Below, piece after piece: positions 1 through 64,000 of a DNA stretch of 64,000 nucleotides. A model generated the notes under the pieces. It searched no databases. It was not told the DNA's origin and saw only the letters and a program-made list of their open reading frames with translations. Source of the DNA: Pavona decussata. Lineage: Eukaryota. Position 1 is the first letter of the stretch, and each line of letters opens with the position of its first letter. The DNA is taken from positions 6,696,001 through 6,760,000 of the forward strand of contig CDRNST010000006.1 in assembly GCA_977016875.1 (NCBI GenBank). Direction: 5' to 3'. The translations under genes and the position numbers were made by a program.

Positions 1-289
1 GATTCAATTGCGCTTTCACCTTTACCGTTTTGCAGTAAGATGCTGTAGAAAATTCGATTTCTCTTGCTGTATGTGGCCCTTTGGTATCGATTGGCATAAA
101 TTTTTTAGACCACCCCTACCGAAGATATTGCGGCAAGCGACGACAACAATTTATTTTTATCTTATATATATAGTAATTATGACAACAACTGTCAATAATA
201 TTATTGGTTGTTGGCAAATGCTGTAAATGTCTCTTAGGAAAAACTCTACTTCTAAAACGTTCATAGATTTATCCAGTTTGTTGATAGAT

Positions 290-626
290 TCTCCCGTTTT
301 AGAGATTCCCCGTTTTTGATATTCCCTCTTTTAGAGATTCTCTATTTTAGAAATTTCCTGTTTTAGGGATTCCCCCTTTTAGAGATTCCCTATTTTAGAG
401 ATTCCCTGTTTTAGAGATTCCCCCTTTTAGAGATTCCCTATTTTAGAGATTCCCTATTTTAGAGATTCCCCCTTTTAGAGATTCCCCCTTTTAGAGATTC
501 CCTATTTTAGAGATTCCCCCTTTTAGAGATTCCCTATTTTAGAGATTTCCCCTTTTAGAGATTCCCCGTTCCCCGTTCCCCATTTCCCATTCCTCCATTC
601 CCCGTTCCCTGTTTTAGAGATAGCCG
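290..626. repeat. 16-bp tandem repeat (TTTTAGAGATTCCCCN-like, ~17-20 degenerate units) ending in ATTCCCC/GTTCCCC short repeats; probably part of a non-autonomous DNA element
   Basis: Repeated 'ttttagagattccc' seen directly at ~290-570, followed by cattcccc-type 7-mers up to 'gatagcc'. Confidence 0.85.
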
Positions 627-885
627 AGATTAAATTCACTGAACGGAAGTCGGCTTTACAACAAAACGAAAAAGTGCGAAATAAAATTCTTCCCATCTTC
701 ACAACTTACCACCCGGCTCGAGAAATATTAAAAGAGCCTCCCGCTTATCTCATACCAAAAAGGAAAATCTTTAAGAGATATACTCGCGAGAGCAAAACCA
801 CATTGAAGACGTCGTTAAACGAGAAGTCACTTTTCACACCAGGAACTTACGAGTTGTGTCTGGCCTGTCAACACTTTATATTCGC
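626..885 (+). mobile_element. Penelope-like retroelement remnant (post-RT linker region, internally deleted)
   Basis: Translates across a frameshift as EIKFTERKSAL...ILPIFTTYHPA / REILKEPP / LISYQKGKSLRDILARAK, matching the 'LPFVTTYHP...PPxISYxKGKSLKDxLVRAK' signature of Penelope-like ORFs (recognised, not searched). Confidence 0.65.
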
Positions 886-2797
886 CGCCGAAATGGAATA
901 TCTGTTTTCACAAGTTCGACCAATAAGAAATGGTTATCTATTTCAATTAGGGAAGAACCAATCAAAAACTACCTACCATATTCGCAAAAGTACGTGACGT
1001 CAACGGACGACATTATAACGCTCGGAATTCAGACGTCTCTCTCTCCCGCGCCCCCTGTGGGTTAGGGGGAGGAGACGGCTGACATTTCAGACTAAAAGAT
1101 TTAAAACCATCTCACCAGGCATTGTTCAACTGGCGGCCGAACGAAAACTCCCTATGGAAGGAAACTGGGACTCAACTATTTTAGGAAAAGATCAAGGTGA
1201 GAGACCTGGTTGTTTTTAGTCAGTTGGATGCCCGATTTTGTGCTTTTTATGGGTCGAGTTGAATTACCGCCTATGTTTCTCTTGTGATGAGGGCAATGCG
1301 CTTCAGTCCGTTCGGATTCCCTCAAACTCTGGAAGAGGTGGGGGTGGTTTTATTTATTTAAACAAATATTTATACAGGAGATGTCCGGTTCAGCAGGACT
1401 GATTTAAATCTGACAGTTAATTTGCGTGGTTAGCCTAAAGGAAGGGATGTCATTTTCTACGCATGTTTTTGTAATTCTTAGACGCGAGCAGTCTAGATGT
1501 ACTTTACTAGAATTAGCTTTCGTAGCGCGCGTTGTATTTAGCAAGCGGCGAAGCGGCGAGTTTTTTGACAGCTTGATCGGTAATGAGCCAATCAGTATCA
1601 TTTGTATGTTAGAAGCCAAAGGACAAGTTAATAAGAGCATTATGTTGTCCTCATTAAACGGCATCTTACAACGCGGAGAAGGCGGGAAAGGACGTGACCA
1701 TGGCAACCAACATAGTAGCAGCAGTGTCAGCGATTCTCCGTACCAGGTTAGCTCGGCCAGTACCCTGAGAGACACCGAGAGTATCAGAGAGGTAATGCCT
1801 GTTGCTTAAGTTAAATATGAATCTTTGTAGTAGAGCGAAATAAATAAATTTTTACAAATGTTTGTTGTCTGACAAACCTGTTTGGCCTGCGCGGGTACTG
1901 GACCTATGGAGCTTTCTTGTTGGTTACTATCTTCTATGTGGTAGTTTCCTGACTTGTTTTTGTCAGATATCCTTATTTTGAAGTTGGCTGAGCTCACGTT
2001 TTTATTGGTTTCTACTGACTGTCAGAGGTATTCTCGCCCCAGTCCGTTTGGGTAGAGGTTAGGGGTTGGCCGAGGAGTTGCTGACAGTTCTGGCCAGTTT
2101 GTTACTTTCTTTCTCTGTGCCTCCGAGTGCTCGTACGTTTTTAAGAGATCAGTTGCTAACGACAAACAAGAAATTCCAATGGATTATGATTAAAGTATCT
2201 ATCAAGTCAAAGAAAGACTGTCATTACTTACTTAGTAAAAATTGAAAAAAAAAAAAAAAAAGTCAAAAAACAAAAAACAAAAAAACCCTTATAAAAGAAC
2301 GAACCGTTGGCGAATGTCTCCCTGCCTTTTAGACTCGTCTGAAATGTTGTTTTGAATATTTTAACAAGCATTTCTATCAGTTTTAGGAACCACAGGGAAA
2401 TATTTTCTGTTTCTTGTAATAATAAAGCATTTAATTTAATGTGGTGCCACAGAGAAGGAAATTAATTCTTGTTAGCTTTTAGTAAATTGTGCTTTTCTCT
2501 CAGGATTCTATCGCTGATGTCAGTGAGAGAGAGCCAGGTGAAGTGAGGCCTCGAGATCCAATGGCTGTTCTGTTGAACTGCATTCAGAATTACAGGCCGT
2601 CAGCGGATAACAGCGCCAGCGAAGGAGAGTTGTTAACAGAGCATCTGCGCATGCCTAATGGCGGTCAGGGAAAGACTGAATCAAAGGAACCTGGTGAAGT
2701 AGGTTAGTGATACTGTTGGCGCTAGTTTATATATCAGAATTGCTTAAGAATAATCATCCCGGCAAATCTCTTAGTATTACATTGGATATTCAAGGAC

Positions 2798-2973
2798 TGT
2801 CAAATATTACGAGTTCGTCCACCACCAATTTTAACTTGTTTAATCGTTCGATTCCAATTCCACCATAACTACGCGAGAATCATACAAGATTGTAATGAAA
2901 ACTGAAACCTAGCTAGCTTGCGAAAGCATGAGGTCCAAATCACGTGTCTATGAACTGTCAATCATTTCTAACA
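2798..2973 (-). repeat. 3' LTR (176 bp)
   Basis: Identical by eye to 9049-9224; adjoined on the minus strand by the purine-rich tract GCGGGGAG (2974-2981). Confidence 0.97.
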
Positions 2974-3163
2974 CTCCCCGCATCTGTTCAACTTAGTGAT
3001 ACAGATGTACTTGTGAAATAACAAAACAAATACAACAAATGTAGCCCGCAAATTAATGAGTTCTTGAAGACCACTTGTGATCTCAGTTCCATTGCAACAT
3101 ACTGCAAAGTTCGAGAACATTAAAACACGAAAACGTTCAGCAAAATTCAAATAGTCAAAGTTC

Positions 3164-6100
3164 TTATGATCTCAGTCTCCGTATAATTTCTCCATCAATC
3201 GCCGCCCTCCTTCGAGGTCTGCTATCAACAGCTACTGTTCCTTGTTCAGACCGAACTGAATTCTCGGGCTGCGGCAATAGGTCAACGTTGGCCTTCACTT
3301 CGATTGGAATCAAATGCTTGACACTCCTCTTGAGTAAGTTTCCGGTATCTGCTACCCGCACAACTGCCGCTCTAACCTGGCCGTCACCGCCTGCTAGCAA
3401 TTCTTTGACGATCGCTAATTTCCACAGTGCTCTCTTGGTCGAATCCTTCTGAAGCAGTACGACGTCACCAACAGCAATTTCTGGATTCTCTCCCTTTCTC
3501 CTCGAATTCGTAGCGTGTGTTTCGCGTAAGTTCACCAAATACTCATTTCTCCAGGCAGCTGTAAACTGATTCAGCAGGCGTTTCTGGTGCTGCGACCGTC
3601 GCGTCAGCGTGTCATGGGTGCTAACAATTTCAAAGTGGCTTGAATTGGGAGTGCTCTGCAAGCGTCGACCATTGATCAAGTGTGAAGGAGTTAGCGCAAA
3701 GTTCACACCGTCCAAGTCATCGTAAACGTATACTAGAGGCCTAGCATTAACGACACATTCCACCTCTGTAAGTAGGGTACTGAGCTCTTCGAAACTCAGA
3801 CAACTCCGTCCGATCACTTTCTTGAGCGGTCTCTTTACGGTTTGAACTAAACGTTCCCAGAATCCGCCCCACCATGGGGCTTTGTCAACAATGAATTTCC
3901 ACGTTACACCGTTGTTTGCCATGTAATGGAGAACTTCTTGGGCTCTTGCTATTTTCACAACTTCCTTTGAAGCAGACTTGAATGTCTTGGCGTTGTCCGA
4001 TAGTAATGTAGCTGGCAAACCTCTTCTGCTAGTGAATCGGCGAAAAGCCAACAGAAAGGCTTCGGCACTCAGTCGTCTTGTTAGCTCCAAGTGTAAGGCT
4101 CTAGTAGAGGCGCACGTAAACAGGCAAACGTATGCCTTAGCTTCATCTGCGTTTGTTCCACCTTTATCTGTCGTGTATAAAGGACCTGCAAAGTCCACAC
4201 CTGTGTGTGTGAAAGGTGGACAATCAGAAACTCGTTCCTCGGGTAAATCGGGTGGCTGTGGTAGTGGGAATGGCTGTCCCTGCCCCTTTCGGCACTTCAC
4301 GCATCTTCGTAGACACCCTTTGACAGCTCGTCTTCCTTGCAATATCCAAAACCGCTCTCTTACAGACGTCAACGTTGTGTTTACTCCACTGTGCAGCATC
4401 CGCCGGTGATGGTCACCGATAATCAAATCCACCACGTAATGCTTTGAAGGTAACAACATTGGAGTTTTGGCTTCTTGATTAAGTGAACCGTTCTGAATTC
4501 TACCCTTGCATCGCACGATACCTCTCTCATCTATGTAGAGGTCAAACTGTCGCACAAGAATTGGAGCGGGCGTTTTTCTTGTCGACATCAAATGGCACAC
4601 TTCCTCTGGAAATGATTGGTTCTGTATGGACTTAATCCACAGTTCTTCGGCAGATCGGATTTCTTCTGCGTTCAATTCGGGACCTCTCTTCTCCCTTGAT
4701 CTCCTCGCAAATCGAAGGACGTAAGCAGTAATCCGCAACAATTTTGTCAAGCTACTGTAGCGGTTGGCATCAATGATTTGATGTAAGCCAGTCTGTCGCA
4801 CTTGTTCACCACTGACCAAAACATGTGTAATATTTGCAGGATTCTTTGCAATTTCTTTCATGGCATTTTCGTTGTCGGAGTGGGCGTTGTCCTTACGTGG
4901 CCATTCTTCTTCGACGTTGTGCAGAAATTCTGGACCCTTCCACCATTTGTCCTCGGTAACCAATTCGCTCGCTGTCATTCCACGCGAAGGGATATCAGCT
5001 GGGTTCTGTTCGCCGGGACAGAATTTCCACGACGCTGGAGGGGTGCTCTCACGGATCTCTTGCACCCTGCTCATGACATACTGTTTCCATGGCCTTGTAT
5101 TCCTGATCCAACATAAGACTGTCATGGAATCGACCCAGTACACAGTTTCTAACTTCTGGGGCAAGGCGTTCTGCACAGTTTTAGCGAGTCGTGCCAGAAT
5201 CGTAGCGCCAAGTAACTCAAGCCTGGGGATGCTCTGTTTCTTTAACGGTGCAATCTTGGTCTTCGATGCGATTAAATTGACTTCCACATGTCCATCTTCG
5301 TAAAGCGAGCGAAGATAAATGACCGCTGCGTATGCCCTTTCAGACGCATCGCTGAAGCAGTGAAGTTGCGCTGATTTCAGCAGACTTGCGGAATGGCTGT
5401 CGAAGTAACATCTCGGTATGCGAACACTGTTCAGTGTTTGAAGTTCGGCGATGAGTGAATTCCATTTCTTCAAGTGTTCGTCACTCAATTGTTCATCCCA
5501 GTCGGTGCGCTCATTACAAAGTACTTGAAATAAGACCTTCCACTGTATAGTAAATGGGCTCAACAGTCCAAGCGGATCAAATATTTTAGCCGAGATCTTC
5601 AGGAACGATCGCTTTGTTGTCGGAAGCAGCTTAGCTTGTTCTGAAAGATCAGACAAGTCGAACGTGAACTCATCGGTTGCAGTATTCCAAATTGAGCCCA
5701 ACACCTTTACAATATTGCTGTCAGCGGTCTTGTCGTCATTGACTGGTGGACCTGTTGTGGCCTTTGCATAGGATTCATCTTCTTCGGTGACAGTCTTCAT
5801 GCCTTCGGATACAGATGGGGGCGTCACTCCCTCAGTTGATCGGTTGATTGCCTCTCGTACAACGGTCGAGTTAGTGTTCCATTTTCGCAAATTGAATCCA
5901 CCTCGCTGCATAATTGATTTGGACTTCGAGTACAAATCCAACACCTCATCATCGTTCGCTTCTCCGGTAACGAGATCATCCACATACAGGGAATTCTTTA
6001 ACCGCTCGATCAATTCCATCTTGAACTCCTCTGATAGTTGCGCGTCTAAATGGTGTCGAATCGTCGATCCTAAAATAGCTGGCGATGGTCTCAGTCTAAA

Positions 6101-6240
6101 CACCAGTCTCGTAAATCTCAAATGTTCAATTTCGGATTTCAGGTCGCCAGGATCCTTAAACCACAAGAATCTCAGCATGTCCTTGTCGTTTTCGTTTATT
6201 CCAACCATCAGAAATGCTTTCTCGATATCGGCTGTCAGCC
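3164..6240 (-). CDS. pol: BEL/Pao pol: reverse transcriptase, Pao-type RNase H, integrase, C-terminal DUF5641-like domain (continuation of the upstream ORF after a frameshift)
   Basis: LTADIEKAF, YVDD, FDPLGLLSP, LHCFSDASERAY, SIPRLEL, NPADIPSRG, integrase HHCC (H...H...CVKC), GVDFAGP, SDNA, WWGGFWERL. This frame opens at ~6240, upstream of the listed 6208 Met. Confidence 0.93.
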
Positions 6241-9009
6241 CATCTTGTGCCAGCGAAATTTAACAAGAGTGTCAAACAACTGCGGTGTATAATTAGGACC
6301 AGTTTGAAGACAATCGTTCAAGGAGTGATTGCGTCCAGGTGGTTTAGCTGATCCGTCATACACAATTCTCAACTTAGTCGTTTCTCGATCTCTTCGGATC
6401 ACACCATGGTGCGGTAAATAATGCACAGTTTCGCTTTCGTTTACTTCGCCTTGTTCTGCGGGGACCTTTTCCACAATTCCCTGGCTAATTTGATCTTCAA
6501 TGATTCGATCGTATTCCTGAATTAACTCTGGTTCCTTCAACAACCTTCGTTGCAGAGATTTGAGACGGTTGACACACAGTTCGTAATCACTCGATATGAC
6601 AGGACAATTCTCCTTCCACGGGAGTTCCACTTCGTAACGTTCACCATTAAATCGCACATTGTCGTTGAAACAATCACTTGACTGCTCGCATTCCAATTCT
6701 CCTTTTATTCCGATAGATTCAGTTTCCCAGAACTGCTTCAAAGTGTCAACGAGGGGGTCTTGGGTGTGGTCGAACAAACCATTGCTGTTTCCCGATATGA
6801 TCAGGTTTGTCACAGTTGTTTCAGAACTAGTAGCGAACTCCGTAGGCCCTGAGAGCAGCCATCCGAACTTGCTATTGATCGCAGTAGGACCAAAGTCTCC
6901 GCGCACGATTTCATTGGTTACGAAGTCCCAGTAATGGTCAGATCCAATAAGGACATCAATCGAATCTTGGGAATCGGAGCAGTCCGCTAATTGCAGTCCT
7001 TGCAAATGCGGGTAGCTGCTTGTGTCTACTCTTGTCGGGAGCGGTGAACAAATAGCAGGAAAACTAAGGACAGAAACCTTCACAGTCTCGTCGTTGCAGC
7101 TCTCAAGATGCAAAGTTACAACATCGCATTTTTGTTTTCGAAAGTTCCTTTCTCCAAATGTGTTGAGGTGAAGAGTTTCCGTCTTTGTTGGTTTCAGGCT
7201 AAGCCTAGACTTGAGATTATCTGTTACATAAGAACGTTGGCTTCCACAGTCGAACAATATTTTCACCCTTGTGGATTTCGATCCATCTTGATTTGTTGCG
7301 AGCGCAGTTGCGGTTTGCAATAAGACGTGTCCTTTCGTTTCAGAACTGGCGGTTGTTGTGACTCTCTGAGGTTGTGTGTTTGCTGCGCGATCATCCATTG
7401 TGTGACCCTCCATTGCGTGACCATCCATTACGTGACTGCCCATTGCGTGACCATCCATTGTACGACCATCCATTACGTGACTGTCCATTGCGTGACTCAC
7501 AAGAGTCTGCGTGTTCTGCGAAAACTCGTTTGGGGTAGATGACTCTCTCGGTGAATTCGTTTGACGACACAGGGACTGGTGGTGTTTTCCGTTACAACGT
7601 CGACAGCCCAAACTACACGAACTGCTTTGATGACCGAACCGCAAGCAAACAAAACATCTTTGATCTCTTCGGAGAATTTCCAAACGAGCTTGCAGGTCGG
7701 TAACACGATTACAAGAAGCTGAATAATGACCGCCACCACAATAAGCACATTTAATTTGGGTTCCAGCTGGCGAGGGTCGCGTGCCTTCGTTAACCTTTGC
7801 GATAAGAGCTGCAGCAGACGGTGTTTTCATCTGATTGTATGTTTGTTTAGGTTTGTCAGCGTTCACTTTTACACCTTCGCTAATCTCTCGAGCCTCAACT
7901 TCCTGTCGAATCACATCCAATATGCCAGACATTTGCCAGACCTCTTGAGCCGTGTTTCTAGCGACTTGAATTCGTACTTCTTGCGGCAATTTGGACATAA
8001 TTACGGGAATTAACAAGCTTCCATACTGGCTAGAACTGACACCAAGGGACTCCAAACCGCGCACGTTTACACTAATCTTGTCATACACGAATCGGAGCTG
8101 TGAAGCCTTGTCGCTAGTACACCCAGGAATTTTCAGCAACTCATCCATGTGCGTTGAAATTATGTTCTGGGGCCTTCCAAAACGATTCTGCAAAATTTCA
8201 ATAGCCGATTGATAATTCGCGTCTGTTCGAGTCAATCCTTGTATAGCGCGTGCCGCTTGGCCTTCCAACAACGAGTGCAAATGATTGAATTTATCGATCG
8301 GGCTTAGATAAGGATTTACGTGAATGGAACTGTTGAAGCTATCCCAGAAAGTCTGCCATTGAGTAATTTCACCTCTAAACTTCGGTAGAATGAGCTTAGG
8401 TAACTTTGCCTTTGGATTAGCTAACGAGCTAAAGTTAGTTTGCTGAACCATACCTGCATGTTCAGTGCTCCCCAACGATTGTGTGTTTCCAGCGTGTAGT
8501 ACGTTCGCATTCGAACTCCCCGACGATTGCGTGTTTCCAGCATGTATTGTGTTAGTGCTCGAGCTCCCCGGCACATGAATTGGGGGATTTCCAGAATCCA
8601 AATTTACCGTTGTATTTGCGTGTTGATCTCCAGAAATAATAGGCGATTCAAGGGACACCAAGGGCACATTATTTCCACCAATTTCCTTATTGTCGGACTT
8701 GTCGGGGCCCTTCTCCACAGCGGCTATCGCATCCATGATCCTTCGTCGTATTTCCAACGCTCTTTCGTTAATTTCGTACGATTCTTCTATTTCGTGTTCG
8801 ATGTCTTCGACCTTACACGTTTCGAGAATCGCTTCGTCTAAGGATTTCACAATTTCCAACTTTTCTGCTAACGATTCAGCCAGAGTTTTCAATCGTGGTC
8901 GATTTAAGACCTCGTCTTTCAGCAAATCATGTGCTTCGTTCGCAAGCTTCGTCAATACAGTTCGATTACCACCGCGTTTAGCGCGAGACCGCGCTAATTC
9001 CTCGCTCAT
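6235..9009 (-). CDS. gag: BEL/Pao gag-protease-RT N-terminus (DUF1759-like domain, three zinc knuckles, aspartic protease)
   Basis: Likely start ATG at 9009 (MSEELARS). Motifs LPKLILPKFRGEITQWQTFWDSF; CAYCGGGHYSASC, CFVCLRFGHQSSSC, CRRCNGKHHQSLC; LFDCGSQRSYV; YLPHHGV; LRIVYDGS. Ends at a 1-bp frameshift near 6241. Confidence 0.93.
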   Translation of the reverse strand: MSEELARSRAKRGGNRTVLTKLANEAHDLLKDEVLNRPRLKTLAESLAEKLEIVKSLDEAILETCKVEDIEHEIEESYEINERALEIRRRIMDAIAAVEKGPDKSDNKEIGGNNVPLVSLESPIISGDQHANTTVNLDSGNPPIHVPGSSSTNTIHAGNTQSSGSSNANVLHAGNTQSLGSTEHAGMVQQTNFSSLANPKAKLPKLILPKFRGEITQWQTFWDSFNSSIHVNPYLSPIDKFNHLHSLLEGQAARAIQGLTRTDANYQSAIEILQNRFGRPQNIISTHMDELLKIPGCTSDKASQLRFVYDKISVNVRGLESLGVSSSQYGSLLIPVIMSKLPQEVRIQVARNTAQEVWQMSGILDVIRQEVEAREISEGVKVNADKPKQTYNQMKTPSAAALIAKVNEGTRPSPAGTQIKCAYCGGGHYSASCNRVTDLQARLEILRRDQRCFVCLRFGHQSSSCSLGCRRCNGKHHQSLCRQTNSPRESSTPNEFSQNTQTLVSHAMDSHVMDGRTMDGHAMGSHVMDGHAMEGHTMDDRAANTQPQRVTTTASSETKGHVLLQTATALATNQDGSKSTRVKILFDCGSQRSYVTDNLKSRLSLKPTKTETLHLNTFGERNFRKQKCDVVTLHLESCNDETVKVSVLSFPAICSPLPTRVDTSSYPHLQGLQLADCSDSQDSIDVLIGSDHYWDFVTNEIVRGDFGPTAINSKFGWLLSGPTEFATSSETTVTNLIISGNSNGLFDHTQDPLVDTLKQFWETESIGIKGELECEQSSDCFNDNVRFNGERYEVELPWKENCPVISSDYELCVNRLKSLQRRLLKEPELIQEYDRIIEDQISQGIVEKVPAEQGEVNESETVHYLPHHGVIRRDRETTKLRIVYDGSAKPPGRNHSLNDCLQTGPNYTPQLFDTLVKFRWHKMG
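7388..7497 (-). repeat. In-frame 15-bp tandem repeat (~7 units) in gag-pol encoding Met/His-rich pentapeptides
   Basis: Plus-strand 'ccattgcgtgaccat'-like units; protein SHAMDSHVMDGRTMDGHAMGSHVMDGHAMEGHTMDDRA. Confidence 0.9.
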
Positions 9010-9030
9010 TTCGTCGATTGTGTGTTCACC

Positions 9031-9048
9031 GCCCCACGTTGGGCGCCA
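9031..9048 (-). promoter_or_regulatory. Primer-binding site, tRNA-Lys(1,2) type
   Basis: Minus strand TGGCGCCCAACGTGGGGC immediately internal to the 5' LTR; matches the canonical 18-nt Lys1,2 PBS. Confidence 0.92.
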
Positions 9049-9224
9049 TGTCAAATATTACGAGTTCGTCCACCACCAATTTTAACTTGTTTAATCGTTC
9101 GATTCCAATTCCACCATAACTACGCGAGAATCATACAAGATTGTAATGAAAACTGAAACCTAGCTAGCTTGCGAAAGCATGAGGTCCAAATCACGTGTCT
9201 ATGAACTGTCAATCATTTCTAACA
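9049..9224 (-). repeat. 5' LTR (176 bp)
   Basis: Identical by eye to 2798-2973; adjacent to the PBS; followed by TSD AGGAC. Confidence 0.97.
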
Positions 9225-9584
9225 AGGACGTTCACTGAATTTTGTTCTTGAACAATTTCGAAGGTAACTGATTAGCCCTTCATTCTCGGAGTCAACAAAG
9301 AAAAAAAAAATAAAGAAACAGGTAGAGTCTGTGGTTGGAACACTCAACTAAAAGCTATTCAGTAGTACTTTTTATCTTGGTCGCTCTTTTGAGACGAACT
9401 CTTATTGTGTAATTCAAAGTACATCGTTTTTTTTCCAGTCACCTTTCCTGAAAGAAACCTGCCAAAAACACCAAACGTGGGCACAAAAATGCATTGTAAT
9501 ACAACAAGACGGTGGAGGCGTGGGAGCGTAGTAGTTTGCGCGCTGGACCTTTCGGTCTTTTGGTAAAATATCGGAGGGTTGTTC

Positions 9585-9745
9585 TCTGCATTGTCGTGTT
9601 GTAACTTTACTCCACATTGTCTGTTTTCACCCAGGTATATAAATGGGTACCGGTTACATAACCCTGCAATAGACTAGCATCCCATCCAGGATAGTGAAGA
9701 GGAATACAAATACTCCAAGTTGCTTTATAGTAGAGCTAACCGGCT
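9585..9745 (+). mobile_element. Degenerate SINE remnant (also at ~20070-20232 and ~43670-43830)
   Basis: Contains 'cacccaggtatataaatgggtaccgg' and 'aaccctgcaatagactagcatcccatccagg', a core typical of cnidarian tRNA-derived SINEs (recognised from memory). Confidence 0.65.
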
Positions 9746-11930
9746 CAAAGTGTGACTTAAAACAAGTACATCAGGCTTAGAATTTTTCACTTCTTTTGTT
9801 ATTTGCAGTCCAAAGGAAACTCTCTCCGGGTGAAGTGGTAGTGTGGGAGCCGTCCGGTGCAGTTGGGGACCTTCCTCCTCCTTTACCTGGAAAATTCACA
9901 TTGGATGACGAACCTGTGGATGTGAAAAACGCCAAAAGTACCAGCACACTCAAAGTCTTTCCGAGGAATGCCAACGGAGAGCCGAGTCACGACGAGCGTT
10001 CTCTTCATGCTTCGGATTTGTTGCCGGGAACGCTCGGCACAGATACCTCTTTTCCCACTGCACAACAACGACAACAGAAACAGCAACAGCAGCAACAACA
10101 ACAACACGCTAAGCCGAGGGTAATTCATGTTGAAGAAAAGGACAGTCAACTATCAGAGACAAGTTTACAAAACACTTATTCTGTAGAAGAGCGCAGACAA
10201 GGAGCTTCTGCATTGGCTGATGATAACAGAGAGGAAGGGAAGAAAAATGTTTTCACGAGCGAACAAGATGGATTAGGCTTTAAGGGAGAAAGTAATGGGG
10301 CTGTTGAACTTGATGAGGAAGGCATTGAACCTCAACAGCCAACTAAAATCCAAGTTATGCTACCGTCAGTTGATAACAGTGTTCATGAAGAAAGCTCGGC
10401 ACACGTTTCTGTTGATCAGGATACGTTTGGTGACGTGTCTTCCATTTCTGGAGGGGATTTTTGAGTGCAGTGGAAGCAGTGATAATTATTTATAATAAAA
10501 TAGATTGTTAGAAGCATGAAAATTGCTTCAAGGCTTTGCTTTTAAACTAAATGTTTTTGAAAGTGGTCTTCAACTTGGTGTCGAAAGTAATTTTGTTTGT
10601 TTTGGTTTTGTCTTGCTACGATTTGTGATTGCCTAAGGAAACTCGGCCACTAATTCAACCAGATGTAAGGAAAACCAAACGTGAAGCTATCGTGGCTTGC
10701 TCGCGCGCGTTTTCCCGCGCGTGGGTTATTTACATATGCTGTTTGTGTCTGTTGTGATTGGCCAGGGCGCATCGCCGGATAACTTTGGTGTTGGTGCTGT
10801 GTTACACGGTTGAAAACCGCTGAACAGCGAGGACACCGCATAAGATTTGAAGCCACACACGACTGTTTCTCTTTTCCACAGGATATTAATTTTCATCGTA
10901 TAACTGTCAAATATAAAGGTCGTTTTACCCGTATGAAGCATTTGTAAGCAGAAGCACAAGCAGTCTTATTGTAAATTGACCGTGGGCAACACTGCAATGG
11001 TAGCACCAACTTGTGTTGTTTGCTTCGTACGTGTAAACCTGAGGGAGAACAACATTGTCCTATGACGCATGCGTTGTTCTCCCTCAGTCCTTTAGAAATC
11101 GTGGGGGAGGGGGGCCGTGGGTGGGGGTGAAGGGGTGTATAGTTTTCAGATATAAGGAGTGGGTAATACAGAAGGGAGTGGTGGAATCGGAGAAAACTAA
11201 GGAAAAAAAAATACGGAAAGAATGGAAAGTTCCCCAAAACTCTGAATGTAAACCCCTCCGAAAATAATCCCACCTTAAGAAGGGCCCCAAATCTCTATTA
11301 TCTTCGATGATAAACCCAACAGACCAGAGCTGAGACAATGGACTATTTTAGCTTGCTGTTTTAGGCTGTTAGCTTCGTGTTTCACGCTAATTTAAGTTCT
11401 TCTCATTGTCAAGCCGCAAAATGCTCTCCAATATCATATCATGCGCCCCGCCAACAAGCCAAACATGAACAAGAGTCCTTTCAACGAATAAAGACCAGCG
11501 CTTATGTTGAGAATTTTACGATGGTTGCGGAAACAACCTTTGGTCCTTAAATTTGAACATAAAAATGTTGTGCTGGTGTTAGTGAGGAGTAAGGGGGCTG
11601 TAGAGCCTGTCGTAGATACGCCACTGGCCGGTTCCATATAAGGGACATCTCAACAAGTACACAGTTCCGTGATAAATAATTTTCATTTAACGGTAGAAAC
11701 AAGTTTTCATTCGTCACTCGCATTTTCCAACCTTTTTCTTTCCTTTGGTGTACCACTGTTTTTTTTTTTACTCAACATTATCGATTTCACTCGCTTTGCT
11801 TTATTAATGTATGACTGTCAGACTACAAAATTTTGTTTCTTTATCATTTACGGATCACAGTTTGTTCTAAATCAAGTCCGGGGTGAAATGCTGCGACCCC
11901 GTTTAACACGCTGTTACATCTGTGAACGCA

Positions 11931-13435
11931 TCAGAGATGAGCTCCCAACCACCACTGGGTGGTGGATTGGCTTCCCTGTGTACAGCGGAACTTTGGGTTG
12001 ATGTGTGCATAGTGGCCAAAGTTGTCTTCCTCTCTCACTGAACCCGCCTTTGGCCTAAACTGACAGGTAGCGTATGTACTGTCAGTATGCAGAAAGTTGC
12101 TTTTAGCACCCTGCCAAAAAGGTACCGTTTGATGGATCCCGATGTGTCCGCGGATGTTGATGTATTCAACTTTTTTGCATTTGTTGCTGACAAGGTCATC
12201 CACGATGTTGAAGTCTTTGATGTTTCCACGCACGTAATCTCTGAAATCGACGCCGTAGGTCGGGTAGCTGCATGTTGCTCGCCAGTGAGTGGAGTGACTC
12301 TGTAGGGACTTCATTCGTGCCAAACTCAAGCGGTACAGATTCCAGTTCTGTGCGTTCTCGTTCACTGGAGAGTTGTACTTGAAAGGAATCCTCTGAAAAG
12401 CGGGCAGCTTACGATTTCGAGTACTCCATGAGGTGACTAGGGTCCAGGCAGTGCCAGGCTCGGACTTGAGATCACAGTAAGCCGGGTAACTGTTTCCGCC
12501 ATTATCGTAAAGTCTGTAGACTCCACATTTTGAGGCTCCTCTCAGCAGATAATCAAGGCAGGAGGTTGGACGGAAGAGTTTTCGCTGAATTTTAGTTGAT
12601 TTAGGACAATCGTCTCCCTAGGAAAAAAAGAGAGAGAGAGAAAAAAAAAAAAGAACAAAGAATTAAAATCGCTGACCTTTATGGCACGAAAAATATCGCA
12701 ATATTGTCCACGACTCCATTAATGTACAGATTAGTTCAGACATTGACATTGTGAGGAGCGAATTCAGGGATCAACGTGGTCGACCAGAACTTTTTGTTAC
12801 AATTTGCTCTGATTATATTTTTAGTTTCTTTTTCTACTAAAATATCTTAAAAAGCGAATGAAATTACAAAAATAGATTAACTTGTGAGCTTTCACTCGGC
12901 AAGAAAAACTCGAAACTTAGACATCAGTGTTTGAAGTATTTTACCTCGCATCCCAGTGTAAGAACTCGTTTGTGCCGTCTGTGCTTAGCAGCTGCTGCAA
13001 GTGCCTGATGAAGAAAGATTTGAAAATTAGGCAGTTGAATAGTGAGGATCATATTCTTGTTGTTAAATCAGACATGGATTTTGTCCATCGAATAACTGAA
13101 ATCCTGGGATTCCTGCGACTTTGTAGGTGGCGGGAGTAATTATAATATAATTGTAAGTTATATTTCTTGGTCATGCGGCGTTACTAAGCAAAACTATAGA
13201 CAAGAGTATTAAGCCCTAAAATAGGCTCAATAAAACGGTCATTTCCTTCCTTTCCGGGTTACGTAGCTCCATGCATCGCTTGCCGGTTTGAATTTCGTCC
13301 CTAACATTGTGAGTTTGGTGATAATTGTGCACATTTAACACTGGAAAGAACGTTAGAGGAATAGTGTTGTGTCGCAGACCAAACACTTACGAGAAAAGTG
13401 ATGCCAATAAAAGCCGCGATTATCTTAAATGCCAT
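11931..13435 (-). CDS. g1: secreted fibrinogen-related/intelectin-like protein, 263 aa; exons 13435-13391, 13004-12945, 12617-11931
   Basis: GT-AG phase-0 introns. MAFKIIAAFIGITFL/ALAAAAKHRRHKRVLTLGCE/GDDCPK...PTSCLDY...GVY...YCD...AWTLV...EDNFG...TTQWWLGAHL*. The SCxDY-GVY-YCD-WTL motif matches the start of fibrinogen-related domains. AATAAA on the minus strand near 11800. Confidence 0.9.
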
Positions 13436-16400
13436 CGTTAGATTTCCTCGAAACTCGCTAGTTTTGAATTTAGCTCCAAGAAAAAACAGGGTTTGGAAAC
13501 CGCTTCGTTGCTGACCGCGAGTATCTCCTCAACAAACGAGCAGTCTAGGCTGTGTGTTATATTACGTACCACCGAAATATCAGGTGAATAAATCAAAAAC
13601 ACGAAAACGTATTCCACTTAACATGTTTTGGGGACTAGACAAATGGAGCAAAAAAAATTCGGTTGTTGCTGTGACAACTTGATGTCAACCGGAGTTTGTC
13701 ATTTTCATTTTTCTAATGGTTCGTTTCTAGAGCCTGAGTGCACGGCAAGCAAGGTGTTAAGTCTGGGATCATTTATTTATCCACGAGACAATTTGAAACT
13801 GAATGCAGATTCTTTCGATAAAAAAGCATTATTATTCTTGTTGATTGTTGAAAAGTTTTTTGTTTTTAAATTTGAGGTTTTTGGTTAATGCGCTGTAAAA
13901 CTGATGCATTATTTTGAGTCGGAGCAAACAATAAATTTGAAACTTCAGTACTCCTTCGTCCTGCGAGAAAGAGATTGTTTTCCTTTTCTGCTTCGAAGCA
14001 GAAAGGAAACCTCTGGCTTGCAGGGTAGTTCCCATTACATAAGAAAAGAGATCCGCTGCTACCTGTCGTATGTCTATACTTACGATTCACCCGCTATAAT
14101 TTGTCAAAGTCAATTTGGTGGGTTCTTGTACAGCTAATCACTCTAAGGTTGTGAATGTTTACAGAATGAATTGTTTAGTTGTATATGTACACTGTACGTA
14201 ATATTCAATACATATTCTAGTTTTGGAAATTGTTAGTTAAATCTTTATATATCATACCTTACGATTCCATACCTCATTCAGATCAAGCCGTATTTTTGCA
14301 TTTTTCATGTTGAGTTCAGTCAGTGATTTGAGGAAACAGTGTTTGGATTGTTAACAGTAGTAATAGTAAATAGTAATAATCAGGGATTAGTAAAGTGCGT
14401 TTGATTTGTCTTTTCTCTGCTAAAAGTTTCTGCTAAAACCAGAAATTCGTTATTAAAAGTGGATTTCAGGGAGGAGGTTGTCGAGAATTACCATGTATCA
14501 AACTTTGTTCTGGTACAATGCAATAAACTCAGTGAATGTAGCAAAACTCAACACAGTGAGTCAGTGATATGAGGAATCAGTGTTCTGATTGCTTACATAA
14601 AACAATAACAATTTCTTACCTGGAAACTTTTTGGCAGTGAAATTAAGGAATAAAGTAAGTCTGCATGCTGGAATATTCAGAACTGCGCTTGTGTTAAGTT
14701 TTTCCGAATCAACAAGCCCACGAGACCCATTCGCATGGAAGATGAACATGTATTTAGGAATACGACGCAAATTATTTCGGTGCAACTCAATTTGTGGCCG
14801 GGATATTCAAACTCCGTAAACTAAAGAAATTTGGCCAAAAGCTTTGGCTGATCAAATTTAAGATCTCTAAGCTCTAAAAGAGTCACAACATCAACTTTTG
14901 TCTTTTCCTTATATTTCTCTAAATTGATGTAGCGTGGACTTTATAGACGAATCTCCGATGGAACCAAAAAACGCGAATGTCAGCTTCCAAACCTTTATTT
15001 CTCAGCTTTGATCAGTGAATCTTTTACCAAGTACCTTATAGGTATTCTGGGTTTTAACATCTTTCAAATCGTTTTTGCAGAAATTATTTTTCATCGGATT
15101 TATATACAAAGCCTGCATTTAGCGCCATATTTGCCATAATTCAAAATGGCGTACAGGCAAAAAAGATTTCCTCTTCCCCTCTTAGGTGCATTTGCAATGC
15201 GAAAAGATCGCTGACTAAACCACAAGCTTTTTTTAGGATTGGTAGGCAAGTCTGTAGCATTATGATACAAATGGATGACTGATGAAACGTTTGGTTGTTG
15301 AAGTCAATCGACTGTTTGCATGTTTTCGTAAGATACTGTTCCCGCCATTTAGTTTCAGTGTAAGCGATTCGCGAATCCATGCCTCATTTGTGTAATCAAA
15401 GCATCCCCATCTCGTAAAACTCAACCGAGTTACACCTTCAAACATGAAATATACATCTCAAGTACTTTTTTGTGACCGCAAAGATGAGAAATGGTTATAT
15501 GTACTAAACGATAAAGCGTGTCTTGTATGGTCAACACAATTAACATGGCGATTTTTAATTACCTCATTTTGATACGCCTCGCACTCATCATTCGCCTATT
15601 CAATTCTTAAACATTAATTTCTTGAAACTGAAAGCCGACGTCTTTCAGGTCATTTTTGTTGTCGTTGTTGTTGAACAACATAATTTAGGCACATATTGTA
15701 CGCAATAATATTGTACGAATTTGTAAGGCTAGGAAAGATTTGATTTTCCACGTTTTTCTGAGGGTCGAAATATTATTCATCTTGTCCTGAGAATTCTTTA
15801 AAGAGAATCACACCCATGAACTTCCGCATACCAAGCTACTGCGAGACTCGTGGTAAAGTGGGTCAGGGAGTCGGTTAGAGATTTTAGCAATTACATGGAA
15901 TGGCGACACAGTCAGCGATCGTCGGATGGCACACAGCTGTTCCATATGATCGATAGCTTATTTTTATTATAACCGCCAGAAAAACCAGGCTTAATGTTTT
16001 CGCTGCTTGTGTTCCAGACACTCAATGAAATTTTCAATTTACAAACACGCGTTTGAGGTTGCTCCTTCTAAGATGACTGAATTGGCATCACAAAACTGAT
16101 AAAGCAATCGAGAGTCAGTACAGCTTTGTCGAGCTTACATGCACCTGCCAAAATGAAATGAGAGATTGTAAGAAATCCGAACGAGGCTGGCGGAGTGAAG
16201 CAGTTGTTTTAGGATCACAAGTAAAATAGCGATTGAACTGTTTGGCAGCTGGAAAATGGCACTGGAATACAAAAACAAAAGAATTTGTAAAAACGTACAA
16301 CTAAGGGGAGAGACGCTGTACAATCCATTTCGTACCTGAATATCATGAACTATTTTCTTGATTCTGTTGGAAAGCCGATCACAATCATTATTATAAAAGT

Positions 16401-17322
16401 AAATATTTCCTCTCCAAATCAAATCAGTTGTTCTCTTGGCCGGTGTAAATCACCAAGGCAGCAGTTGGCCTTAGAGTCTTTTCGTGTCCCAGTATTTACA
16501 CGGAGCATTTTTTGCGGAAGTAAAATTGTGTCTTAATTTATGCACAAAATGATATTGGGCTTCCGTGCAAAAAGTTATGTCAGTAAACTCTGCAATGTAA
16601 GAAAAGATCATTTTTCGAGATCAAGCGACGAGAAGTTCAAGACAGGGTAACTTAATGTATTCCATGAAATGTCAAAACGTACTTTAAAACCGATTTTCTT
16701 TTGCACAGAAGTCTACATTCAGTATTTCAATTGCCTCAAGGAAGCTGCTTTATTTTAGTATTTATTCAACAGGCGACTGGGTCTGTTGCTTCTGTTTATT
16801 TTATTTCCGAGCAGAACATGTTTCAAAAGTAAACAATGACGCATTTGTCTGTCAACTGAAAAAATGAATTTCACGAAGTCACTTTCTTAAAATACACCTG
16901 ATTACCTTTTCAGTTTGCAGTGGATAAAGAAAGGATTAAAATTAAGCCTAAAATGCAGGAAAAAGCAAATTGCGGTTTCCTCAGAAGCCCCCAACTACGT
17001 TCCAGACGTTAAATACTTAAATGATTGTAAATGCTAAATACCTATGCTAATTTAGGTTTGTTGAAGAAGAGACAGTTGATGCCGTTTGAACAAGGTCTTC
17101 GTCTACACTTTCTTAATTTTTTGCGGATGGAAAAGAATTAACCGAATGAATGAGTACTATATAAGAATAACTTCTAAATTCTTTACACAATGTCACGTTT
17201 TACCGTCCATTCCGATTGCCTTTCAAATCGGTTCAGTTACAGATAAAATCTCTATTAAGCCCCCTCCCCTCCCCCCGCGGGCCTCCCCACCATAAATTCG
17301 GGCTCAAATGTAGGGAAACACA

Positions 17323-17409
17323 TAGCCTGCTAGCAAGCTCTCTATTTGGTGTCACCTGCTGAGACTTATTTCGCGTGAGACCCTTATTAGAGGGCTTGTG
17401 TGCAGGCTA
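17323..17409. mobile_element. Short MITE-like element with TAGCCTG...CAGGCTA ends (paralog at ~40193-40276)
   Basis: Imperfect terminal inverted repeats tagcctgctagcaagctctct / agagggcttgtgtgcaggcta; no clear TSD. Confidence 0.5.
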
Positions 17410-18777
17410 AACATCGCACATGATATTCAGTTTGAAATTTTAAGAAGACGAGGCTTCAGCGTGAGAAGTAAATAGAGACCATTAGATTCTAGTACGAGTT
17501 CGACCGACGAGATAAGACTTGAAGTTTTTAGCGAAGTAGTAACAACAGAGATATCCCAGGGAGCTTTCATTTTACTCTTTCTGAGCGATGAAGTAATATA
17601 AATTCCAAAAAGACGAGATCACTTACGTTCCGAGGAGACAAGGATTCGTTTTTGCCACCACGCCGTTCTGTCAAAAACTTGTAGTAAAATAACGACTCGT
17701 TTTCGCGTCAAAATGACACTGGTTCCGGCTCGATCGCGCTCTTTGTCCATTGGAAAAAAGTCGTAGGTCTCAAATGTTGTGCTCAGACGGTAAGTGACGC
17801 GACACCCGCATTGTTTAATAGACTGCTTATCAGTCTAGTCATTTCCTTCCAAGAAAGCGCGCGCGCGAGGCGAACGAAACCTTAGCTTTCGGAGAGAGGG
17901 ACCCCCAAAACAATACAAACATGCAGCACCGGGGAGGGTAAGGGTGGGCAAACGGTTGATACACATGTGCATACAGACTATTGTATTTTTGATACACGTG
18001 TTTAAAGTATTCAGAGTAGTATTTCAGTTGTCAATCATTTTAGAATAGCTTGTTTACTGACTCATGACTTGAAAGGATTCACCGTCTCTATTAAGCACAC
18101 ACACTTCTCTAATAAAACGCCGTTCTTGATAGGAGTTTTCACAATGTTTACATTTTAGTTGATAACAGGTACAATGGTACAGTTGGGAGGAACTTTGTAC
18201 AGTCACTGCCATGGAACGCAAATGAAAATACCTTTTACTTGCAGTGCATTCAATTGCCCCAGGCAACGGAATAGGGTATCTATCCGATAGTGTAATGGTA
18301 AATTCATGTCACTATGATTCACGTTAAAATTTTACGGCGCAATTTGCATGGTTAGCCCGGCTGAAGGAAGAGATGTCATTTTCTACGCATACTATTGTAG
18401 TTCTTAGACGCGAGCAGTCTAGAGTTACTTTGCTAGAATTAGTTTTTGTAAGACGCATTGTATTGGTAAGCGGCGAAGCGACGAGTTTTTTTGAAAGCTT
18501 GAACGACGAGGAACCAATCAGTATCTTTTGTATGTCAGAAACGAGAAGTCAATGGAATATTTTCTTTCTTTCTTCCTCTTCCCCGTCCTTCCTCGTTAAA
18601 TCGTTAATTTGTAGATGTTCGTTCTCGCAAAACAGTACTATTAATCGCAACCTAACGTAATTCGAAACTAGGCCTTTAACAAATTTTATGTCGTGGCTTT
18701 TATATTGAGGACATCAAACAATACCTATTAATAAATCACACGATTTTTGTATTCGAAAGTATTATGTTGTCCTTAGA

Positions 18778-20933
18778 TAGCCGCAATGATAGTCGCAGTC
18801 AACGGCATCTTAGAACGCGGAGAAGGCGGGAAAGGACGTGACCATGGCCACCGGGATAGTAGCAGCAGTGTTAGCAATTCTCTGTACCAGGCTAGCTCGG
18901 CCAGTACCCTGAGAGACACCGAGAGTATCAGCGAGGTAATTCCTGGTCCTAAGTTAAATATGAATCTTTTTAGTGGAGAGAAAGACGGAAGTTTTTTCTA
19001 ATGTTTGTTGTCTGACAAACTTGTTGGCCTGCACGGGTGGACCTATGGAGTTTTCTTGTTGGTTACTATCTTCTGTGTGGTAGTTTGCTGACATGTTTTT
19101 GTCAGATATCCTTACTTTAAAGTTGGATAAACTCAAGTTTTTTATTGGTTACTACTGTCAGAGGTATTCTCGCCCCAGTCCCTTTGGGTAGAAGGACGGA
19201 AAGTGAGGAGGTTGGCCGAGGAGCTGCTTTCATTTCTGGTGAGTTTATTACTTACTTCTCTGTGCCTCCGAGTGCTCGTACATCTTTAAGAGATTAGTTT
19301 CTAACGATAAACAAGAAATTCTAATGAATTATGATAAGAGATACCTATCAGGTCAAGGAAAGACTTTCATTACTTCGGTCGAATTATAAACACTTACACA
19401 CACTTAGTAAAAAAAACAATGTCAGTGAGAGGGAGCCAGGTGAAGTGAGGCCTCGAGATCCAATGGCTGTTCTGTTGAACTGCATTCAGAATTACAGGCC
19501 GTCAGCGGATAATAGCGCTAGTGAAGGACGGTTGTTAACAGAGCATCTGCGCATGCCTAATGGCGGTCAGCGAAAGACTGAATCAAAGGAACCTGGTGAA
19601 GTAGGTTAGTGATACTGTTAGCGCTAGTTTATTTATCAGAATTGCTTAAGAATCATCATCCAGGAAAATCTCTTAGTATTACATTGGATATTCAATGACG
19701 TTCACTGAATTTGGTTTTGAACAATTTCGAAGGTAACTGATTAGCCCTTTCATTCTTGGAGTCAACAAAGAAAAAAAAATAAAGAAACCGGTTGAGTCTG
19801 TAGTTGGACTACTCAACTAAAAGCTATTCAGTTGTACTTTTTATCTTGGTCGCTCTTTTGAGACGAACTCTTATTGTGTAATTCAAAGTACATAGTTTTT
19901 CTCCAGTCAGCTTTCCTGAAAGACGCCTGCCAAAAATACCAAACGTGGGCACAAAAATGTATTGTAATGCAACAAGACGGTGAAGGCGCGGTACAGTAGT
20001 GGTTTGCGCGCTGGACTTTTCGGATGTTCGGTAAAATATTGGAGGGTTGGTGATTCAACGATAAGTTGTTCTCTGCATTGTCGTGTTGTAACTTTACTCC
20101 ACATTGTCTGTCTTCACCCAGGTATATAAATGGGTACCGGTTACATAACCCTGCAATGGACTAGCATCCCATCCAGGATAATGAAGGGGAATACAAATAC
20201 TCCAAGTTACTTTATAGTAGAGCTAACCGGCTTAAAGTGTGACTTGAAACAAGTACACCAGGTTTTAATTTTTTACCTCTTTTGTTATTTGCAGTCCCAA
20301 GGAAACTCTCTCCCGGTGAAGTGGTAGTGTGGAAGCCGTCCGGTGAAGTTGTGAACCTTCCTCCTCCTTTACCTGGAAAAGGCACATTGGATGACGAACC
20401 TGTGGATGTGAAGAACACTAAAACCCCGGCGGAACTCGAAGTCTTTCCGAGGAAAGCCGACGGAGAGCCGAGTCACGACAAGCGTTTTCTTCATGCTTCG
20501 GATTTGTTGCCTGGAACGCTTGGCACAGATACTTCTTTTCCCACTGCACAACAACGACAACAGAAACAGCAACAGCCGCAACAACAACACGCTAAGCCCA
20601 GGGTAATTCATGTTGAAGAAAAGAACAGTCAGCTATCAGAGACAAGTTTACAAAACACTTATTCTGTAGAAGAGCGTAGACAGGGGCTTCTGCATTGGCT
20701 GATGATAACAGAGAGGAAGGAAAGAAAAATGTTTTCACGAGCGAACAAGATGGATGAGGCTTTAAGGGAGAAAGTAACGGGGCTGCTGAACTTGACAGCC
20801 TCAACAGCCAACTAAAATCCAAGTTATGCTACCGTCAGTTGATAACAGTGTTCATGAAGAAAACTCGGCACACGTTTCTGTTGATCAGGATACGTTTGGT
20901 GACGTATCTTCCATTTCTGGAGGCGATTTTTGA
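18778..20933 (+). pseudogene. Duplicated 3' exons of the unrelated plus-strand gene, copy 2 (degraded)
   Basis: Homologous to 1657-10464. The middle exon acceptor is removed by a deletion (~19419); the terminal exon from 20295 has a frameshift near 20683 and a further deletion near 20797. Confidence 0.7.
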
Positions 20934-21224
20934 GTGCAGTGGCAGCGGTGATAATTATTTATAATAAAAAAGATTGTTAGAAGCATCAAACTGTTTCAAA
21001 ATTGATTGCAGTCTTCAACTTGGTGTCGAAAGTAATTTAGTTTGTTTTGGTTTTGTTTCGCTACGATTTGTGATTGGCCAAAGAAACTCGGCCACCAATT
21101 CAAGCAGTTGTAAGGAAAACCAAACGTAAAGCTATCGTGGCTTGCTCGCGCGCGTTTTCCCGCGCGTGGCTTAAGTTACATATGCTGTTTGGGTCTGTTG
21201 TGATTGGCCAGAGTGCATCGCCGG

Positions 21225-21887
21225 TAGGCTTTTACACAAGTTGCTCGGCAACTTTTGAGCAACTTATGGTTTAGAGCATTTTTTCGGCAACTTTTTTCAA
21301 TCCGAGAAAATATATCCTTTCTTAGTGACCAAAATCTCTTTTTTATGCATTTCCTCTCTAACAAAACGATTAAATATCAATGTTAACTCGATAGTCAGTC
21401 TCTACTGAGTACAAGTGATTAGTGACTACTGCCATGAGTGAGTGCCATGTCATGTGTGTAGTGTGCTGTGTACATGCGTTAGTGTGATCGACGGAACTTT
21501 GGGTGACCTGTGGCTGTGTGTCTCTAGCGCGCTACATGGTCAGCGGTCTGAAGTCTGAACACGTTTTCAAAATGGCGGCTCGTGTTAGTTCAACTTCAAG
21601 CGAAGAAATGGCTTCCAGCTCGGAAGACTCTGCTAGTGAAGATCCGATCAAATATCATCTCTGTAGGTATAGAAATGTCGGTGAGTAGAAAGGAATATAT
21701 AAATAAAAAAATAATTGGTATAGATGTGCAAAGATTTACTTTCATCAGTAGTAGGAACTGATTTTTTGGAGTTGATAAAAAGCAACTTTAGAGTAACTTT
21801 TTCGTGAAATGAGCAACTTTTGGGAAACTTTTGAAAATTTTTGGGGCAACTTTTGAGACATATCCAAGCAACTTGTGTGAAAGCCTA
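21225..21887. mobile_element. Non-autonomous hAT-like DNA transposon (663 bp)
   Basis: TIRs taggcttttacacaagttgct / agcaacttgtgtgaaagccta; 8-bp TSD atcgccgg / accgccgg (1 mismatch); empty site 'catcgccggataac' at ~10770 and ~44846; subterminal GCAACTT repeats. Confidence 0.85.
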
Positions 21888-22716
21888 ACCGCCGGATAAC
21901 TTTGGTGTTGGTGCTGCGTTACATGGTTGAAAACCGCTGAACAGTGAGGACACCGCATTAGATTTAAACCCACACACGACTGTTCCTCTTTCCACAAACA
22001 TAAATTTTCATCTTATAACTGTCAAATATAAAGGCTATTTTAAACGTATGACTCAGTTTTAACGAGAGCGACAAAGGTGCAAGCAACCTGGTTGTAAATT
22101 GACCGATGCGTCGCTATATCGCCCGTTTAAACTGGTATGAAGCAAGCAAAACGGAAATGGTAGTGCCAACTTGTGTTACTTGCTTCGTAGGTGTAAACCT
22201 GACGAGCAACGTTGTCCCATAACGCATGCGTTGTTCCTGTTCTCCTTCAGTCCCTTAGAAAGTGGGGAAAGTGGGGAAGAAACCGGGAAGGGGGGGGGGG
22301 GGGGGATGAGGGGGTATAGTTCCCAAATATTAGGAGTGGGTGATCCAAAAGGAAACGGAAAGAATGTAAAATTCCTCAAAAATCTGAGTGTAAACCCCTC
22401 TGAAAATGACCCCATCTTTAAGAAAGGCCCCTAAATCTCTATTTTCATTTTACTTTTGTACGGATATAAATGTTTTCATTCGACACTCGCATTTTCCAAC
22501 CTATTATCTTTTGTTTGTTTTATCACTGTTTTTCGTTGCACTCAACATGATTAATTTCACACGCTTTGCGATGATTAGCAAAATCTTTATTAATGTATTA
22601 CTGTCAGACTACACAATTTCGTATTTTTATCATCTACGGATCACAGTTTGTTCTAAATCAAGTCCGAGGTGAAATGCTGCGACCACGTTTAACACGCTGT
22701 TACATCTGTGAACGCA

Positions 22717-24248
22717 TCAGAGATGAGCTCCCAGCCACCACTGGGTGGTGGATTGGCTTCCCTGTGTGCAGCGGAACTTTGGGTTGATGTACCTATAGTG
22801 GCCAAAGTTGTCTTCCCCACTCACTGAACCCGCCTTTGGCTTAAACTGACAGGTAGTGTATGTACTGTCAGTATGCAGTAAGTAGCCGTTAGCAATCTGC
22901 CAAAAAGGTACCGTTTGGTGGATCCCGATGTGTCCGCGGATGTTGATGTATTCAACTTTCTTGCATTTGTTGTTGTCAAGGTAATCGATGACGTTGAAGT
23001 CTTTGAAGCTTCCACGAACGTAATCTCTGAAATCGATGCCGTGGGTCGGGTAGCTGCATGTTGCTCGCCAGTGAGTGGAGTGACTCTGTAGGGACTTCAT
23101 TCGTGCCAAACTCAGGCGGTACAGATTCCAGTTCTGTGCGTTCTCGTTCACTGGAGAGTTGTACTTGAAAGGAAACTTGTCAAAAGCGGGAAGCTTACGA
23201 TTTCGAGTACTCCAGGACATGATTAGGGTCCAGGCAGTGCCAGGCTCGGACTTGAGATCACAGTAAGCCGGGTAACTGTTTCCACCATTGTCGTAAAGCC
23301 TGTAGACGCCACATTTTGAGGCTCCTCTCAGCAGATAATCAAGGCAGGAGGTTGGACGGAAGAGTTTTCGCACAGTTTTAGTTGATTTAGGACAATCGTC
23401 TCCCTAGAAAAAGAAAAAGCAACAAAGAATTAAAATAATCGACTTTAGTCTGGCACGAAGAAGATCGCAGCTTTCTCCACGACACCAGAAATGTACATAT
23501 TCTAAACCTTCGGCCGGGATTGCCGGTGAGGAGCGAAATATTCGCGATCGCGGCATTCAGGAATCAACCCAGTCGACCCGAACTTCTTATTGCTAAAAAT
23601 TCGGTTGTAATTGCTCTGATTTTCATCTTTTACGTTTTGAAGATCATTTGAACTCCCGATCACGACTTTTTCTTATAAAATTTCTTCAGCCCGTCAAAGT
23701 GAGTGAAATTGCATGATTTTTCAGCTATAAATAAACCCGGTATCAGACAGTGAAGTTTACCTCGCATCCCAGTGTAAGAACTCGTTTGTGCCGTCTGTGC
23801 TCAGCAACTGCTACAAGTGCCTAGAAGAAGATAAAAAAACGATTTTAATTTTGGGCAGTTCAATAGTGAAGATCATATTCTTGTAGTTAAACTCATTCAC
23901 GGGATTTTGTCCATCCTATAACTGAGATCCTGAGATTCCTGCGATTTTGTAGGTATGACTATGAAAACGGTAAACGGCGTGAGTAATTATAATTATTTCT
24001 TGATCATGCGGCGTTACTTCCTCAAATAGGCTCAATAAAACGGTCATTTCCTTCCTTTACGCCTTAGTTCCATGCATCGCTCGCCGGTTTGAATCTCGTG
24101 CTCAATTTCAAAATGTTGAACTCGGTGATAATTTGGCAGATATAAAACTAAAAGGGATCGTTCCATTAATAGTTTTGTGTGACAAACAAAATTAATCACT
24201 CACGAGAAAAGAGATGCCGATAAAAGCCGCGATTGCCTTAAATGTCAT
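22717..24248 (-). CDS. g2: secreted fibrinogen-related protein, 263 aa; exons 24248-24204, 23820-23761, 23403-22717
   Basis: MTFKAIAAFIGISFL/ALVAVAEHRRHKRVLTLGCE/GDDCPK...; same exon sizes (45/60/687 bp), intact splice sites and ORF. Confidence 0.9.
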
Positions 24249-27104
24249 CTTTAGCTCTCCTTGAATTACCGTTCTGAATTTAGTTCAAAGAACAAAAAAA
24301 GGATTTGGAAGGTTCTTTGCTGACCAAAGATCTCGTCAACAAGCGAGCTGGCCAGGCTATGTGTTACAAATATGCTACGTATACCAAACTATGCTAAATA
24401 AATCGAAAACTTAACATGTTTCGTGAAGACAAAAGAAAAAAAGAGCTATGGGTTAAAATCAGCTGTGACAATCAAATCTTTGTCTTTCTCTTTTTTCTGT
24501 AAATTATTAGAAGTTTATTGACCCGTATTCAAGAGCTTCATACGCTAATATTAACAGATAATAGGGTAAAATAGTTGAGAAGTTACAAGTTGAATGCCAG
24601 GTTTACAAAAGGAAAGTGTATAGGTAATAACTTATTTAAATGTAAAATGTGATAGGAAAACATCACTGCGGGAGGGAGATGGCGACTTAATTATTTTCCG
24701 ACAACTTATCTTGACCGGTGTCTCGCTGCCACTGGACTGCTTGAAAGCGGCCTAGATTGAAAATTGACTCTTTTCTGGAAACATTAAGAAACAAATTTAT
24801 TTACTGGGAAATAACTCAGAGATAATTTCGCTACCCTATAAGATTCAATTCAAGGAAAGTTAAGGGCGCCAGGATAAATATCAGAACTTTGGCGAAAACA
24901 TTTCACGTGATTTCATGCGTGATCAATCATGTGTACGAAGATCGCCGGCACTGATTTGTCCGCAACATTTTAGACCAGTTAAGGAAACAATTGGCGCACA
25001 AAGCTGTTAGAAACAACTTGTCAATTTCAATGTAAACTTCCGCAAGGCAGTGCTCAAAGTTGTATTGTTTAGTCACTAAACCGAAAAATATATACATGGA
25101 GGCATCTTGCGCAGTTTCTTGAATTGGATGCAGCAAATATTTCAGCCAGCGGTGTGATGTCTGTTGGCGTGTAGCGTATTTGAAACAGTCGCGTGAGCGC
25201 TGCGCTCCAAGAGAAAGAAAAAAAAAATATCAATAGATCCTACAGACATGGTGGATTGTTTACCCGAGAATACCTACAGCGGAAATCTTTAAGACATAAT
25301 ATTAATTCACCTCGGTAATAAATTGAAATATCCATTATTTGAGACCTCAGTCGCTATAAGAGTCCTACACTCAACCTTTGACTTTCGCTGAAATAATTTT
25401 TGGAAGTAATCTGAAGGGGCCAACGCACTATTTTGTTTTGTTCTTTAATGCCAAATATCCGTTAATAACAGAAAGAAAACGATGCGGTAAACGTTGCGAT
25501 GATTAATCGGATGCGATAATCGATGCGGTTGCTACTAAAATTGAACAAAATATAAGTTACTACAGCAAAAAGGGCGAACACTGAAAATAGACAAGTACCA
25601 AGAAATAACAAAATAAGCAGAAATGAACAGCTAAAGTGATACTTACAAACGTTATATGGCCTTTGATAACTGACAAAAGGGGCGATTTAGTAAACGCAAG
25701 AACCTAAAACTGTATTCTCCAAAGACAAAGCGAGAATGAATAAAAAAGCAAAGGCGCGAATTTATACTGATTAACTACTGAACAATTGACGAAGTTATGC
25801 AGAAAAACTAACAGAATAATATTGAAAACGACATACAAGTGTGACACAAAAAATGTTTCTAGAAAACAGAGGAGCTCGTTTAAAAAGAATGCGGCCGCAA
25901 CATAATTTCATTTGCCATCGGATTCCAATACAAGTAGGGCGCTTTGCGCCACGTTTGACTTACTTCAAAATGGCGGCCAATCAGTCAGATGAGAGAGCCT
26001 ACATTCAATCATGATTCCCTCTAAGGAGCTTCTGCAATGCGAAAAGCGCGCTCACCAAGCCCACAAGCTATTAAGTCGGACATCTAGGCGAGTTTGCGGA
26101 ATTAGGATATGGCTAATACAACATGCATTTTATAGTTGACAGTTGAAGTCAATCACATGGTTATAATCTGGTTAAGTCTAGTTTTCAACAACGACGCAAG
26201 CGAAAGCGCAACGATTTATTTTTCAGCACAAGCACAAGTCATGAGACGCAAGCTCCAGAGTGAAGCTGGTGCTGTTCAGTGTGTTTTAATGAACTCTTGG
26301 TGTTAATTGTGCTTGTGCCTGTTGGTCGGTAGTGAATTTAATGAAACAAACTTCATCTCTTCGATATCGTTTTAGTCTATATTGAACCAACATGACTATT
26401 CCTTCCGGTCATTTTATGAGTAAACGGAATTTCCGAGCAGAACAGGGTCAAGGCTTAAACTATTTACTGCTGGGAACTCTCGGCACAGATGGATGTCTTC
26501 TGAGACAGCGAAGGCACCTTCTAAAATTCCTGTTACTTTGCGTATTCCAGCTATGATTGAGTTCCTTTATGATGAAAGTCAGACGCCTCAATTAAAATTT
26601 CCTTTGACAGGAAACGTATCAGTCCCCATAGACTTGATAAAAAACCTTATAAATCGCCTAGGTGTTGCGTTCAACAATACATTAATGAAAATGTCAGGTT
26701 GTGTAGCTTACATAATCTGCAGCACACAAATCACATGAGAATAAGCATACCACGCACTGTTGTTTTACGATTTGAGACTTGATTTCTTTCTCGTGCCAGT
26801 CGCCGGCGATACTGGTTGTAGGGTAGATCTCACATTTGCCATTAAACCGTTTTGGCTAAAGTTTGATCCTTAAACGGAAAGCTGATTCTGATCGCTTTGC
26901 TTTCTTCAGTTCAGTTTTTTCGACAAAGTATTCTGGAGAAAGTTGTTTATGGTGTAGTTTATTAGGCCCACAGGATAGTCAAGCCGCGCACAGATAGAAC
27001 GTAATCTGGTGCATTCTTGGTTGAAAGCTTCAGTTGTAGACTAGGGTATGTGCATTATTGATCATTATTTTTAATAGCAAACCTTTCGTTATAGCGTTTA
27101 TCCG

Positions 27105-27700
27105 TGTGGCAATGGGAGAGATCTTGCAGAGGTGGAAAGGTTTCTATTTTTTTGGGACAGCAATTAGATTATCTGATGGAACTGAAGAAACTATTAAGGC
27201 AAGGATGAGAAATGAGCAAGCTGCACTCTTTCGATTGAGATATATTTAAAGAAGCAGTCAATTCAACAAGAACACTAAGCTAGGATCATTAAGTATAACT
27301 CACTAGCTTTACTCTTTTAGGGCTGTGAGACATGGCGGATAATTAAAAAAGACGGGGCAAAGTTAGACGTGTTCTTTATGCAGGTGCCTATAATGTATGT
27401 CAAACATATATCGGCCAATGAGAGTGGCAAGTGAAAAATTAGACAGCTAGCAAAGATATAGGAAATCGGTCAGCAGGTACAAAAGAAGCGGGGGCAGCTG
27501 ATTGGACATGTGCTAAAGATGAATACAAACAAACACCCAAAAGTAGCGCTCGCTTGGACTCTTGAGGGTGTGAACGACGCGAAAAGCCGGACCAAAAGAG
27601 ACCTGGAGACGGAAGGCTAGAGAGGGAAAGCACAGAGTAAGGTTCCATAAGCTGGTGCAATGCAGCCGGGATTGCACAAAAGACAGAACCCAGGACACAG
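27105..27700 (+). mobile_element. Old degenerate RTE-clade LINE 3' fragment, duplicated with the type B spacer (also ~32615-33295 and ~50635-51740)
   Basis: Broken translation ...DGTEETIKARM...NTKL...LLxGCETW...LDVF...LIGHVL...ALAWTLEG...RPKETWRR, typical of RTE ORF C-termini; many stops and frameshifts. Confidence 0.7.
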
Positions 27701-28840
27701 TCGGAGAGAAGTTACATGTGCTGTTTGTGTCTGTTTTGATTGGCCAGAGCGCATTGATAACTTTGGTGTTGGTGCCACGTCACACGCGGTTGAAAACCAC
27801 TGTGCAGTAAGGACAGCACACGGGATTGCTTCTCTTTTCCATACGGTATAAATTTTCATGGTATTAAAGTGTTAAATAGAAAGGCTGTTTTACATGTAAG
27901 ACGCAGTTGTAAGCAGAAGCACAAGAGCACAAGCAACCTGTTTGTAAATTGACCGATGTATCGCTGCATCGCCTTTATTAAAATGGTATGAAGCAAGCAA
28001 GACCGAAATGGGAAACACACTGAACAGCGCCCTAGTAGTGTACCAACCTGTGTAAACGTGCCGAACAAAATATTGTCCTATGGCGCATGCGTTGTTCCTG
28101 TTGTCCCTTAGTCCTTTAGAAAGCGGGAAAAGTGGGGTGGGAGGGAGGGGGTGTAGTTCTCAAATATAGGAAGTGGGTAATCCTAAAGGAAGTGACGGAA
28201 TCGGAGAAGACTGAGGAAAAAAAACGGAAAGAATGAACGTATCGCAAAGTACCCCTCCGAAAATAACTCCACCCAAAGAAGGGCCCCAAATCTCTATTAT
28301 CTTCGATGATAAACCCAATGGACTACAGCTGAACCCATGGACTGTTGAGAGTTTCTGTTATGCTATTATTTCGTGTTTGACGATAATTTTTGTTCTTCAA
28401 GCCCAATCAACTTTCGGTCCTTCAATATGAACACACAAAAATGTTGTGTTGATGCTGGTGAGAAGTTAGGGCGCTGTTGGTCCTTCCTTAGACACGCTAC
28501 TGGTCAGTTCTATATGAGGGACGTTTCACAAGTACACAATTCTATGATTAAAATAAGTTTCATTTGGCAGTTGCCCGGTAGAAACAAGAAACAAGTTTTC
28601 ATTCGTCACTCGCATTTTCCATTTTTTTTTTCTTTCCTTTGTTTTGTCACTGTTTTTTGTTTCACTAAACATGATCCATTTCAGACGCTCTGAGATGATT
28701 AGCAAAATCTTTATTAATGTATGACTGTCAGACTACATAATTTCGTTTCTTTATCATCTACGGATCACAGATTGTTCTAAATTAAGTCCGGGGTGAAATG
28801 CTGCGACCCCGTTTAACACGCTGTTACATCTGTGAACGCA

Positions 28841-30306
28841 TCAGAGATGAGCTCCCAACCACCACTGGGTGGTAGATTGGCTTCCCTGTGTGCAGCGGAA
28901 CTTTGGGTTGATGTAGTTATAGTAGCCAAAGTTGTCTTCCTCTTTCACTGAACCCGTCTTTGGCTTAAACTGACAGGTAGCGTATGTACTGTCAGTATGC
29001 AGAGACTGGACGTTAGCGGTCTGCCAAAAAGGTACCGTTTGGTGGATCCCGATATGTCCGCGAATGTTGATGTATTCAACTTTTTTACATTTGTTGTTAC
29101 CATTGTAATCCACAATGTTGAAGTCGTTGAAGTTTCCACGAAGGTAATCTCTGAAATCGACGCCGTGGGTCGGGTAGCTGCATGTTGCTCGCCAGTGAGT
29201 GGAGTGACTCTGTAGGGACTTCATTCGTGTCAAACTCAGGCGGTACAGATTCCAGTTCTGTGCGTTCTCGTTCACTGGAGAGTTGTACTTGAAAGGAATC
29301 TTGTGAAAAGCGGGAAGCTTACGATTTAGAGTACTCCAAGACATGACTAGGGTCCAGGCAGTGCCAGGCTCGGACTTGAGATCACAGTAAGCCGGGTAAC
29401 TGTTTCCGCCATTATCGTAAAGCCTGTATACGCCACATTTTGAGGCTCCTCTCAGCAGATAATCAAGGCAGGAGGTTGGACGGAAGAGTTTTTGCTGAAT
29501 TTTAGTTGATTTAGGACAATCGTCTCCCTAGGAAAAAAAAAAACGAAAAAAAAATTAAAATCGTTGACTTTTTTGGCGAAAAATATTTTATATCGCAATA
29601 ATCTCCAGGACTCCAGTAATGTACATATTCAAAAATTTATTTATACATTCGATCATATATTTTGTAATCTTTTTAATAAAATATCTTTAAAAGCGACTGA
29701 ACGAAACAACAGAAAATGAATAAACGTTTAACTTGGCAAATTTCAGGAAAAACTCAAAAGTTAAACATCAGTGTATGAAGTATTTTACCTCGCATCCCAG
29801 TGTAACAACTCGTTTGTGCCGTTTGTGGTCAGCAGCTGCTGCAAGTGCCTGGAAGATGAAGAAAGATTTCAAACTTCGATAGTTTAATAGTAAAGATCAT
29901 ATTCTTGTACGTAAACTCAGTCACGGGATTTTGTCCATCGAATAACTGAGATCCTGAGATTCCTGTGATTTTTTTGGGTTATTAATGGTAAAAAGCGTGA
30001 GCAATTAAATTATGTTTCTTGGTTATGCGACGACCTTACTAAGCAAAACTATAGACAAACATAAGCCCAATTTTTCTGCACTCTATAATCGTTATCAGTA
30101 ACGTAAACATAGGCTAAATAACTGGCATTTTACGGGTTAGATCCATGCATCGCTCGCCTGCTGAAACTTGATTTCCTTCCCAACTGCAAAATGTTGAACT
30201 CGGTGATAATTTTGCAGATATAGAACTAAATAAGGTCGTTCGATTAATATAAAATGCTTACGAGAAAAGTGATGCCAATAAAAGCTGCGATTATCTTAAA
30301 TGTCAT
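28841..30306 (-). CDS. g3: secreted fibrinogen-related protein, 263 aa; exons 30306-30262, 29848-29789, 29527-28841
   Basis: MTFKIIAAFIGITFL/ALAAAADHKRHKRVVTLGCE/GDDCPK...; intact. Confidence 0.9.
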
Positions 30307-31165
30307 CGTTAGCTCTCCTTGAAATACCGCTTTGAATTTAGCTCAAAGAAGGAAAAAGGATTTGGAAGCTTCGTTGCTGACCAAAGATCTCCTTAACAAA
30401 CGGACAGGCTAGGCTGTGTGTTACTGAAAAATAGGCTACGTATACCAAAGTATGCAAATAAATCGAAAACTTAACATGTTTCGTGAAGACAAAGGGAACA
30501 AGGAGCTATGCGTTTAAATGCTGTGACAATCATATCTTTGTCTTTGTCTTTTTCTGTAAATTATTAGAAGTTTATTGACCCGTATTCAAGAGCTTCAAAC
30601 GCTAATATTAACAGACAATAGGGTAAAATAGTTATCAGAAGTTACAAGTTGAATGCTAGGTTTACAAAAGGAAAGTCTATAGGTAATAAAACGTGGTAGG
30701 AAAACATTACTGCAGGGGGGACGGCGACTTTATTGTTTTTCCGATAACTTATCTTGACCGGTGACTCGCTGCCAGTGGACTGCTTGAAAGCGGCCTGGAT
30801 TGAAAATTTACTCTTTTTTGGAAACATTAAGAAACAAATTTATTTACTGGGAAATAACTCAGAGATAATTTCGCTTCCCTCTAAGATTTAATTAAAGGAA
30901 CGTAAAGGGCGCCAGGATAAACATCAGAACTTTGGCGAACGCATTTCACGTGATTTCATGCGTGATCGATCATGCGCATGAAGATCGCCGGCACTGATTT
31001 GTCGGCAACATTTTAGACCAGTTAAGGAAACAATTGGTGCACAAAGCTGTTAGAGAAAACTTGTCAATTTCAATGTAAACCTCCCCAAGGCAGTGTTCAA
31101 AGTTGTATTGTTTAGTCACTAAACCGAAAAATATGCATGGAAGCATTTTGCGCAGTTTCTTGAAT

Positions 31166-31349
31166 AGGCCATTTTCATGATGGCGTCATTTTACTACAAC
31201 TACCAGAATTCATTTCGTTTTCCTTTTTAAATTTAAATTTTCTAATCCCAGTGGACAGCAAAGAACAATAGCTCTAATTAGCATGAGAAAACAAAAACCA
31301 GAAGGATTCTGGTAGTTGTAGTAAAATGACGCCATAGTGAAAATGTCCC
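31166..31349. mobile_element. MITE (184 bp) inserted at an AATT site, AT-flanked
   Basis: ~45-bp imperfect TIRs (aggccattttcatgatggcgtcattttactacaactaccagaat / attctggtagttgtagtaaaatgacgccatagtgaaaatgtccc); empty site 'ttcttgaattggatgc' at ~25116 and ~48674. Confidence 0.88.
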
Positions 31350-32799
31350 ATTGGATGCAGCAAATATTTCAGCCAGCGGTGTGGTGTGCGCTGGCGTGTA
31401 GCGTATTTGAAACAGTCACCTGAGCGCTATGCTCCAAGAAGAAAGAAATCGATAGATCCTACAGACCTGGTGGATTGTTTACCCGAGAATACCTACAGTG
31501 GAAACCTTAAAGACAAAATTTTAATTCATGTCGGTAATAAATTAAAATATCCATTATTTGAGACCTCAGTCGCTATAAGAATCCCACACTCAACCTTTGA
31601 CTTTCGCTGAAATAATTTTTGGAAGTAATCTGAAGGGGCCTAAAAACCATTGCTACAACGCGCTTTTTGTTTTTGTTCTTTAATGCCAAATATCCTTAAA
31701 TAACAGAAAGAAAACGATGCGGTAAACGTTGCGATAATCAATCGGATAACATAATCGATGCGGTTGCTAGAAAATTGAACAAAGAAAATACAAGTGACTA
31801 CAGCAAATGGGCGAACAAACAAAAATGGTCAAGAACATAGAAATAACAAAATAAGCAGAAATGAAAAGCTAAAGCGATACTTACAAACGTTATATGGCCT
31901 TTGAAAAACAGACAAAAGAAACGATATAGAAAACGCAGAAAAACCTAAAACTGTATTCTCCAAAGCACAAAACGAGAATGAATAAAAAAAAACAAAGATG
32001 CGAATTTATACTAATGAACTACGAAACAATAGACGAAGTTATGCAGAAAAAACTAACAGAATAATATTGAAAACGACAAACAAGTGTGACACAAAAAATG
32101 TTTCTAGAAAACGAGGAGCTCGTTTAAAAAGAATGCGGCCGCAACATCATTTCATTTTCCATCGGATTCCAATACAAGTAGCATACTTTGTGCCACGTTT
32201 GACCTAATTCCAAATGGCGGCCAATCAGTCACGTGAGAGAGCTTACATTCAATCATGATTCCCTTCTGCAACGCGAAAAGATCGCGAGCTTGGGGCATTA
32301 GGATATGGCTAATACAACATTTTATAGTCGGAAGTCAATCACATGGTTGTAATCTGGTTAAGCCATGGGAGGCCGATTGTGATCACTTCGCTTTCTTCAG
32401 TCAAGCTTTTTCGTTTTCTTTATCTGACAAAGTATTCTGGAGAAAGTTGTTGATGGTGTAGTTTATTAGGCCCATAGGATAGTCAAGCCACGCACAGATA
32501 GAACGTAATCTGGTGCATTCTTGGTTGAAAGCTTCAGTTGCAGACTAGAGTATATGAATTATTGATCACTGTTTTTTTAATAGTAAACCTTTCTTTATAG
32601 CGTTTATTCGTGAGGCAATGGGAGAGATCTTGTAGAGGTGGAAAGGTTTGTATTTTTTGGTACAGCAATTACATTATCTGATGGAACTGAAGAAACTATT
32701 AAGGCAAGGATGAGAAATGAGCAAGCTGCATTCTTCCGGTTGAGAGTAGACTAAAGGAGTTAAAGTCAATCCAACAAGAACTAGAAGCTAGGATTATTA

Positions 32800-32832
<33 letters not shown>

Positions 32833-33635
32833 ATTTTAAGTCCAGCGAAGAAGCTCTACTCTTATATGTCTGTGAGACATGGCCCATAATGAAAAAGACG
32901 GGGAAAAATTAAACGTCTTCTTTTACAGGTGTCTCCGATGTAGGTTGAAGATATGTCGGCCAATGAGAGTGTCAAGTGAAAAAATTAGACAGCAAAGATC
33001 TAGGAAACCGGTCAACAGGTACAAAGGAAGCGGGGGCAGCTAATCGGACATGTGCGAAAGATGAATACAAACAAACAAACACCCAAAAGTAACACTCGCT
33101 TGGACTCTTGAGGGTGTGAACGACGCAGAGGCTAGGCCGCCCGAAAGAGACCTGGCCGGCGAATGAGACAGAAAAGTAGAGAGGGAAGGCACAGAGTGAG
33201 GTTCCATAATTATAAGCTGGTTCAATGCAACCAGGCTTGCACAAAAGACTGAACCGAGGACATAGTCGGGGAGAAGGAAGACCATGAATAAACACAGGCA
33301 GAAGCACAAGAAATTAATGCGTTAATTGACCGATGGTGTAGAAAGTAACTTTTGTTTGTTTTGGTTGTGCCTTACGTTTCATGGTTGGGTAAAGTAACTC
33401 GGCCACTATTTCAACCAGTTATAATGAAAACAAACCGTGAAGCTATCGTGGCTTGCTCACGCGCGTTTTTCCGCGCGTGGCTTCAGTTACATACGCTGTT
33501 TGTGTCTGTTTTGATTGGCCAAAGCGCATCAATAACTTTGGTGTTGGTGCTGCGTTACATGGTTACATGGTCCCACACAGGATTGTTTCTCTTTTCCACA
33601 GGGTAAAATTTTCATAGTAAAAAAGTGTTAAATAT

Positions 33636-33816
33636 AAAGGCTGTTTTCAAAAGGACGTAAAAGCAGCAATTTTCTAACAATCTTAATGAAGAGAACAAGA
33701 CTTTTAAATTTGAAAGACATGTAATTCCATCCGTAAGCTGACGATGGCACAGGAGTTGCCGAAACATGTCTTTCAAATTTAAAAGTCTTGTTCTCTTCAT
33801 TAAGAAAGGCTGTTTT
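33636..33816 (+). mobile_element. Mini-insertion with 12-bp direct repeats, a 42-bp perfect inverted repeat and a hammerhead-like core; probable Penelope-like element end
   Basis: AAAGGCTGTTTT at 33636-33647 and 33805-33816 (single copy in sister units at ~27880 and ~52789); inverted arms 33681-33722 and 33764-33805. Confidence 0.7.
33734..33774 (+). ncRNA. Putative minimal hammerhead ribozyme motif (Penelope type)
   Basis: CUGACGA-U-GGCA(CAGGAGU)UGCC-GAAA-CAUG-UC: intact catalytic core, 4-bp stem II, palindromic ACAUGU mini stem III, GUC cleavage triplet; stem I is weak (about 3 bp). Confidence 0.6.
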
Positions 33817-34868
33817 ACATGTAAGACGCAGTTGTAAGCAGAAGCCAAGAGCACAAGCAACCTGTTTGTAAATTGACCGATTAATCGCTGCATCGCCTTT
33901 ATTAAACTGGTATGAAGCAAGCAAGACCGGAATGGGAAACACACTGAACAGCGCCCTGGTAGTGTACCAACCTGTTAAACGTGACGAACAAAATATTGTC
34001 CTATGGCGCATGCGTTGTTCCTGTTGTCCCTTAGTCCTTTAGAAAGCGGGGAAAGTGGGGAGGGAGGGGGGGGGGGGCATAGTTCTCAAATATAGGAAGT
34101 GGGTAATCCTAAAGGAAGTGACGGAATCGGAGAAAACTGAGGAAAAGAAAAAAAAAGGAAATAATGAAAGTATCGCAAAGTACCCCTCCGAAAATAACTC
34201 CACCCAAAGAAGGGCCCCAAATCTCTATTATCTTCGATGATAAACCTAACAGACTACAGCTGAACCCATGGACTGTTGAGGGTTTCTGTTAGGCAGTTAT
34301 TTCGTGTTTGACGATAATTTATGTTCTTCAAGCCCAATCAATTCGAAATCCGCAAATCGACTTTCCAATATCAAGCGCCGCTTTCAGCCAACAAGCCTAC
34401 ACGAACCGAGACCCGTTCTGGTATTGAAAATTTTACAAAGTGTGCGGAAAAAACTCTCGGTCCTTCAATATGAACACAAAAAGGTTATGTTGATGTTAGT
34501 GAGAAGTTAGGGTACTGTTGGTCCTTCCTTAGACACGCTACTGGTCAGTTCTATATGAGGGACATTTCACAAGTACACAATTCTGTGATTAAAATAATTT
34601 TCATTTGGCAGTTGCCAGGTAGAAACAAGTTTTCATTCGTCACTCACATTATCCATATTTTTTTCTTTCCTTTGTTTTTTCACTGTTTTTTGTTTCACTA
34701 AACATGATCCATTTCAGACGCTCTGAGATGATTAGCAAAATCTTTATTAATGTATGACTGTCAGACTACATAATTTCGTTTCTTTATACGGATCAAAGTT
34801 TGTTCTAAATCAAGTCCGGGGTGAAATGCTGTGACCCCGTTTAACACGCTGTTACATCTGTGAACGCA

Positions 34869-36443
34869 TCAGAGATGAGCTCCCAACCACCACTGGGTGG
34901 TAGATTGGCTTCCCTGTGTGCAGCGGAACTTGGGGTTGATTCGCTCATAGTGGCCAAAGTTGTCTTCCCCACTGACTGACCCCGACTTTGGCCTAAACTG
35001 ACAGGTAACGTATGTACTGTCAGTATGCAGAAAGTGGCCGTTAGCAGTCTGCCAAAAAGGTACCGTTTGATGGATCCCGATGTGTCCGCGGATGTTAATG
35101 TATTCAACTTTCTTGCATTTGTTACCACCAATATAATCGACAATGTTGAAGTCCTTGAAGCTTCCACGAACGTAATCTCTGAAATCGACGCCGTGGGTCG
35201 GGTAGCTGCATGTTGCTCGCCAGTGAGTGGAGTGACTCTGTAGGGACTTCATTCGTGCCAAACTCAGGCGGTACAGATTCCAATTCTGTGCGTTCTCGTT
35301 CACTGGAGAGTTGTACTTGAAAGGAATCTTGTGAAAAGCGGGAAGCTTACGATTTAGAGTACTCCAGGAGGTGATTAGGGTCCAGGCGGTGCCAGGCTCG
35401 GACTTGAGATCACAGTAAGCCGGGTAACTGTTTCCGCCATTGTCGTAAAGTCTGTAGACGCCACATTTTGAGGCTCCTCTCAGCAGATAATCAAGGCAGG
35501 AGGTTGGACGAAAGAGTTTTCGCTCAACTTTAGTTGATTTAGGACAACCATCTCCCTAGAAAAAAAAAAGAGAAAAAAAAAAAAAACAAAAAAACAAAAA
35601 CAAACAAAGAATTAAAATCGTTGACCTTTTTGGCACGAGAAATATCGCAATATTGTCCACGACTGCGGTAATGTACAGATCAGTTCAAACATTGGCATTG
35701 TGAGGAGCGAGTTCAGGGATCAGCGTGGTTGACCGGATTTTGTTGTTGCAATTGCTCTGATTTTTAATCTTTCCCGGATTCAGGACAGTTTGATATCCCG
35801 ATCGTATTTTTATTTATTTATTTATTTTTACAAAAATTTCTTAAAAACCGACTGCAATTACAAAAATAGATAGACTTGGGAGCTTTCACTCGGCAAGAAA
35901 AACTGGAAACTTAAACATCAGTGTGTGAAGTATTTTACCTTGCATCCCAGTGTAAGAACTCGTTTGTGCCGTCTGTGCTCAGCAGCTGCTGCAAGTGCCT
36001 AGAAGATGAAGAAAGATTTTAAATTTAGACAGTTGAAGAGTGAAGAACATATTCTTGTAGATAAATCAGTCACGGGATTTTGTCCATCGAATAACTGAGA
36101 TCCTGAGATTCCTGCGATTTTGTAGGTTAAAAAAGGTAAACGGCGTGAGTAATTATAATGTAATTTCAAATTTCTTGGTTATTCGGCGTTACTAAGCAAA
36201 ACTATAGACGAGAGTATTAAGCCCTAAAATAGGCTAAATAAAACGGTCATTTCCTTCCTTTCCGGGTTACGTAGGTCCATGCATGGCTTGCCGGTTTGAA
36301 TTTCGTTCCTAACATTTTGAGTTTGGTGATATTTTGCACGTTTAACACAGGGAAAGATCGTTATATGAATAGTTTTGTGTCGCAGACAAATCACTTACGA
36401 GAAAAGTGATGCCAATAAAAGCCGCGATTATCTTAAATCCCAT
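34869..36443 (-). CDS. g4: secreted fibrinogen-related protein, 263 aa; exons 36443-36399, 35998-35939, 35555-34869
   Basis: MGFKIIAAFIGITFL/ALAAAAEHRRHKRVLTLGCK/GDGCPK...; intact. Confidence 0.9.
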
Positions 36444-36915
36444 CGTTAGATTTCCGCGAAATACCGTTTTGAATTCAACTCGAAGAAAAACCAGGGTTTG
36501 AACACCGCTTCGTTGCTGACCGCAAGTATCTCCTCAACAAGCGAGCAGTCTAGGCTGTGTTATATTACGTAGCACCAAAATATCAGGTAAATAAATCAAA
36601 AACACGAAAACGTATTCCACCGAACATGTTTTGTGTATTAGACAAACGAAGCAAAAAAATTCGGTTGTTGCTGTGACAACTTGATGTCAACCGGAGTGTG
36701 CCATTTTCATTTTTCTTGCATGGTTCGTTTCTAGAGCAGTGCACGGCAAGCAAGGTGTTAAGTGTGGGATCATTTATTTATCCAAGAGACAACTTGAAAG
36801 TGAATGAAAATTCTGTCGATAAAAAGCATTATTATTCTTGTTGACTGCTGAAAAGTTTTTTGTTTTTGATTTTGGGGTTTTTGGTTAAGCTGAATGCATT
36901 ATTTTGAGTCGGAGC

Positions 36916-37010
36916 AAACAATAAATTTGAAACTTCAGTACTCCTGGAGTACTGAAGTTTCAAATTTATTGTTTCTTTCTCGCAGGATGAAGTTCATCCT
37001 GCGAGAAAGA
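36916..37010. repeat. Two adjacent perfect palindromes (29-bp and 18-bp arms, 1-nt loops) created by a ~47-bp templated insertion
   Basis: Arms 36916-36944/36946-36974 and 36974-36991/36993-37010; absent from sister copies at ~13926, ~55857 and ~63838. Confidence 0.9.
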
Positions 37011-40000
37011 GATTGCCTCTCTTTTCGGCTCCGAAGCAGAAAGGAAACCTCTGGCTTGCAGGGTATTTCCCATTACATAAGAAAAGAGATCCGCTGCTAC
37101 CAGTCGTATGTCCATATACTTACGATTCACCCGCTATGATTTATCAAATTCAATTTGGTGGGTTCTTGTACAGCTAATCACTCTAGGGTTGTGAATGTTT
37201 ACAAAATGAATTGTTTAGTTGTATATGTACACTGTACGTAATATTCAATATATATTCTAATTTTGGAAAATTTTAGTAAAATTTATATAATTATATTATA
37301 CCTTACGATTCCACAGCTCATTCAGATCAAGCCGTATGTTTGCATTTTTCATGTTGAGTTCAGTCAGTGATTTGAGGAATCATGTGTTTGGATTGTTTAC
37401 ATTAAATAACCAATAATAATCAAGGATTAGTAAAGTGCGTTTGATTTGTCTTATTTCTGCTAAAATTCTCTGGTAAAACCAGAAATTGGTTAGCAAAAGT
37501 GGAGTTCAGGGAGGAGGTTATCGAGAATTACCATGTGTTAAACTTTGTTCTGGTACAATGCAATAAACTGAATGTAGCAAAACTCAACACAGTCAGTGAT
37601 TTGAGGAATCAGTGTTCTAATTGTTTACATAAAACAATAACAATTTCTTACCTGTGTACTTTTCGGCAGTGAACTGATTAAGGAATAAAGTAAATCTGCA
37701 TGCTGGAATATTGAGAACTGCGCTTATGTTAAGTTTGTCCGAATCAACAAGCCCACGAGACCCATTCGCATGGGAGTTGAACATGTATTTAGGAATACGA
37801 CGCAAATTATTTCGGTGCGACTCAATTTGTGGCCGGGATATTCAAACTCCGTAAACTAAAGAAATTTGGCCAAAAGCTTTGGCTGATCAAATTTAAGATC
37901 TCTAAGCTCTAAAAGAGTCTCAACATCAATTTTTGTCTTTTCCTTATATTTCTCTAAATTGATGTACCGTGGACTTTATACACGAATGTCCGATGGAAAC
38001 CAAAAACCGCGAATGTCAGCTTTCCACCAAACCTTATTCTCAGCTTTGAACAGAGAATCTTTTACCAAGCACCTTATAAGCATTCTGGGTTTGAACATCT
38101 TTGAAATCAATTTTTAAAGAATATATTTTTGATCGGATTTATAGACAAAGCTTGCATTTTGCGCCATATTTGCCATGATTCAAAATGGCGTACAGGCAAA
38201 AGTTGAAATCAATCGACTGTATCCATGTTTTCGTGTGAAACTGTTCCCGCCAATTAGTTTCAGTGCAAGCGATTCGCCAATCCATATCGTCACAATGTCT
38301 CACTTGTGTAATTAAAACATCCCTATCTTGTAAAACTCAACCGAGTTACACCTTCAAACACGAAATATACATCTTAAGTGCTTTTTCGTTGTGAGCGCAA
38401 AGATGAGAAGTGGTTATATGTATTTAACAATAAAGCGTGTCTTGTATGGTCAACACAATTAGTATGGTGATTTTTAATTACCTCATTATACGCCTCACAC
38501 CCAACCTTCGCCTATTGAATTCTCTAACATTCATATCTGTGAAAGCCGACGTCTTTTTTGTTGTTGTTGTTGTTAAACAACATAATTTAGGCACATATTG
38601 TACGCAATAATATTGTACGAATTTCTAAGGCTAGGAAAGATTTGATCTTCCACGTTCGTCTGAGGGCCGAAATATTATTCGTCTTGTCATGAGAATTCTC
38701 CAAAGAGAATCACACCCATGATCTACTGCAAGCCAAGACACTGAGAGATTCGTGATCGTGCGGGAGTCGGTTAGAGATTTTAGCGATTACATGGAATGGC
38801 GACATAGTGATTCAGCGGCGAGGGCACACAGTTGTTCCATATGATCGATACATTAATTTTATTATAACCGACAGAAAAACCAGGCTTAATGTTCTCACTG
38901 CTTGTGTTCGAGACACTCGATGAAATTTCCAATTAACAAACACGCGTTTCAGATTGCTGGTAAGATGACTCACTGATTGGCATCACAAAACTGATAAAGC
39001 AATCGAGAGTCAGTACAGCTTTGTCGAGCTTACGTGCACGTGCCAAAATGAAATGAGAGATTGTAAGAAATCCGAACGAGGCTGGCGGAGTGAAGCAGTT
39101 GTTTAAGGATCACAAGTAAAATAGCGATTGAACTGTTTGGCAGCTGGAAAATGACACTGGACTACAAAAACAAAGGAATTTGTAAAAACGTACACCTAAG
39201 GGGAGAGACGCTGTACAATCCATTTCATACCTGAACATCATGAACTATTTTCTTGATTCTGATGGAAAGCCGATCTCAGTCATTATTATAAAAGTAAATA
39301 TTGCCTCTCCAAATCAAATCAGTTGTTCTCTTGGTCGGTGTAAATCACTAAGGCAGCAGTTGGCCAAGAGTCTTTTCATGTCCCAGTATTTACACGGACC
39401 ATTTTTTCTGGAAGTAAAATTGTGTCTTAAAATATGCACAAAATGATATTGGGCTTCCAGGCAAAACGTTTTGTCAGTAAACTCTCCAACGTAAGGAAAG
39501 ATCATTTTTCGAGATCAAGCGACGAGAAGTTCAAGACAGGATAGCCTTATATTCCGTGAAAAGTCAAAAGGTACGTTAAAACCGATTTTCTTTTGCACCG
39601 GAAGTCCACATTTTATTTCAATTGCCTCAAGGAAGCTACCTTATTTTAGTATTTATTCAACAGGCGACTGGGTCATTTGCTTCTGTTTATTTTATTTCCG
39701 AGCAGAACATGTTGCGAAAGTAAACATTGAAGGCTTTTTACGGTAGAAGAAAAAAAATGAATTTCACGAAGTCACTTTCTTAAAATAAACCTTGTTACCT
39801 TTTCAGTTTGCAGTGGATAAAGAAAGGATTAAAAATAAGCCAAGAATGTAGAAAGCGGGAAACTGGGACAGCCTCAGAGGCTCTCAACTACTTTGAAGAC
39901 GTTATATACTATTAAATGATGAAATGCTAAATACCTATGCTAATTTAGGTTTGTTGAAGAAGAGACAGTTGATGTCGTTTGAACCAGGCCTTTGTCTACA

Positions 40001-41602
40001 CTTGCTTAATTCTTTGCGGATCGAAAAGAATAAATTAAATGAACGCTTTAATACTTAAAAATAACCTCTAAATTCTTTTCACAATGTCTCGTTTTACATC
40101 CATTTCCGAGTGCCTCTCTATTAAGCCCCCTCCTCTCTCCCCACTGGCCTACCCACCATAAATTCTGGCTCAAATTACGACAAGGAAACAATTAGCCTGC
40201 AAGCAAGCTCTCTATTTGGTCTCACCCGAGACTTATTTCGCGTGAGACCCTTATTAGAGAGCTTGCGCGCAAGCTAAACAAAAAAATATGAGTTTTGTTG
40301 ACTTTATGAAATTTTAAGAAGACGAGGCTACAGCGTGAGAAGTAAATAGAGACCATTAGATTCTAGTACGAGTTCGACTACGAGATAAGACTTGAAGTTT
40401 TTAGCGAAGTAGTAAAAACAGAGATATCTCAGGGAGCTTTATTTTACTCTTTGTGAGCGACGCACTGAATTCCAAAAAGGCGAGATCACTTACGTTTCGA
40501 TGAGACAAGGATTCGTTTTTGCCACCACGCCGTTCTCTCCAAACCTCGTAGTAAAATAACGACGGCTATCTCGTTTCACCGCCGAAATGATACTGGTTCA
40601 CTCGCTCGCACTCTTTGTCTATTGCAAAAGAGTCGTAGGAAAAACTCGTAGGTCTCAAATGTTGTGCTGAGAAGGTAAGTGACGCGCGCGCAAGGCGAAC
40701 GAAACCTTAGTTACCAGAGAGAGGGACCCCCAAAAACAAAACAACCATGCAGCACAGGGGAGGGGAAGGGTAGGCAAACGGTTGATATGCATGGCATCCA
40801 GACTATTGTATTTTTGATACTCGTGTTTAAAGCATTCAGAGTAGTATTTCAGTTGTCAATTATTTCCGCATAGCTTGTTTACTGACTCATGACTTGAAAG
40901 GATCCACCGTCCCTATTAAGCACACGTACACTTCTCTATTAAAATCCCGTTCTTAATAAGAGTTTTCACAATGTTTACATTTTAGGCGATAACACGTACA
41001 ATAGTAGAGAGGATCTCTGTACAGTCACTGCCATGGAACGTAAATGGAAATACCTTTTACTTGCAGTGCATTCGATTGCCCCAGGCAACGGGATAGGGTA
41101 TCTCGCCGATAACGTAATGGTAAATTCATGTCATTATGATTCACATTAAAATTTTACGGAGCAATTTGCATGGTAAGCCTGAAGGAAGAGATGTCATTTT
41201 CTACCATATTATTGTAATTCGTAGACGCGAGCAGTATAGAATTAGTTTTTGTAAGACGCATTTTATTGGTAAGCGGTGAAGCGACGAGTTTTTTTGACAG
41301 CTAGAACGACGAGGAACCAATCAGTATCTTTTGTATTTCAGAAACGAGAAGTCAATAGAATATTCTCTTTATTCCTCCCTCTCCCCCGTCATTCCTCGTT
41401 TAATCGTTAATTTGCATAATTTGTGGATATCCGTTCTCGCGTAGGATCTGAGAAAAAAACAGTACTATTAATCGCAATCTAATGTAATTCGAAACTAGGG
41501 CTTTAATAAATTCTATGTCGTGGCTTTTATATTGAGGACATCAAACAATCCCTATTAATAAATTATAGGATTTTTGTATTTGGAGTTTTATGTTGTCCTT
41601 AG

Positions 41603-44547
41603 CTGGCTGCAATGAGCTCATGAGAGTCGCCGTCAACGGCATCTTACAACGCCGAGAAGGCGGGAAAGGACGTGACCATGGCCACCGGGATAGTAGCAGC
41701 AGTGTTAGCGATTCTCCGTACCAGGTTAGCTCGGCCAGTACCCTAAGAGACAGTGAGAGTAGGAGGGGTAATGCCTGTTGCATTGGTTAAGTTAAATATG
41801 AATCTTTGTAGTGGAGAGAAACACAAATTTTTACAAATGCCTGTTGTCCGACAAACTTGTTGGCCTGTGCTGATGGACCTATGGAGCTTTCTTGTTGGTA
41901 ACTATCTTCTGTTTTGTAGTTTGGTAACATTTCTTGTCAGATATCCTTATTTTGAAGTTGGCTGAGCTCAAGTTTTTTATTGGTTACTACTGTCAAAGGC
42001 GTTCTCGCCCCAGTCCCTTTGGGCAGAGGGACGGAAAGTAGGGAGTGGGGAGGGGAGGTTGGCCGAGGAGTTGCCTTCAGTTCTGGCGAGCTTGTTACTT
42101 ACTTTCTCTGTGCCTCTGAGTGCTCGTACATTTTTAAGAGATAAGTTGCTAACGATAAACAAGAAGTTCTAATGGATTATGATTAGAGGTATCTATCAAG
42201 TCAAGGAAAGACTTTCATTTCTGCTGTACAATCAGAAACACTTACACTTACTTAATAAAATTAAAAAGAAAATCTTATAGAAGGAGGAACCGTTGGCGAA
42301 TGTCTCCCTGCTTCTTAGACTCGTCTGAAACGTTGTATTGGAAATTTCAACAAGTATTTCTATCAGTTTTAAGAACCACAGGAAAATATTTTCTGTTTCT
42401 TGTAACAACAAAGCATTTAATTTAATGTGGTACTAGAGAGAAGGAAATTAATGCTTGTTGACTTTTCAATAAATGCTCACGCTATCCGCAGTGAGGATTT
42501 TACCCACAGTCTCAAAGACAAGAACCACCTTTTAAAGCATAATGTATAGCACTACGGGAAAGAACTGCGTGGTAGTTTTTATTTGGATGGTTTGAATGGC
42601 GACGCTTAGAATTTGAACTGAAGACTCAAAAGCTATAACCACTTTTTACAGCGTAATAAACGTTATCACAGGAAAGCACTGCTCAGTTGCATAATCAAAA
42701 ATGAGAAACACCTGGAGCTTAATTATACAACATCATACTAGTACCACAGCAAAGTTTTGCTTAGTAGCTTTCAACTTATTGGTCACACATTAGAATGCCA
42801 ACTACAGAATCAAGGAAGAACTGTCATGTATAGCATCATTAATGTTAATAACACCATAGGAAAGTGCTGGTCACTACCATTGAAATGGTCACATTTTCAG
42901 TTGGTAGATTATCAAAGACCTAAGGTTATCTCACCTTCCCTGTGCGGATTAGGATTGAAATATGTTTTACCAGTAAATTGTGCTTTTCTCTCAGGATTCT
43001 ATCACTGATGTCAGTGAGAGGGAGCCAGGTGAAGTGAAGCCTCGAGATCCAATGGCTGTTCTGTTGAACTGCATTCAGAATTACAGGCCGTCAGCGGATA
43101 ATAGCGCCAGCGAAGGAGAGTTGTTAACAGAACATCTGTGCATGCCTAATGCGGGACAGGGAAAGACTGAATCAAAGGAACCTGGTGAAGTAGATTAGTG
43201 ATACTGTTGGCGCTAGCTAGTTTATTTATCGGCAGAATTGCTTAAGAATAATCATCCCGGCAAATCTCTTAGTATTACATGAGATATTCAAGCACGTTCA
43301 CTGAATTTTGTTCTTGAACAATTTCGAAGGTAGCTGATTAGCCCTTCATTCTCGGAGTCAACAAAGAAAAAAAAAATAAACAAACCGGTTTAGTCTGTGG
43401 TTGGAACACTCAACTAAACTGCTATTCAGTAGTACTTTTTATCTTGGTCGTTCTTTTGAGACGAACTCTTATTGTGTAATTCAAAGTACATCGTTTTTTT
43501 CCAGTCAGCTTTCCTGAAAGACGCCTGCCAAAAATACCAAAAGTGGGCACAAAAATGCATAGTAATACGACAAGGCGGTGGAGGCGCGGGAGCGTAGTGG
43601 TTTGCGCGCTGGACTTTTCGGGTGTTCGGTAAAATATCGGAGGGTTGGTGATTCAACGATAAGTTGTTCTCTGCATTGTCGTGTTGTAACTTTACTCCAC
43701 TTTGTCTGTCTTCACCCAGGTGAAAAATGGGTACCGGTTACATAACCCTGCAATAGACTAGCATCCCAACTAGGATAGTGAAGAGGAATACAAATACCCC
43801 AAGTTTCTTTATAGTAGAGCTAACCGGCTTAAGGTGTGACTTAAAACAAGTACATCAGGTTTCAATTTTTCACTTCTTTTGTTATTTGCAGTCCCAAGAA
43901 AACTCTCTCCCGGTGAGGTGGTAGTGTGGGTGCCGTCCGGTGCAGTTGGGAACCTTCCTCCTCCTTTACCTGGGAAATTCACATTGGATGACGAACCTGT
44001 GGATGTGAAGAACGCCAAAACTCCCGGTGCACTCGAAGTCTTTCCGATGAATGCCGACGGAGAGCCTAGTCACAACGAGCGTTCTCTTCATGCTTCGGAT
44101 TTGTTACCGGGAACGCTCGGCACAGATACTTCTTTTCCCACTGCACAACAACGACAACAGAAACAGCAACAGCAGCAACAACAACAACACGCTAAGCCCA
44201 GGGTAATTCATGTTGAAGAAAAGGACAGTCAACTATCAGAGACAAGTTTACAAAACACTTATTCTGTAGAAGAGCGCAGACAAGGGGCTTCTACATTGGC
44301 TGATGATAACAGAGAGGAAGGGAAGAAAAATGTTTTCACGAGCGAACAAGATGGATTAGGCTTTAAGGGAGAAAGTAATGGAGCTGTTGAACTTGATGAG
44401 GAAGACGTCGAACCTCACCAGCCAACTAAAATCCAAGTTATGCTACCGTCAGTTGATAACAGTGTTCATGAAGAAAGCTCGGCACACGTTTCTGTTGATC
44501 AGGATACGTTTGGTGACGTGTCTTCCATTTCTGGAGGCGATTTTTGA
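41603..44547 (+). pseudogene. Duplicated 3' exons of the unrelated plus-strand gene, copy 3 (exon from ~41603; exon 42995-43193; terminal exon 43892-44547)
   Basis: Homologous to copy 1. The middle exon donor is mutated GT>AT (43194-43195) and the first exon donor is out of phase by a small deletion; the terminal exon is open (polyQ, ...GGDF*). Confidence 0.7.
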
Positions 44548-45138
44548 GTGCAGTGGCAGCGGTGATAAATATTTATAATAAAATAGATTGTTAGAAGCAT
44601 GAAAATTGTTTCAAGGCTTTGCTTTTAAACTAAATGTTTTTGAAAGTGGTCTTCAACTTGGTGTCGAAAGTAATTTTGTTTGTTTTGTTTTTGTCTTACT
44701 ACGATTTGTGATTGGCTAAGGAAACTCGGCCACTAATTCAACCAGATGTAAGGAAAACCAAGCTATCGTGGCTTGCTCGCGCGCGTTTTCCCGCGCGTGG
44801 GCTATTTACATATGCTGTTTGTGTCTGTTGTGATTGGCCAGGGCGCATCGCCGGATAACTTTGGTGTTGGTGCTGTGTTACACGGTTGAAAACCACTGAA
44901 CAGTGAGGACACCGCATTAGATTTGAACCGACACACGACTGTTTCTCTTTTCCACAGGATATTAATTTTCATCGTATAACTGTCAAATATAAAGGTCGTT
45001 TTACACGTATGAAGCAGTTGTAAGCAGAAGCACAAGCAACCTTATTGTCGCTATATCAACCGTTTAAACTGGTGTGAAGTAAGCAAAACTGCAATGGTAG
45101 TACCAACTTGTGTTGCTTGCTTCGTACGTGTAAACCTG

Positions 45139-45376
45139 GCCCCGGTTGTTCAAAGCCGGATAACTCTATCCAGTGGATAAGTCGCTATCCGTCAGTTTCG
45201 ATCTGTGCAACGATTTCAGTATTTTCTCTTGTACAAGTGAATATGCACACTCTAACCACAGTTGAGTTTGGGAGTGAACGAAAACCTTGGACAACGTTTT
45301 ACGTGAAGTATATTTTAGACCCTGAATAGTGCCTTATCCAGCGAATAAAGTTATCCGGCCTTTGAACAACTGGGGC
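45139..45376. mobile_element. PIF/Harbinger-like MITE (238 bp)
   Basis: TIRs gccccggttgttcaaagccggataact / agttatccggcctttgaacaactggggc; 3-bp TSD CTG (45136-45138, 45377-45379); empty site 'gtaaacctgagggag' at ~11033. Confidence 0.88.
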
Positions 45377-46322
45377 CTGAGGGAGAACAACATTGTCCTA
45401 TGACGCATGCGTTGTTCCTGTTCTCCCTCAGTCCTTTAGAAATCGTGGGGGGGGGGGGGGGGGGGAGCGGGGAGGAGAGCCGTTGGTGGGGAGAGTGAGG
45501 GGTTGTATAGTTTTCAATTATAAGGAGTGGGTAATCCAAAAGGGAGTGGTGGAATCGGAGAAAACTGAAAAAAAAAGGCTTCGGAAAGAATGTAAGTTTC
45601 CCAAAATTCTGAAAGTAAACCCCTCCGAAAATAATCCAACCTTTAGAACGGCCCCAAATCTCTATTATCTTCGTTGATAAACCCAAAAGACCCGACCTGA
45701 GTCAATGGACTATTTTAGCTTGCTATTTTAGGCTATGAGCTTCGTGTTTCACGCTAATTTAAGTTCTTCTCATTGTCAAGCCGCAAAATGCTCTCCAATA
45801 TCAAGCGCCCCGCCAACAAGCCAAACATGAACAAGAGTCCTTTCAAGGAATAAAGACCAGCGCTTATGTTGAGAATTTTACGATGGTTGCGGAAACAACC
45901 TTTGGTCCTTAAACTTGAACATAAAAATGTTGTGTTGGTGTTAGTGAGGAGTAAGGGGGCTGTAGAGCCTGTCATAGTTACGCCAGTGGTCGGTTTAAAT
46001 TTCATGCGAGGGACATCTCAACAAGTAGACAGTCCTGTGATAAATAATTTTCATTTGACTGCTGCCCGGTAGAAACAAGTTTTCATTCGTCACTCGCATT
46101 TTCCAACCTTTTTCTTTCCTTTGGTGTACCACTGTTTTTTCTTTTACTCAACATTATCGATTTCACACGCTTTGAGATGATTAGCAAAATCTTTAATAAT
46201 GTATGACTGTCAGACTACATAATTTCGTTTCTTTATCATTTACGGATCACAGTTTGTTCTAAATCAAGTCCGGGGTGAAATGCTGCGACCCCGTTTAACA
46301 CGCTGTTACATCTGTGAACGCA

Positions 46323-47827
46323 TCAGAGGTGAGCTCCCAACCACCACTGGGTGGTAGATTGGCTGTCCTGTGTGCAGCGGAACTTTGGGTTGATGTAGTT
46401 ATAGTGGCCAAAGTTGTCTTCCTCTTTCACTGAACCCGCCTTTGGCCTAAACTGACAGGTAGCGTATGTACTGTCAGTATGCAGAAAGTGGCCTTTAGTA
46501 TCCTGCCAAAAAGGTACCGTTTGGTGGATCCCGATGTGTCCGCGGATGTTGATGTATTCAACTTTTTTGCATTTGTTGCTGACAAGGTCATTCACAATGT
46601 TGAAGTCTTTGATGTTTCCACGCACGTAATCTCTGAAATCGACGCCGTAGGTCGGGTAGCTGCATGTTGCTCGCCAGTGAGTGGAGTGACTCTGTAGGGA
46701 CTTCATTCGTGCCAAACTCAGGCGGTACAGATTCCAGTTCTGTGCGTTCTCGTTCACTGGAGAGTTGTACTTGAAAGGGGTCTTCTGAAAAGCGGGCAGC
46801 TTACGATTTCGAGTACTCCAGGATATAATCAGGGTCCAGGCAGTGCCGGGCTCGGACTTGAGATCACAGTAAGCCGGGTAACTGTTTCCGCCATTATCGT
46901 AAAGTCTGTAGACGCCACATTTTGAGGCTCCTCTCAGCAGATAATCAAGGCAGGAGGTTGGACGGAAGAGTTTTTGCTGAATTTTAGTTGATTTAGGACA
47001 ATCGTCTCCCTAGAAAAAGGAAAAGCAACAAAGAATTATCGACTTTAGTCTGGCTCGAAAAATCTCGCAAGATTCTCCACGACACCAGAAATGTACATAT
47101 TCTAAACCTTCGGATTGCCGGGGAGGAGCGAAATATTCGCGAGCGCGGCATTCAGGAATCAACCTAGTCGACCTGAACTTCTTATTGCTAAAAATTCGGT
47201 TGTAATTGCTCTGATTTCCATCTTTTACGTTTTGAAGATCGTTTGAACTCCCGATCACGACTTTTTCTTATAAAATTTCTTTCAAAGCGAGTGAAATTGC
47301 TCGAAAGAAATAAACTTTTCAGCTGTAAATAAACATCAGACAGCGAAGTTTACCTCGCATCCAAGTGTAAGAACTCGTTTGTGCCGTTTGTGCTCAGCAA
47401 CTGCTGCAAGTGCCTGGAAGATGAAGAAAGATTTTAATCTTGGACAGTCAAATAGTGAAGATCATATTCTTGTAGTTAAACTCAGTCACGGGATTTTGTC
47501 CATCGTATAACTGAGATCCTGAGATTCCTGTGATTTTTTAGGTATAAAAACGGTAAATGGCGCGAGTAATTATAATTATTTCTTGATCATGCGGCGTTAC
47601 TAACTCAAATAGGCTCAATAAAACGGTCATTTCCCTCCTTTACGGCTTAGTTCCATGCATCGCTCGCCGGTTTGAATCTCGTGCTCAATTTCAAAATGTT
47701 GAGATCAGTGATAATTTGGCAGATATAAAACTAAATGAAGATTGTTCCATTAATAGTTTTGTGTGACAAACAAATCACTCACGAGAAAAGAGATGCCAAT
47801 AAAAGCAGCGATTGTCTTAAATGCCAT
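46323..47827 (-). CDS. g5: secreted fibrinogen-related protein, 263 aa; exons 47827-47783, 47413-47354, 47009-46323
   Basis: MAFKTIAAFIGISFL/ALAAVAEHKRHKRVLTLGCE/GDDCPK...; intact. Introns resemble g2; 3' flank resembles g1. Confidence 0.9.
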
Positions 47828-50800
47828 CGTTAGCTCTCCTTGAAATACCGTTTTGAATTTAGTTCAAAGAAGGCAAAAAGGATTTGGAAGTTTCTTTGCT
47901 GACCAAAGATCTCGTCAACAAGCGAGCAGGCTAGGCTGTGTGTTACAAATATGCTACGTATACCAAAGTATGCTAAATAATCGAAAACTTAACATGTTTC
48001 GTGAAGACAAAAGAAACAAAGAGCTATGGGTTAAAATGCTGTGACAATCAAATCTTTGTCGTTCTCTTTTTGTGTAAATTATTAGAAGTTTGTTGACCCG
48101 TATTCAAGAGCTTCGTGCGCTAATAGTAACAGACAATAGGGTAAAATATTTGAGAAGTTACACGTTGAATGCTAGGTCTACAAAAGGAAAGTCTATATAG
48201 GTAATAACTTAATTAAATGAGTGGTAGGAAAACATCACTGCATGGGGGAAGGGGCGACTTAATTATTTTCCGATAACTTATCTTGACCGACTTCTCGATG
48301 CCAGTGCCGACTGGCTTTACTCTTTTGTGGAAACATTAAGAAAGAAATTTATTTAATGGGAGAGAACTCAGAGATAATTTTGCTTTCATTAAGATTTAAT
48401 TTAAGGAAAGTAAAGGGCGCCAGGATAAACATCAGAACCTTGGCTACGTGGCGAAGTAAACTTTTACGGTGACTTCACATGATTTCATGCGTGAATGAAG
48501 ATCGATGGCACTGATTTGTCCGCAACATTTTAGACCAGTTAAGGAAACAATTGGTGCACAAAGCTGTTACAGACAACTTGTCAATTTCAATGTAAACTTC
48601 CGCAAGGCAGTGTTCAAAGTTTTATTGTTTAGTCACTGAACCGAAAAATATGCCTGGAAGCATTTTGCGCAGTTTCTTGAATTGGATGCAGCAAATATTT
48701 CAGCCAGCGGTGTGGTGTGTGTTGGCGGGTAGCGTATTTGAAACAGTCACCTGAGCGCTGCGCTCCAAGAGAAAGAAAAAAAGAAAGATAGATCCTACAG
48801 ACCTGGTGTATTGTTTACCCGAGAATACCTACAGTGGAAATCTTTAAGACATGATTTTAATTCACGTCGGTAATAAATAAAAATATCCATTATTTGAGAC
48901 CTCAGTCGTTATAAGACTCCCACACTCAACCTTCGTCTTTCGCTGAGATAATTTTAGTAATCTGTAGCGGTCAAGAATCCTTTGCTCCAACGCGTTATTT
49001 TTATTTTGTTCTTTAATGCCAAATATCCGCAAATTACAGAAAGAAAACGATGCAGTAAACGTTGCGATAATCAATCGGATACCATAATCGATGCGGCTGC
49101 TAGAAAATTGAACAAAGAAAGACAAGACAAGACAAGACAAGAACATAGAAATAACAAAATAAGCCGAGAAATAAAGAGCTAAAGGAATACTTACAAACGT
49201 TATATGGCCTTTGAAAACGGACAAAAGAAGCGATGGAAAACGCAAAAACCTAAAACTGTATTCTCCAAAGAACCAAAACGAGAATGAATAAAAAAGCAAA
49301 GACGCGAATTTATACTGATGAACTGACGGAACAATAGACGAAGTTATGCAGAAAAAAACTAACAGAATAATAATGAAAACGACATTCAAGGATGACACAA
49401 AAAATGTTCCTAGAAAACAGAGGAGTTCGTTTAAAAAGAATGCGGCCGCAACATCTTCAACATCTTTCATTTTCCATCGGATCCCAATACAAGTAGTGAC
49501 TTTGTGCCACGTTTGACCTAATTCAAAATGGCGGCCAATCAGTCATTTGAGAGAGCTTGCATTCAATCATGATTCCCTCTAAGGAGCTTCTGGATTGCGA
49601 AAAGATCGCTCACCAAGCCCACGAGCTATTAAGTCGGACAGCTAGGCGAGTTTGCGGAATTAGGATATGGCTAATACAACATTTTATAGTTGAAGTCAAT
49701 CACCTGGTTATAATTATAATCTGGTTAAGTCTAGTTTTCAACAGCGACGCAAGCGAAAGCGCAACGATTTATTTTTCAACACAAGCACAAGTCATCAGAC
49801 GCAAGCGTCAGAGTGAAGCTGGCTCTGTTGTGTTTTACGGTACTCTTGGTGTTTATTGTGTTTGTGCCTGTCGAACGGTAGTGAATTTTATGAGTAAACG
49901 GAATTTCCGAGCAGAGCAGGGCATAGGTTTAAACTTTTTACTGCTAGGAACTCTCGGCACAGACACATGACTTCTGAGAGAGCGAAGGCACCTTCCAAAA
50001 TTCCTGTTACTTTGCGTCTTCCAGCTATGATTGAGTTCCTTTAATATGAAATTCTCGTAAATCCGGCAATTAAATTTTCCTTTGAAGACACGTATATCCC
50101 CATAGGCTCGACTAAAAACCTTATAAATCGCCTGGGTCTTGTGTTCAACAATACATTAGTGAAGATGTCGGGTTGTGTAGCCTACATAATCTGCAGCACA
50201 CAGATCACATGAGAATAAGCATAACACGCACTGTTGTTCTACGATTTCGAGACTTGATTTCTTTTCTCTGATTCAGATCTCGTTCCAGTCTTTTGCCGAC
50301 GATACTGGTTGTTGGGTGAGTTCAATCTTGTCACTTAGATCTCTCATTTGCCTTTAAACTGTATTGGCTGAAGTTTTATCCTTTAATGGGAGGCCGATTG
50401 TGATCACTTTGCTTTCTTCAGTTCAGCTTTTTCGTTTTCTTTATCTGACAAAGTATTCTGGAGAAAGTTGTTGATGGTGTAGGTTATTAGGCCCATAGGA
50501 TAGCCAAGCCACGCCCAGATAGACCGTAATCTGGTGCATTCTTGGTTGAAAGCTTCAGTTGTAGACTAGGGTATGTGCATTATTGATCATTGTTTTTAAT
50601 AGCAAACCTTTCTTTATAGCGTTTATCCGTGTGGCAATGGGAGAGATCTTGTAGAGGTGGAAAGGTTTGTATTTTTGGTACAGTAGTTACATTGTCTGAT
50701 GGAGCTGAAGAAGTTATTAAGGCAAGGATGAGAAATAAGCAAGCTGCATTCTTCCGGTTGAGAGTAGATTTGGAGTAACAGTCAGTTCAACAAGAATACT

Positions 50801-50873
50801 AAGTTGGGATCATTAAGTCCATCGAAGTAGCTCTACTCTTGTATGGCTGTGAGACATGGCCCATAATGAAAAA

Positions 50874-51497
50874 TAATAATAAAATAATAATAAATAATTT
50901 ATTTCTATAGCGCATTTTCCTAACGCTCAAATGCGCTTTACAGTGTCAAACACATTATAATCTATACACTAAAAAATGTAAAAAAAATCTAAGAATCAAA
51001 AAATCAAAAGTCAATTAAAAGTCTAAAAATATGCTTGTCGAAAAAGATAGGTCTTAAGTTTAGCTTTAAAGATAGAGACAGATGCGCTGCTTTTAATCTC
51101 AAATGGAAGCGGGTTTCAGAGGTAAGGCACACACACTGAAAAAGCCCTAAAGCCAGTCAATTTGAGCTTGTGCGTTGGCTGCTTCAGTAGAAGTTGGTCA
51201 GCAGACCTAAGAGCTCGCCTGGGAACATAAGGACTGATGAGCTCAGTCAGGTACATTGGAGTTGCACCATGGAGTGCCTTAAAGGTGTACAATAAGATCT
51301 TAAATACAATACGCTGACGGACGGGGAGCTAATGTAGCTCAATAAGTAGTGGTGTGACATGATCAAACGTTCGCTTGTTAGTGATCACTTTAGCAGCCGC
51401 GTTCAAAACATATTGTAGTCTTTGAATAAGATAATCAGGTGGGCCATAGAGAAGCGCATTACAATGATCTAAGCGAGATGTTACTAATGCATGCACT
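50874..51497 (-). mobile_element. 5'-truncated L2/CR1-group LINE fragment nested in the RTE remnant
   Basis: LVHALVTSRLDHCNALLYG...LQYVLNAAAKVI...HVTPLLIELH*LPVRQRIVFKILL...FKAKLKTYLF with a (TTA)n-type tail; empty site 'ataatgaaaaagacgggg' at ~32886. Confidence 0.88.
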
Positions 51498-51745
51498 AGA
51501 CGGGGAAAAATTAAACGTCTTCTTTTACAGATGCCTCCTATGTATGTTGAAGATATGTCGGCCGATGAGAGTGTCAAATGAAAAATTAGACAGCAAAGCG
51601 GTCAGCAGGTACAAAAGAAGGGGAGGCAGCTGATCGGACATGTGCTAAAGATGAATGCAAACAAACACCCAAAAGTAACACTCGCTTGAACTCTTGAGGG
51701 TGTGAATGACGCAGAGGCAGACCGAAAGAGACCTGGCCGGCGCAT

Positions 51746-52561
51746 GGCGTGCGTTTTCTCAAAACTCCCGAAAACTTTTCGGGTCCGAAAAGCTCCCCGT
51801 AAAGCTCCCAAAAAAGGATTTCTGGTGTCTCTCAAAGCATGCGAACATTTCGGACCCGAGAAAAGTCGTGTCATTTTCCCCCGATAATTTTTGGGTGCTA
51901 GAAAGCTCCCGAAATGCGTTTTCGGGAATGCTTTTTTTCAGTGAAATGGTTGTATTGCGTTACTATTACCAAGGAAAAAAGTTATCCAAAACGAGAGTGT
52001 GAGTTAATTGACAGATACTGGGCTAAACTCAATCTAAAAATGTCTAAAAACCAGGAGAAAATTTCTGAAAATCGCACAAGCTCGCACGCGCCGTTTAATA
52101 GTGGGCGCAAGAACTTTAAAGATTTTGTTGACTCCAGTAAATTTACGAAAGTATTTTTTGCAAATCTGTTATTTTCAGTTGAATTTTTAAAGAATGTCGA
52201 CCGACAAAGAAAAAGAAGAGAAATTCGTACTTAAAAAACTTGATTTAGGAGAGATTATGGACAAAATCAAGCTCGATAGTTTCCTCAGCGGTAAATCTGT
52301 TTTTAAGGACAGCATTTATGTAAATGTAAATTTATTTTGCAAGTGCAGTTGCAGTTCTCAGCTAGAAAAATTAAAAGTTGTAATAATAAAGCCGTGTACT
52401 TAAATAATCTTTCCAGCTCTAATCTAACTATCGTAGCCGACAACACGAAAAGATTCCCGAAAATATCGGGAGACAATTCGGGAAACTCTCGGTGTTTTGA
52501 GAAACACTTTTCGGGACCCGAGAAAAGCACCCGAAAAGCGCCCCGAAATGTTTTCGGGCCC
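51746..52561. mobile_element. Truncated non-autonomous DNA element with TTCGGG/CCCGAA subterminal motifs; right end lost together with flanking unit sequence
   Basis: Absent from sister type B spacers; clusters of 'ttcgggtccgaaaag / tcgggacccgagaaaag' near both ends; no intact TSD. Confidence 0.6.
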
Positions 52562-53837
52562 AAACGTGAAGCTATCGTGGCTTCTCGCGCGCGCTTTTCC
52601 GCGCGTGGCTTCAGTTACATGTGCTGTTTGCGTCTGTTTTGATGGGCCAGAGCGCATTGTTGTTGGCGCTGCGTCACATGGTTGAAAACTACTGTATAGT
52701 AAGGACACCACATTAGATTTGAACCCACACAGGATTGTTTCTCTTTCCAACAGGGTATACATTTTCATGGTAAAAAGGTGTTAAATATAAAGGCTGTTTT
52801 ACATGTAAGACGCAGTTGTAGGCAGAAGTACAAGAGCTCAAGCAACCCGGTTGTAAATTGACCGATGTGTCGCTGCATCGCTAGTTTAAACTGGCAAGCA
52901 GAAGGGAAATGGGAAACACACTGAACAGCGCCCTAGTAGTGTACCAACCCGTGTAAAAGTGACGAACAAAATATTGTCCTATGGTGCATGCGTTGTTCCT
53001 GTTGTCCCTTAGTCATTTAGAAAGCGGGGAAGTGGGGTAGAAGAGGGGTATAGTTTCAAATATAGGGAGTGGCTAATCCTAAAGGAAGTGACGGAATCGG
53101 AGAAAACTGAGGAAAAAAAATGGAAAGGATGAAAGTATCGCAAAGTACCCCTCCGAAAATAACTCCACCCAAAGAAGGGCCCCAAATCTCTATTATCTTC
53201 GATGATAAACCCAACAGACTACAGCTGAACCTATGGACTGTTGAGAGTTTCTGTTAGGCTGTTATTTCGTGTTTGACGATAATTTATGGTCTTCAAACCC
53301 AATCAATTCGAAATCCGCAAATCAGCTTTCCAATGTCAAACGCCCCTTTCCGCTAACAAGCCTACACCAGCCGAGACCCGTGTTGGTATTGAAAATTTAA
53401 CGAGGTGTGCGGAAACAAACTCTCGGTTCTTCAATATGAACACAAAAATTTTGTGTTGATGTTAGTGAGAAGTTAGGGCGCTGTAGGTCATTCCTTAGAC
53501 ACGCTACTGGTCAGTTCCATATAAAGGACCTTTCACAAGTACCCAATTCTGCGATAAAAATTTTCATTTGACAGTCGCCTGGTAGAAACAAGTTTTCATT
53601 TGTCACTCGCATTTTCCAAACTTTTTTTTCTTTTCGTTGTTTTATCACTCTTTTTGTTCCATTCAAAATGATCGATTTCACACGGCTTGCGATGATTAAC
53701 AAAATCTTTATTAATTTATTCCTGAAAGACTACATAATTTCGTATCTTTATCATCTACGGATCACAGTTTGTTCTAAATCAAGTCCGGGGTGAAATGCTG
53801 CGACCCCGTTTAACACGCTGTTACATCTGTGAACGCA

Positions 53838-55372
53838 TCAGAGATGAGCTCCCAACCACCACTGGGTGGTAGATTGGCTTCCCTGTGTGCAGCGGAACTT
53901 GGGGTTGATTCGGTCATAGTAGCCTGAGTTGTCTTCATATCTCACTGAACCTGACTTTGGCTTAAACTGACAGGTAGTGGATGAACTGTCAATATGCACG
54001 ACGTAGCTTTTAGCGATCTGCCAAAAAGGTACCGTTTGGTGGATCCCGATGTGTCCGTGGGTGTTGATGTATTCACCTTTTTTGCATTTGTTGCTACCAA
54101 TGTAATCCACAATGTTGAAGTCTTTAAAGCTTCCACGAACGTAATCTCTGAAATCGACGCCGTGGGTCGGGTAGCTGCATGTTGCTCGCCAGTGAGTGGA
54201 GTGACTCTGTAGGGACTTCATTCGTGCCAAACTCAGGCGGCACAGATTCCAGTTCTGTGCGTTCTCGTTCACTGGAGAGTTGTACTTGAAAGGAATCTTC
54301 TGAAAAGCGGGCAGCTTACGATTTAGAGCACTCCAGGAGGTGATTAGGGTCCAGGCAGTGCCAGGCTCGGACTTGAGATCACAGTAAGCCGGGTAACTGT
54401 TTCCGTCATTATCGTAAAGCCTGTAGACGCCACATTTTGATGCTCCTCTCAGCAGATAATCAAGGCAGGAGTTTGGACGGAAGAGTTTTCGCTTAATTCT
54501 AGTTGGTTTAGGACAATCGTCTCCCTAGAAAAAAAGAGAGAGAGAGAGAAAAAAAAACGAACAATGAATTAAAATCGTGGACCTTTTTGGCGCGAAAAAT
54601 ATCGCATTATGGTCCACGACTCCAGTAATGTACAGATCAGTTCAGACATCTACATTGTGAGGAGCGAATCCAGGGATCAACGTGGTCGACCGGATTTTGT
54701 TGTTGCAATTGCTCTGATTCTAATCTTTTTTCGGTTTCAGGATAGTTTGAAGTCCTGATAATATTTTTAATATTTTTTTTACTAAAATATCTTAAAAAGC
54801 GCATGAAATTACAAAAATAGATAAACTTGTGAGCTCTCACTAGGCAAGAAAAACTCGAAACTTACACATTAGTGTGTGAAGTATTTTACCTTGCATCCCA
54901 GTGTAAGAACTCGTTTGTGCCGTCTGTGCTCAGCAGCTGCTGCAAGTGCCTAGAAGATGATGAAAAACGATTTTAAATTTAGACAGATGAAGAGTGAAGG
55001 TCTTATTCTTGTAAATAAATCAGTCACGGGATTTTGCCCATCAAATAACTGAGATCCTGCGATTCCTGCGATTTTGTAGGTTCAAAAAGGTAAATGGCGT
55101 GAGCAATTATAATATAATTATCAAATTTCTTGCTCATTTGGCCTTACTAAGCAAAACTAGACAAGCGTATTAAGCCCTAAAATAGGCTCAATAAAACGGT
55201 CATTTCCTTCCTGCTTGCCGGTTTGAGTTTCGTTCCTAACATTTTCAGTTTTGTGATAATTTTGCACGTTCAACACTGGAAAAGATCGTCACATGAATAG
55301 TATTGTGTCGCAGACAAAACACGTACGAGAAAAGTGATGCCAGTAAAAGCCGCGATTATCTTAAAATGCCAT
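53838..55372 (-). pseudogene. g6: probable pseudogene of the family; exons 55372-55327, 54949-54890, 54524-53838
   Basis: Exon 1 is 46 bp (extra T), reading ATG GCA TTT TAA. Exon 3 is open but has substitutions at otherwise invariant sites (LYR>LCR, KVE>KGE, NIRG>NTHG, DNFG>DNSG). Confidence 0.8.
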
Positions 55373-58300
55373 CGTTAGTTTTCCTCGAAATACCGTTTTT
55401 AATTTAACTTGAAGAAAGAAACAAGGTTTGGAAACTGCTTCGCTGCTGACCGCAAGTGTCTCCTCAACAAACGAGCAGTCTAGGTTGTGTGTTATATTAC
55501 GTAGCACCAAAATATCAGGTAAATAAATCAAAAACACGAAAACGTACTCCACAGAACATGTTTTGTGTAATAGACAAAGAAGCAAAAACAAAATCGGTTG
55601 TTGCTGTGACAACTTGATGTCAACCGGAGTTTGCCATTTTCATTTTTCTTGGTTCGTTTCTAGAGCAGTGCACGGCAAGCAAGGTGTTAAGTCTGGGATC
55701 ATTTATTTATCCAAGAGACAACTTGAAACTGAATGAAGATTCTTTCGATAAAAAGCATTATTATTCTTGTTGACTGTTAAAAAGATTTTTGTTTTTGATT
55801 TTGACGTTTTTTGGTTAATGCGCTGTAACACTGAATGCATTATTTTGAGTCGGAGCAAACAATAAATTTGAAACTTCAGTCCTCTTTCATCCTGTGAGAA
55901 AGAAATTTTCTCCCTTTTCTGTTCCGAAGCAAAAAGGAAACCGCTGGCTTGCAGGGTAGTTCCCATTACATAAGAAAAGATATACGCTGCTACAAGTCGT
56001 ATGTCTATACTTACGATTCACCCGCTATAATTTGTCAAAGTCAATTTGGTGGGTTCTCGTACAGCTAGTCACTCAAAGGTTGTGAATGTTTACAGGATGA
56101 ATTGTTTAGTTGTATATGTACACTGTACGTAATATTCAATATATATTCCAAATTTGGAAAATGTTAGTAAAATTTTATATGCCATACCTTACGATTCCAC
56201 ACCTCATTCAGATCGAGCCGTATTTTTGCATTTTTCATTTTGAGTTCAGTCAGTGATTTGAGGAATCAGTGTTTGGATTGTTGACATTAAATGTAACTAG
56301 TAATAATCAAGGATTAGTGAAGTGCGTTCGATCTGTCTTATTTCTGCTAAAATTAAAGGGTTCTTTATTGTTTTGAATAAACCACAAATTCGTTAGCAAA
56401 AGTGGATTTTAGGGAGGAGGTTATCGAGAATTACCATGCGTTAAACTTTGTTCTGGTACAATGCAATAAACTGAATGTAGCAAAACTCAACACAGTCAGT
56501 GATTTGAGGAATCAGTGTTCTGATTGTTTACATAAAACATAACAATTTCCTACCTAAGGAGATTTTGGCAGTGAAATTAAGGAACAAAGTAAGTCTGCAT
56601 GCTGGAATATTGAGACCTGCGCTTGTGTTAACTTTTTCCGAATCAACAAGCCCACGAGCCCCATTTTCGCATGGGAGATGAACATGTATTTAGGAATACG
56701 ACGCAAATTATTTGGGTGCGAATCAATTTGTGGCCGGGATATTCAAACTCCGTAAACTAAAGAAATTTGGCCAAAAGCTTTGGCTGATCAAATTTGTGAA
56801 CTCTAGGCTCTAAAAGAGTCACACCATCAACTTTTGTCTTTTCCTCATATTTCTCTAAATTGATGTACCGTGGACTTAACAGACGAATGTCCGATGGAAA
56901 CCAAAAAACGCGAATGTCATGCAGCTTTCTACCAAACCTTTATTTCTCAGCGTTGATCAGAGAATCTTTTACCAAACCGAGCACCTTATAACTGAGTATT
57001 CTGGGTTTGAACATCTTTGAAATCATTTTTACAGAAATTATTTTTCATCGGATGCATATACAAAGGCAACATTTAGCGCCATATTTGCCATAATTCAAAA
57101 TGGCGTACACTCCCAGGCAAAAAAGATTCCCTCTTCCCCTCTCACGAGCATTTACAATGCGAAAAGATCGCTAACCAAACTACAAGCTTTTTTTTAGGAA
57201 TTGGTAGGCAAGTCTGTAGCATTCTGAAATAGCTGGATGTCTGATAAAACATTTGGTTGTTGAAGTCAATCGACTGTATCCATGTTTTTGTGAGAAACTG
57301 TTCCCGCCATTTAGTTTCAGTGCAAGCGATTCGCGAATCCATATTGTCACAATATCTCACTTGTGTAATCAAAACATCGCTATCTTGTAAAACTCAACCA
57401 AGTTACACCTTCAAACACGAAATATACATATCAAGTACTTTTTTGTGAGCACAAAGATGACAAATTGTTGTATGTATTTGACAATAAAGCGTGTCTTGTA
57501 TGGTCAGCACAATTAGTATGGCGCTTTTTAATTACCTCATTATGATACGCCTCACACATTTATGTCTGTGAAAGGCGACATGTTTTTTGTTGCTGTTGTT
57601 GAACAACATAATTTAGGCACATATTGTACGCAACATTGTTGTACGGAGTTTGTAAGGCTAGGAAAGATTTGATCTTCCACGTTCGTCTGAAGGGCGAAAT
57701 ATTATTCATCTTGTCATGAGAATTCTCCAAAGAGAATCACACCCATGATCTTCCGCATACCAAGTTACTGCGAGAGTCGTGGTAAAGTGGGTCATGGAGT
57801 CGGTTAGAGATTTAAGGATTACATGGAATGGCGACACGGTGATTCAGCGATCAAGGGCACACAGTTGTTCGATATGATCGATAGCTTATTTTTATTATAA
57901 CCGACGGAAAAGCCAGGCTTAATATTTTCGCTGGTTGTGTTACAGACACTGTATGAAATTTCCAATTAACAAACACGCGTTTCAGATTGCTGGTAAGATG
58001 ACTCACTGATTGGCATCACAAAACTGATAAAACAATCGAAAGTCAGTACAGCTTCGTCGAGCTTACATGCACCTGCCAAAATGTGACAAGAAATTCGAAC
58101 GCGGCTGGCTGATACGCATGCGCATCCAGGCTATCGTATTTTTGATACACGTGTTTAAAGCATTCAGAGTAGTATTTCAGTTGTCAATTATTTAAGCATA
58201 GCTTGTTTACTGACTCATGACTTGAACGGATCCAAGAGTTTTTACATTTTATTTGATAACACATACAATAGTACAGTAGAGAGGAACTCTGTATAGTCAC

Positions 58301-58937
58301 TGCCATGCAACGTAAATTAAAATACTTTTTACTTGCAGTGCATTCGATTGCCCCAGACTATGGAGGGGAATATTGGACAAAAATGTGGTTGGATCGTACC
58401 GTATTGCTTTGTATTCGGTGATGCTATGAACCTACCAGTACGGTACTATGTCGTACCCGGTAGGATGTTATATCGAAAACAGCGATGGTATTATATCGTA
58501 CCCAGTAACACAATTAATCCTTCGACATGCTATTATATCGTACCCGATGATGATATGTCGTACCCAGTGATGCTATATCGTACCCTGATGTCGTACCCGG
58601 TGATGCAATGTCGTACTCGGTGATGCAATGTCGTATCCGGTGATGCAATGTCGTACTCGGTGATACAATGTCGTACATTATGGTCAGCGGGTTTATTTTG
58701 CTTAGACAGGATCACGTGATATTTTTGTAGGCGGCCATTTTTTTTTTCGGCGAGAAGTCGGTAGAACAAGCAAATTTTGATTTATCACCAAAATATGGAA
58801 GGTCAACATCAGTCACCCTTTCAGCTGGTTAGCGTAAACATCAGAGCAGTGTTGAGTGATGTTATAAATAAGTTAGAAAGTACAGAGTATAGCAACAACA
58901 TCGGGACGACGAGATAAAACGTATCTGAGAAACGAAT

Positions 58938-59488
58938 AGGCTTTATCACGGTTTTCGACGCCATTTTGACGAGTAGGCAAACAGGCTCGAAATAACAGTG
59001 TTTGTATGGAAATCCGATGTCAAATGATTTTCATAAAACATCGTTTCTGAAAAATTCGTGAATTGGAAACTTTTGGCACTAGGAAATGGATTTTAAGAAA
59101 AATTTTGGAGGGATGTTGCTGTGCCAGAAAGCGTCCAGTCGTGTTTTGAAATTTCCATACATTTCCCTGTATTTTTTTCCCGCGAGCTATTTTTAGAGCA
59201 GTTCACGGCTGGTTAGTCTCCCTCGCAGCTGTTTTTAGTGTCGGCTGGTTCGCTAACAGACAAATGTATAGAAAGTTCAAAACACGACTGGACGCTTTCT
59301 GGCACAGCTACAGCCCTCTAATTTTTTTCTTAAAATCCTTTTCCTATTGCCAAAAGTTTCCAATTCATGAATTTTTCAGAAGCGATGTTTTATGAAAATT
59401 ATTTGACATCGGATTTTCATACAAACACTGTTATTTCGAGCCGGTTTGCCTACTCGTCAAAATGGCGTCGAAAACCGTGATAAGGCCT
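58938..59488. mobile_element. Fold-back MITE (551 bp, ~225-bp inverted arms), AT-flanked, nested in the TIR element
   Basis: aggctttatcacggttttcgacgccattttgacgagtaggcaaac... mirrored by ...gtttgcctactcgtcaaaatggcgtcgaaaaccgtgataaggcct; flanked by aAT / ATt. Confidence 0.88.
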
Positions 59489-60325
59489 ATTAAAGCTACA
59501 TTACATTTACATTAAGAGTTAAATTTATAATACACGTATTAGACGGGCTTATAAACGAGGGGGGGGGGGGGGGGCTTATATCAGGAACAATATCTTTGTT
59601 AGTAAATAGATGGGCTTATATCTGGGGGAGGGCTTAAAACCGGGGGGGGGGGGGGATTAACGTAAAATTTTTACCGTATAGTGGCTTTGACGGTTAAATA
59701 TAATGGCGTTTTGCCCAGAACACTCGGCCCCTAAGCGAGACAACGAGCATCCCCCGCGCCTCAACTGACCTGTTGCGTAAACTCACTAGGAATTCCCCAC
59801 ATGTTCTCATTTTCTCACGAGTGAGCCAGTTTAAGTAAAAGCTTATAACATTTTTTGTGAATTCAGTTGGGCTCTGGCATGGAATCCCTAATCTAAGTAA
59901 TATATCGATGCAAAATCTTATACTGATACAAGTTAAGTTTAACTAAGCTATTGGTAATTGGTATGTAAGTTTATTTTGATATCCTGTGAACTGATAATGT
60001 AATATATGCGTTAACTAAATAACCTCAAGTTTTCCGAGGCACAATCAACTGCCGGGCCTTGTTGTACTTGTTCATGTTCGCCGCTGGTGGATCCAGTCAC
60101 CGAGTTTTCTAGTTGTTGCAATGCATTTCTCGCATTGCGCAAAATTTCTGTCGCTCTGGAGAGAACATTCTTCTCGGACGTTTGCTTCGACACTTTTCAA
60201 AAGTTAGCTATGGAGGAGCAGACGACGCGAAGAGCAAGTCATATCACGTGATGTCAACTTCCCGCCTTTTCTCGTGAAAAAACCCCGCTGACAATGCTGT
60301 TCGCCGGCATCCGGACATTTACGAT

Positions 60326-60786
60326 ATGGCATCACCGAGTACGACATTGCATCACCGGGTAAGACATTGCATCACCGAGTACGACATTGCATCACCGAGT
60401 ACGACATTGCATCACCGAGTACGACATTGCATCACCAAGTACGACATTGCATCACCGAGTACGACATTGCATCACCGGGTACGACATTGCATCACCGGGT
60501 ACGACATTGCATCACCGAGTACGACAGTGCATCACCGAGTACGACATTGCATCACCGGGTACGACAGTGCATCACCGAGTACGACATTGCATCACCGAGT
60601 ACGACATTGCATCACCGGGTACGACAGTGCATCACCGAGTACGACATTGCATCACCGGGTACGACAGTGCATCACCGAGTACGACATTGCATCACCGGGT
60701 ACGACAGTGCATCACCGAGTACGACATTGCATCACCGAGTACGACATTGCATCACCGAGTACGACATTGCATCACCGGGTACGACG
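60326..60786. repeat. 20-bp tandem repeat (GTACGACATTGCATCACCGR, ~23 units) in the right TIR; ~4 inverted units at ~58589-58677 in the left TIR
   Basis: Seen directly; head-to-tail with no spacers. Confidence 0.97.
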
Positions 60787-61843
60787 TCAGGGTACCATAT
60801 AGCATCACTGGTACGACATATCATCATCGGGTACGATATAATAGCATGTCGAAGGATTAATTGTGTTACTGGGTACGATACAATACTATCACTGTTTCGA
60901 TATAACATCCTACCGGGTACGACATAGTACTGTACTGGTAGATTCATAGCATCACCGAAAACAAAGCAATACGGTACGATCCAACCACATTTTTGTCCAA
61001 TATTCCCTTCCATACCAGACAACGGAATAGGGTATCTCTACGATAGAGTAATGGTAAATTCATGTCATTATGATTCACATTAAAATTTTACGGCGCAATT
61101 TGCATGGCTAGCCTAAAAGAAGAGATGTCATTTTCTACCATATTATTGTAATTCTTAGACGCGAGAAGTCTAGAATTACTTTGCTAAAATTAGTTTTTGT
61201 GTGACGCGTTTGCGTAAGCCGTGAAGTTAAGACCAGTTTTTTTTTGAAAGCCTGAACGACGAGGAACCAATCAGTATCTTTTGTATGTCAAAAACGATAA
61301 GTCAATGGAATATTGTCTTTCTTTCTCCCCCTCTCTCGTCCTTTCCCGTTTAATCGTTAATTTGTATAATTTGTATATCAGTAGGATCTGCGCAAAAACA
61401 GTACTATTAATCGCAATCTAACGTAATTTGAAACTTGGGCCGTAATAAATTCGAATTCTATGTCGCGGCTTTTATACATTTTTTTTTTTATAAAAAAGGT
61501 TGTGTTGGTGATAGTGAGGAGTTAGGAGGATGTTGCTCCTTCCTTAAATACGTTACTGGTCGGTTTCATATGAGGGACTGTTGTACGGTGGAAAAAAGGT
61601 GCCATTTGTCACTCGCATTTTCCAACCTTTTTCGCTCTTTTGTTTTTCTCACCCCGTTTTTGTTCGTCTCAACATAATCCATTTCACACGCCTTGAGATG
61701 ATAAACAAAATCTTTATTAGTGTTCTCGTGGAAGACTACATAATTTTGTATTTTTATCATCTACGGATCACTGTTTGTTCTACATCAAATCCGGGGTGAA
61801 ATGCTGCCACCTGTTGGGTCGTGCTGTAGCTTCTCTGACCAGA

Positions 61844-63365
61844 TTAGAGATGAGCTCCTAACCACCACTGGGTGGTAGATTTGCCGTCCCGTGTGCAGCG
61901 GAACTTGGGGTTTACTGTGCCATAGAAGCCAAAGTTGTCTTCACTTGACAATGAGCCCGACTTTGGCTTAAACTGACAGGAGCCCGTGTGTGAACTTTCA
62001 ATATGCAGGGAGTAGGTGTTAGCGATCTGCCAAAAAGCTACCGTTTGGTGGATCCCGATGTGTCCGCGGACGTTGATGTATTCAACTTTTTTGCATTTGT
62101 TGTTCACGGCAAGGTCATCCACAATGTTGAAGTCCTTGAAGCTTCCCCGAACGTAATCTCTGAAATCAACGCCGTGGGTCGGGTAGCTGCATGTTGCTCG
62201 CCAGTGAGTGGAGTGCCTTTGTAGGGACTTCATTCGTGCCAAGCTCAAGCGGTACAGATTCCAGTTCTGTGCGTTCTCGTTCACTGGAGAGTTGTACTTG
62301 AAAGGAATCTTCTGAAAAGCGGGGAGCTTACGATTTAGAGTACTCCAGGACATGACTAGGGTCCAGGCAGTGCCAGGCTCGGACTTGAGATCACAGTAAG
62401 CCGGGTAACTGTTTCCGCCATTGTCGTAAAGTCTGTAGACGCCACATTTTGAGGCTCCTCTCAGCAGATAATCAAGGCAGGAGGTTGGACGGAAGAGTTT
62501 TCGTTCAATTTTAGTTGATTTAGGACAATCGTCTCCCTAGGAAAAAAAAAAACAAACAAAGAATTAAAATCGTTGACCTTTTTGGCACGAAAAATATCGC
62601 AATATTGTCCACGACTCCAGTAATGTACAGATCAGTTCAAACATTGATATTGAAAGGAGCGAATTCAGGGATCAACGTGGTCGACGGTAACTTCTTGTTG
62701 CAATTCACTCTGATTTTAATCTTCCCCGGTTTCAAGATAGTTTGAAATCCCGATAATATTTTTAATATTTTGTTTTACTAAAATATCTTAAAAAGCGACT
62801 GCAATTACAAAAAATAGAAAAACTTGAAACTTAAACATAAGTGTACGAAGTATTTTACCTTGCATCCCAGTGTAAGACCTCGTTTGTGCCGTCTGTGCTC
62901 AGCAGCTGCTGCAAGTGCCTAGAAGATGAAGAAGAGGAAAGATTTACTTTTACAGTTGAAGAGTGAAGATCATATTCTTGTACTTAAAATCAGTCACGGG
63001 ATTTTGTCCTTTGAATAACTGAGATCCTGAGATTCCTGCGATTTTGTAGGTTCAAAAAGGTAAACGGCGTGAGGAATTATAATATAATTATCAAATTTCT
63101 TGGGCATTCGGCGTTACTAAGCAAAACTATAGACAAGCGTACTAAGCCCTAAAATAGGCTAAATAAAACGGTCATTTCCTTTCTTTCCGGGTTAGGTCCA
63201 TGCATCACTTGCCGGTTTGGGTTTCGTCCCTAACATTTTAAGTTTGGTGATAATTTTGCACGTTTAACACTGGAAAAGATCGTTATATGAATAGTTTTGT
63301 GTCGCAGACAGAACACTTACGAGTAAAGTTATGCAAATAAAAGCCGCGATTATCTTAAATGCCAT
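61844..63365 (-). CDS. g7: secreted fibrinogen-related protein, 265 aa, most divergent copy; exons 63365-63321, 62918-62859, 62536-61844
   Basis: MAFKIIAAFICITLL/ALAAAAEHRRHKRGLTLGCK/GDDCPK...; two extra codons in the variable C-terminal half; TAA stop and a distinct proximal 3' UTR. Confidence 0.9.
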
Positions 63366-64000
63366 CGTTAGATTTTCTCAATATACCGTTTTGAAATCAA
63401 CTCAAAGAAAGAAACAGGGTTTGAAAACCGCTTCGTTGCTTACCGCAAGTATCTGCTCAACAAGCGAGCAGTCTAGGCTGTGTGTTGTATTACGTAGCAC
63501 CAAAATATCAGGTAAATAAATCAAAAACACGAAAACGTATTCCACTGAACATGTCTTGTGTATTGGACAAACGAAGCAAAAAAATTGACAACTTGACGTC
63601 AACATGTTTGCCATTTTCATTTTTCTTGCATGGTTCGTTCCTAGAGCAGTGCACGGCAAGCAAGGTGTTAAGTCTGGGATCATTTATTTATCCAAGAGAC
63701 AACTTGAAACTGAATGAAAATTCTTTCGATAAAAAGCATTATTATTCTTGTTGACTGTTGAAAAGTTTTTTTGTTTTTGATTTTGACGTTTTTGGTTTAT
63801 GCGCTGTAAAGCTGAATCCATCATTTTGAGTCGGAGCAAACAATAAATTTGAAACTTCAGTACTCCTTCATCCTACGAGAAAGCGATTACCTCCCTTTTC
63901 TGCTCTGAAGCAGAAAGGAGACCTCTGGCTTGCAGGGTATTTCCCATTACATAAGAAAAGAGATCCGCTGCTACAAGTCGTATGTCTATACTTACGATTC

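What the first reader, a model, noticed from the sequence alone, without database searches (positions are those of the whole stretch)
11931..63365. Tandem family of secreted fibrinogen-related proteins with a fixed scaffold and five hypervariable, CDR-like patches
Seen: across g1-g7 the N-terminal half and core are nearly identical even at silent sites (e.g. SPVNENAQNWNLYRLSLARMKSLQSHSTHWRATCSYPT), yet five short patches vary strongly. V1 AF[QRI/DKF/HKI/HKI/QKT/QKI/QKI]PF; V2 [DLVS/YLDN/YNGN/YIGG/DLVS/YIGS/DLAVN]NKC; V3 FWQ[GAKSNF/IANGYL/TANVQS/TANGHF/DTKGHF/IAKSYV/IANTYS]; V4 GSx[RE/SG/KE/SG/KE/RY/SS]EDN; V5 G[HYAH/HYRY/YYNY/HYER/HYNY/YYDR/FYGT]. Many changes swap charge or aromatic residues. 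Established: fibrinogen-related domains (ficolins, intelectins, snail FREPs) bind ligands through C-terminal loops and diversify in invertebrate immunity. Inference: a diversifying secreted recognition or effector repertoire (microbial glycans, symbionts, self/non-self, or prey targets). The C-terminal half is not a canonical FBG sequence, so the family may be functionally uncharacterised; I cannot confirm novelty without a search.
Basis: partly seen in the sequence, partly recalled or inferred. Interest (0 to 1): 0.88.

Follow-up and report, generated by a model that had tools for sequence, protein, structure and literature searches.

The report
Diversifying coral fibrinogen-like lectin gene array
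A stony-coral genome carries a large tandem array of expressed genes for small secreted proteins with a very divergent fibrinogen/intelectin-type fold. Their surface loops vary sharply between copies, which fits a germline repertoire of recognition proteins of a kind known from other invertebrates, though this subfamily has never been studied.

Summary
The window has seven minus-strand, three-exon paralogs (six look intact; g6 looks like a pseudogene). Their 228-230-aa last exons are 85-92% identical, and V1-V5 (10% of columns) carry 45% of the amino-acid variation.

They belong to a ~400-kb array of about 35 copies, and the genome holds at least 141 matches to the domain. RNA-run contigs cover only the exons and show both predicted GT..AG splice joints.

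Pfam finds nothing in the window copies. An AlphaFold model (pLDDT 90) matches only fibrinogen-related domains: intelectins Z 10.6-11.0, ficolins about 10, next unrelated fold Z 4.9.

Patch dN/dS is 1.2 against 0.30 for the scaffold. My own codon site models on 21 array copies support about 6% of sites at omega about 3, also with five separate trees to allow for strong recombination (LRT 27, p 1e-6). V1, V3, V4 and V5 are flagged; V2 is not.

Caveats:
- Recently duplicated pairs show no clear excess of patch changes.
- I could not test whether the patches cluster in 3D, because no coordinates were available.
- No binding data exist.

Verdict: a real, expressed, diversifying family of secreted FReD-fold proteins, most likely lectin-like recognition proteins. 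It is a new variant of a known kind. First-stage notes of this scan flagged the same family on neighbouring and other DNA of this genome.

The parts
11931..13435 (-). g1: exon 1 13435..13391 (45 nt, MAFKIIAAFIGITFL), exon 2 13004..12945 (60 nt), exon 3 12617..11931 (228 aa plus stop). Looks intact.
22717..24248 (-). g2: exon 1 24248..24204, exon 2 23820..23761, exon 3 23403..22717. Looks intact. This copy was modelled and is the one the RNA contigs were laid on.
   Evidence: Splice joints 23402>23760 and 23819>24203, each with 'cut +1' and GT..AG on the minus strand, appear in RNA-run contigs. AlphaFold model pLDDT 90.3.
28841..30306 (-). g3: exon 1 30306..30262, exon 2 29848..29789, exon 3 29527..28841. 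Looks intact.
34869..36443 (-). g4: exon 1 36443..36399, exon 2 35998..35939, exon 3 35555..34869. Looks intact.
46323..47827 (-). g5: exon 1 47827..47783, exon 2 47413..47354, exon 3 47009..46323. Looks intact.
53838..55372 (-). g6: exon 1 55372..55327 (46 nt; ATGGCATTTTAAG, a 1-nt insertion giving MAF-stop), exon 2 54949..54890, exon 3 54524..53838 (open, but with Y95C, R156H and F200S at conserved positions). Probable pseudogene, or a homopolymer assembly error combined with degenerating residues.
61844..63365 (-). g7: exon 1 63365..63321, exon 2 62918..62859, exon 3 62536..61844 (230 aa). The most divergent copy, with one-residue insertions in V2 and after V3.
22789..22800 (-). V5 in g2 (residues 202-205, HYRY), directly after the conserved EDNFG motif. 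It holds the strongest selected sites (alignment columns 204, 206, 207). Given as an example of a patch; the other patches in g2 residue numbers are V1 75-77, V2 140-144, V3 170-175, V4 194-196.

Best explanation
The seven genes are part of a large, tandemly duplicated family in a stony coral, evolving by birth and death of copies. Each gene encodes a secreted protein of about 263 aa: a signal peptide, a short Cys-containing linker (C-x-G-D-x-C-P), and one very divergent fibrinogen-related (FReD, intelectin/ficolin-type) domain.

The most likely function is extracellular recognition, as lectin-like binding proteins. In this reading a conserved core holds the fold and perhaps a common anchoring pocket (W168-Q169, H177-x-D-S180, E197-D-N-F-G201, T220-Q-W-W223). 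The loops that directly abut these motifs (V3, V4, V5, plus V1) differ between paralogs and tune what each copy binds.

The repertoire appears to be produced by block duplication, reshaped by gene conversion or recombination between copies, and kept diverse by positive selection at about a dozen loop positions.

Shown here: gene structure, expression, fold class, patch variability, recombination signal, and omega > 1 at some sites. Inferred: secretion, binding activity, ligand class (microbial or symbiont glycans or other surface molecules), and oligomerisation.
For: - Gene model and expression: contigs from RNA runs cover exons 2 and 3 but not the introns. They carry joints that match the predicted splice sites exactly. 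Annotated orthologues have the same N-terminus.
- Fold: pLDDT 90.3, pTM 0.88. Intelectin-1 Z 10.9-11.0 (185-188 aa aligned, 3.5-3.6 A), XEEL 10.9, L-ficolin 10.0. 81 chains scored Z >= 8 and the 50 entries listed are all FReDs; the best non-FReD scored Z 4.9. All of the top 50 Foldseek hits are FReDs.
- Sequence link: the family profile matches an intelectin-type lamprey lectin (E 1e-6), XEEL (1e-4) and FIBCD1 (7e-4). PF00147 matches 4 of 48 family members.
- Domain context: relatives are fused to EGF, PAN, F5/8-C or GPS modules, which are all extracellular.
- Diversification: patch dN/dS is 1.20 against 0.30 for the scaffold. Patch pN (0.34) exceeds intron divergence (0.22).
- Site models: M1a/M2a LRT 72.7 on one tree. 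With five partition trees it is 27.3 (p 1e-6), and M7/M8 gives 38.2 (p 5e-9). With 16 intact-looking copies it is 25.4.
- Recombination: delta-AIC of -175 for one breakpoint, and three further breakpoints also improve the fit.
- The same loops are the most variable across 44 homologues from other species or loci (2.32 against 0.96 bits, p 9e-8).
- A second, independent array (contig C270) also shows omega > 1 sites (LRT 26.3).
Against: - No binding, localisation or infection-response data exist for any member.
- Pfam and NCBI call all members uncharacterised.
- The positions selected in the second array correlate only weakly with those here (Spearman 0.13).
- Recently duplicated pairs have dN/dS below 1 in the patches (0.53) and no significant patch enrichment. 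Most patch diversity is therefore old.
- V2 shows no selection signal.
- The site models are my own implementation, with fixed topologies, proportional branch lengths and naive posterior probabilities. The only check was that M0 reproduces IQ-TREE's likelihood.
- The LRT can be inflated by residual recombination or by multi-nucleotide changes.
- I could not test spatial clustering of the patches or the existence of a pocket.
- The homotrimer prediction gave no answer.
Confidence: 0.55

Rival explanations
1. The loops are simply under relaxed constraint. Gene conversion and purifying selection keep the scaffold similar, while tolerant surface loops drift. The omega > 1 signal would then be an artefact of recombination, multi-nucleotide changes and conversion tracts brought in from more distant paralogs. 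The family could have any extracellular role that does not depend on diversity.
For: - Strong phylogenetic incongruence along the exon.
- Pooled patch dN/dS is only 1.2, and the patches were chosen after seeing the alignment.
- Patch pS is also raised (0.30), as expected for old or imported tracts.
- Close duplicate pairs show patch dN/dS of 0.53.
- Several copies are decaying: g6, L009, L016, L019.
- The same loops vary across species, as ordinary unconstrained loops would.
Against: - The LRT stays at p of about 1e-6 with five separately inferred trees, which is a conservative design, and after dropping decaying copies.
- Estimated omega for the selected class is 2.8-3.5, not 1.
- Patch pN (0.34) exceeds the intron divergence (0.22).
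- The variable residues sit directly beside the most conserved motifs and include charge and aromatic swaps.
Confidence: 0.25
2. The family consists of bulk structural or storage proteins, related to coral 'egg protein' and USOMP-5 (yolk and skeletal organic matrix components). High copy number would serve dosage, and the variable loops would have no functional role.
For: - Published work says USOMP-5 homologues occur in Cnidaria and Porifera, most often in Homoscleromorpha, and carry fibrinogen-related subdomains (PMC6824150). The domain here has the same unusual taxon range: Cnidaria plus Oscarella.
- USOMP-5-like proteins share a conserved region with coral egg yolk proteins (PMC4890752; PMC7579821).
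- A first-stage note of this scan calls related PAN-EGF-FReD genes USOMP5-like.
Against: - No sequence-level link was shown here. Two searches that should reach longer relatives returned no protein named USOMP-5 or egg protein.
- Dosage amplification predicts near-identical copies, not site-specific omega > 1.
- The family also occurs in sea anemones and a jellyfish, which have no skeleton.
Confidence: 0.1
3. The proteins are secreted effectors (venom-like or antimicrobial) rather than sensors. In this reading the basic H-R/K-R-H-K-R stretch after the signal peptide is a propeptide cleavage site, and the loops diversify in an arms race with prey or competitor targets.
For: - The array copies keep a dibasic RHKR motif right after the predicted signal peptide. 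From my own knowledge, cnidarian toxin precursors often have this layout.
- Also from my own knowledge, FReD proteins (veficolins, ryncolins) occur in reptile venoms.
- Positive selection on surface loops is typical of toxins as well.
Against: - The dibasic motif is not conserved in Oculina, Stylophora, Acropora or Actinia orthologues.
- No similarity to any known toxin family was found.
- Relatives are modules of large EGF, PAN or adhesion-GPCR-like extracellular proteins.
Confidence: 0.07

Closest known systems
Intelectins / X-type lectins (human ITLN1, Xenopus XEEL, lamprey LSVL)
   Same: - They are the best structural matches: Z 10.6-11.0 with 182-189 residues aligned.
- They are the best profile-to-sequence matches: 7e1e at E 1e-6, XEEL at 1e-4.
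- Both groups are small secreted proteins with an N-terminal Cys-containing segment ahead of a divergent FReD, and in both Pfam's Fibrinogen_C model sees only the start of the domain.
   Different: - Identity is only 12-14%, and the sequence match covers only the A subdomain (about 50-70 aa).
- The domain is shorter: about 213 aa against about 280 aa in the solved intelectin chains.
- The intelectin Ca2+ and exocyclic-diol binding residues could not be checked.
- The ficolin scores are within 1 Z unit, so a specific intelectin affiliation is not established.
Ficolins, FIBCD1, tachylectin-5A (canonical FReD lectins)
   Same: - Same fold and same overall domain length (Z 8.8-10.0).
- The conserved A-subdomain Cys pair and the C-x(n)-G-V-Y...Y-C-D...W-T motif are shared.
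- From my own knowledge, ligand binding in these lectins lies in the C-terminal part of the domain. That is also where V3-V5 lie here.
   Different: - Pfam PF00147 finds no match in the window copies, even at E <= 1.
- There is no collagen or coiled-coil stalk.
- The canonical P-subdomain sequence motifs are not recognisable.
- The family has its own conserved motifs (VPFWQ, HTDS, SEDNFG, STTQWW).
Diversified invertebrate FReD repertoires (Biomphalaria FREPs; mosquito and bivalve FREP expansions)
   Same: Both are large lineage-specific expansions of secreted FReD proteins with high sequence diversity, interpreted as an innate recognition repertoire (review PMC12074976, listed; otherwise my own knowledge).
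   Different: - Snail FREPs carry IgSF domains, and their reported diversification is concentrated there and is partly somatic. Here the protein is a single domain, the diversity is germline, and it lies inside the FReD-like domain itself.
- The domain lineage is different and much more divergent.
USOMP-5 / coral egg protein (EP-like) family
   Same: Both are reported in Cnidaria plus sponges (mainly Homoscleromorpha), with fibrinogen-related subdomains and no assigned function (PMC6824150; PMC4890752). The taxon range matches the one found here.
   Different: - Homology was not tested here, because I had no USOMP-5 or EP sequence, and none surfaced by name.
- Those proteins are known as yolk and skeleton-occluded components and are not described as hypervariable arrays.

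Membership tests
Fibrinogen-related domain (FReD) superfamily | FReD three-dimensional fold across the whole domain | tested here: met
   The AlphaFold model (pLDDT 90.3) matches FReD chains over residues 14-228. 81 chains scored Z >= 8 and the 50 entries listed are all FReDs; the next unrelated fold scored Z 4.9.
Fibrinogen-related domain (FReD) superfamily | Significant match to Pfam Fibrinogen_C (PF00147) | tested here: not met
   The window proteins give no Pfam hit at E <= 1. Only 4 of 48 family members match (best 3.6e-7), and relatives match only profile positions 4-47 of 221.
Fibrinogen-related domain (FReD) superfamily | A-subdomain motif with the conserved Cys pair (C...G-x-Y...Y-C-D...G-W-T) | tested here: met
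   phmmer and the family profile align residues 16-68 to FIBCD1, MFAP4, tenascin, ficolin-3, angiopoietins and fibrinogen beta. C20 and C48 are conserved.
Fibrinogen-related domain (FReD) superfamily | P-subdomain Ca2+ site and ligand pocket | not testable with these tools
   Scripts have no access to model coordinates, and the sequence alignment does not reach this region.
Intelectin / X-type lectin family | Closer in structure and sequence to intelectins than to other FReDs | tested here: inconclusive
   Intelectins rank first (Z 10.6-11.0), but ficolins score 9.4-10.0, within about 1 Z unit. The profile E-values are best for intelectin-type lectins but cover only the A subdomain.
Intelectin / X-type lectin family | Ligand-coordinating Ca2+ residues and disulfide-linked trimer | tested here: inconclusive
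   The residues could not be mapped. The homotrimer prediction returned 'no answer'.
Diversifying immune-type recognition repertoire (FREP-like in the functional sense) | Multigene tandem family with site-specific positive selection in surface loops | tested here: met
   At least 141 genomic matches, with about 35 copies in this array. omega of about 3 at 6-10% of sites with recombination allowed for. The selected sites lie in loops or at strand ends according to the model's secondary structure.
Diversifying immune-type recognition repertoire (FREP-like in the functional sense) | Demonstrated binding to non-self ligands, or induction on challenge | not testable with these tools
   Only presence in RNA-run contigs was shown. 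No condition-specific expression or binding data were available.
USOMP-5 / coral egg protein family | Sequence homology to B8VIU6 or to the Euphyllia/Galaxea egg proteins | not tested
No protein with that name appeared among the hits. The only support is matching taxon range and FReD subdomains reported in the literature.

The most novel reading that the evidence does not exclude
The genes represent a previously unrecognised, ancient lineage of FReD-derived binding modules. The domain occurs in Cnidaria and homoscleromorph sponges, and at 33-39% identity as tandem modules in proteins from bacterial metagenome bins. Corals would have expanded it into a germline repertoire of well over a hundred genes, with a conserved anchoring pocket and a positively selected, recombining rim. 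Such a repertoire would work as an innate, antibody-like discrimination system for symbionts, microbiome members and pathogens.
Probability: 0.2. Interest if true: 0.8.

Novelty: new variant of a known kind. Interest (0 to 1): 0.55.

Why it matters
Corals depend on telling symbionts, commensals and pathogens apart using innate immunity alone. The receptors that would give this system specificity are poorly known.

This family is large (at least 141 domain matches in one genome), expressed and secreted-looking, and carries a lectin-type fold. Standard domain annotation misses it, so it is absent from published coral 'immune repertoire' counts.

It also shows strong exchange between paralogs, in a group where gene conversion was reported to be uncommon (PMC10236652). 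If binding differences between paralogs are confirmed, the family would give a tractable set of candidate specificity determinants for coral-microbe and coral-alga recognition. It would also add a second example, beside snail FREPs, of a diversified FReD repertoire, this time in a non-bilaterian animal.

Tried and rejected
- Pfam on the window proteins: no hit.
- Homotrimer prediction with three copies of residues 12-228: 'no answer', score 0.00. This is evidence neither for nor against oligomerisation.
- Naming the family through the literature: the NCBI locus names of orthologues occur in no paper. The Porites/Pocillopora tandem-duplication paper does not mention fibrinogen.
- Confirming the USOMP-5 / egg-protein lead by sequence: two further homology searches (a Nematostella and an Acropora relative) and two cluster look-ups returned only 'uncharacterized' names.
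- Combinatorial shuffling of whole patch 'cassettes': only one allele quartet (V2 with V4) shows all four combinations among 21 copies. Free reassortment of patches is not supported. The recombination signal is better read as partial conversion tracts plus block duplication.
- Same selected positions in a second array (C270): only a weak correlation (Spearman 0.13, p 0.05-0.08).
- 3D clustering of V1-V5: not possible, because model coordinates are not exposed to scripts. I can offer only a geometric inference from the secondary-structure string: V2 (140-144) and V3 (170-175) sit at the same end of the long 143-155/158-170 hairpin.
Exon 3 was searched by reference. Exons 1 (15 aa) and 2 (20 aa) were only read.

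Full report
**What is in the window.** The window (about 40% G+C) comes from a stony-coral genome. The closest proteins are from Porites, Montipora, Oculina, Acropora and Stylophora. It corresponds to contig C6:6696001-6760000 of a 602-Mb assembly.

Seven copies of a 687-693-nt open last exon lie on the minus strand, spaced 6.0-11.5 kb apart. Upstream of each I found two short exons:
- Exon 1 is 45 nt (MAFKIIAAFIGITFL, donor GTAAGT or GTGAGT).
- Exon 2 is 60 nt (ALAAAAKHRRHKRVLTLGCE, donor GTAAA).
- Exon 3 starts directly after a pyrimidine tract and AG.

The predicted protein has about 263 aa: a signal-peptide-like start, a basic stretch, a C-x-G-D-x-C-P linker, and one globular domain. Exon 3 was searched by reference, and exons 1 and 2 were only read.

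Full-length annotated orthologues in Montipora, Oculina and Stylophora have the same N-terminal layout. g6 has ATGGCATTTTAAG in exon 1, a 1-nt insertion that gives MAF-stop. It also replaces family-invariant residues (Y95C, F200S) and the nearly invariant R156 (R156H). It is probably a pseudogene.

**Expression.** Contigs from coral metatranscriptome runs, and from runs guessed to be RNA, were laid on g2. They cover exon 3 and exon 2 and leave the introns empty. They carry the joints 23402>23760 and 23819>24203, each with 'cut +1' and GT..AG on the minus strand, and these are exactly the predicted splice sites. Because the paralogs are 85-98% identical, this shows that the family is transcribed and spliced. 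It does not show that g2 specifically is expressed.

**The observation.**
- V1-V5 are 9.6% of columns and hold 45.5% of the amino-acid entropy.
- Highly variable columns are clustered (P = 0.0002).
- The scaffold is not silent-site identical. Its pS is 0.117, lower than intron 2 (p = 0.22) and the 3' flank (p = 0.16). This fits homogenisation of the exon or constraint on it.

**Wider context in the genome.** The domain has at least 141 matches in this genome.
- About 35 copies at 85-98% identity lie on C6 between 6.67 and 7.07 Mb, so the window shows only part of one array.
- More distant arrays lie on C15, C369, C285, C393, C73, C1, C183, C60 and C270. The C270 array has about 45 copies, each with an EGF module in the same exon.
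- The order of patch types along C6 repeats (for example the g3-g4-g5 types recur at 6.81-6.82 Mb and 7.03-7.06 Mb). This suggests duplication of multi-gene blocks.
- Several copies carry broken cysteines or frameshifts, which points to birth-and-death turnover.

**What the protein is.** Pfam gives no hit for the window proteins. phmmer and a 48-sequence family profile match solved structures only over the first 50-70 residues of the domain. The best matches are an intelectin-type lamprey lectin (E 1e-6), XEEL (1e-4) and FIBCD1 (7e-4).

An AlphaFold model built with that alignment is confident (pLDDT 90.3, pTM 0.88). A search that does not rely on Foldseek gave:

| Match | Z |
|---|---|
| Intelectin-1 (188 aa aligned, 3.5 A) | 10.9 |
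| ANGPTL3 | 9.4 |
| H-ficolin | 9.2 |
| FGL1 | 8.7 |
| Fibrinogen gamma | 7.8 |
| Next fold, a collagen C-propeptide | 4.9 |

A second look over Foldseek's matches gave intelectins 10.6-11.0 and ficolins 9.4-10.0. So the fold is FReD. A specific intelectin affiliation is not resolved.

The family has about 1100 cluster representatives at E <= 0.001. Members are all named 'uncharacterized'. They occur in corals, sea anemones, a jellyfish and Oscarella sponges, alone or fused to EGF, PAN, F5/8-C or GPS modules.

**Selection and recombination.** Nei-Gojobori counts over g1-g7 give dN/dS 1.20 in the patches (pN 0.34, pS 0.30) against 0.30 in the scaffold. By patch the values are V4 2.5, V3 1.6, V5 1.2, V1 1.1 and V2 0.6. 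The patches were defined from amino-acid variability, which biases this figure upward.

I therefore aligned 21 open array copies and wrote a codon-likelihood program. Its M0 likelihood equals IQ-TREE's (-3470.23). Results:
- On one tree, M1a against M2a gives LRT 72.7.
- The alignment is strongly recombinant. One breakpoint improves AIC by 175, and three more also help.
- With five partitions, each with its own tree, the LRT is still 27.3 (p 1e-6). M7 against M8 gives 38.2 (p 5e-9), with 6-10% of sites at omega 2.8-3.3.
- The flagged alignment columns are 10, 11, 67, 75 (V1), 171 and 175 (V3), 182, 193, 197 and 198 (V4), and 204, 206 and 207 (V5). V2 is not flagged.
- Dropping five decaying copies leaves LRT 25.4.

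Limits of this analysis are fixed topologies, proportional branch lengths and naive posterior probabilities.

Two further results temper the claim. Five independent recently duplicated pairs show patch dN/dS of 0.53 and only a non-significant excess of patch changes (8.3 of 42 against 4.2 expected, P = 0.064). Most patch diversity therefore predates the latest block duplications. In the independent C270 array, sites with omega > 1 are again supported (LRT 26.3), but their positions correlate only weakly with those here.

Across 44 homologues from other species or loci, the same patches are the most variable parts of the domain (2.32 against 0.96 bits, p 9e-8).

**Where the patches lie.** From the secondary-structure string:
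- V1 ends a short helix.
- V2 leads into the 143-155 strand.
- V3 is the tip after the 158-170 strand. V2 and V3 are therefore probably neighbours at one end of a long hairpin.
- V4 and V5 lie in the long 180-218 loop region.

In the primary sequence, V3, V4 and V5 directly flank the most conserved motifs: FWQ-[V3]-LHTDS and GS-[V4]-EDNFG-[V5]-INPKFRC. That is the pattern expected for a conserved anchoring site with a variable specificity rim. This is inference, not a result.

**Interpretation.** The best-supported reading (0.55) is a germline repertoire of secreted, lectin-like recognition proteins. The repertoire would be built by block duplication, reshaped by exchange between paralogs, and kept diverse by selection at about a dozen loop positions.

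The rivals are:
- Neutral loop drift with a recombination artefact (0.25).
- A bulk yolk or skeleton-matrix role related to USOMP-5 / egg protein (0.10). This is supported only by matching taxon range and FReD subdomains in the literature and was not confirmed by sequence.
- A venom-like effector role (0.07).

A homotrimer prediction gave no answer.

**Novelty.** Diversified FReD families (snail FREPs and others) and pervasive tandem duplication of coral immune-type genes (PMC10236652) are both known. New here are this unannotated, very divergent FReD lineage, its scale, the patch-wise selection inside the domain itself, and clear exchange between paralogs. I rate it a new variant of a known kind, with interest 0.55. 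First-stage notes of this scan had already flagged the same family just beyond this window and on other contigs.

Noticed in passing
P0128 (TNF36352.1, 1503 aa, 'Deltaproteobacteria bacterium' MAG) and P0123 (1379 aa, metagenome bin): Proteins assigned to bacterial metagenome bins carry two to four tandem copies of this same domain at 30-39% identity to g2. The family motifs are kept (VPFWQ, HTDS, SEDNFG, STTQWW). In P0128 the copies sit beside EGF_CA and TNFR-type modules. This could be gene transfer between kingdoms, mis-binned eukaryotic DNA, or an ancient shared module.
   Followed up: partly
window 3164-9054 (-): A BEL/Pao-type LTR retrotransposon with two long open frames. They hold DUF1759, DUF1758, Peptidase_A17, the integrase zinc-binding and core domains, and DUF5641. 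It lies just outside the gene array.
   Followed up: partly
window 9796-10464, 20282-20815 and 43879-44547 (+): A 177-222-aa open frame occurs three times at 90-93% identity. It is Gln-rich, looks disordered and has no Pfam match. It lies on the opposite strand, 1.5-1.9 kb beyond the 3' ends of g1, g2 and g5, within spacers of 10.3-11.0 kb (downstream of g1 the stretch ends at the Pao element). It may be an exon of a second co-duplicated gene or part of a repeat element.
   Followed up: no
window 60320-60785 (+): A minisatellite of 23 copies of a 20-nt unit (93% matches). It produces long spurious open frames in three reading frames, just downstream of g7.
   Followed up: partly
G000 contig C270, about 167-562 kb (loci L031-L050): A second large array of about 45 copies, in which an EGF-like module and the FReD-like domain share one exon. 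Its overall omega is about 0.8, and sites with omega > 1 are supported, largely at positions other than those in the window array.
   Followed up: partly
L002 (G000:C6:7024601-7025275), also P0002: The array copy most like g2 (98%) has lost the normal end. After ...QWWLGE its frame runs on for about 45 more residues, so it has a changed C-terminus or is a decaying copy.
   Followed up: no

Follow-up and report, generated by a model that had tools for sequence, protein, structure and literature searches.

Probable reshuffling of variable patches by unequal crossover and gene conversion in a tandem array of fibrinogen/intelectin-like genes of a stony coral

Introduction

Short-tract exchange between tandem paralogs and the formation of hybrid genes by unequal crossover are familiar from the vertebrate MHC/KIR and the plant NLR/R-gene clusters, in which a conserved framework is combined with old, diverged ligand-contact patches. 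Intelectins (X-type lectins) and ficolins are secreted glycan-binding lectins of innate immunity. Corals are without antibody-type immunity, yet they must distinguish symbionts, commensals, and pathogens. The closest functional analogy to the coral genes described here is offered by the fibrinogen-related lectins (FREPs) of Biomphalaria snails, for which somatic diversification was reported (PMC3313920, PMC12074976); in Biomphalaria glabrata, FREP diversity was attributed to point mutation and gene conversion among members (PMC3313920, PMC12074976, PMC7588048). The diversity of the sea urchin Sp185/333 (SpTransformer) family has been explained by recombination, gene conversion and segmental duplication, together with flanking microsatellites (PMC5103432). 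For coral tandem duplicates, gene conversion was described in 2023 as very rare (PMC10236652).

The coral genes, like the FREP genes, form a multigene family, and both encode secreted lectins that contain a fibrinogen-related domain. Somatic diversification is claimed for the FREPs, which have one or two IgSF domains at the N-terminus, whereas the coral proteins are without IgSF domains, give no PF00147 match, are nearest in fold to intelectins, and appear to be diversified by germline exchange. As in Sp185/333, the family is tightly clustered and its members share pieces in mosaic combinations; however, Sp185/333 is an unrelated protein with no lectin fold and a mosaic of presence/absence elements, while in the coral mosaic the positions are fixed within a folded domain and it is the variants that alternate. 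The coral array differs from the MHC/KIR and NLR clusters in fold and in host phylum, and the coral ligand and immune role are conjectural. Intelectins and ficolins are the best structural matches, covering nearly the whole coral domain, but the coral protein has no collagen or coiled-coil stalk. The array represents a known type of mechanism, a familiar diversification route for immune-type families, in a new family and a new host.

Results

Gene array and gene structure

The window analysed is a stretch of 64,000 nucleotides from Pavona decussata (contig CDRNST010000006.1, positions 6,696,001 to 6,760,000). It holds seven minus-strand copies (c1 to c7) of a three-exon gene for a secreted protein with a fibrinogen/intelectin-like domain. 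Copies c1 to c6 are g1 to g6 of the original prediction; c7 belongs to the same array and lies outside the range covered there. The last exon, exon 3, was located by tblastn and translation and is 687-693 nt long in 7/7 window copies. On the minus strand it occupies 11931..12617 in c1 (687 nt, the 228-aa domain plus stop, with the splice acceptor tag followed by GGAGAC), 22717..23403 in c2, 28841..29527 in c3, 34869..35555 in c4, 46323..47009 in c5, 53838..54524 in c6, and 61844..62536 in c7 (693 nt, two extra codons). The coding part of exon 1 of c1 (13391..13435, minus strand; MAFKIIAAFIGITFL) is followed by a GT donor. Exon 2 of c1 (12945..13004, minus strand, 60 nt, by direct reading) codes for the last part of the signal peptide, for an RHKR furin-type site, and for the first Cys of CEGDDC. 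Its sequence, which hardly varies across copies, agrees with the N-termini of P0006 and P0011, which are full-length homologs. The encoded protein is small and secreted; besides the signal peptide and the RHKR site, it has a CxxxxC motif and the domain of 228 residues. A poly(T)/(CT)n polypyrimidine tract lies immediately 5' of exon 3 (12618..12660, minus strand, in c1); its length and motif vary among copies, and three independent hybrid junctions were placed next to this tract.

The window belongs to a larger array, in which about 30 genes follow one another head to tail over roughly 400 kb of one contig. The genome search returned at least 30 copies with 85-98% identity, all on the minus strand, between 6.67 and 7.07 Mb of this contig (G000:C6), and at least 128 family matches genome-wide in this coral. 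The units are spaced 6-11 kb apart and have unique flanks. Frameshifted or truncated copies also occur (a03, a11, a12, and two broken matches in the genome search). The domain has eight variable patches, most of them in its C-terminal half, and each of the 21/21 intact copies has its own patch combination. The family is anthozoan-wide and has so far no name.

Domain fold

The AlphaFold2 model of the domain reached a pLDDT of 88.4 and a pTM of 0.86. The top 50 Foldseek matches in the PDB were all fibrinogen-like domains (E 3e-6 to 7e-4, prob 1.0), with TM scores of only 0.36-0.47, and VIA-align, covering residues 12-228, gave a Z of 10.9 to intelectin-1 (190 aligned, rmsd 3.7) and of 9.9 to ficolins. 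Structural alignments with intelectins and ficolins extended over 155-190 residues at 12-17% sequence identity. A profile of 56 homologs matched lamprey serum lectin (E 7e-7), XEEL, FIBCD1, angiopoietin-2, fibrinogen gamma, and ficolin-3 at about profile positions 20-100, in the N-terminal (A) subdomain. A Pfam scan of the c2 domain gave no family at E<=1, PF00147 (Fibrinogen_C) included, and a precomputed PF00147 match was present in only two sea-anemone homologs among the homologs found. As modelled, the domain is a divergent fibrinogen-related (FReD)/intelectin-like lectin fold.

Hybrid genes and flank classes

The flanks of exon 3 change partners across the exon. The 5' flanks form the classes {c1,c4,c6,c7} and {c2,c5,c3} and the 3' flanks {c1,c5,c2} and {c3,c4,c6}, and 4/4 combinations of these are present, a four-gamete violation. 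Painting, alignment, and site patterns identified c5 as a hybrid gene with a c2-type 5' part and a c1-type 3' part, joined at the intron 2/exon 3 boundary (46975..47040, minus strand): on the 5' side of the gene it is c2-like up to about 49893 (91-97%), and downstream of the junction it is c1-like to about 43289 (92-99%), its exon 3 having a c1-type backbone. Elsewhere in the array, c1 and a19 have 5' flanks that are 98.5% identical and unrelated 3' flanks, and a17 and a18 are 99-100% identical in exon and 3' flank with unrelated 5' flanks. The junctions of at least three hybrid genes are no more than about 40 nt away from the start of exon 3, and the c3-c4 block is present in triplicate (c3-c4, a13-a14, and c3p-c4p).

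Non-tree-like variation in exon 3

Among the seven window copies of exon 3, 51% of the pairs formed by 53 informative sites are incompatible. In 1000 simulations on the best single tree (HKY+G, alpha 0.16), incompatibility was 0.387 +/- 0.047, corresponding to a parametric bootstrap P of 0.004. The 12 informative synonymous sites were incompatible in 64% of pairs vs 49% at replacement sites, and the 8 synonymous sites in codons of invariant residues in 71% (simulation P about 0.03). PHI was weak on these seven copies (p 0.014-0.22), and a GENECONV-like scan was borderline (global p 0.06-0.08). For the window alone, the non-tree-like pattern is real but could have more than one cause; the flanks and the other copies of the array decide.

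With 22 copies and 120 informative sites, PHI became strong (z -6.7 to -8.4, p<=1e-4) and the Hudson-Kaplan Rm was at least 27. Incompatibility rose from 0.21 for sites less than 10 bp apart to 0.38 at distances of 10-100 bp and 0.44 at more than 150 bp. The closest pairs (<10 bp) contributed much of the PHI signal and could partly stem from multi-nucleotide changes within codons; at 10-100 bp the signal was modest (p about 0.02). When the exon was divided into thirds, each third rejected the maximum-likelihood trees inferred from the two others and from the entire exon (AU p 5e-3 to 1e-42). A single tree for all sites, which would have spoken against the original prediction, is not upheld by the AU tests or by PHI (z about -8). 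The GENECONV-like scan also became significant in the wider array: a fragment at exon positions 289-533 is shared by a16 and c4/c4p (global p=0.0005), and a16 shares runs of 39-68 variable sites with c4p, c4, and a14 (global p 0.0005-0.008).

It was originally claimed that the variable patches are shared among paralogs in a non-tree-like manner, and every motif quoted for this is present. The translations contain KEEDN..YNY in c5 and c3, HKI/TLN in c4 and c3, SGEDN in c4 and c2, and YIG, KSG, and xRIN in c4 and c6. Shared silent sites are likewise real, for example at exon positions 387 (c1 and c5) and 624 (c4, c6, and c7). Some of the proposed donors were wrong, and several of the listed patches reflect backbone ancestry rather than short imports. 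The tract PTYG..GNIKDFNIV.DLVS is indeed common to c5 and c1, but c5 has a c1-type backbone; GHF is common to c5 and c4, but 'HF' is the commonest state in the array.

A polarised conversion tract in c4

A recent event could be polarised with c4p and a14, near-identical duplicates of c4. The core of a c6-type converted tract lies in c4 at exon positions 611-624 (34932..34945, minus strand). It contains six derived changes in 14 nt, including silent position 624, which turn VYIN into ERIN; 5/6 match c6, the likely donor type (clustering P=5e-6). On the 3' side of the tract, c4 and c6 are identical at every variable site up to the exon end. The tract has a minimum length of 14 nt and a maximum of about 75-110 nt. 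In the triples c4/c4p/a14 and c3/c3p/a13, the derived base is found in another paralog at 39/52 derived changes, vs an expectation of 0.21 under uniform mutation and of 0.54 if only variable sites mutate (binomial tail vs 0.55, P=0.002). The 13 derived changes without a paralog match are not enriched in patches, which argues for templated exchange over targeted mutation. The distal block used for polarising (c2p-c5p) may be a true paralogous block, as assembled, or an uncollapsed haplotype; in the latter case, 'post-duplication' becomes 'allelic', and the conversion inference stands.

Scaffold and patches

Synonymous divergence differs between the scaffold (dS 0.12) and the patches (dS 0.33). 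Intron divergence exceeds exon dS 2-4 fold, and exon dS does not track flank divergence; for c2 and c6, for example, intron K is 0.43 and exon dS 0.12, K being inflated by MAFFT alignments that force some non-homologous stretches together. Low scaffold dS, higher intron divergence, and junctions at the edge of homology all fit the homogenised scaffold that had been proposed as the anchor of exchange. A dN/dS above 1 was not found in the patches (dN 0.25, dS 0.33, ratio 0.77), so that classic positive selection is unsupported there. Patch dN exceeds scaffold dS (0.12) in 102/105 pairs, the patch rates being biased by the choice of patch boundaries according to variability.

Discussion

The change of topology along the exon, the flank classes, the a16 fragment, and the c4 tract support the proposal that sequence is exchanged between paralogs by unequal crossover and gene conversion. 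Its emphasis on short tracts holds in part: the c4 tract and the rise of incompatibility from 0.21 (<10 bp) to about 0.40 at larger distances agree with it, but part of the mosaic is due to long tracts and hybrid genes. Our main reading, to which we give a probability of roughly 85%, is that germline unequal crossover and interlocus gene conversion, confined to the conserved exon, reshuffle the variable patches. Homologous recombination between misaligned copies in the germline, presumably at meiosis, would take two forms. Unequal crossover would duplicate gene blocks and make hybrid genes, whose junctions cluster at the intron 2/exon 3 boundary, the point at which the copies become similar. 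Interlocus gene conversion would copy stretches of exon 3 between copies; the tracts observed have minimum lengths between 14 nt and 245 nt. Exchange would be confined to the conserved exon, since divergence in introns and intergenic DNA is too great for pairing. Repeated exchange would keep the structural scaffold near-uniform, while the eight patches would persist as a limited set of old variants dealt into new combinations. Selection may preserve this patch diversity, the patches may contact a ligand, and the process may be a selected diversification mechanism.

It is very unlikely that the genes followed one duplication tree without exchange and that patches only look shuffled because diversifying selection or recurrent mutation brought up the same few residues again and again in hypervariable loops. 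In favour of this view, rate heterogeneity has to be extreme in the best single-tree model (alpha 0.16), simulations under that model already give 39% incompatible pairs, incompatibility is nearly flat with distance beyond 10 bp, and other coral species share the patch states SGEDN/SSEDN and GT[IV]N. Against it stand synonymous sites that are as incompatible as replacement sites, a z of -8 in PHI, which is robust to rate heterogeneity, the rejection of shared topologies by AU tests, non-coding flanks that switch partners across the exon, and the linked silent change in the c4 tract. Chimeric assembly, in which a long-read assembler switches among near-identical paralogs or haplotypes within the conserved exon, is held to be equally improbable. 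Over hundreds of bases the exon scaffold is 96-100% identical, enough for an assembler to switch, the junctions coincide exactly with the limits of this similarity, and coral assemblies are reported to retain allelic duplications (PMC10236652). But the conserved stretch is <700 nt, far below long-read length, in units 6-11 kb apart with unique flanks; the same type of mosaic recurs in 22 copies, and a single switch cannot make short internal tracts such as c4 611-624. In addition, the ENA contig ERZ25073805 ctg131800 reproduces window positions 31771-51963, including c4 and c5, at 99.99% over 20,195 bases. This contig may share the same reads, and its independence is weak.

Exchange might also be partly somatic or programmed in the manner of snail FREPs, with the germline array, broken copies included, as a donor library. 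The broken copies could act as donors, but all observations were made in assembled germline-type sequence and need no somatic process, and we regard this explanation as extremely unlikely. A broader picture, which we consider quite improbable, would have the array as a standing cassette library for coral recognition, in which intact and broken copies donate loop variants by frequent conversion, possibly ongoing or even somatic and initiated at the polypyrimidine microsatellite next to exon 3, so that the lectins available for sorting symbionts and microbes would differ between individual colonies or cell lineages.

Germline unequal crossover and gene conversion in this array run counter to the generalisation on coral tandem duplicates (PMC10236652), and it is suggested that conversion restricted to an exon is missed by tests that rely on the conservation of whole-gene or intron structure. 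Secreted lectins in large and rapidly changing families are prime candidates for the discrimination of symbionts, commensals, and pathogens, and a defined locus, with its junctions and a recent tract, is now available in a cnidarian to study whether exchange continues or is somatic.

The Lectin Gene and Its Product

The DNA of the window is eukaryotic and belongs to a stony coral, its top protein matches being "uncharacterized proteins" of Montipora, Acropora, Stylophora, Oculina and sea anemones. A tblastn search of the window with its longest ORF as query revealed seven minus-strand copies of one large exon with 85-100% amino-acid identity, here named c1 to c7; c7 (exon 3 at 61844-62536) lies just beyond the range of the original prediction. 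In c1, direct reading and comparison with two full-length homologs (P0006 and P0011) placed exon 1 at 13391-13435 (MAFKIIAAFIGITFL) and exon 2 at 12945-13004 (ALAAAAKHRRHKRVLTLGCE), and exon 3 occupies 11931-12617 with 228 codons and the first residues GDDCPK, all on the minus strand. From this three-exon reading, the predicted product is small and secreted; it has a signal peptide, a furin-type site (RHKR) and the motif CEGDDC.

The domain gave zero matches against Pfam. A profile of 56 homologs matched the N-terminal subdomain of intelectin-type lectins, FIBCD1, angiopoietins, fibrinogen and ficolin-3. The AlphaFold2 model of the domain was confident (pLDDT 88.4), and its best 50 matches in a Foldseek search of the PDB were fibrinogen-like domains only (E from 3e-6, TM 0.36-0.47); residues 12-228 of the model align with intelectin-1 (Z 10.9), XEEL (10.8) and ficolins (9.9). 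By the profile and the model together, the domain is a divergent member of the fibrinogen-related/intelectin-like lectin fold.

Several other elements accompany these genes. A Gln-rich ORF of 177-222 aa occurs at 9796-10464, 20282-20815 and 43879-44547 on the plus strand, opposite to the array genes, in the 3' flanks of c1, c2 and c5; the three occurrences are 89-93% identical in DNA, and only a weak sub-threshold Pfam match was found. It may belong to another gene as an exon, or to a repeat travelling with that flank class. A minisatellite with a 20-nt period (60320-60927, copies 91-95% identical) lies just downstream of c7 and yields three overlapping repetitive plus-strand ORFs. Two long minus-strand ORFs of 939 and 1014 aa at 3164-9054, just outside the first array copy of the window, resemble, on visual inspection, two parts of an intact LTR retrotransposon, gag-protease-RT and RNase H-integrase.

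Organization of the Array

A search of the coral's own genome located at least 30 copies with 85-98% identity on the same contig at 6.67-7.07 Mb, all on the minus strand, and further, more distant clusters elsewhere, with 128 matches listed in all. Among the latter are an array of about 45 copies with 43-49% identity (G000:C270:167577-562200) and a 6-copy array with 73-74% identity (G000:C15); family matches were also found on C183, C1 and C60. The C270 and C15 arrays would permit the same recombination tests to be made independently. Some members on the window's contig are broken: that at 6693933 (a03) has a frameshifted 3' end, that at 6768554 (a11) a 1-nt deletion and that at 6789412 (a12) a truncated 5' end, and stop codons interrupt the matches at 6905647-6906298 and 6935830-6936473. 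These members are pseudogenes, which could still act as conversion donors.

Variable Patches in a Uniform Scaffold

Variation in exon 3 was described in eight patches (codons 7-12, 61-67, 75-77, 129-132, 138-144, 170-183, 188-196 and 202-206), a choice that is circular. Each patch has 5-17 amino-acid variants, many of them common to otherwise unrelated copies, and the combination of patches is unique in each of the 21 intact copies (21/21). The neighbourhood of the patches, read from the secondary-structure string alone and not from coordinates, includes a strand from 143, a turn at 170-175 and a long loop at 181-210. Mean dS and dN were 0.33 and 0.25 in the patches vs. 0.12 and 0.019 in the scaffold; the patch dN/dS of 0.77, obtained on circularly picked patches, lies below the value of 1 that marks positive selection. 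Thus described, the patches look old at silent sites too and the scaffold looks young, a pattern expected if the whole exon were homogenised and the patch variants retained. The scaffold states of all array copies are unlike those of every other species in the database (WWLGAHL vs. WWFGAHL and NSYPAY vs. NSFPAY), which fits concerted evolution as well as a recent shared origin.

Recombination Within and Around Exon 3

The motifs that the original prediction had listed for c1 to c6 were all found in the translated copies, and the silent positions said to be common to copies were recovered in the alignment. In the seven window exons, 135 of 684 coding sites are variable and 53 are parsimony-informative, and 51% of the informative site pairs fail the compatibility test. 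The best single tree has a bootstrap of 100 for c1+c5 and 34-72 for the remaining nodes and requires alpha=0.16. Simulation of 1000 data sets under this tree and its model gave an incompatible fraction of 0.387 +/- 0.047, the observed value being reached with P=0.004, and 26 distinct splits were observed against 18.3 simulated (P=0.004). Incompatibility was 64% among the 12 informative synonymous sites and 49% among replacement sites. A simulation for the 8 of these 12 sites in invariant-residue codons (71% incompatible) gave P ~0.03, with low power, the fitted tree being nearly star-shaped. Other tests on the seven exons were weak or borderline: PHI gave p 0.014-0.22, NSS was weak or borderline, and a GENECONV-like longest-fragment permutation gave a global p of 0.06 for the 3' end of c4-c6 and 0.08 for c4-c5 around the GHF motif. 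The claim that sharing is not tree-like is thus borne out within the window exons alone, and its cause becomes clear with the flanks and the other array copies. The PHI, compatibility, fragment-permutation, simulation and AU analyses were our own, in place of RDP, GARD and GENECONV, and all mosaics were read from assembled sequence.

With 22 complete or near-complete copies of exon 3 (220 variable and 120 informative sites), PHI gave z of -8.0, -8.4 and -6.7 for 20-, 50- and 100-bp windows (p<=1e-4), and the Hudson-Kaplan Rm was 27. In this set incompatibility rose with the distance between sites, from a fraction of 0.21 at less than 10 bp to 0.38 between 10 and 100 bp (p 0.02) and 0.44 at more than 150 bp (z +3.1). 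Maximum-likelihood trees of exon positions 1-300, 301-520 and 521-687 reject each other and the tree of the whole exon (delta lnL 42-150, AU p 5e-3 to 1e-42), and a16, an array copy outside the window, is a c4-type/c7-type chimera that stood out in the fragment scan against c4 and its distal counterpart c4p at positions 289-533 (global p=0.0005). By the AU and PHI tests, no one tree explains all sites.

The flanks decide the matter in favour of exchange. Aligned over 1.8 kb, c2 and c5 are united in the intron preceding exon 3 by numerous sites and common indels, and in the 3' flank c1 is united with c5 and c3 with c4; PHI across the entire stretch gave p<=2e-4. Painting, in which each unit was compared in 200-nt windows with all other units, separated two 5' flank classes, {c1,c4,c6,c7} and {c2,c5,c3}, and two 3' flank classes, {c1,c5,c2} and {c3,c4,c6}. 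Since these classes are present in all four combinations, recombination inside the gene is required. Starting some 3 kb downstream of its stop codon, c5 resembles c1 (92-99%) until the first few dozen bases of exon 3 are reached; over the 3 kb upstream of that point it resembles c2 (91-97%). The c1 tract in c5, previously taken as a short import, is therefore the backbone of c5, which is c1-like from the 3' flank through nearly all of exon 3. Among the seven copies, exon dS (0.09-0.21) does not track flank divergence: c2-c6 has intron K 0.43, flank K 0.34 and exon dS 0.12, and c3-c4 has flank K 0.048 and exon dS 0.17, the intron/exon comparison being qualitative as intron K is inflated by forced alignment of non-homologous pieces.

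A comparison of 25 copies with 1.4 kb on each side extended this discordance. Between c1 and the array copy a19, the 5' flanks are 98.5% identical but the exons and 3' flanks are not alike; a17 and a18 have unrelated 5' flanks but share 99-100% identity across exon 3 and the 1.4 kb that follow it; a01/a11 and c5 with its distal counterpart c5p are similarly discordant. In a base-level alignment, three junctions (c1/a19, a17/a18 and c2/c5) fall no more than ~40 nt from the boundary between intron 2 and exon 3, in a zone adjoining a poly(T)/(CT)n tract; this tract varies in length and motif among copies and is (TTTA)n in a18. Because similarity between the flank classes starts at this zone, the simplest reading of the pile-up is an edge-of-homology effect; that the microsatellite itself acts there is speculation.

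The Distal Block

Near-identical counterparts of c2 to c5 (c2p to c5p) lie at 7.02-7.07 Mb. Their sequences had also been met in the ENA contig ERZ25073805 ctg133141 (L001-L003, L005, L006, L008), and the possibility that this contig is the DNA of another species was rejected, as a genome search located these sequences on the contig of the window, at a distance of 305 kb. Its sister contig, ctg131800, matches the window with 99.99% identity across 20,195 bases. The distal block may be a paralogous segment or an uncollapsed haplotype of the window. By arithmetic on record coordinates, and not by a test, the pair of ENA contigs appears to tile the genome contig, which favours a paralogous segment. 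In both cases the compared copies separated very recently, and the case for conversion holds. The c3-c4 pair is present three times (c3-c4, a13-a14 and c3p-c4p) with flanks 95-99.6% identical, so that block duplication is real, whatever the status of the distal block.

Identity between the window and the distal block varies by segment from ~93% to 99.8%. At the equivalent of window position 42807, the block carries a 14.7-kb insertion (L005:4004-18697) that is absent from the window and encodes a Transposase_21 (tnp2/CACTA-type) protein (62.5 bits). In c2p, an insertion exceeding 10 kb (L001:10647-20801, ~7.0246 Mb) stands in place of the final 11 nt, which explains the C-terminal ORF run-on of the 266-aa protein P0001; the idea that P0001 is an intronless or virus-captured copy was rejected, as it is the ordinary exon 3 of c2p. 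The uninterrupted ORFs of this insertion include one with an HNH_3 endonuclease domain (43.8 bits), one with a Pox_VLTF3-like domain (29.8 bits, above cut-off) and one of 784 aa with a weak Endonuclease VII match, so that it looks like a virus-derived or giant-virus-like element. The copy after c5p (x6, L008:11652-12399) is a mosaic of c6, c7 and c1: it is c6-like overall (93.7%), its 3' end and the flank beyond are c7-type, it has the GAKS codons of c1, and a 63-nt insertion follows the DY codon in patch P4.

Polarised Conversion Events

Where a block offers three copies, the odd one out was taken as derived. Six of the derived changes in c4 are packed into 14 nt (exon 611-624, window 34932-34945; VYIN to ERIN), a clustering with P=5e-6 among nine random changes, and c6 matches five of the six, silent position 624 included. 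As c4 equals c6 at every variable site from position 613 to the exon end, the tract is at least 14 nt and at most ~75-110 nt long. Codons 188 and 191 switch jointly between paralog states: c3 has KPKT and c3p has RPKS, the c4 state, and c5 has RPKA, the c1 state, and c5p KPKT, the c3 state. The silent states 45T and 273T are present in c4 and c3p and absent from c4p, which also carries the TTIE N-terminal patch of a16.

In 39 of 52 derived changes the new base is known from another paralog. The expected fraction is 0.21 under uniform mutation and 0.54 under the extreme assumption that only paralog-variable sites mutate (39/52 vs. 0.55, P=0.002). Hypermutation targeted to the patches was also considered and rejected: only 4 of the 13 paralog-unmatched derived changes lie in patches, which make up 24% of codons, and this lack of enrichment argues against it. 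Taken together, the flank discordance, the AU and PHI tests and the polarised c4 tract support the originally proposed mosaic of germline gene conversion and unequal crossover.

Comparison With Known Systems

The mechanism of exchange in the array is the classical one of tandem immune-type families, among them the MHC/KIR genes of vertebrates and the R-gene clusters of plants. Snail FREPs resemble the array in fold class and in reported gene conversion, but their conversion is claimed to be somatic (PMC3313920; PMC12074976). Sea-urchin Sp185/333 clusters likewise have mosaic elements, segmental duplication and flanking microsatellites (PMC5103432). Gene conversion was judged to be very rare in coral tandem duplicates on the basis of diverged introns (PMC10236652), yet the present array has just such introns and recombines within the exon. 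The array is a further case of an already known kind of system.
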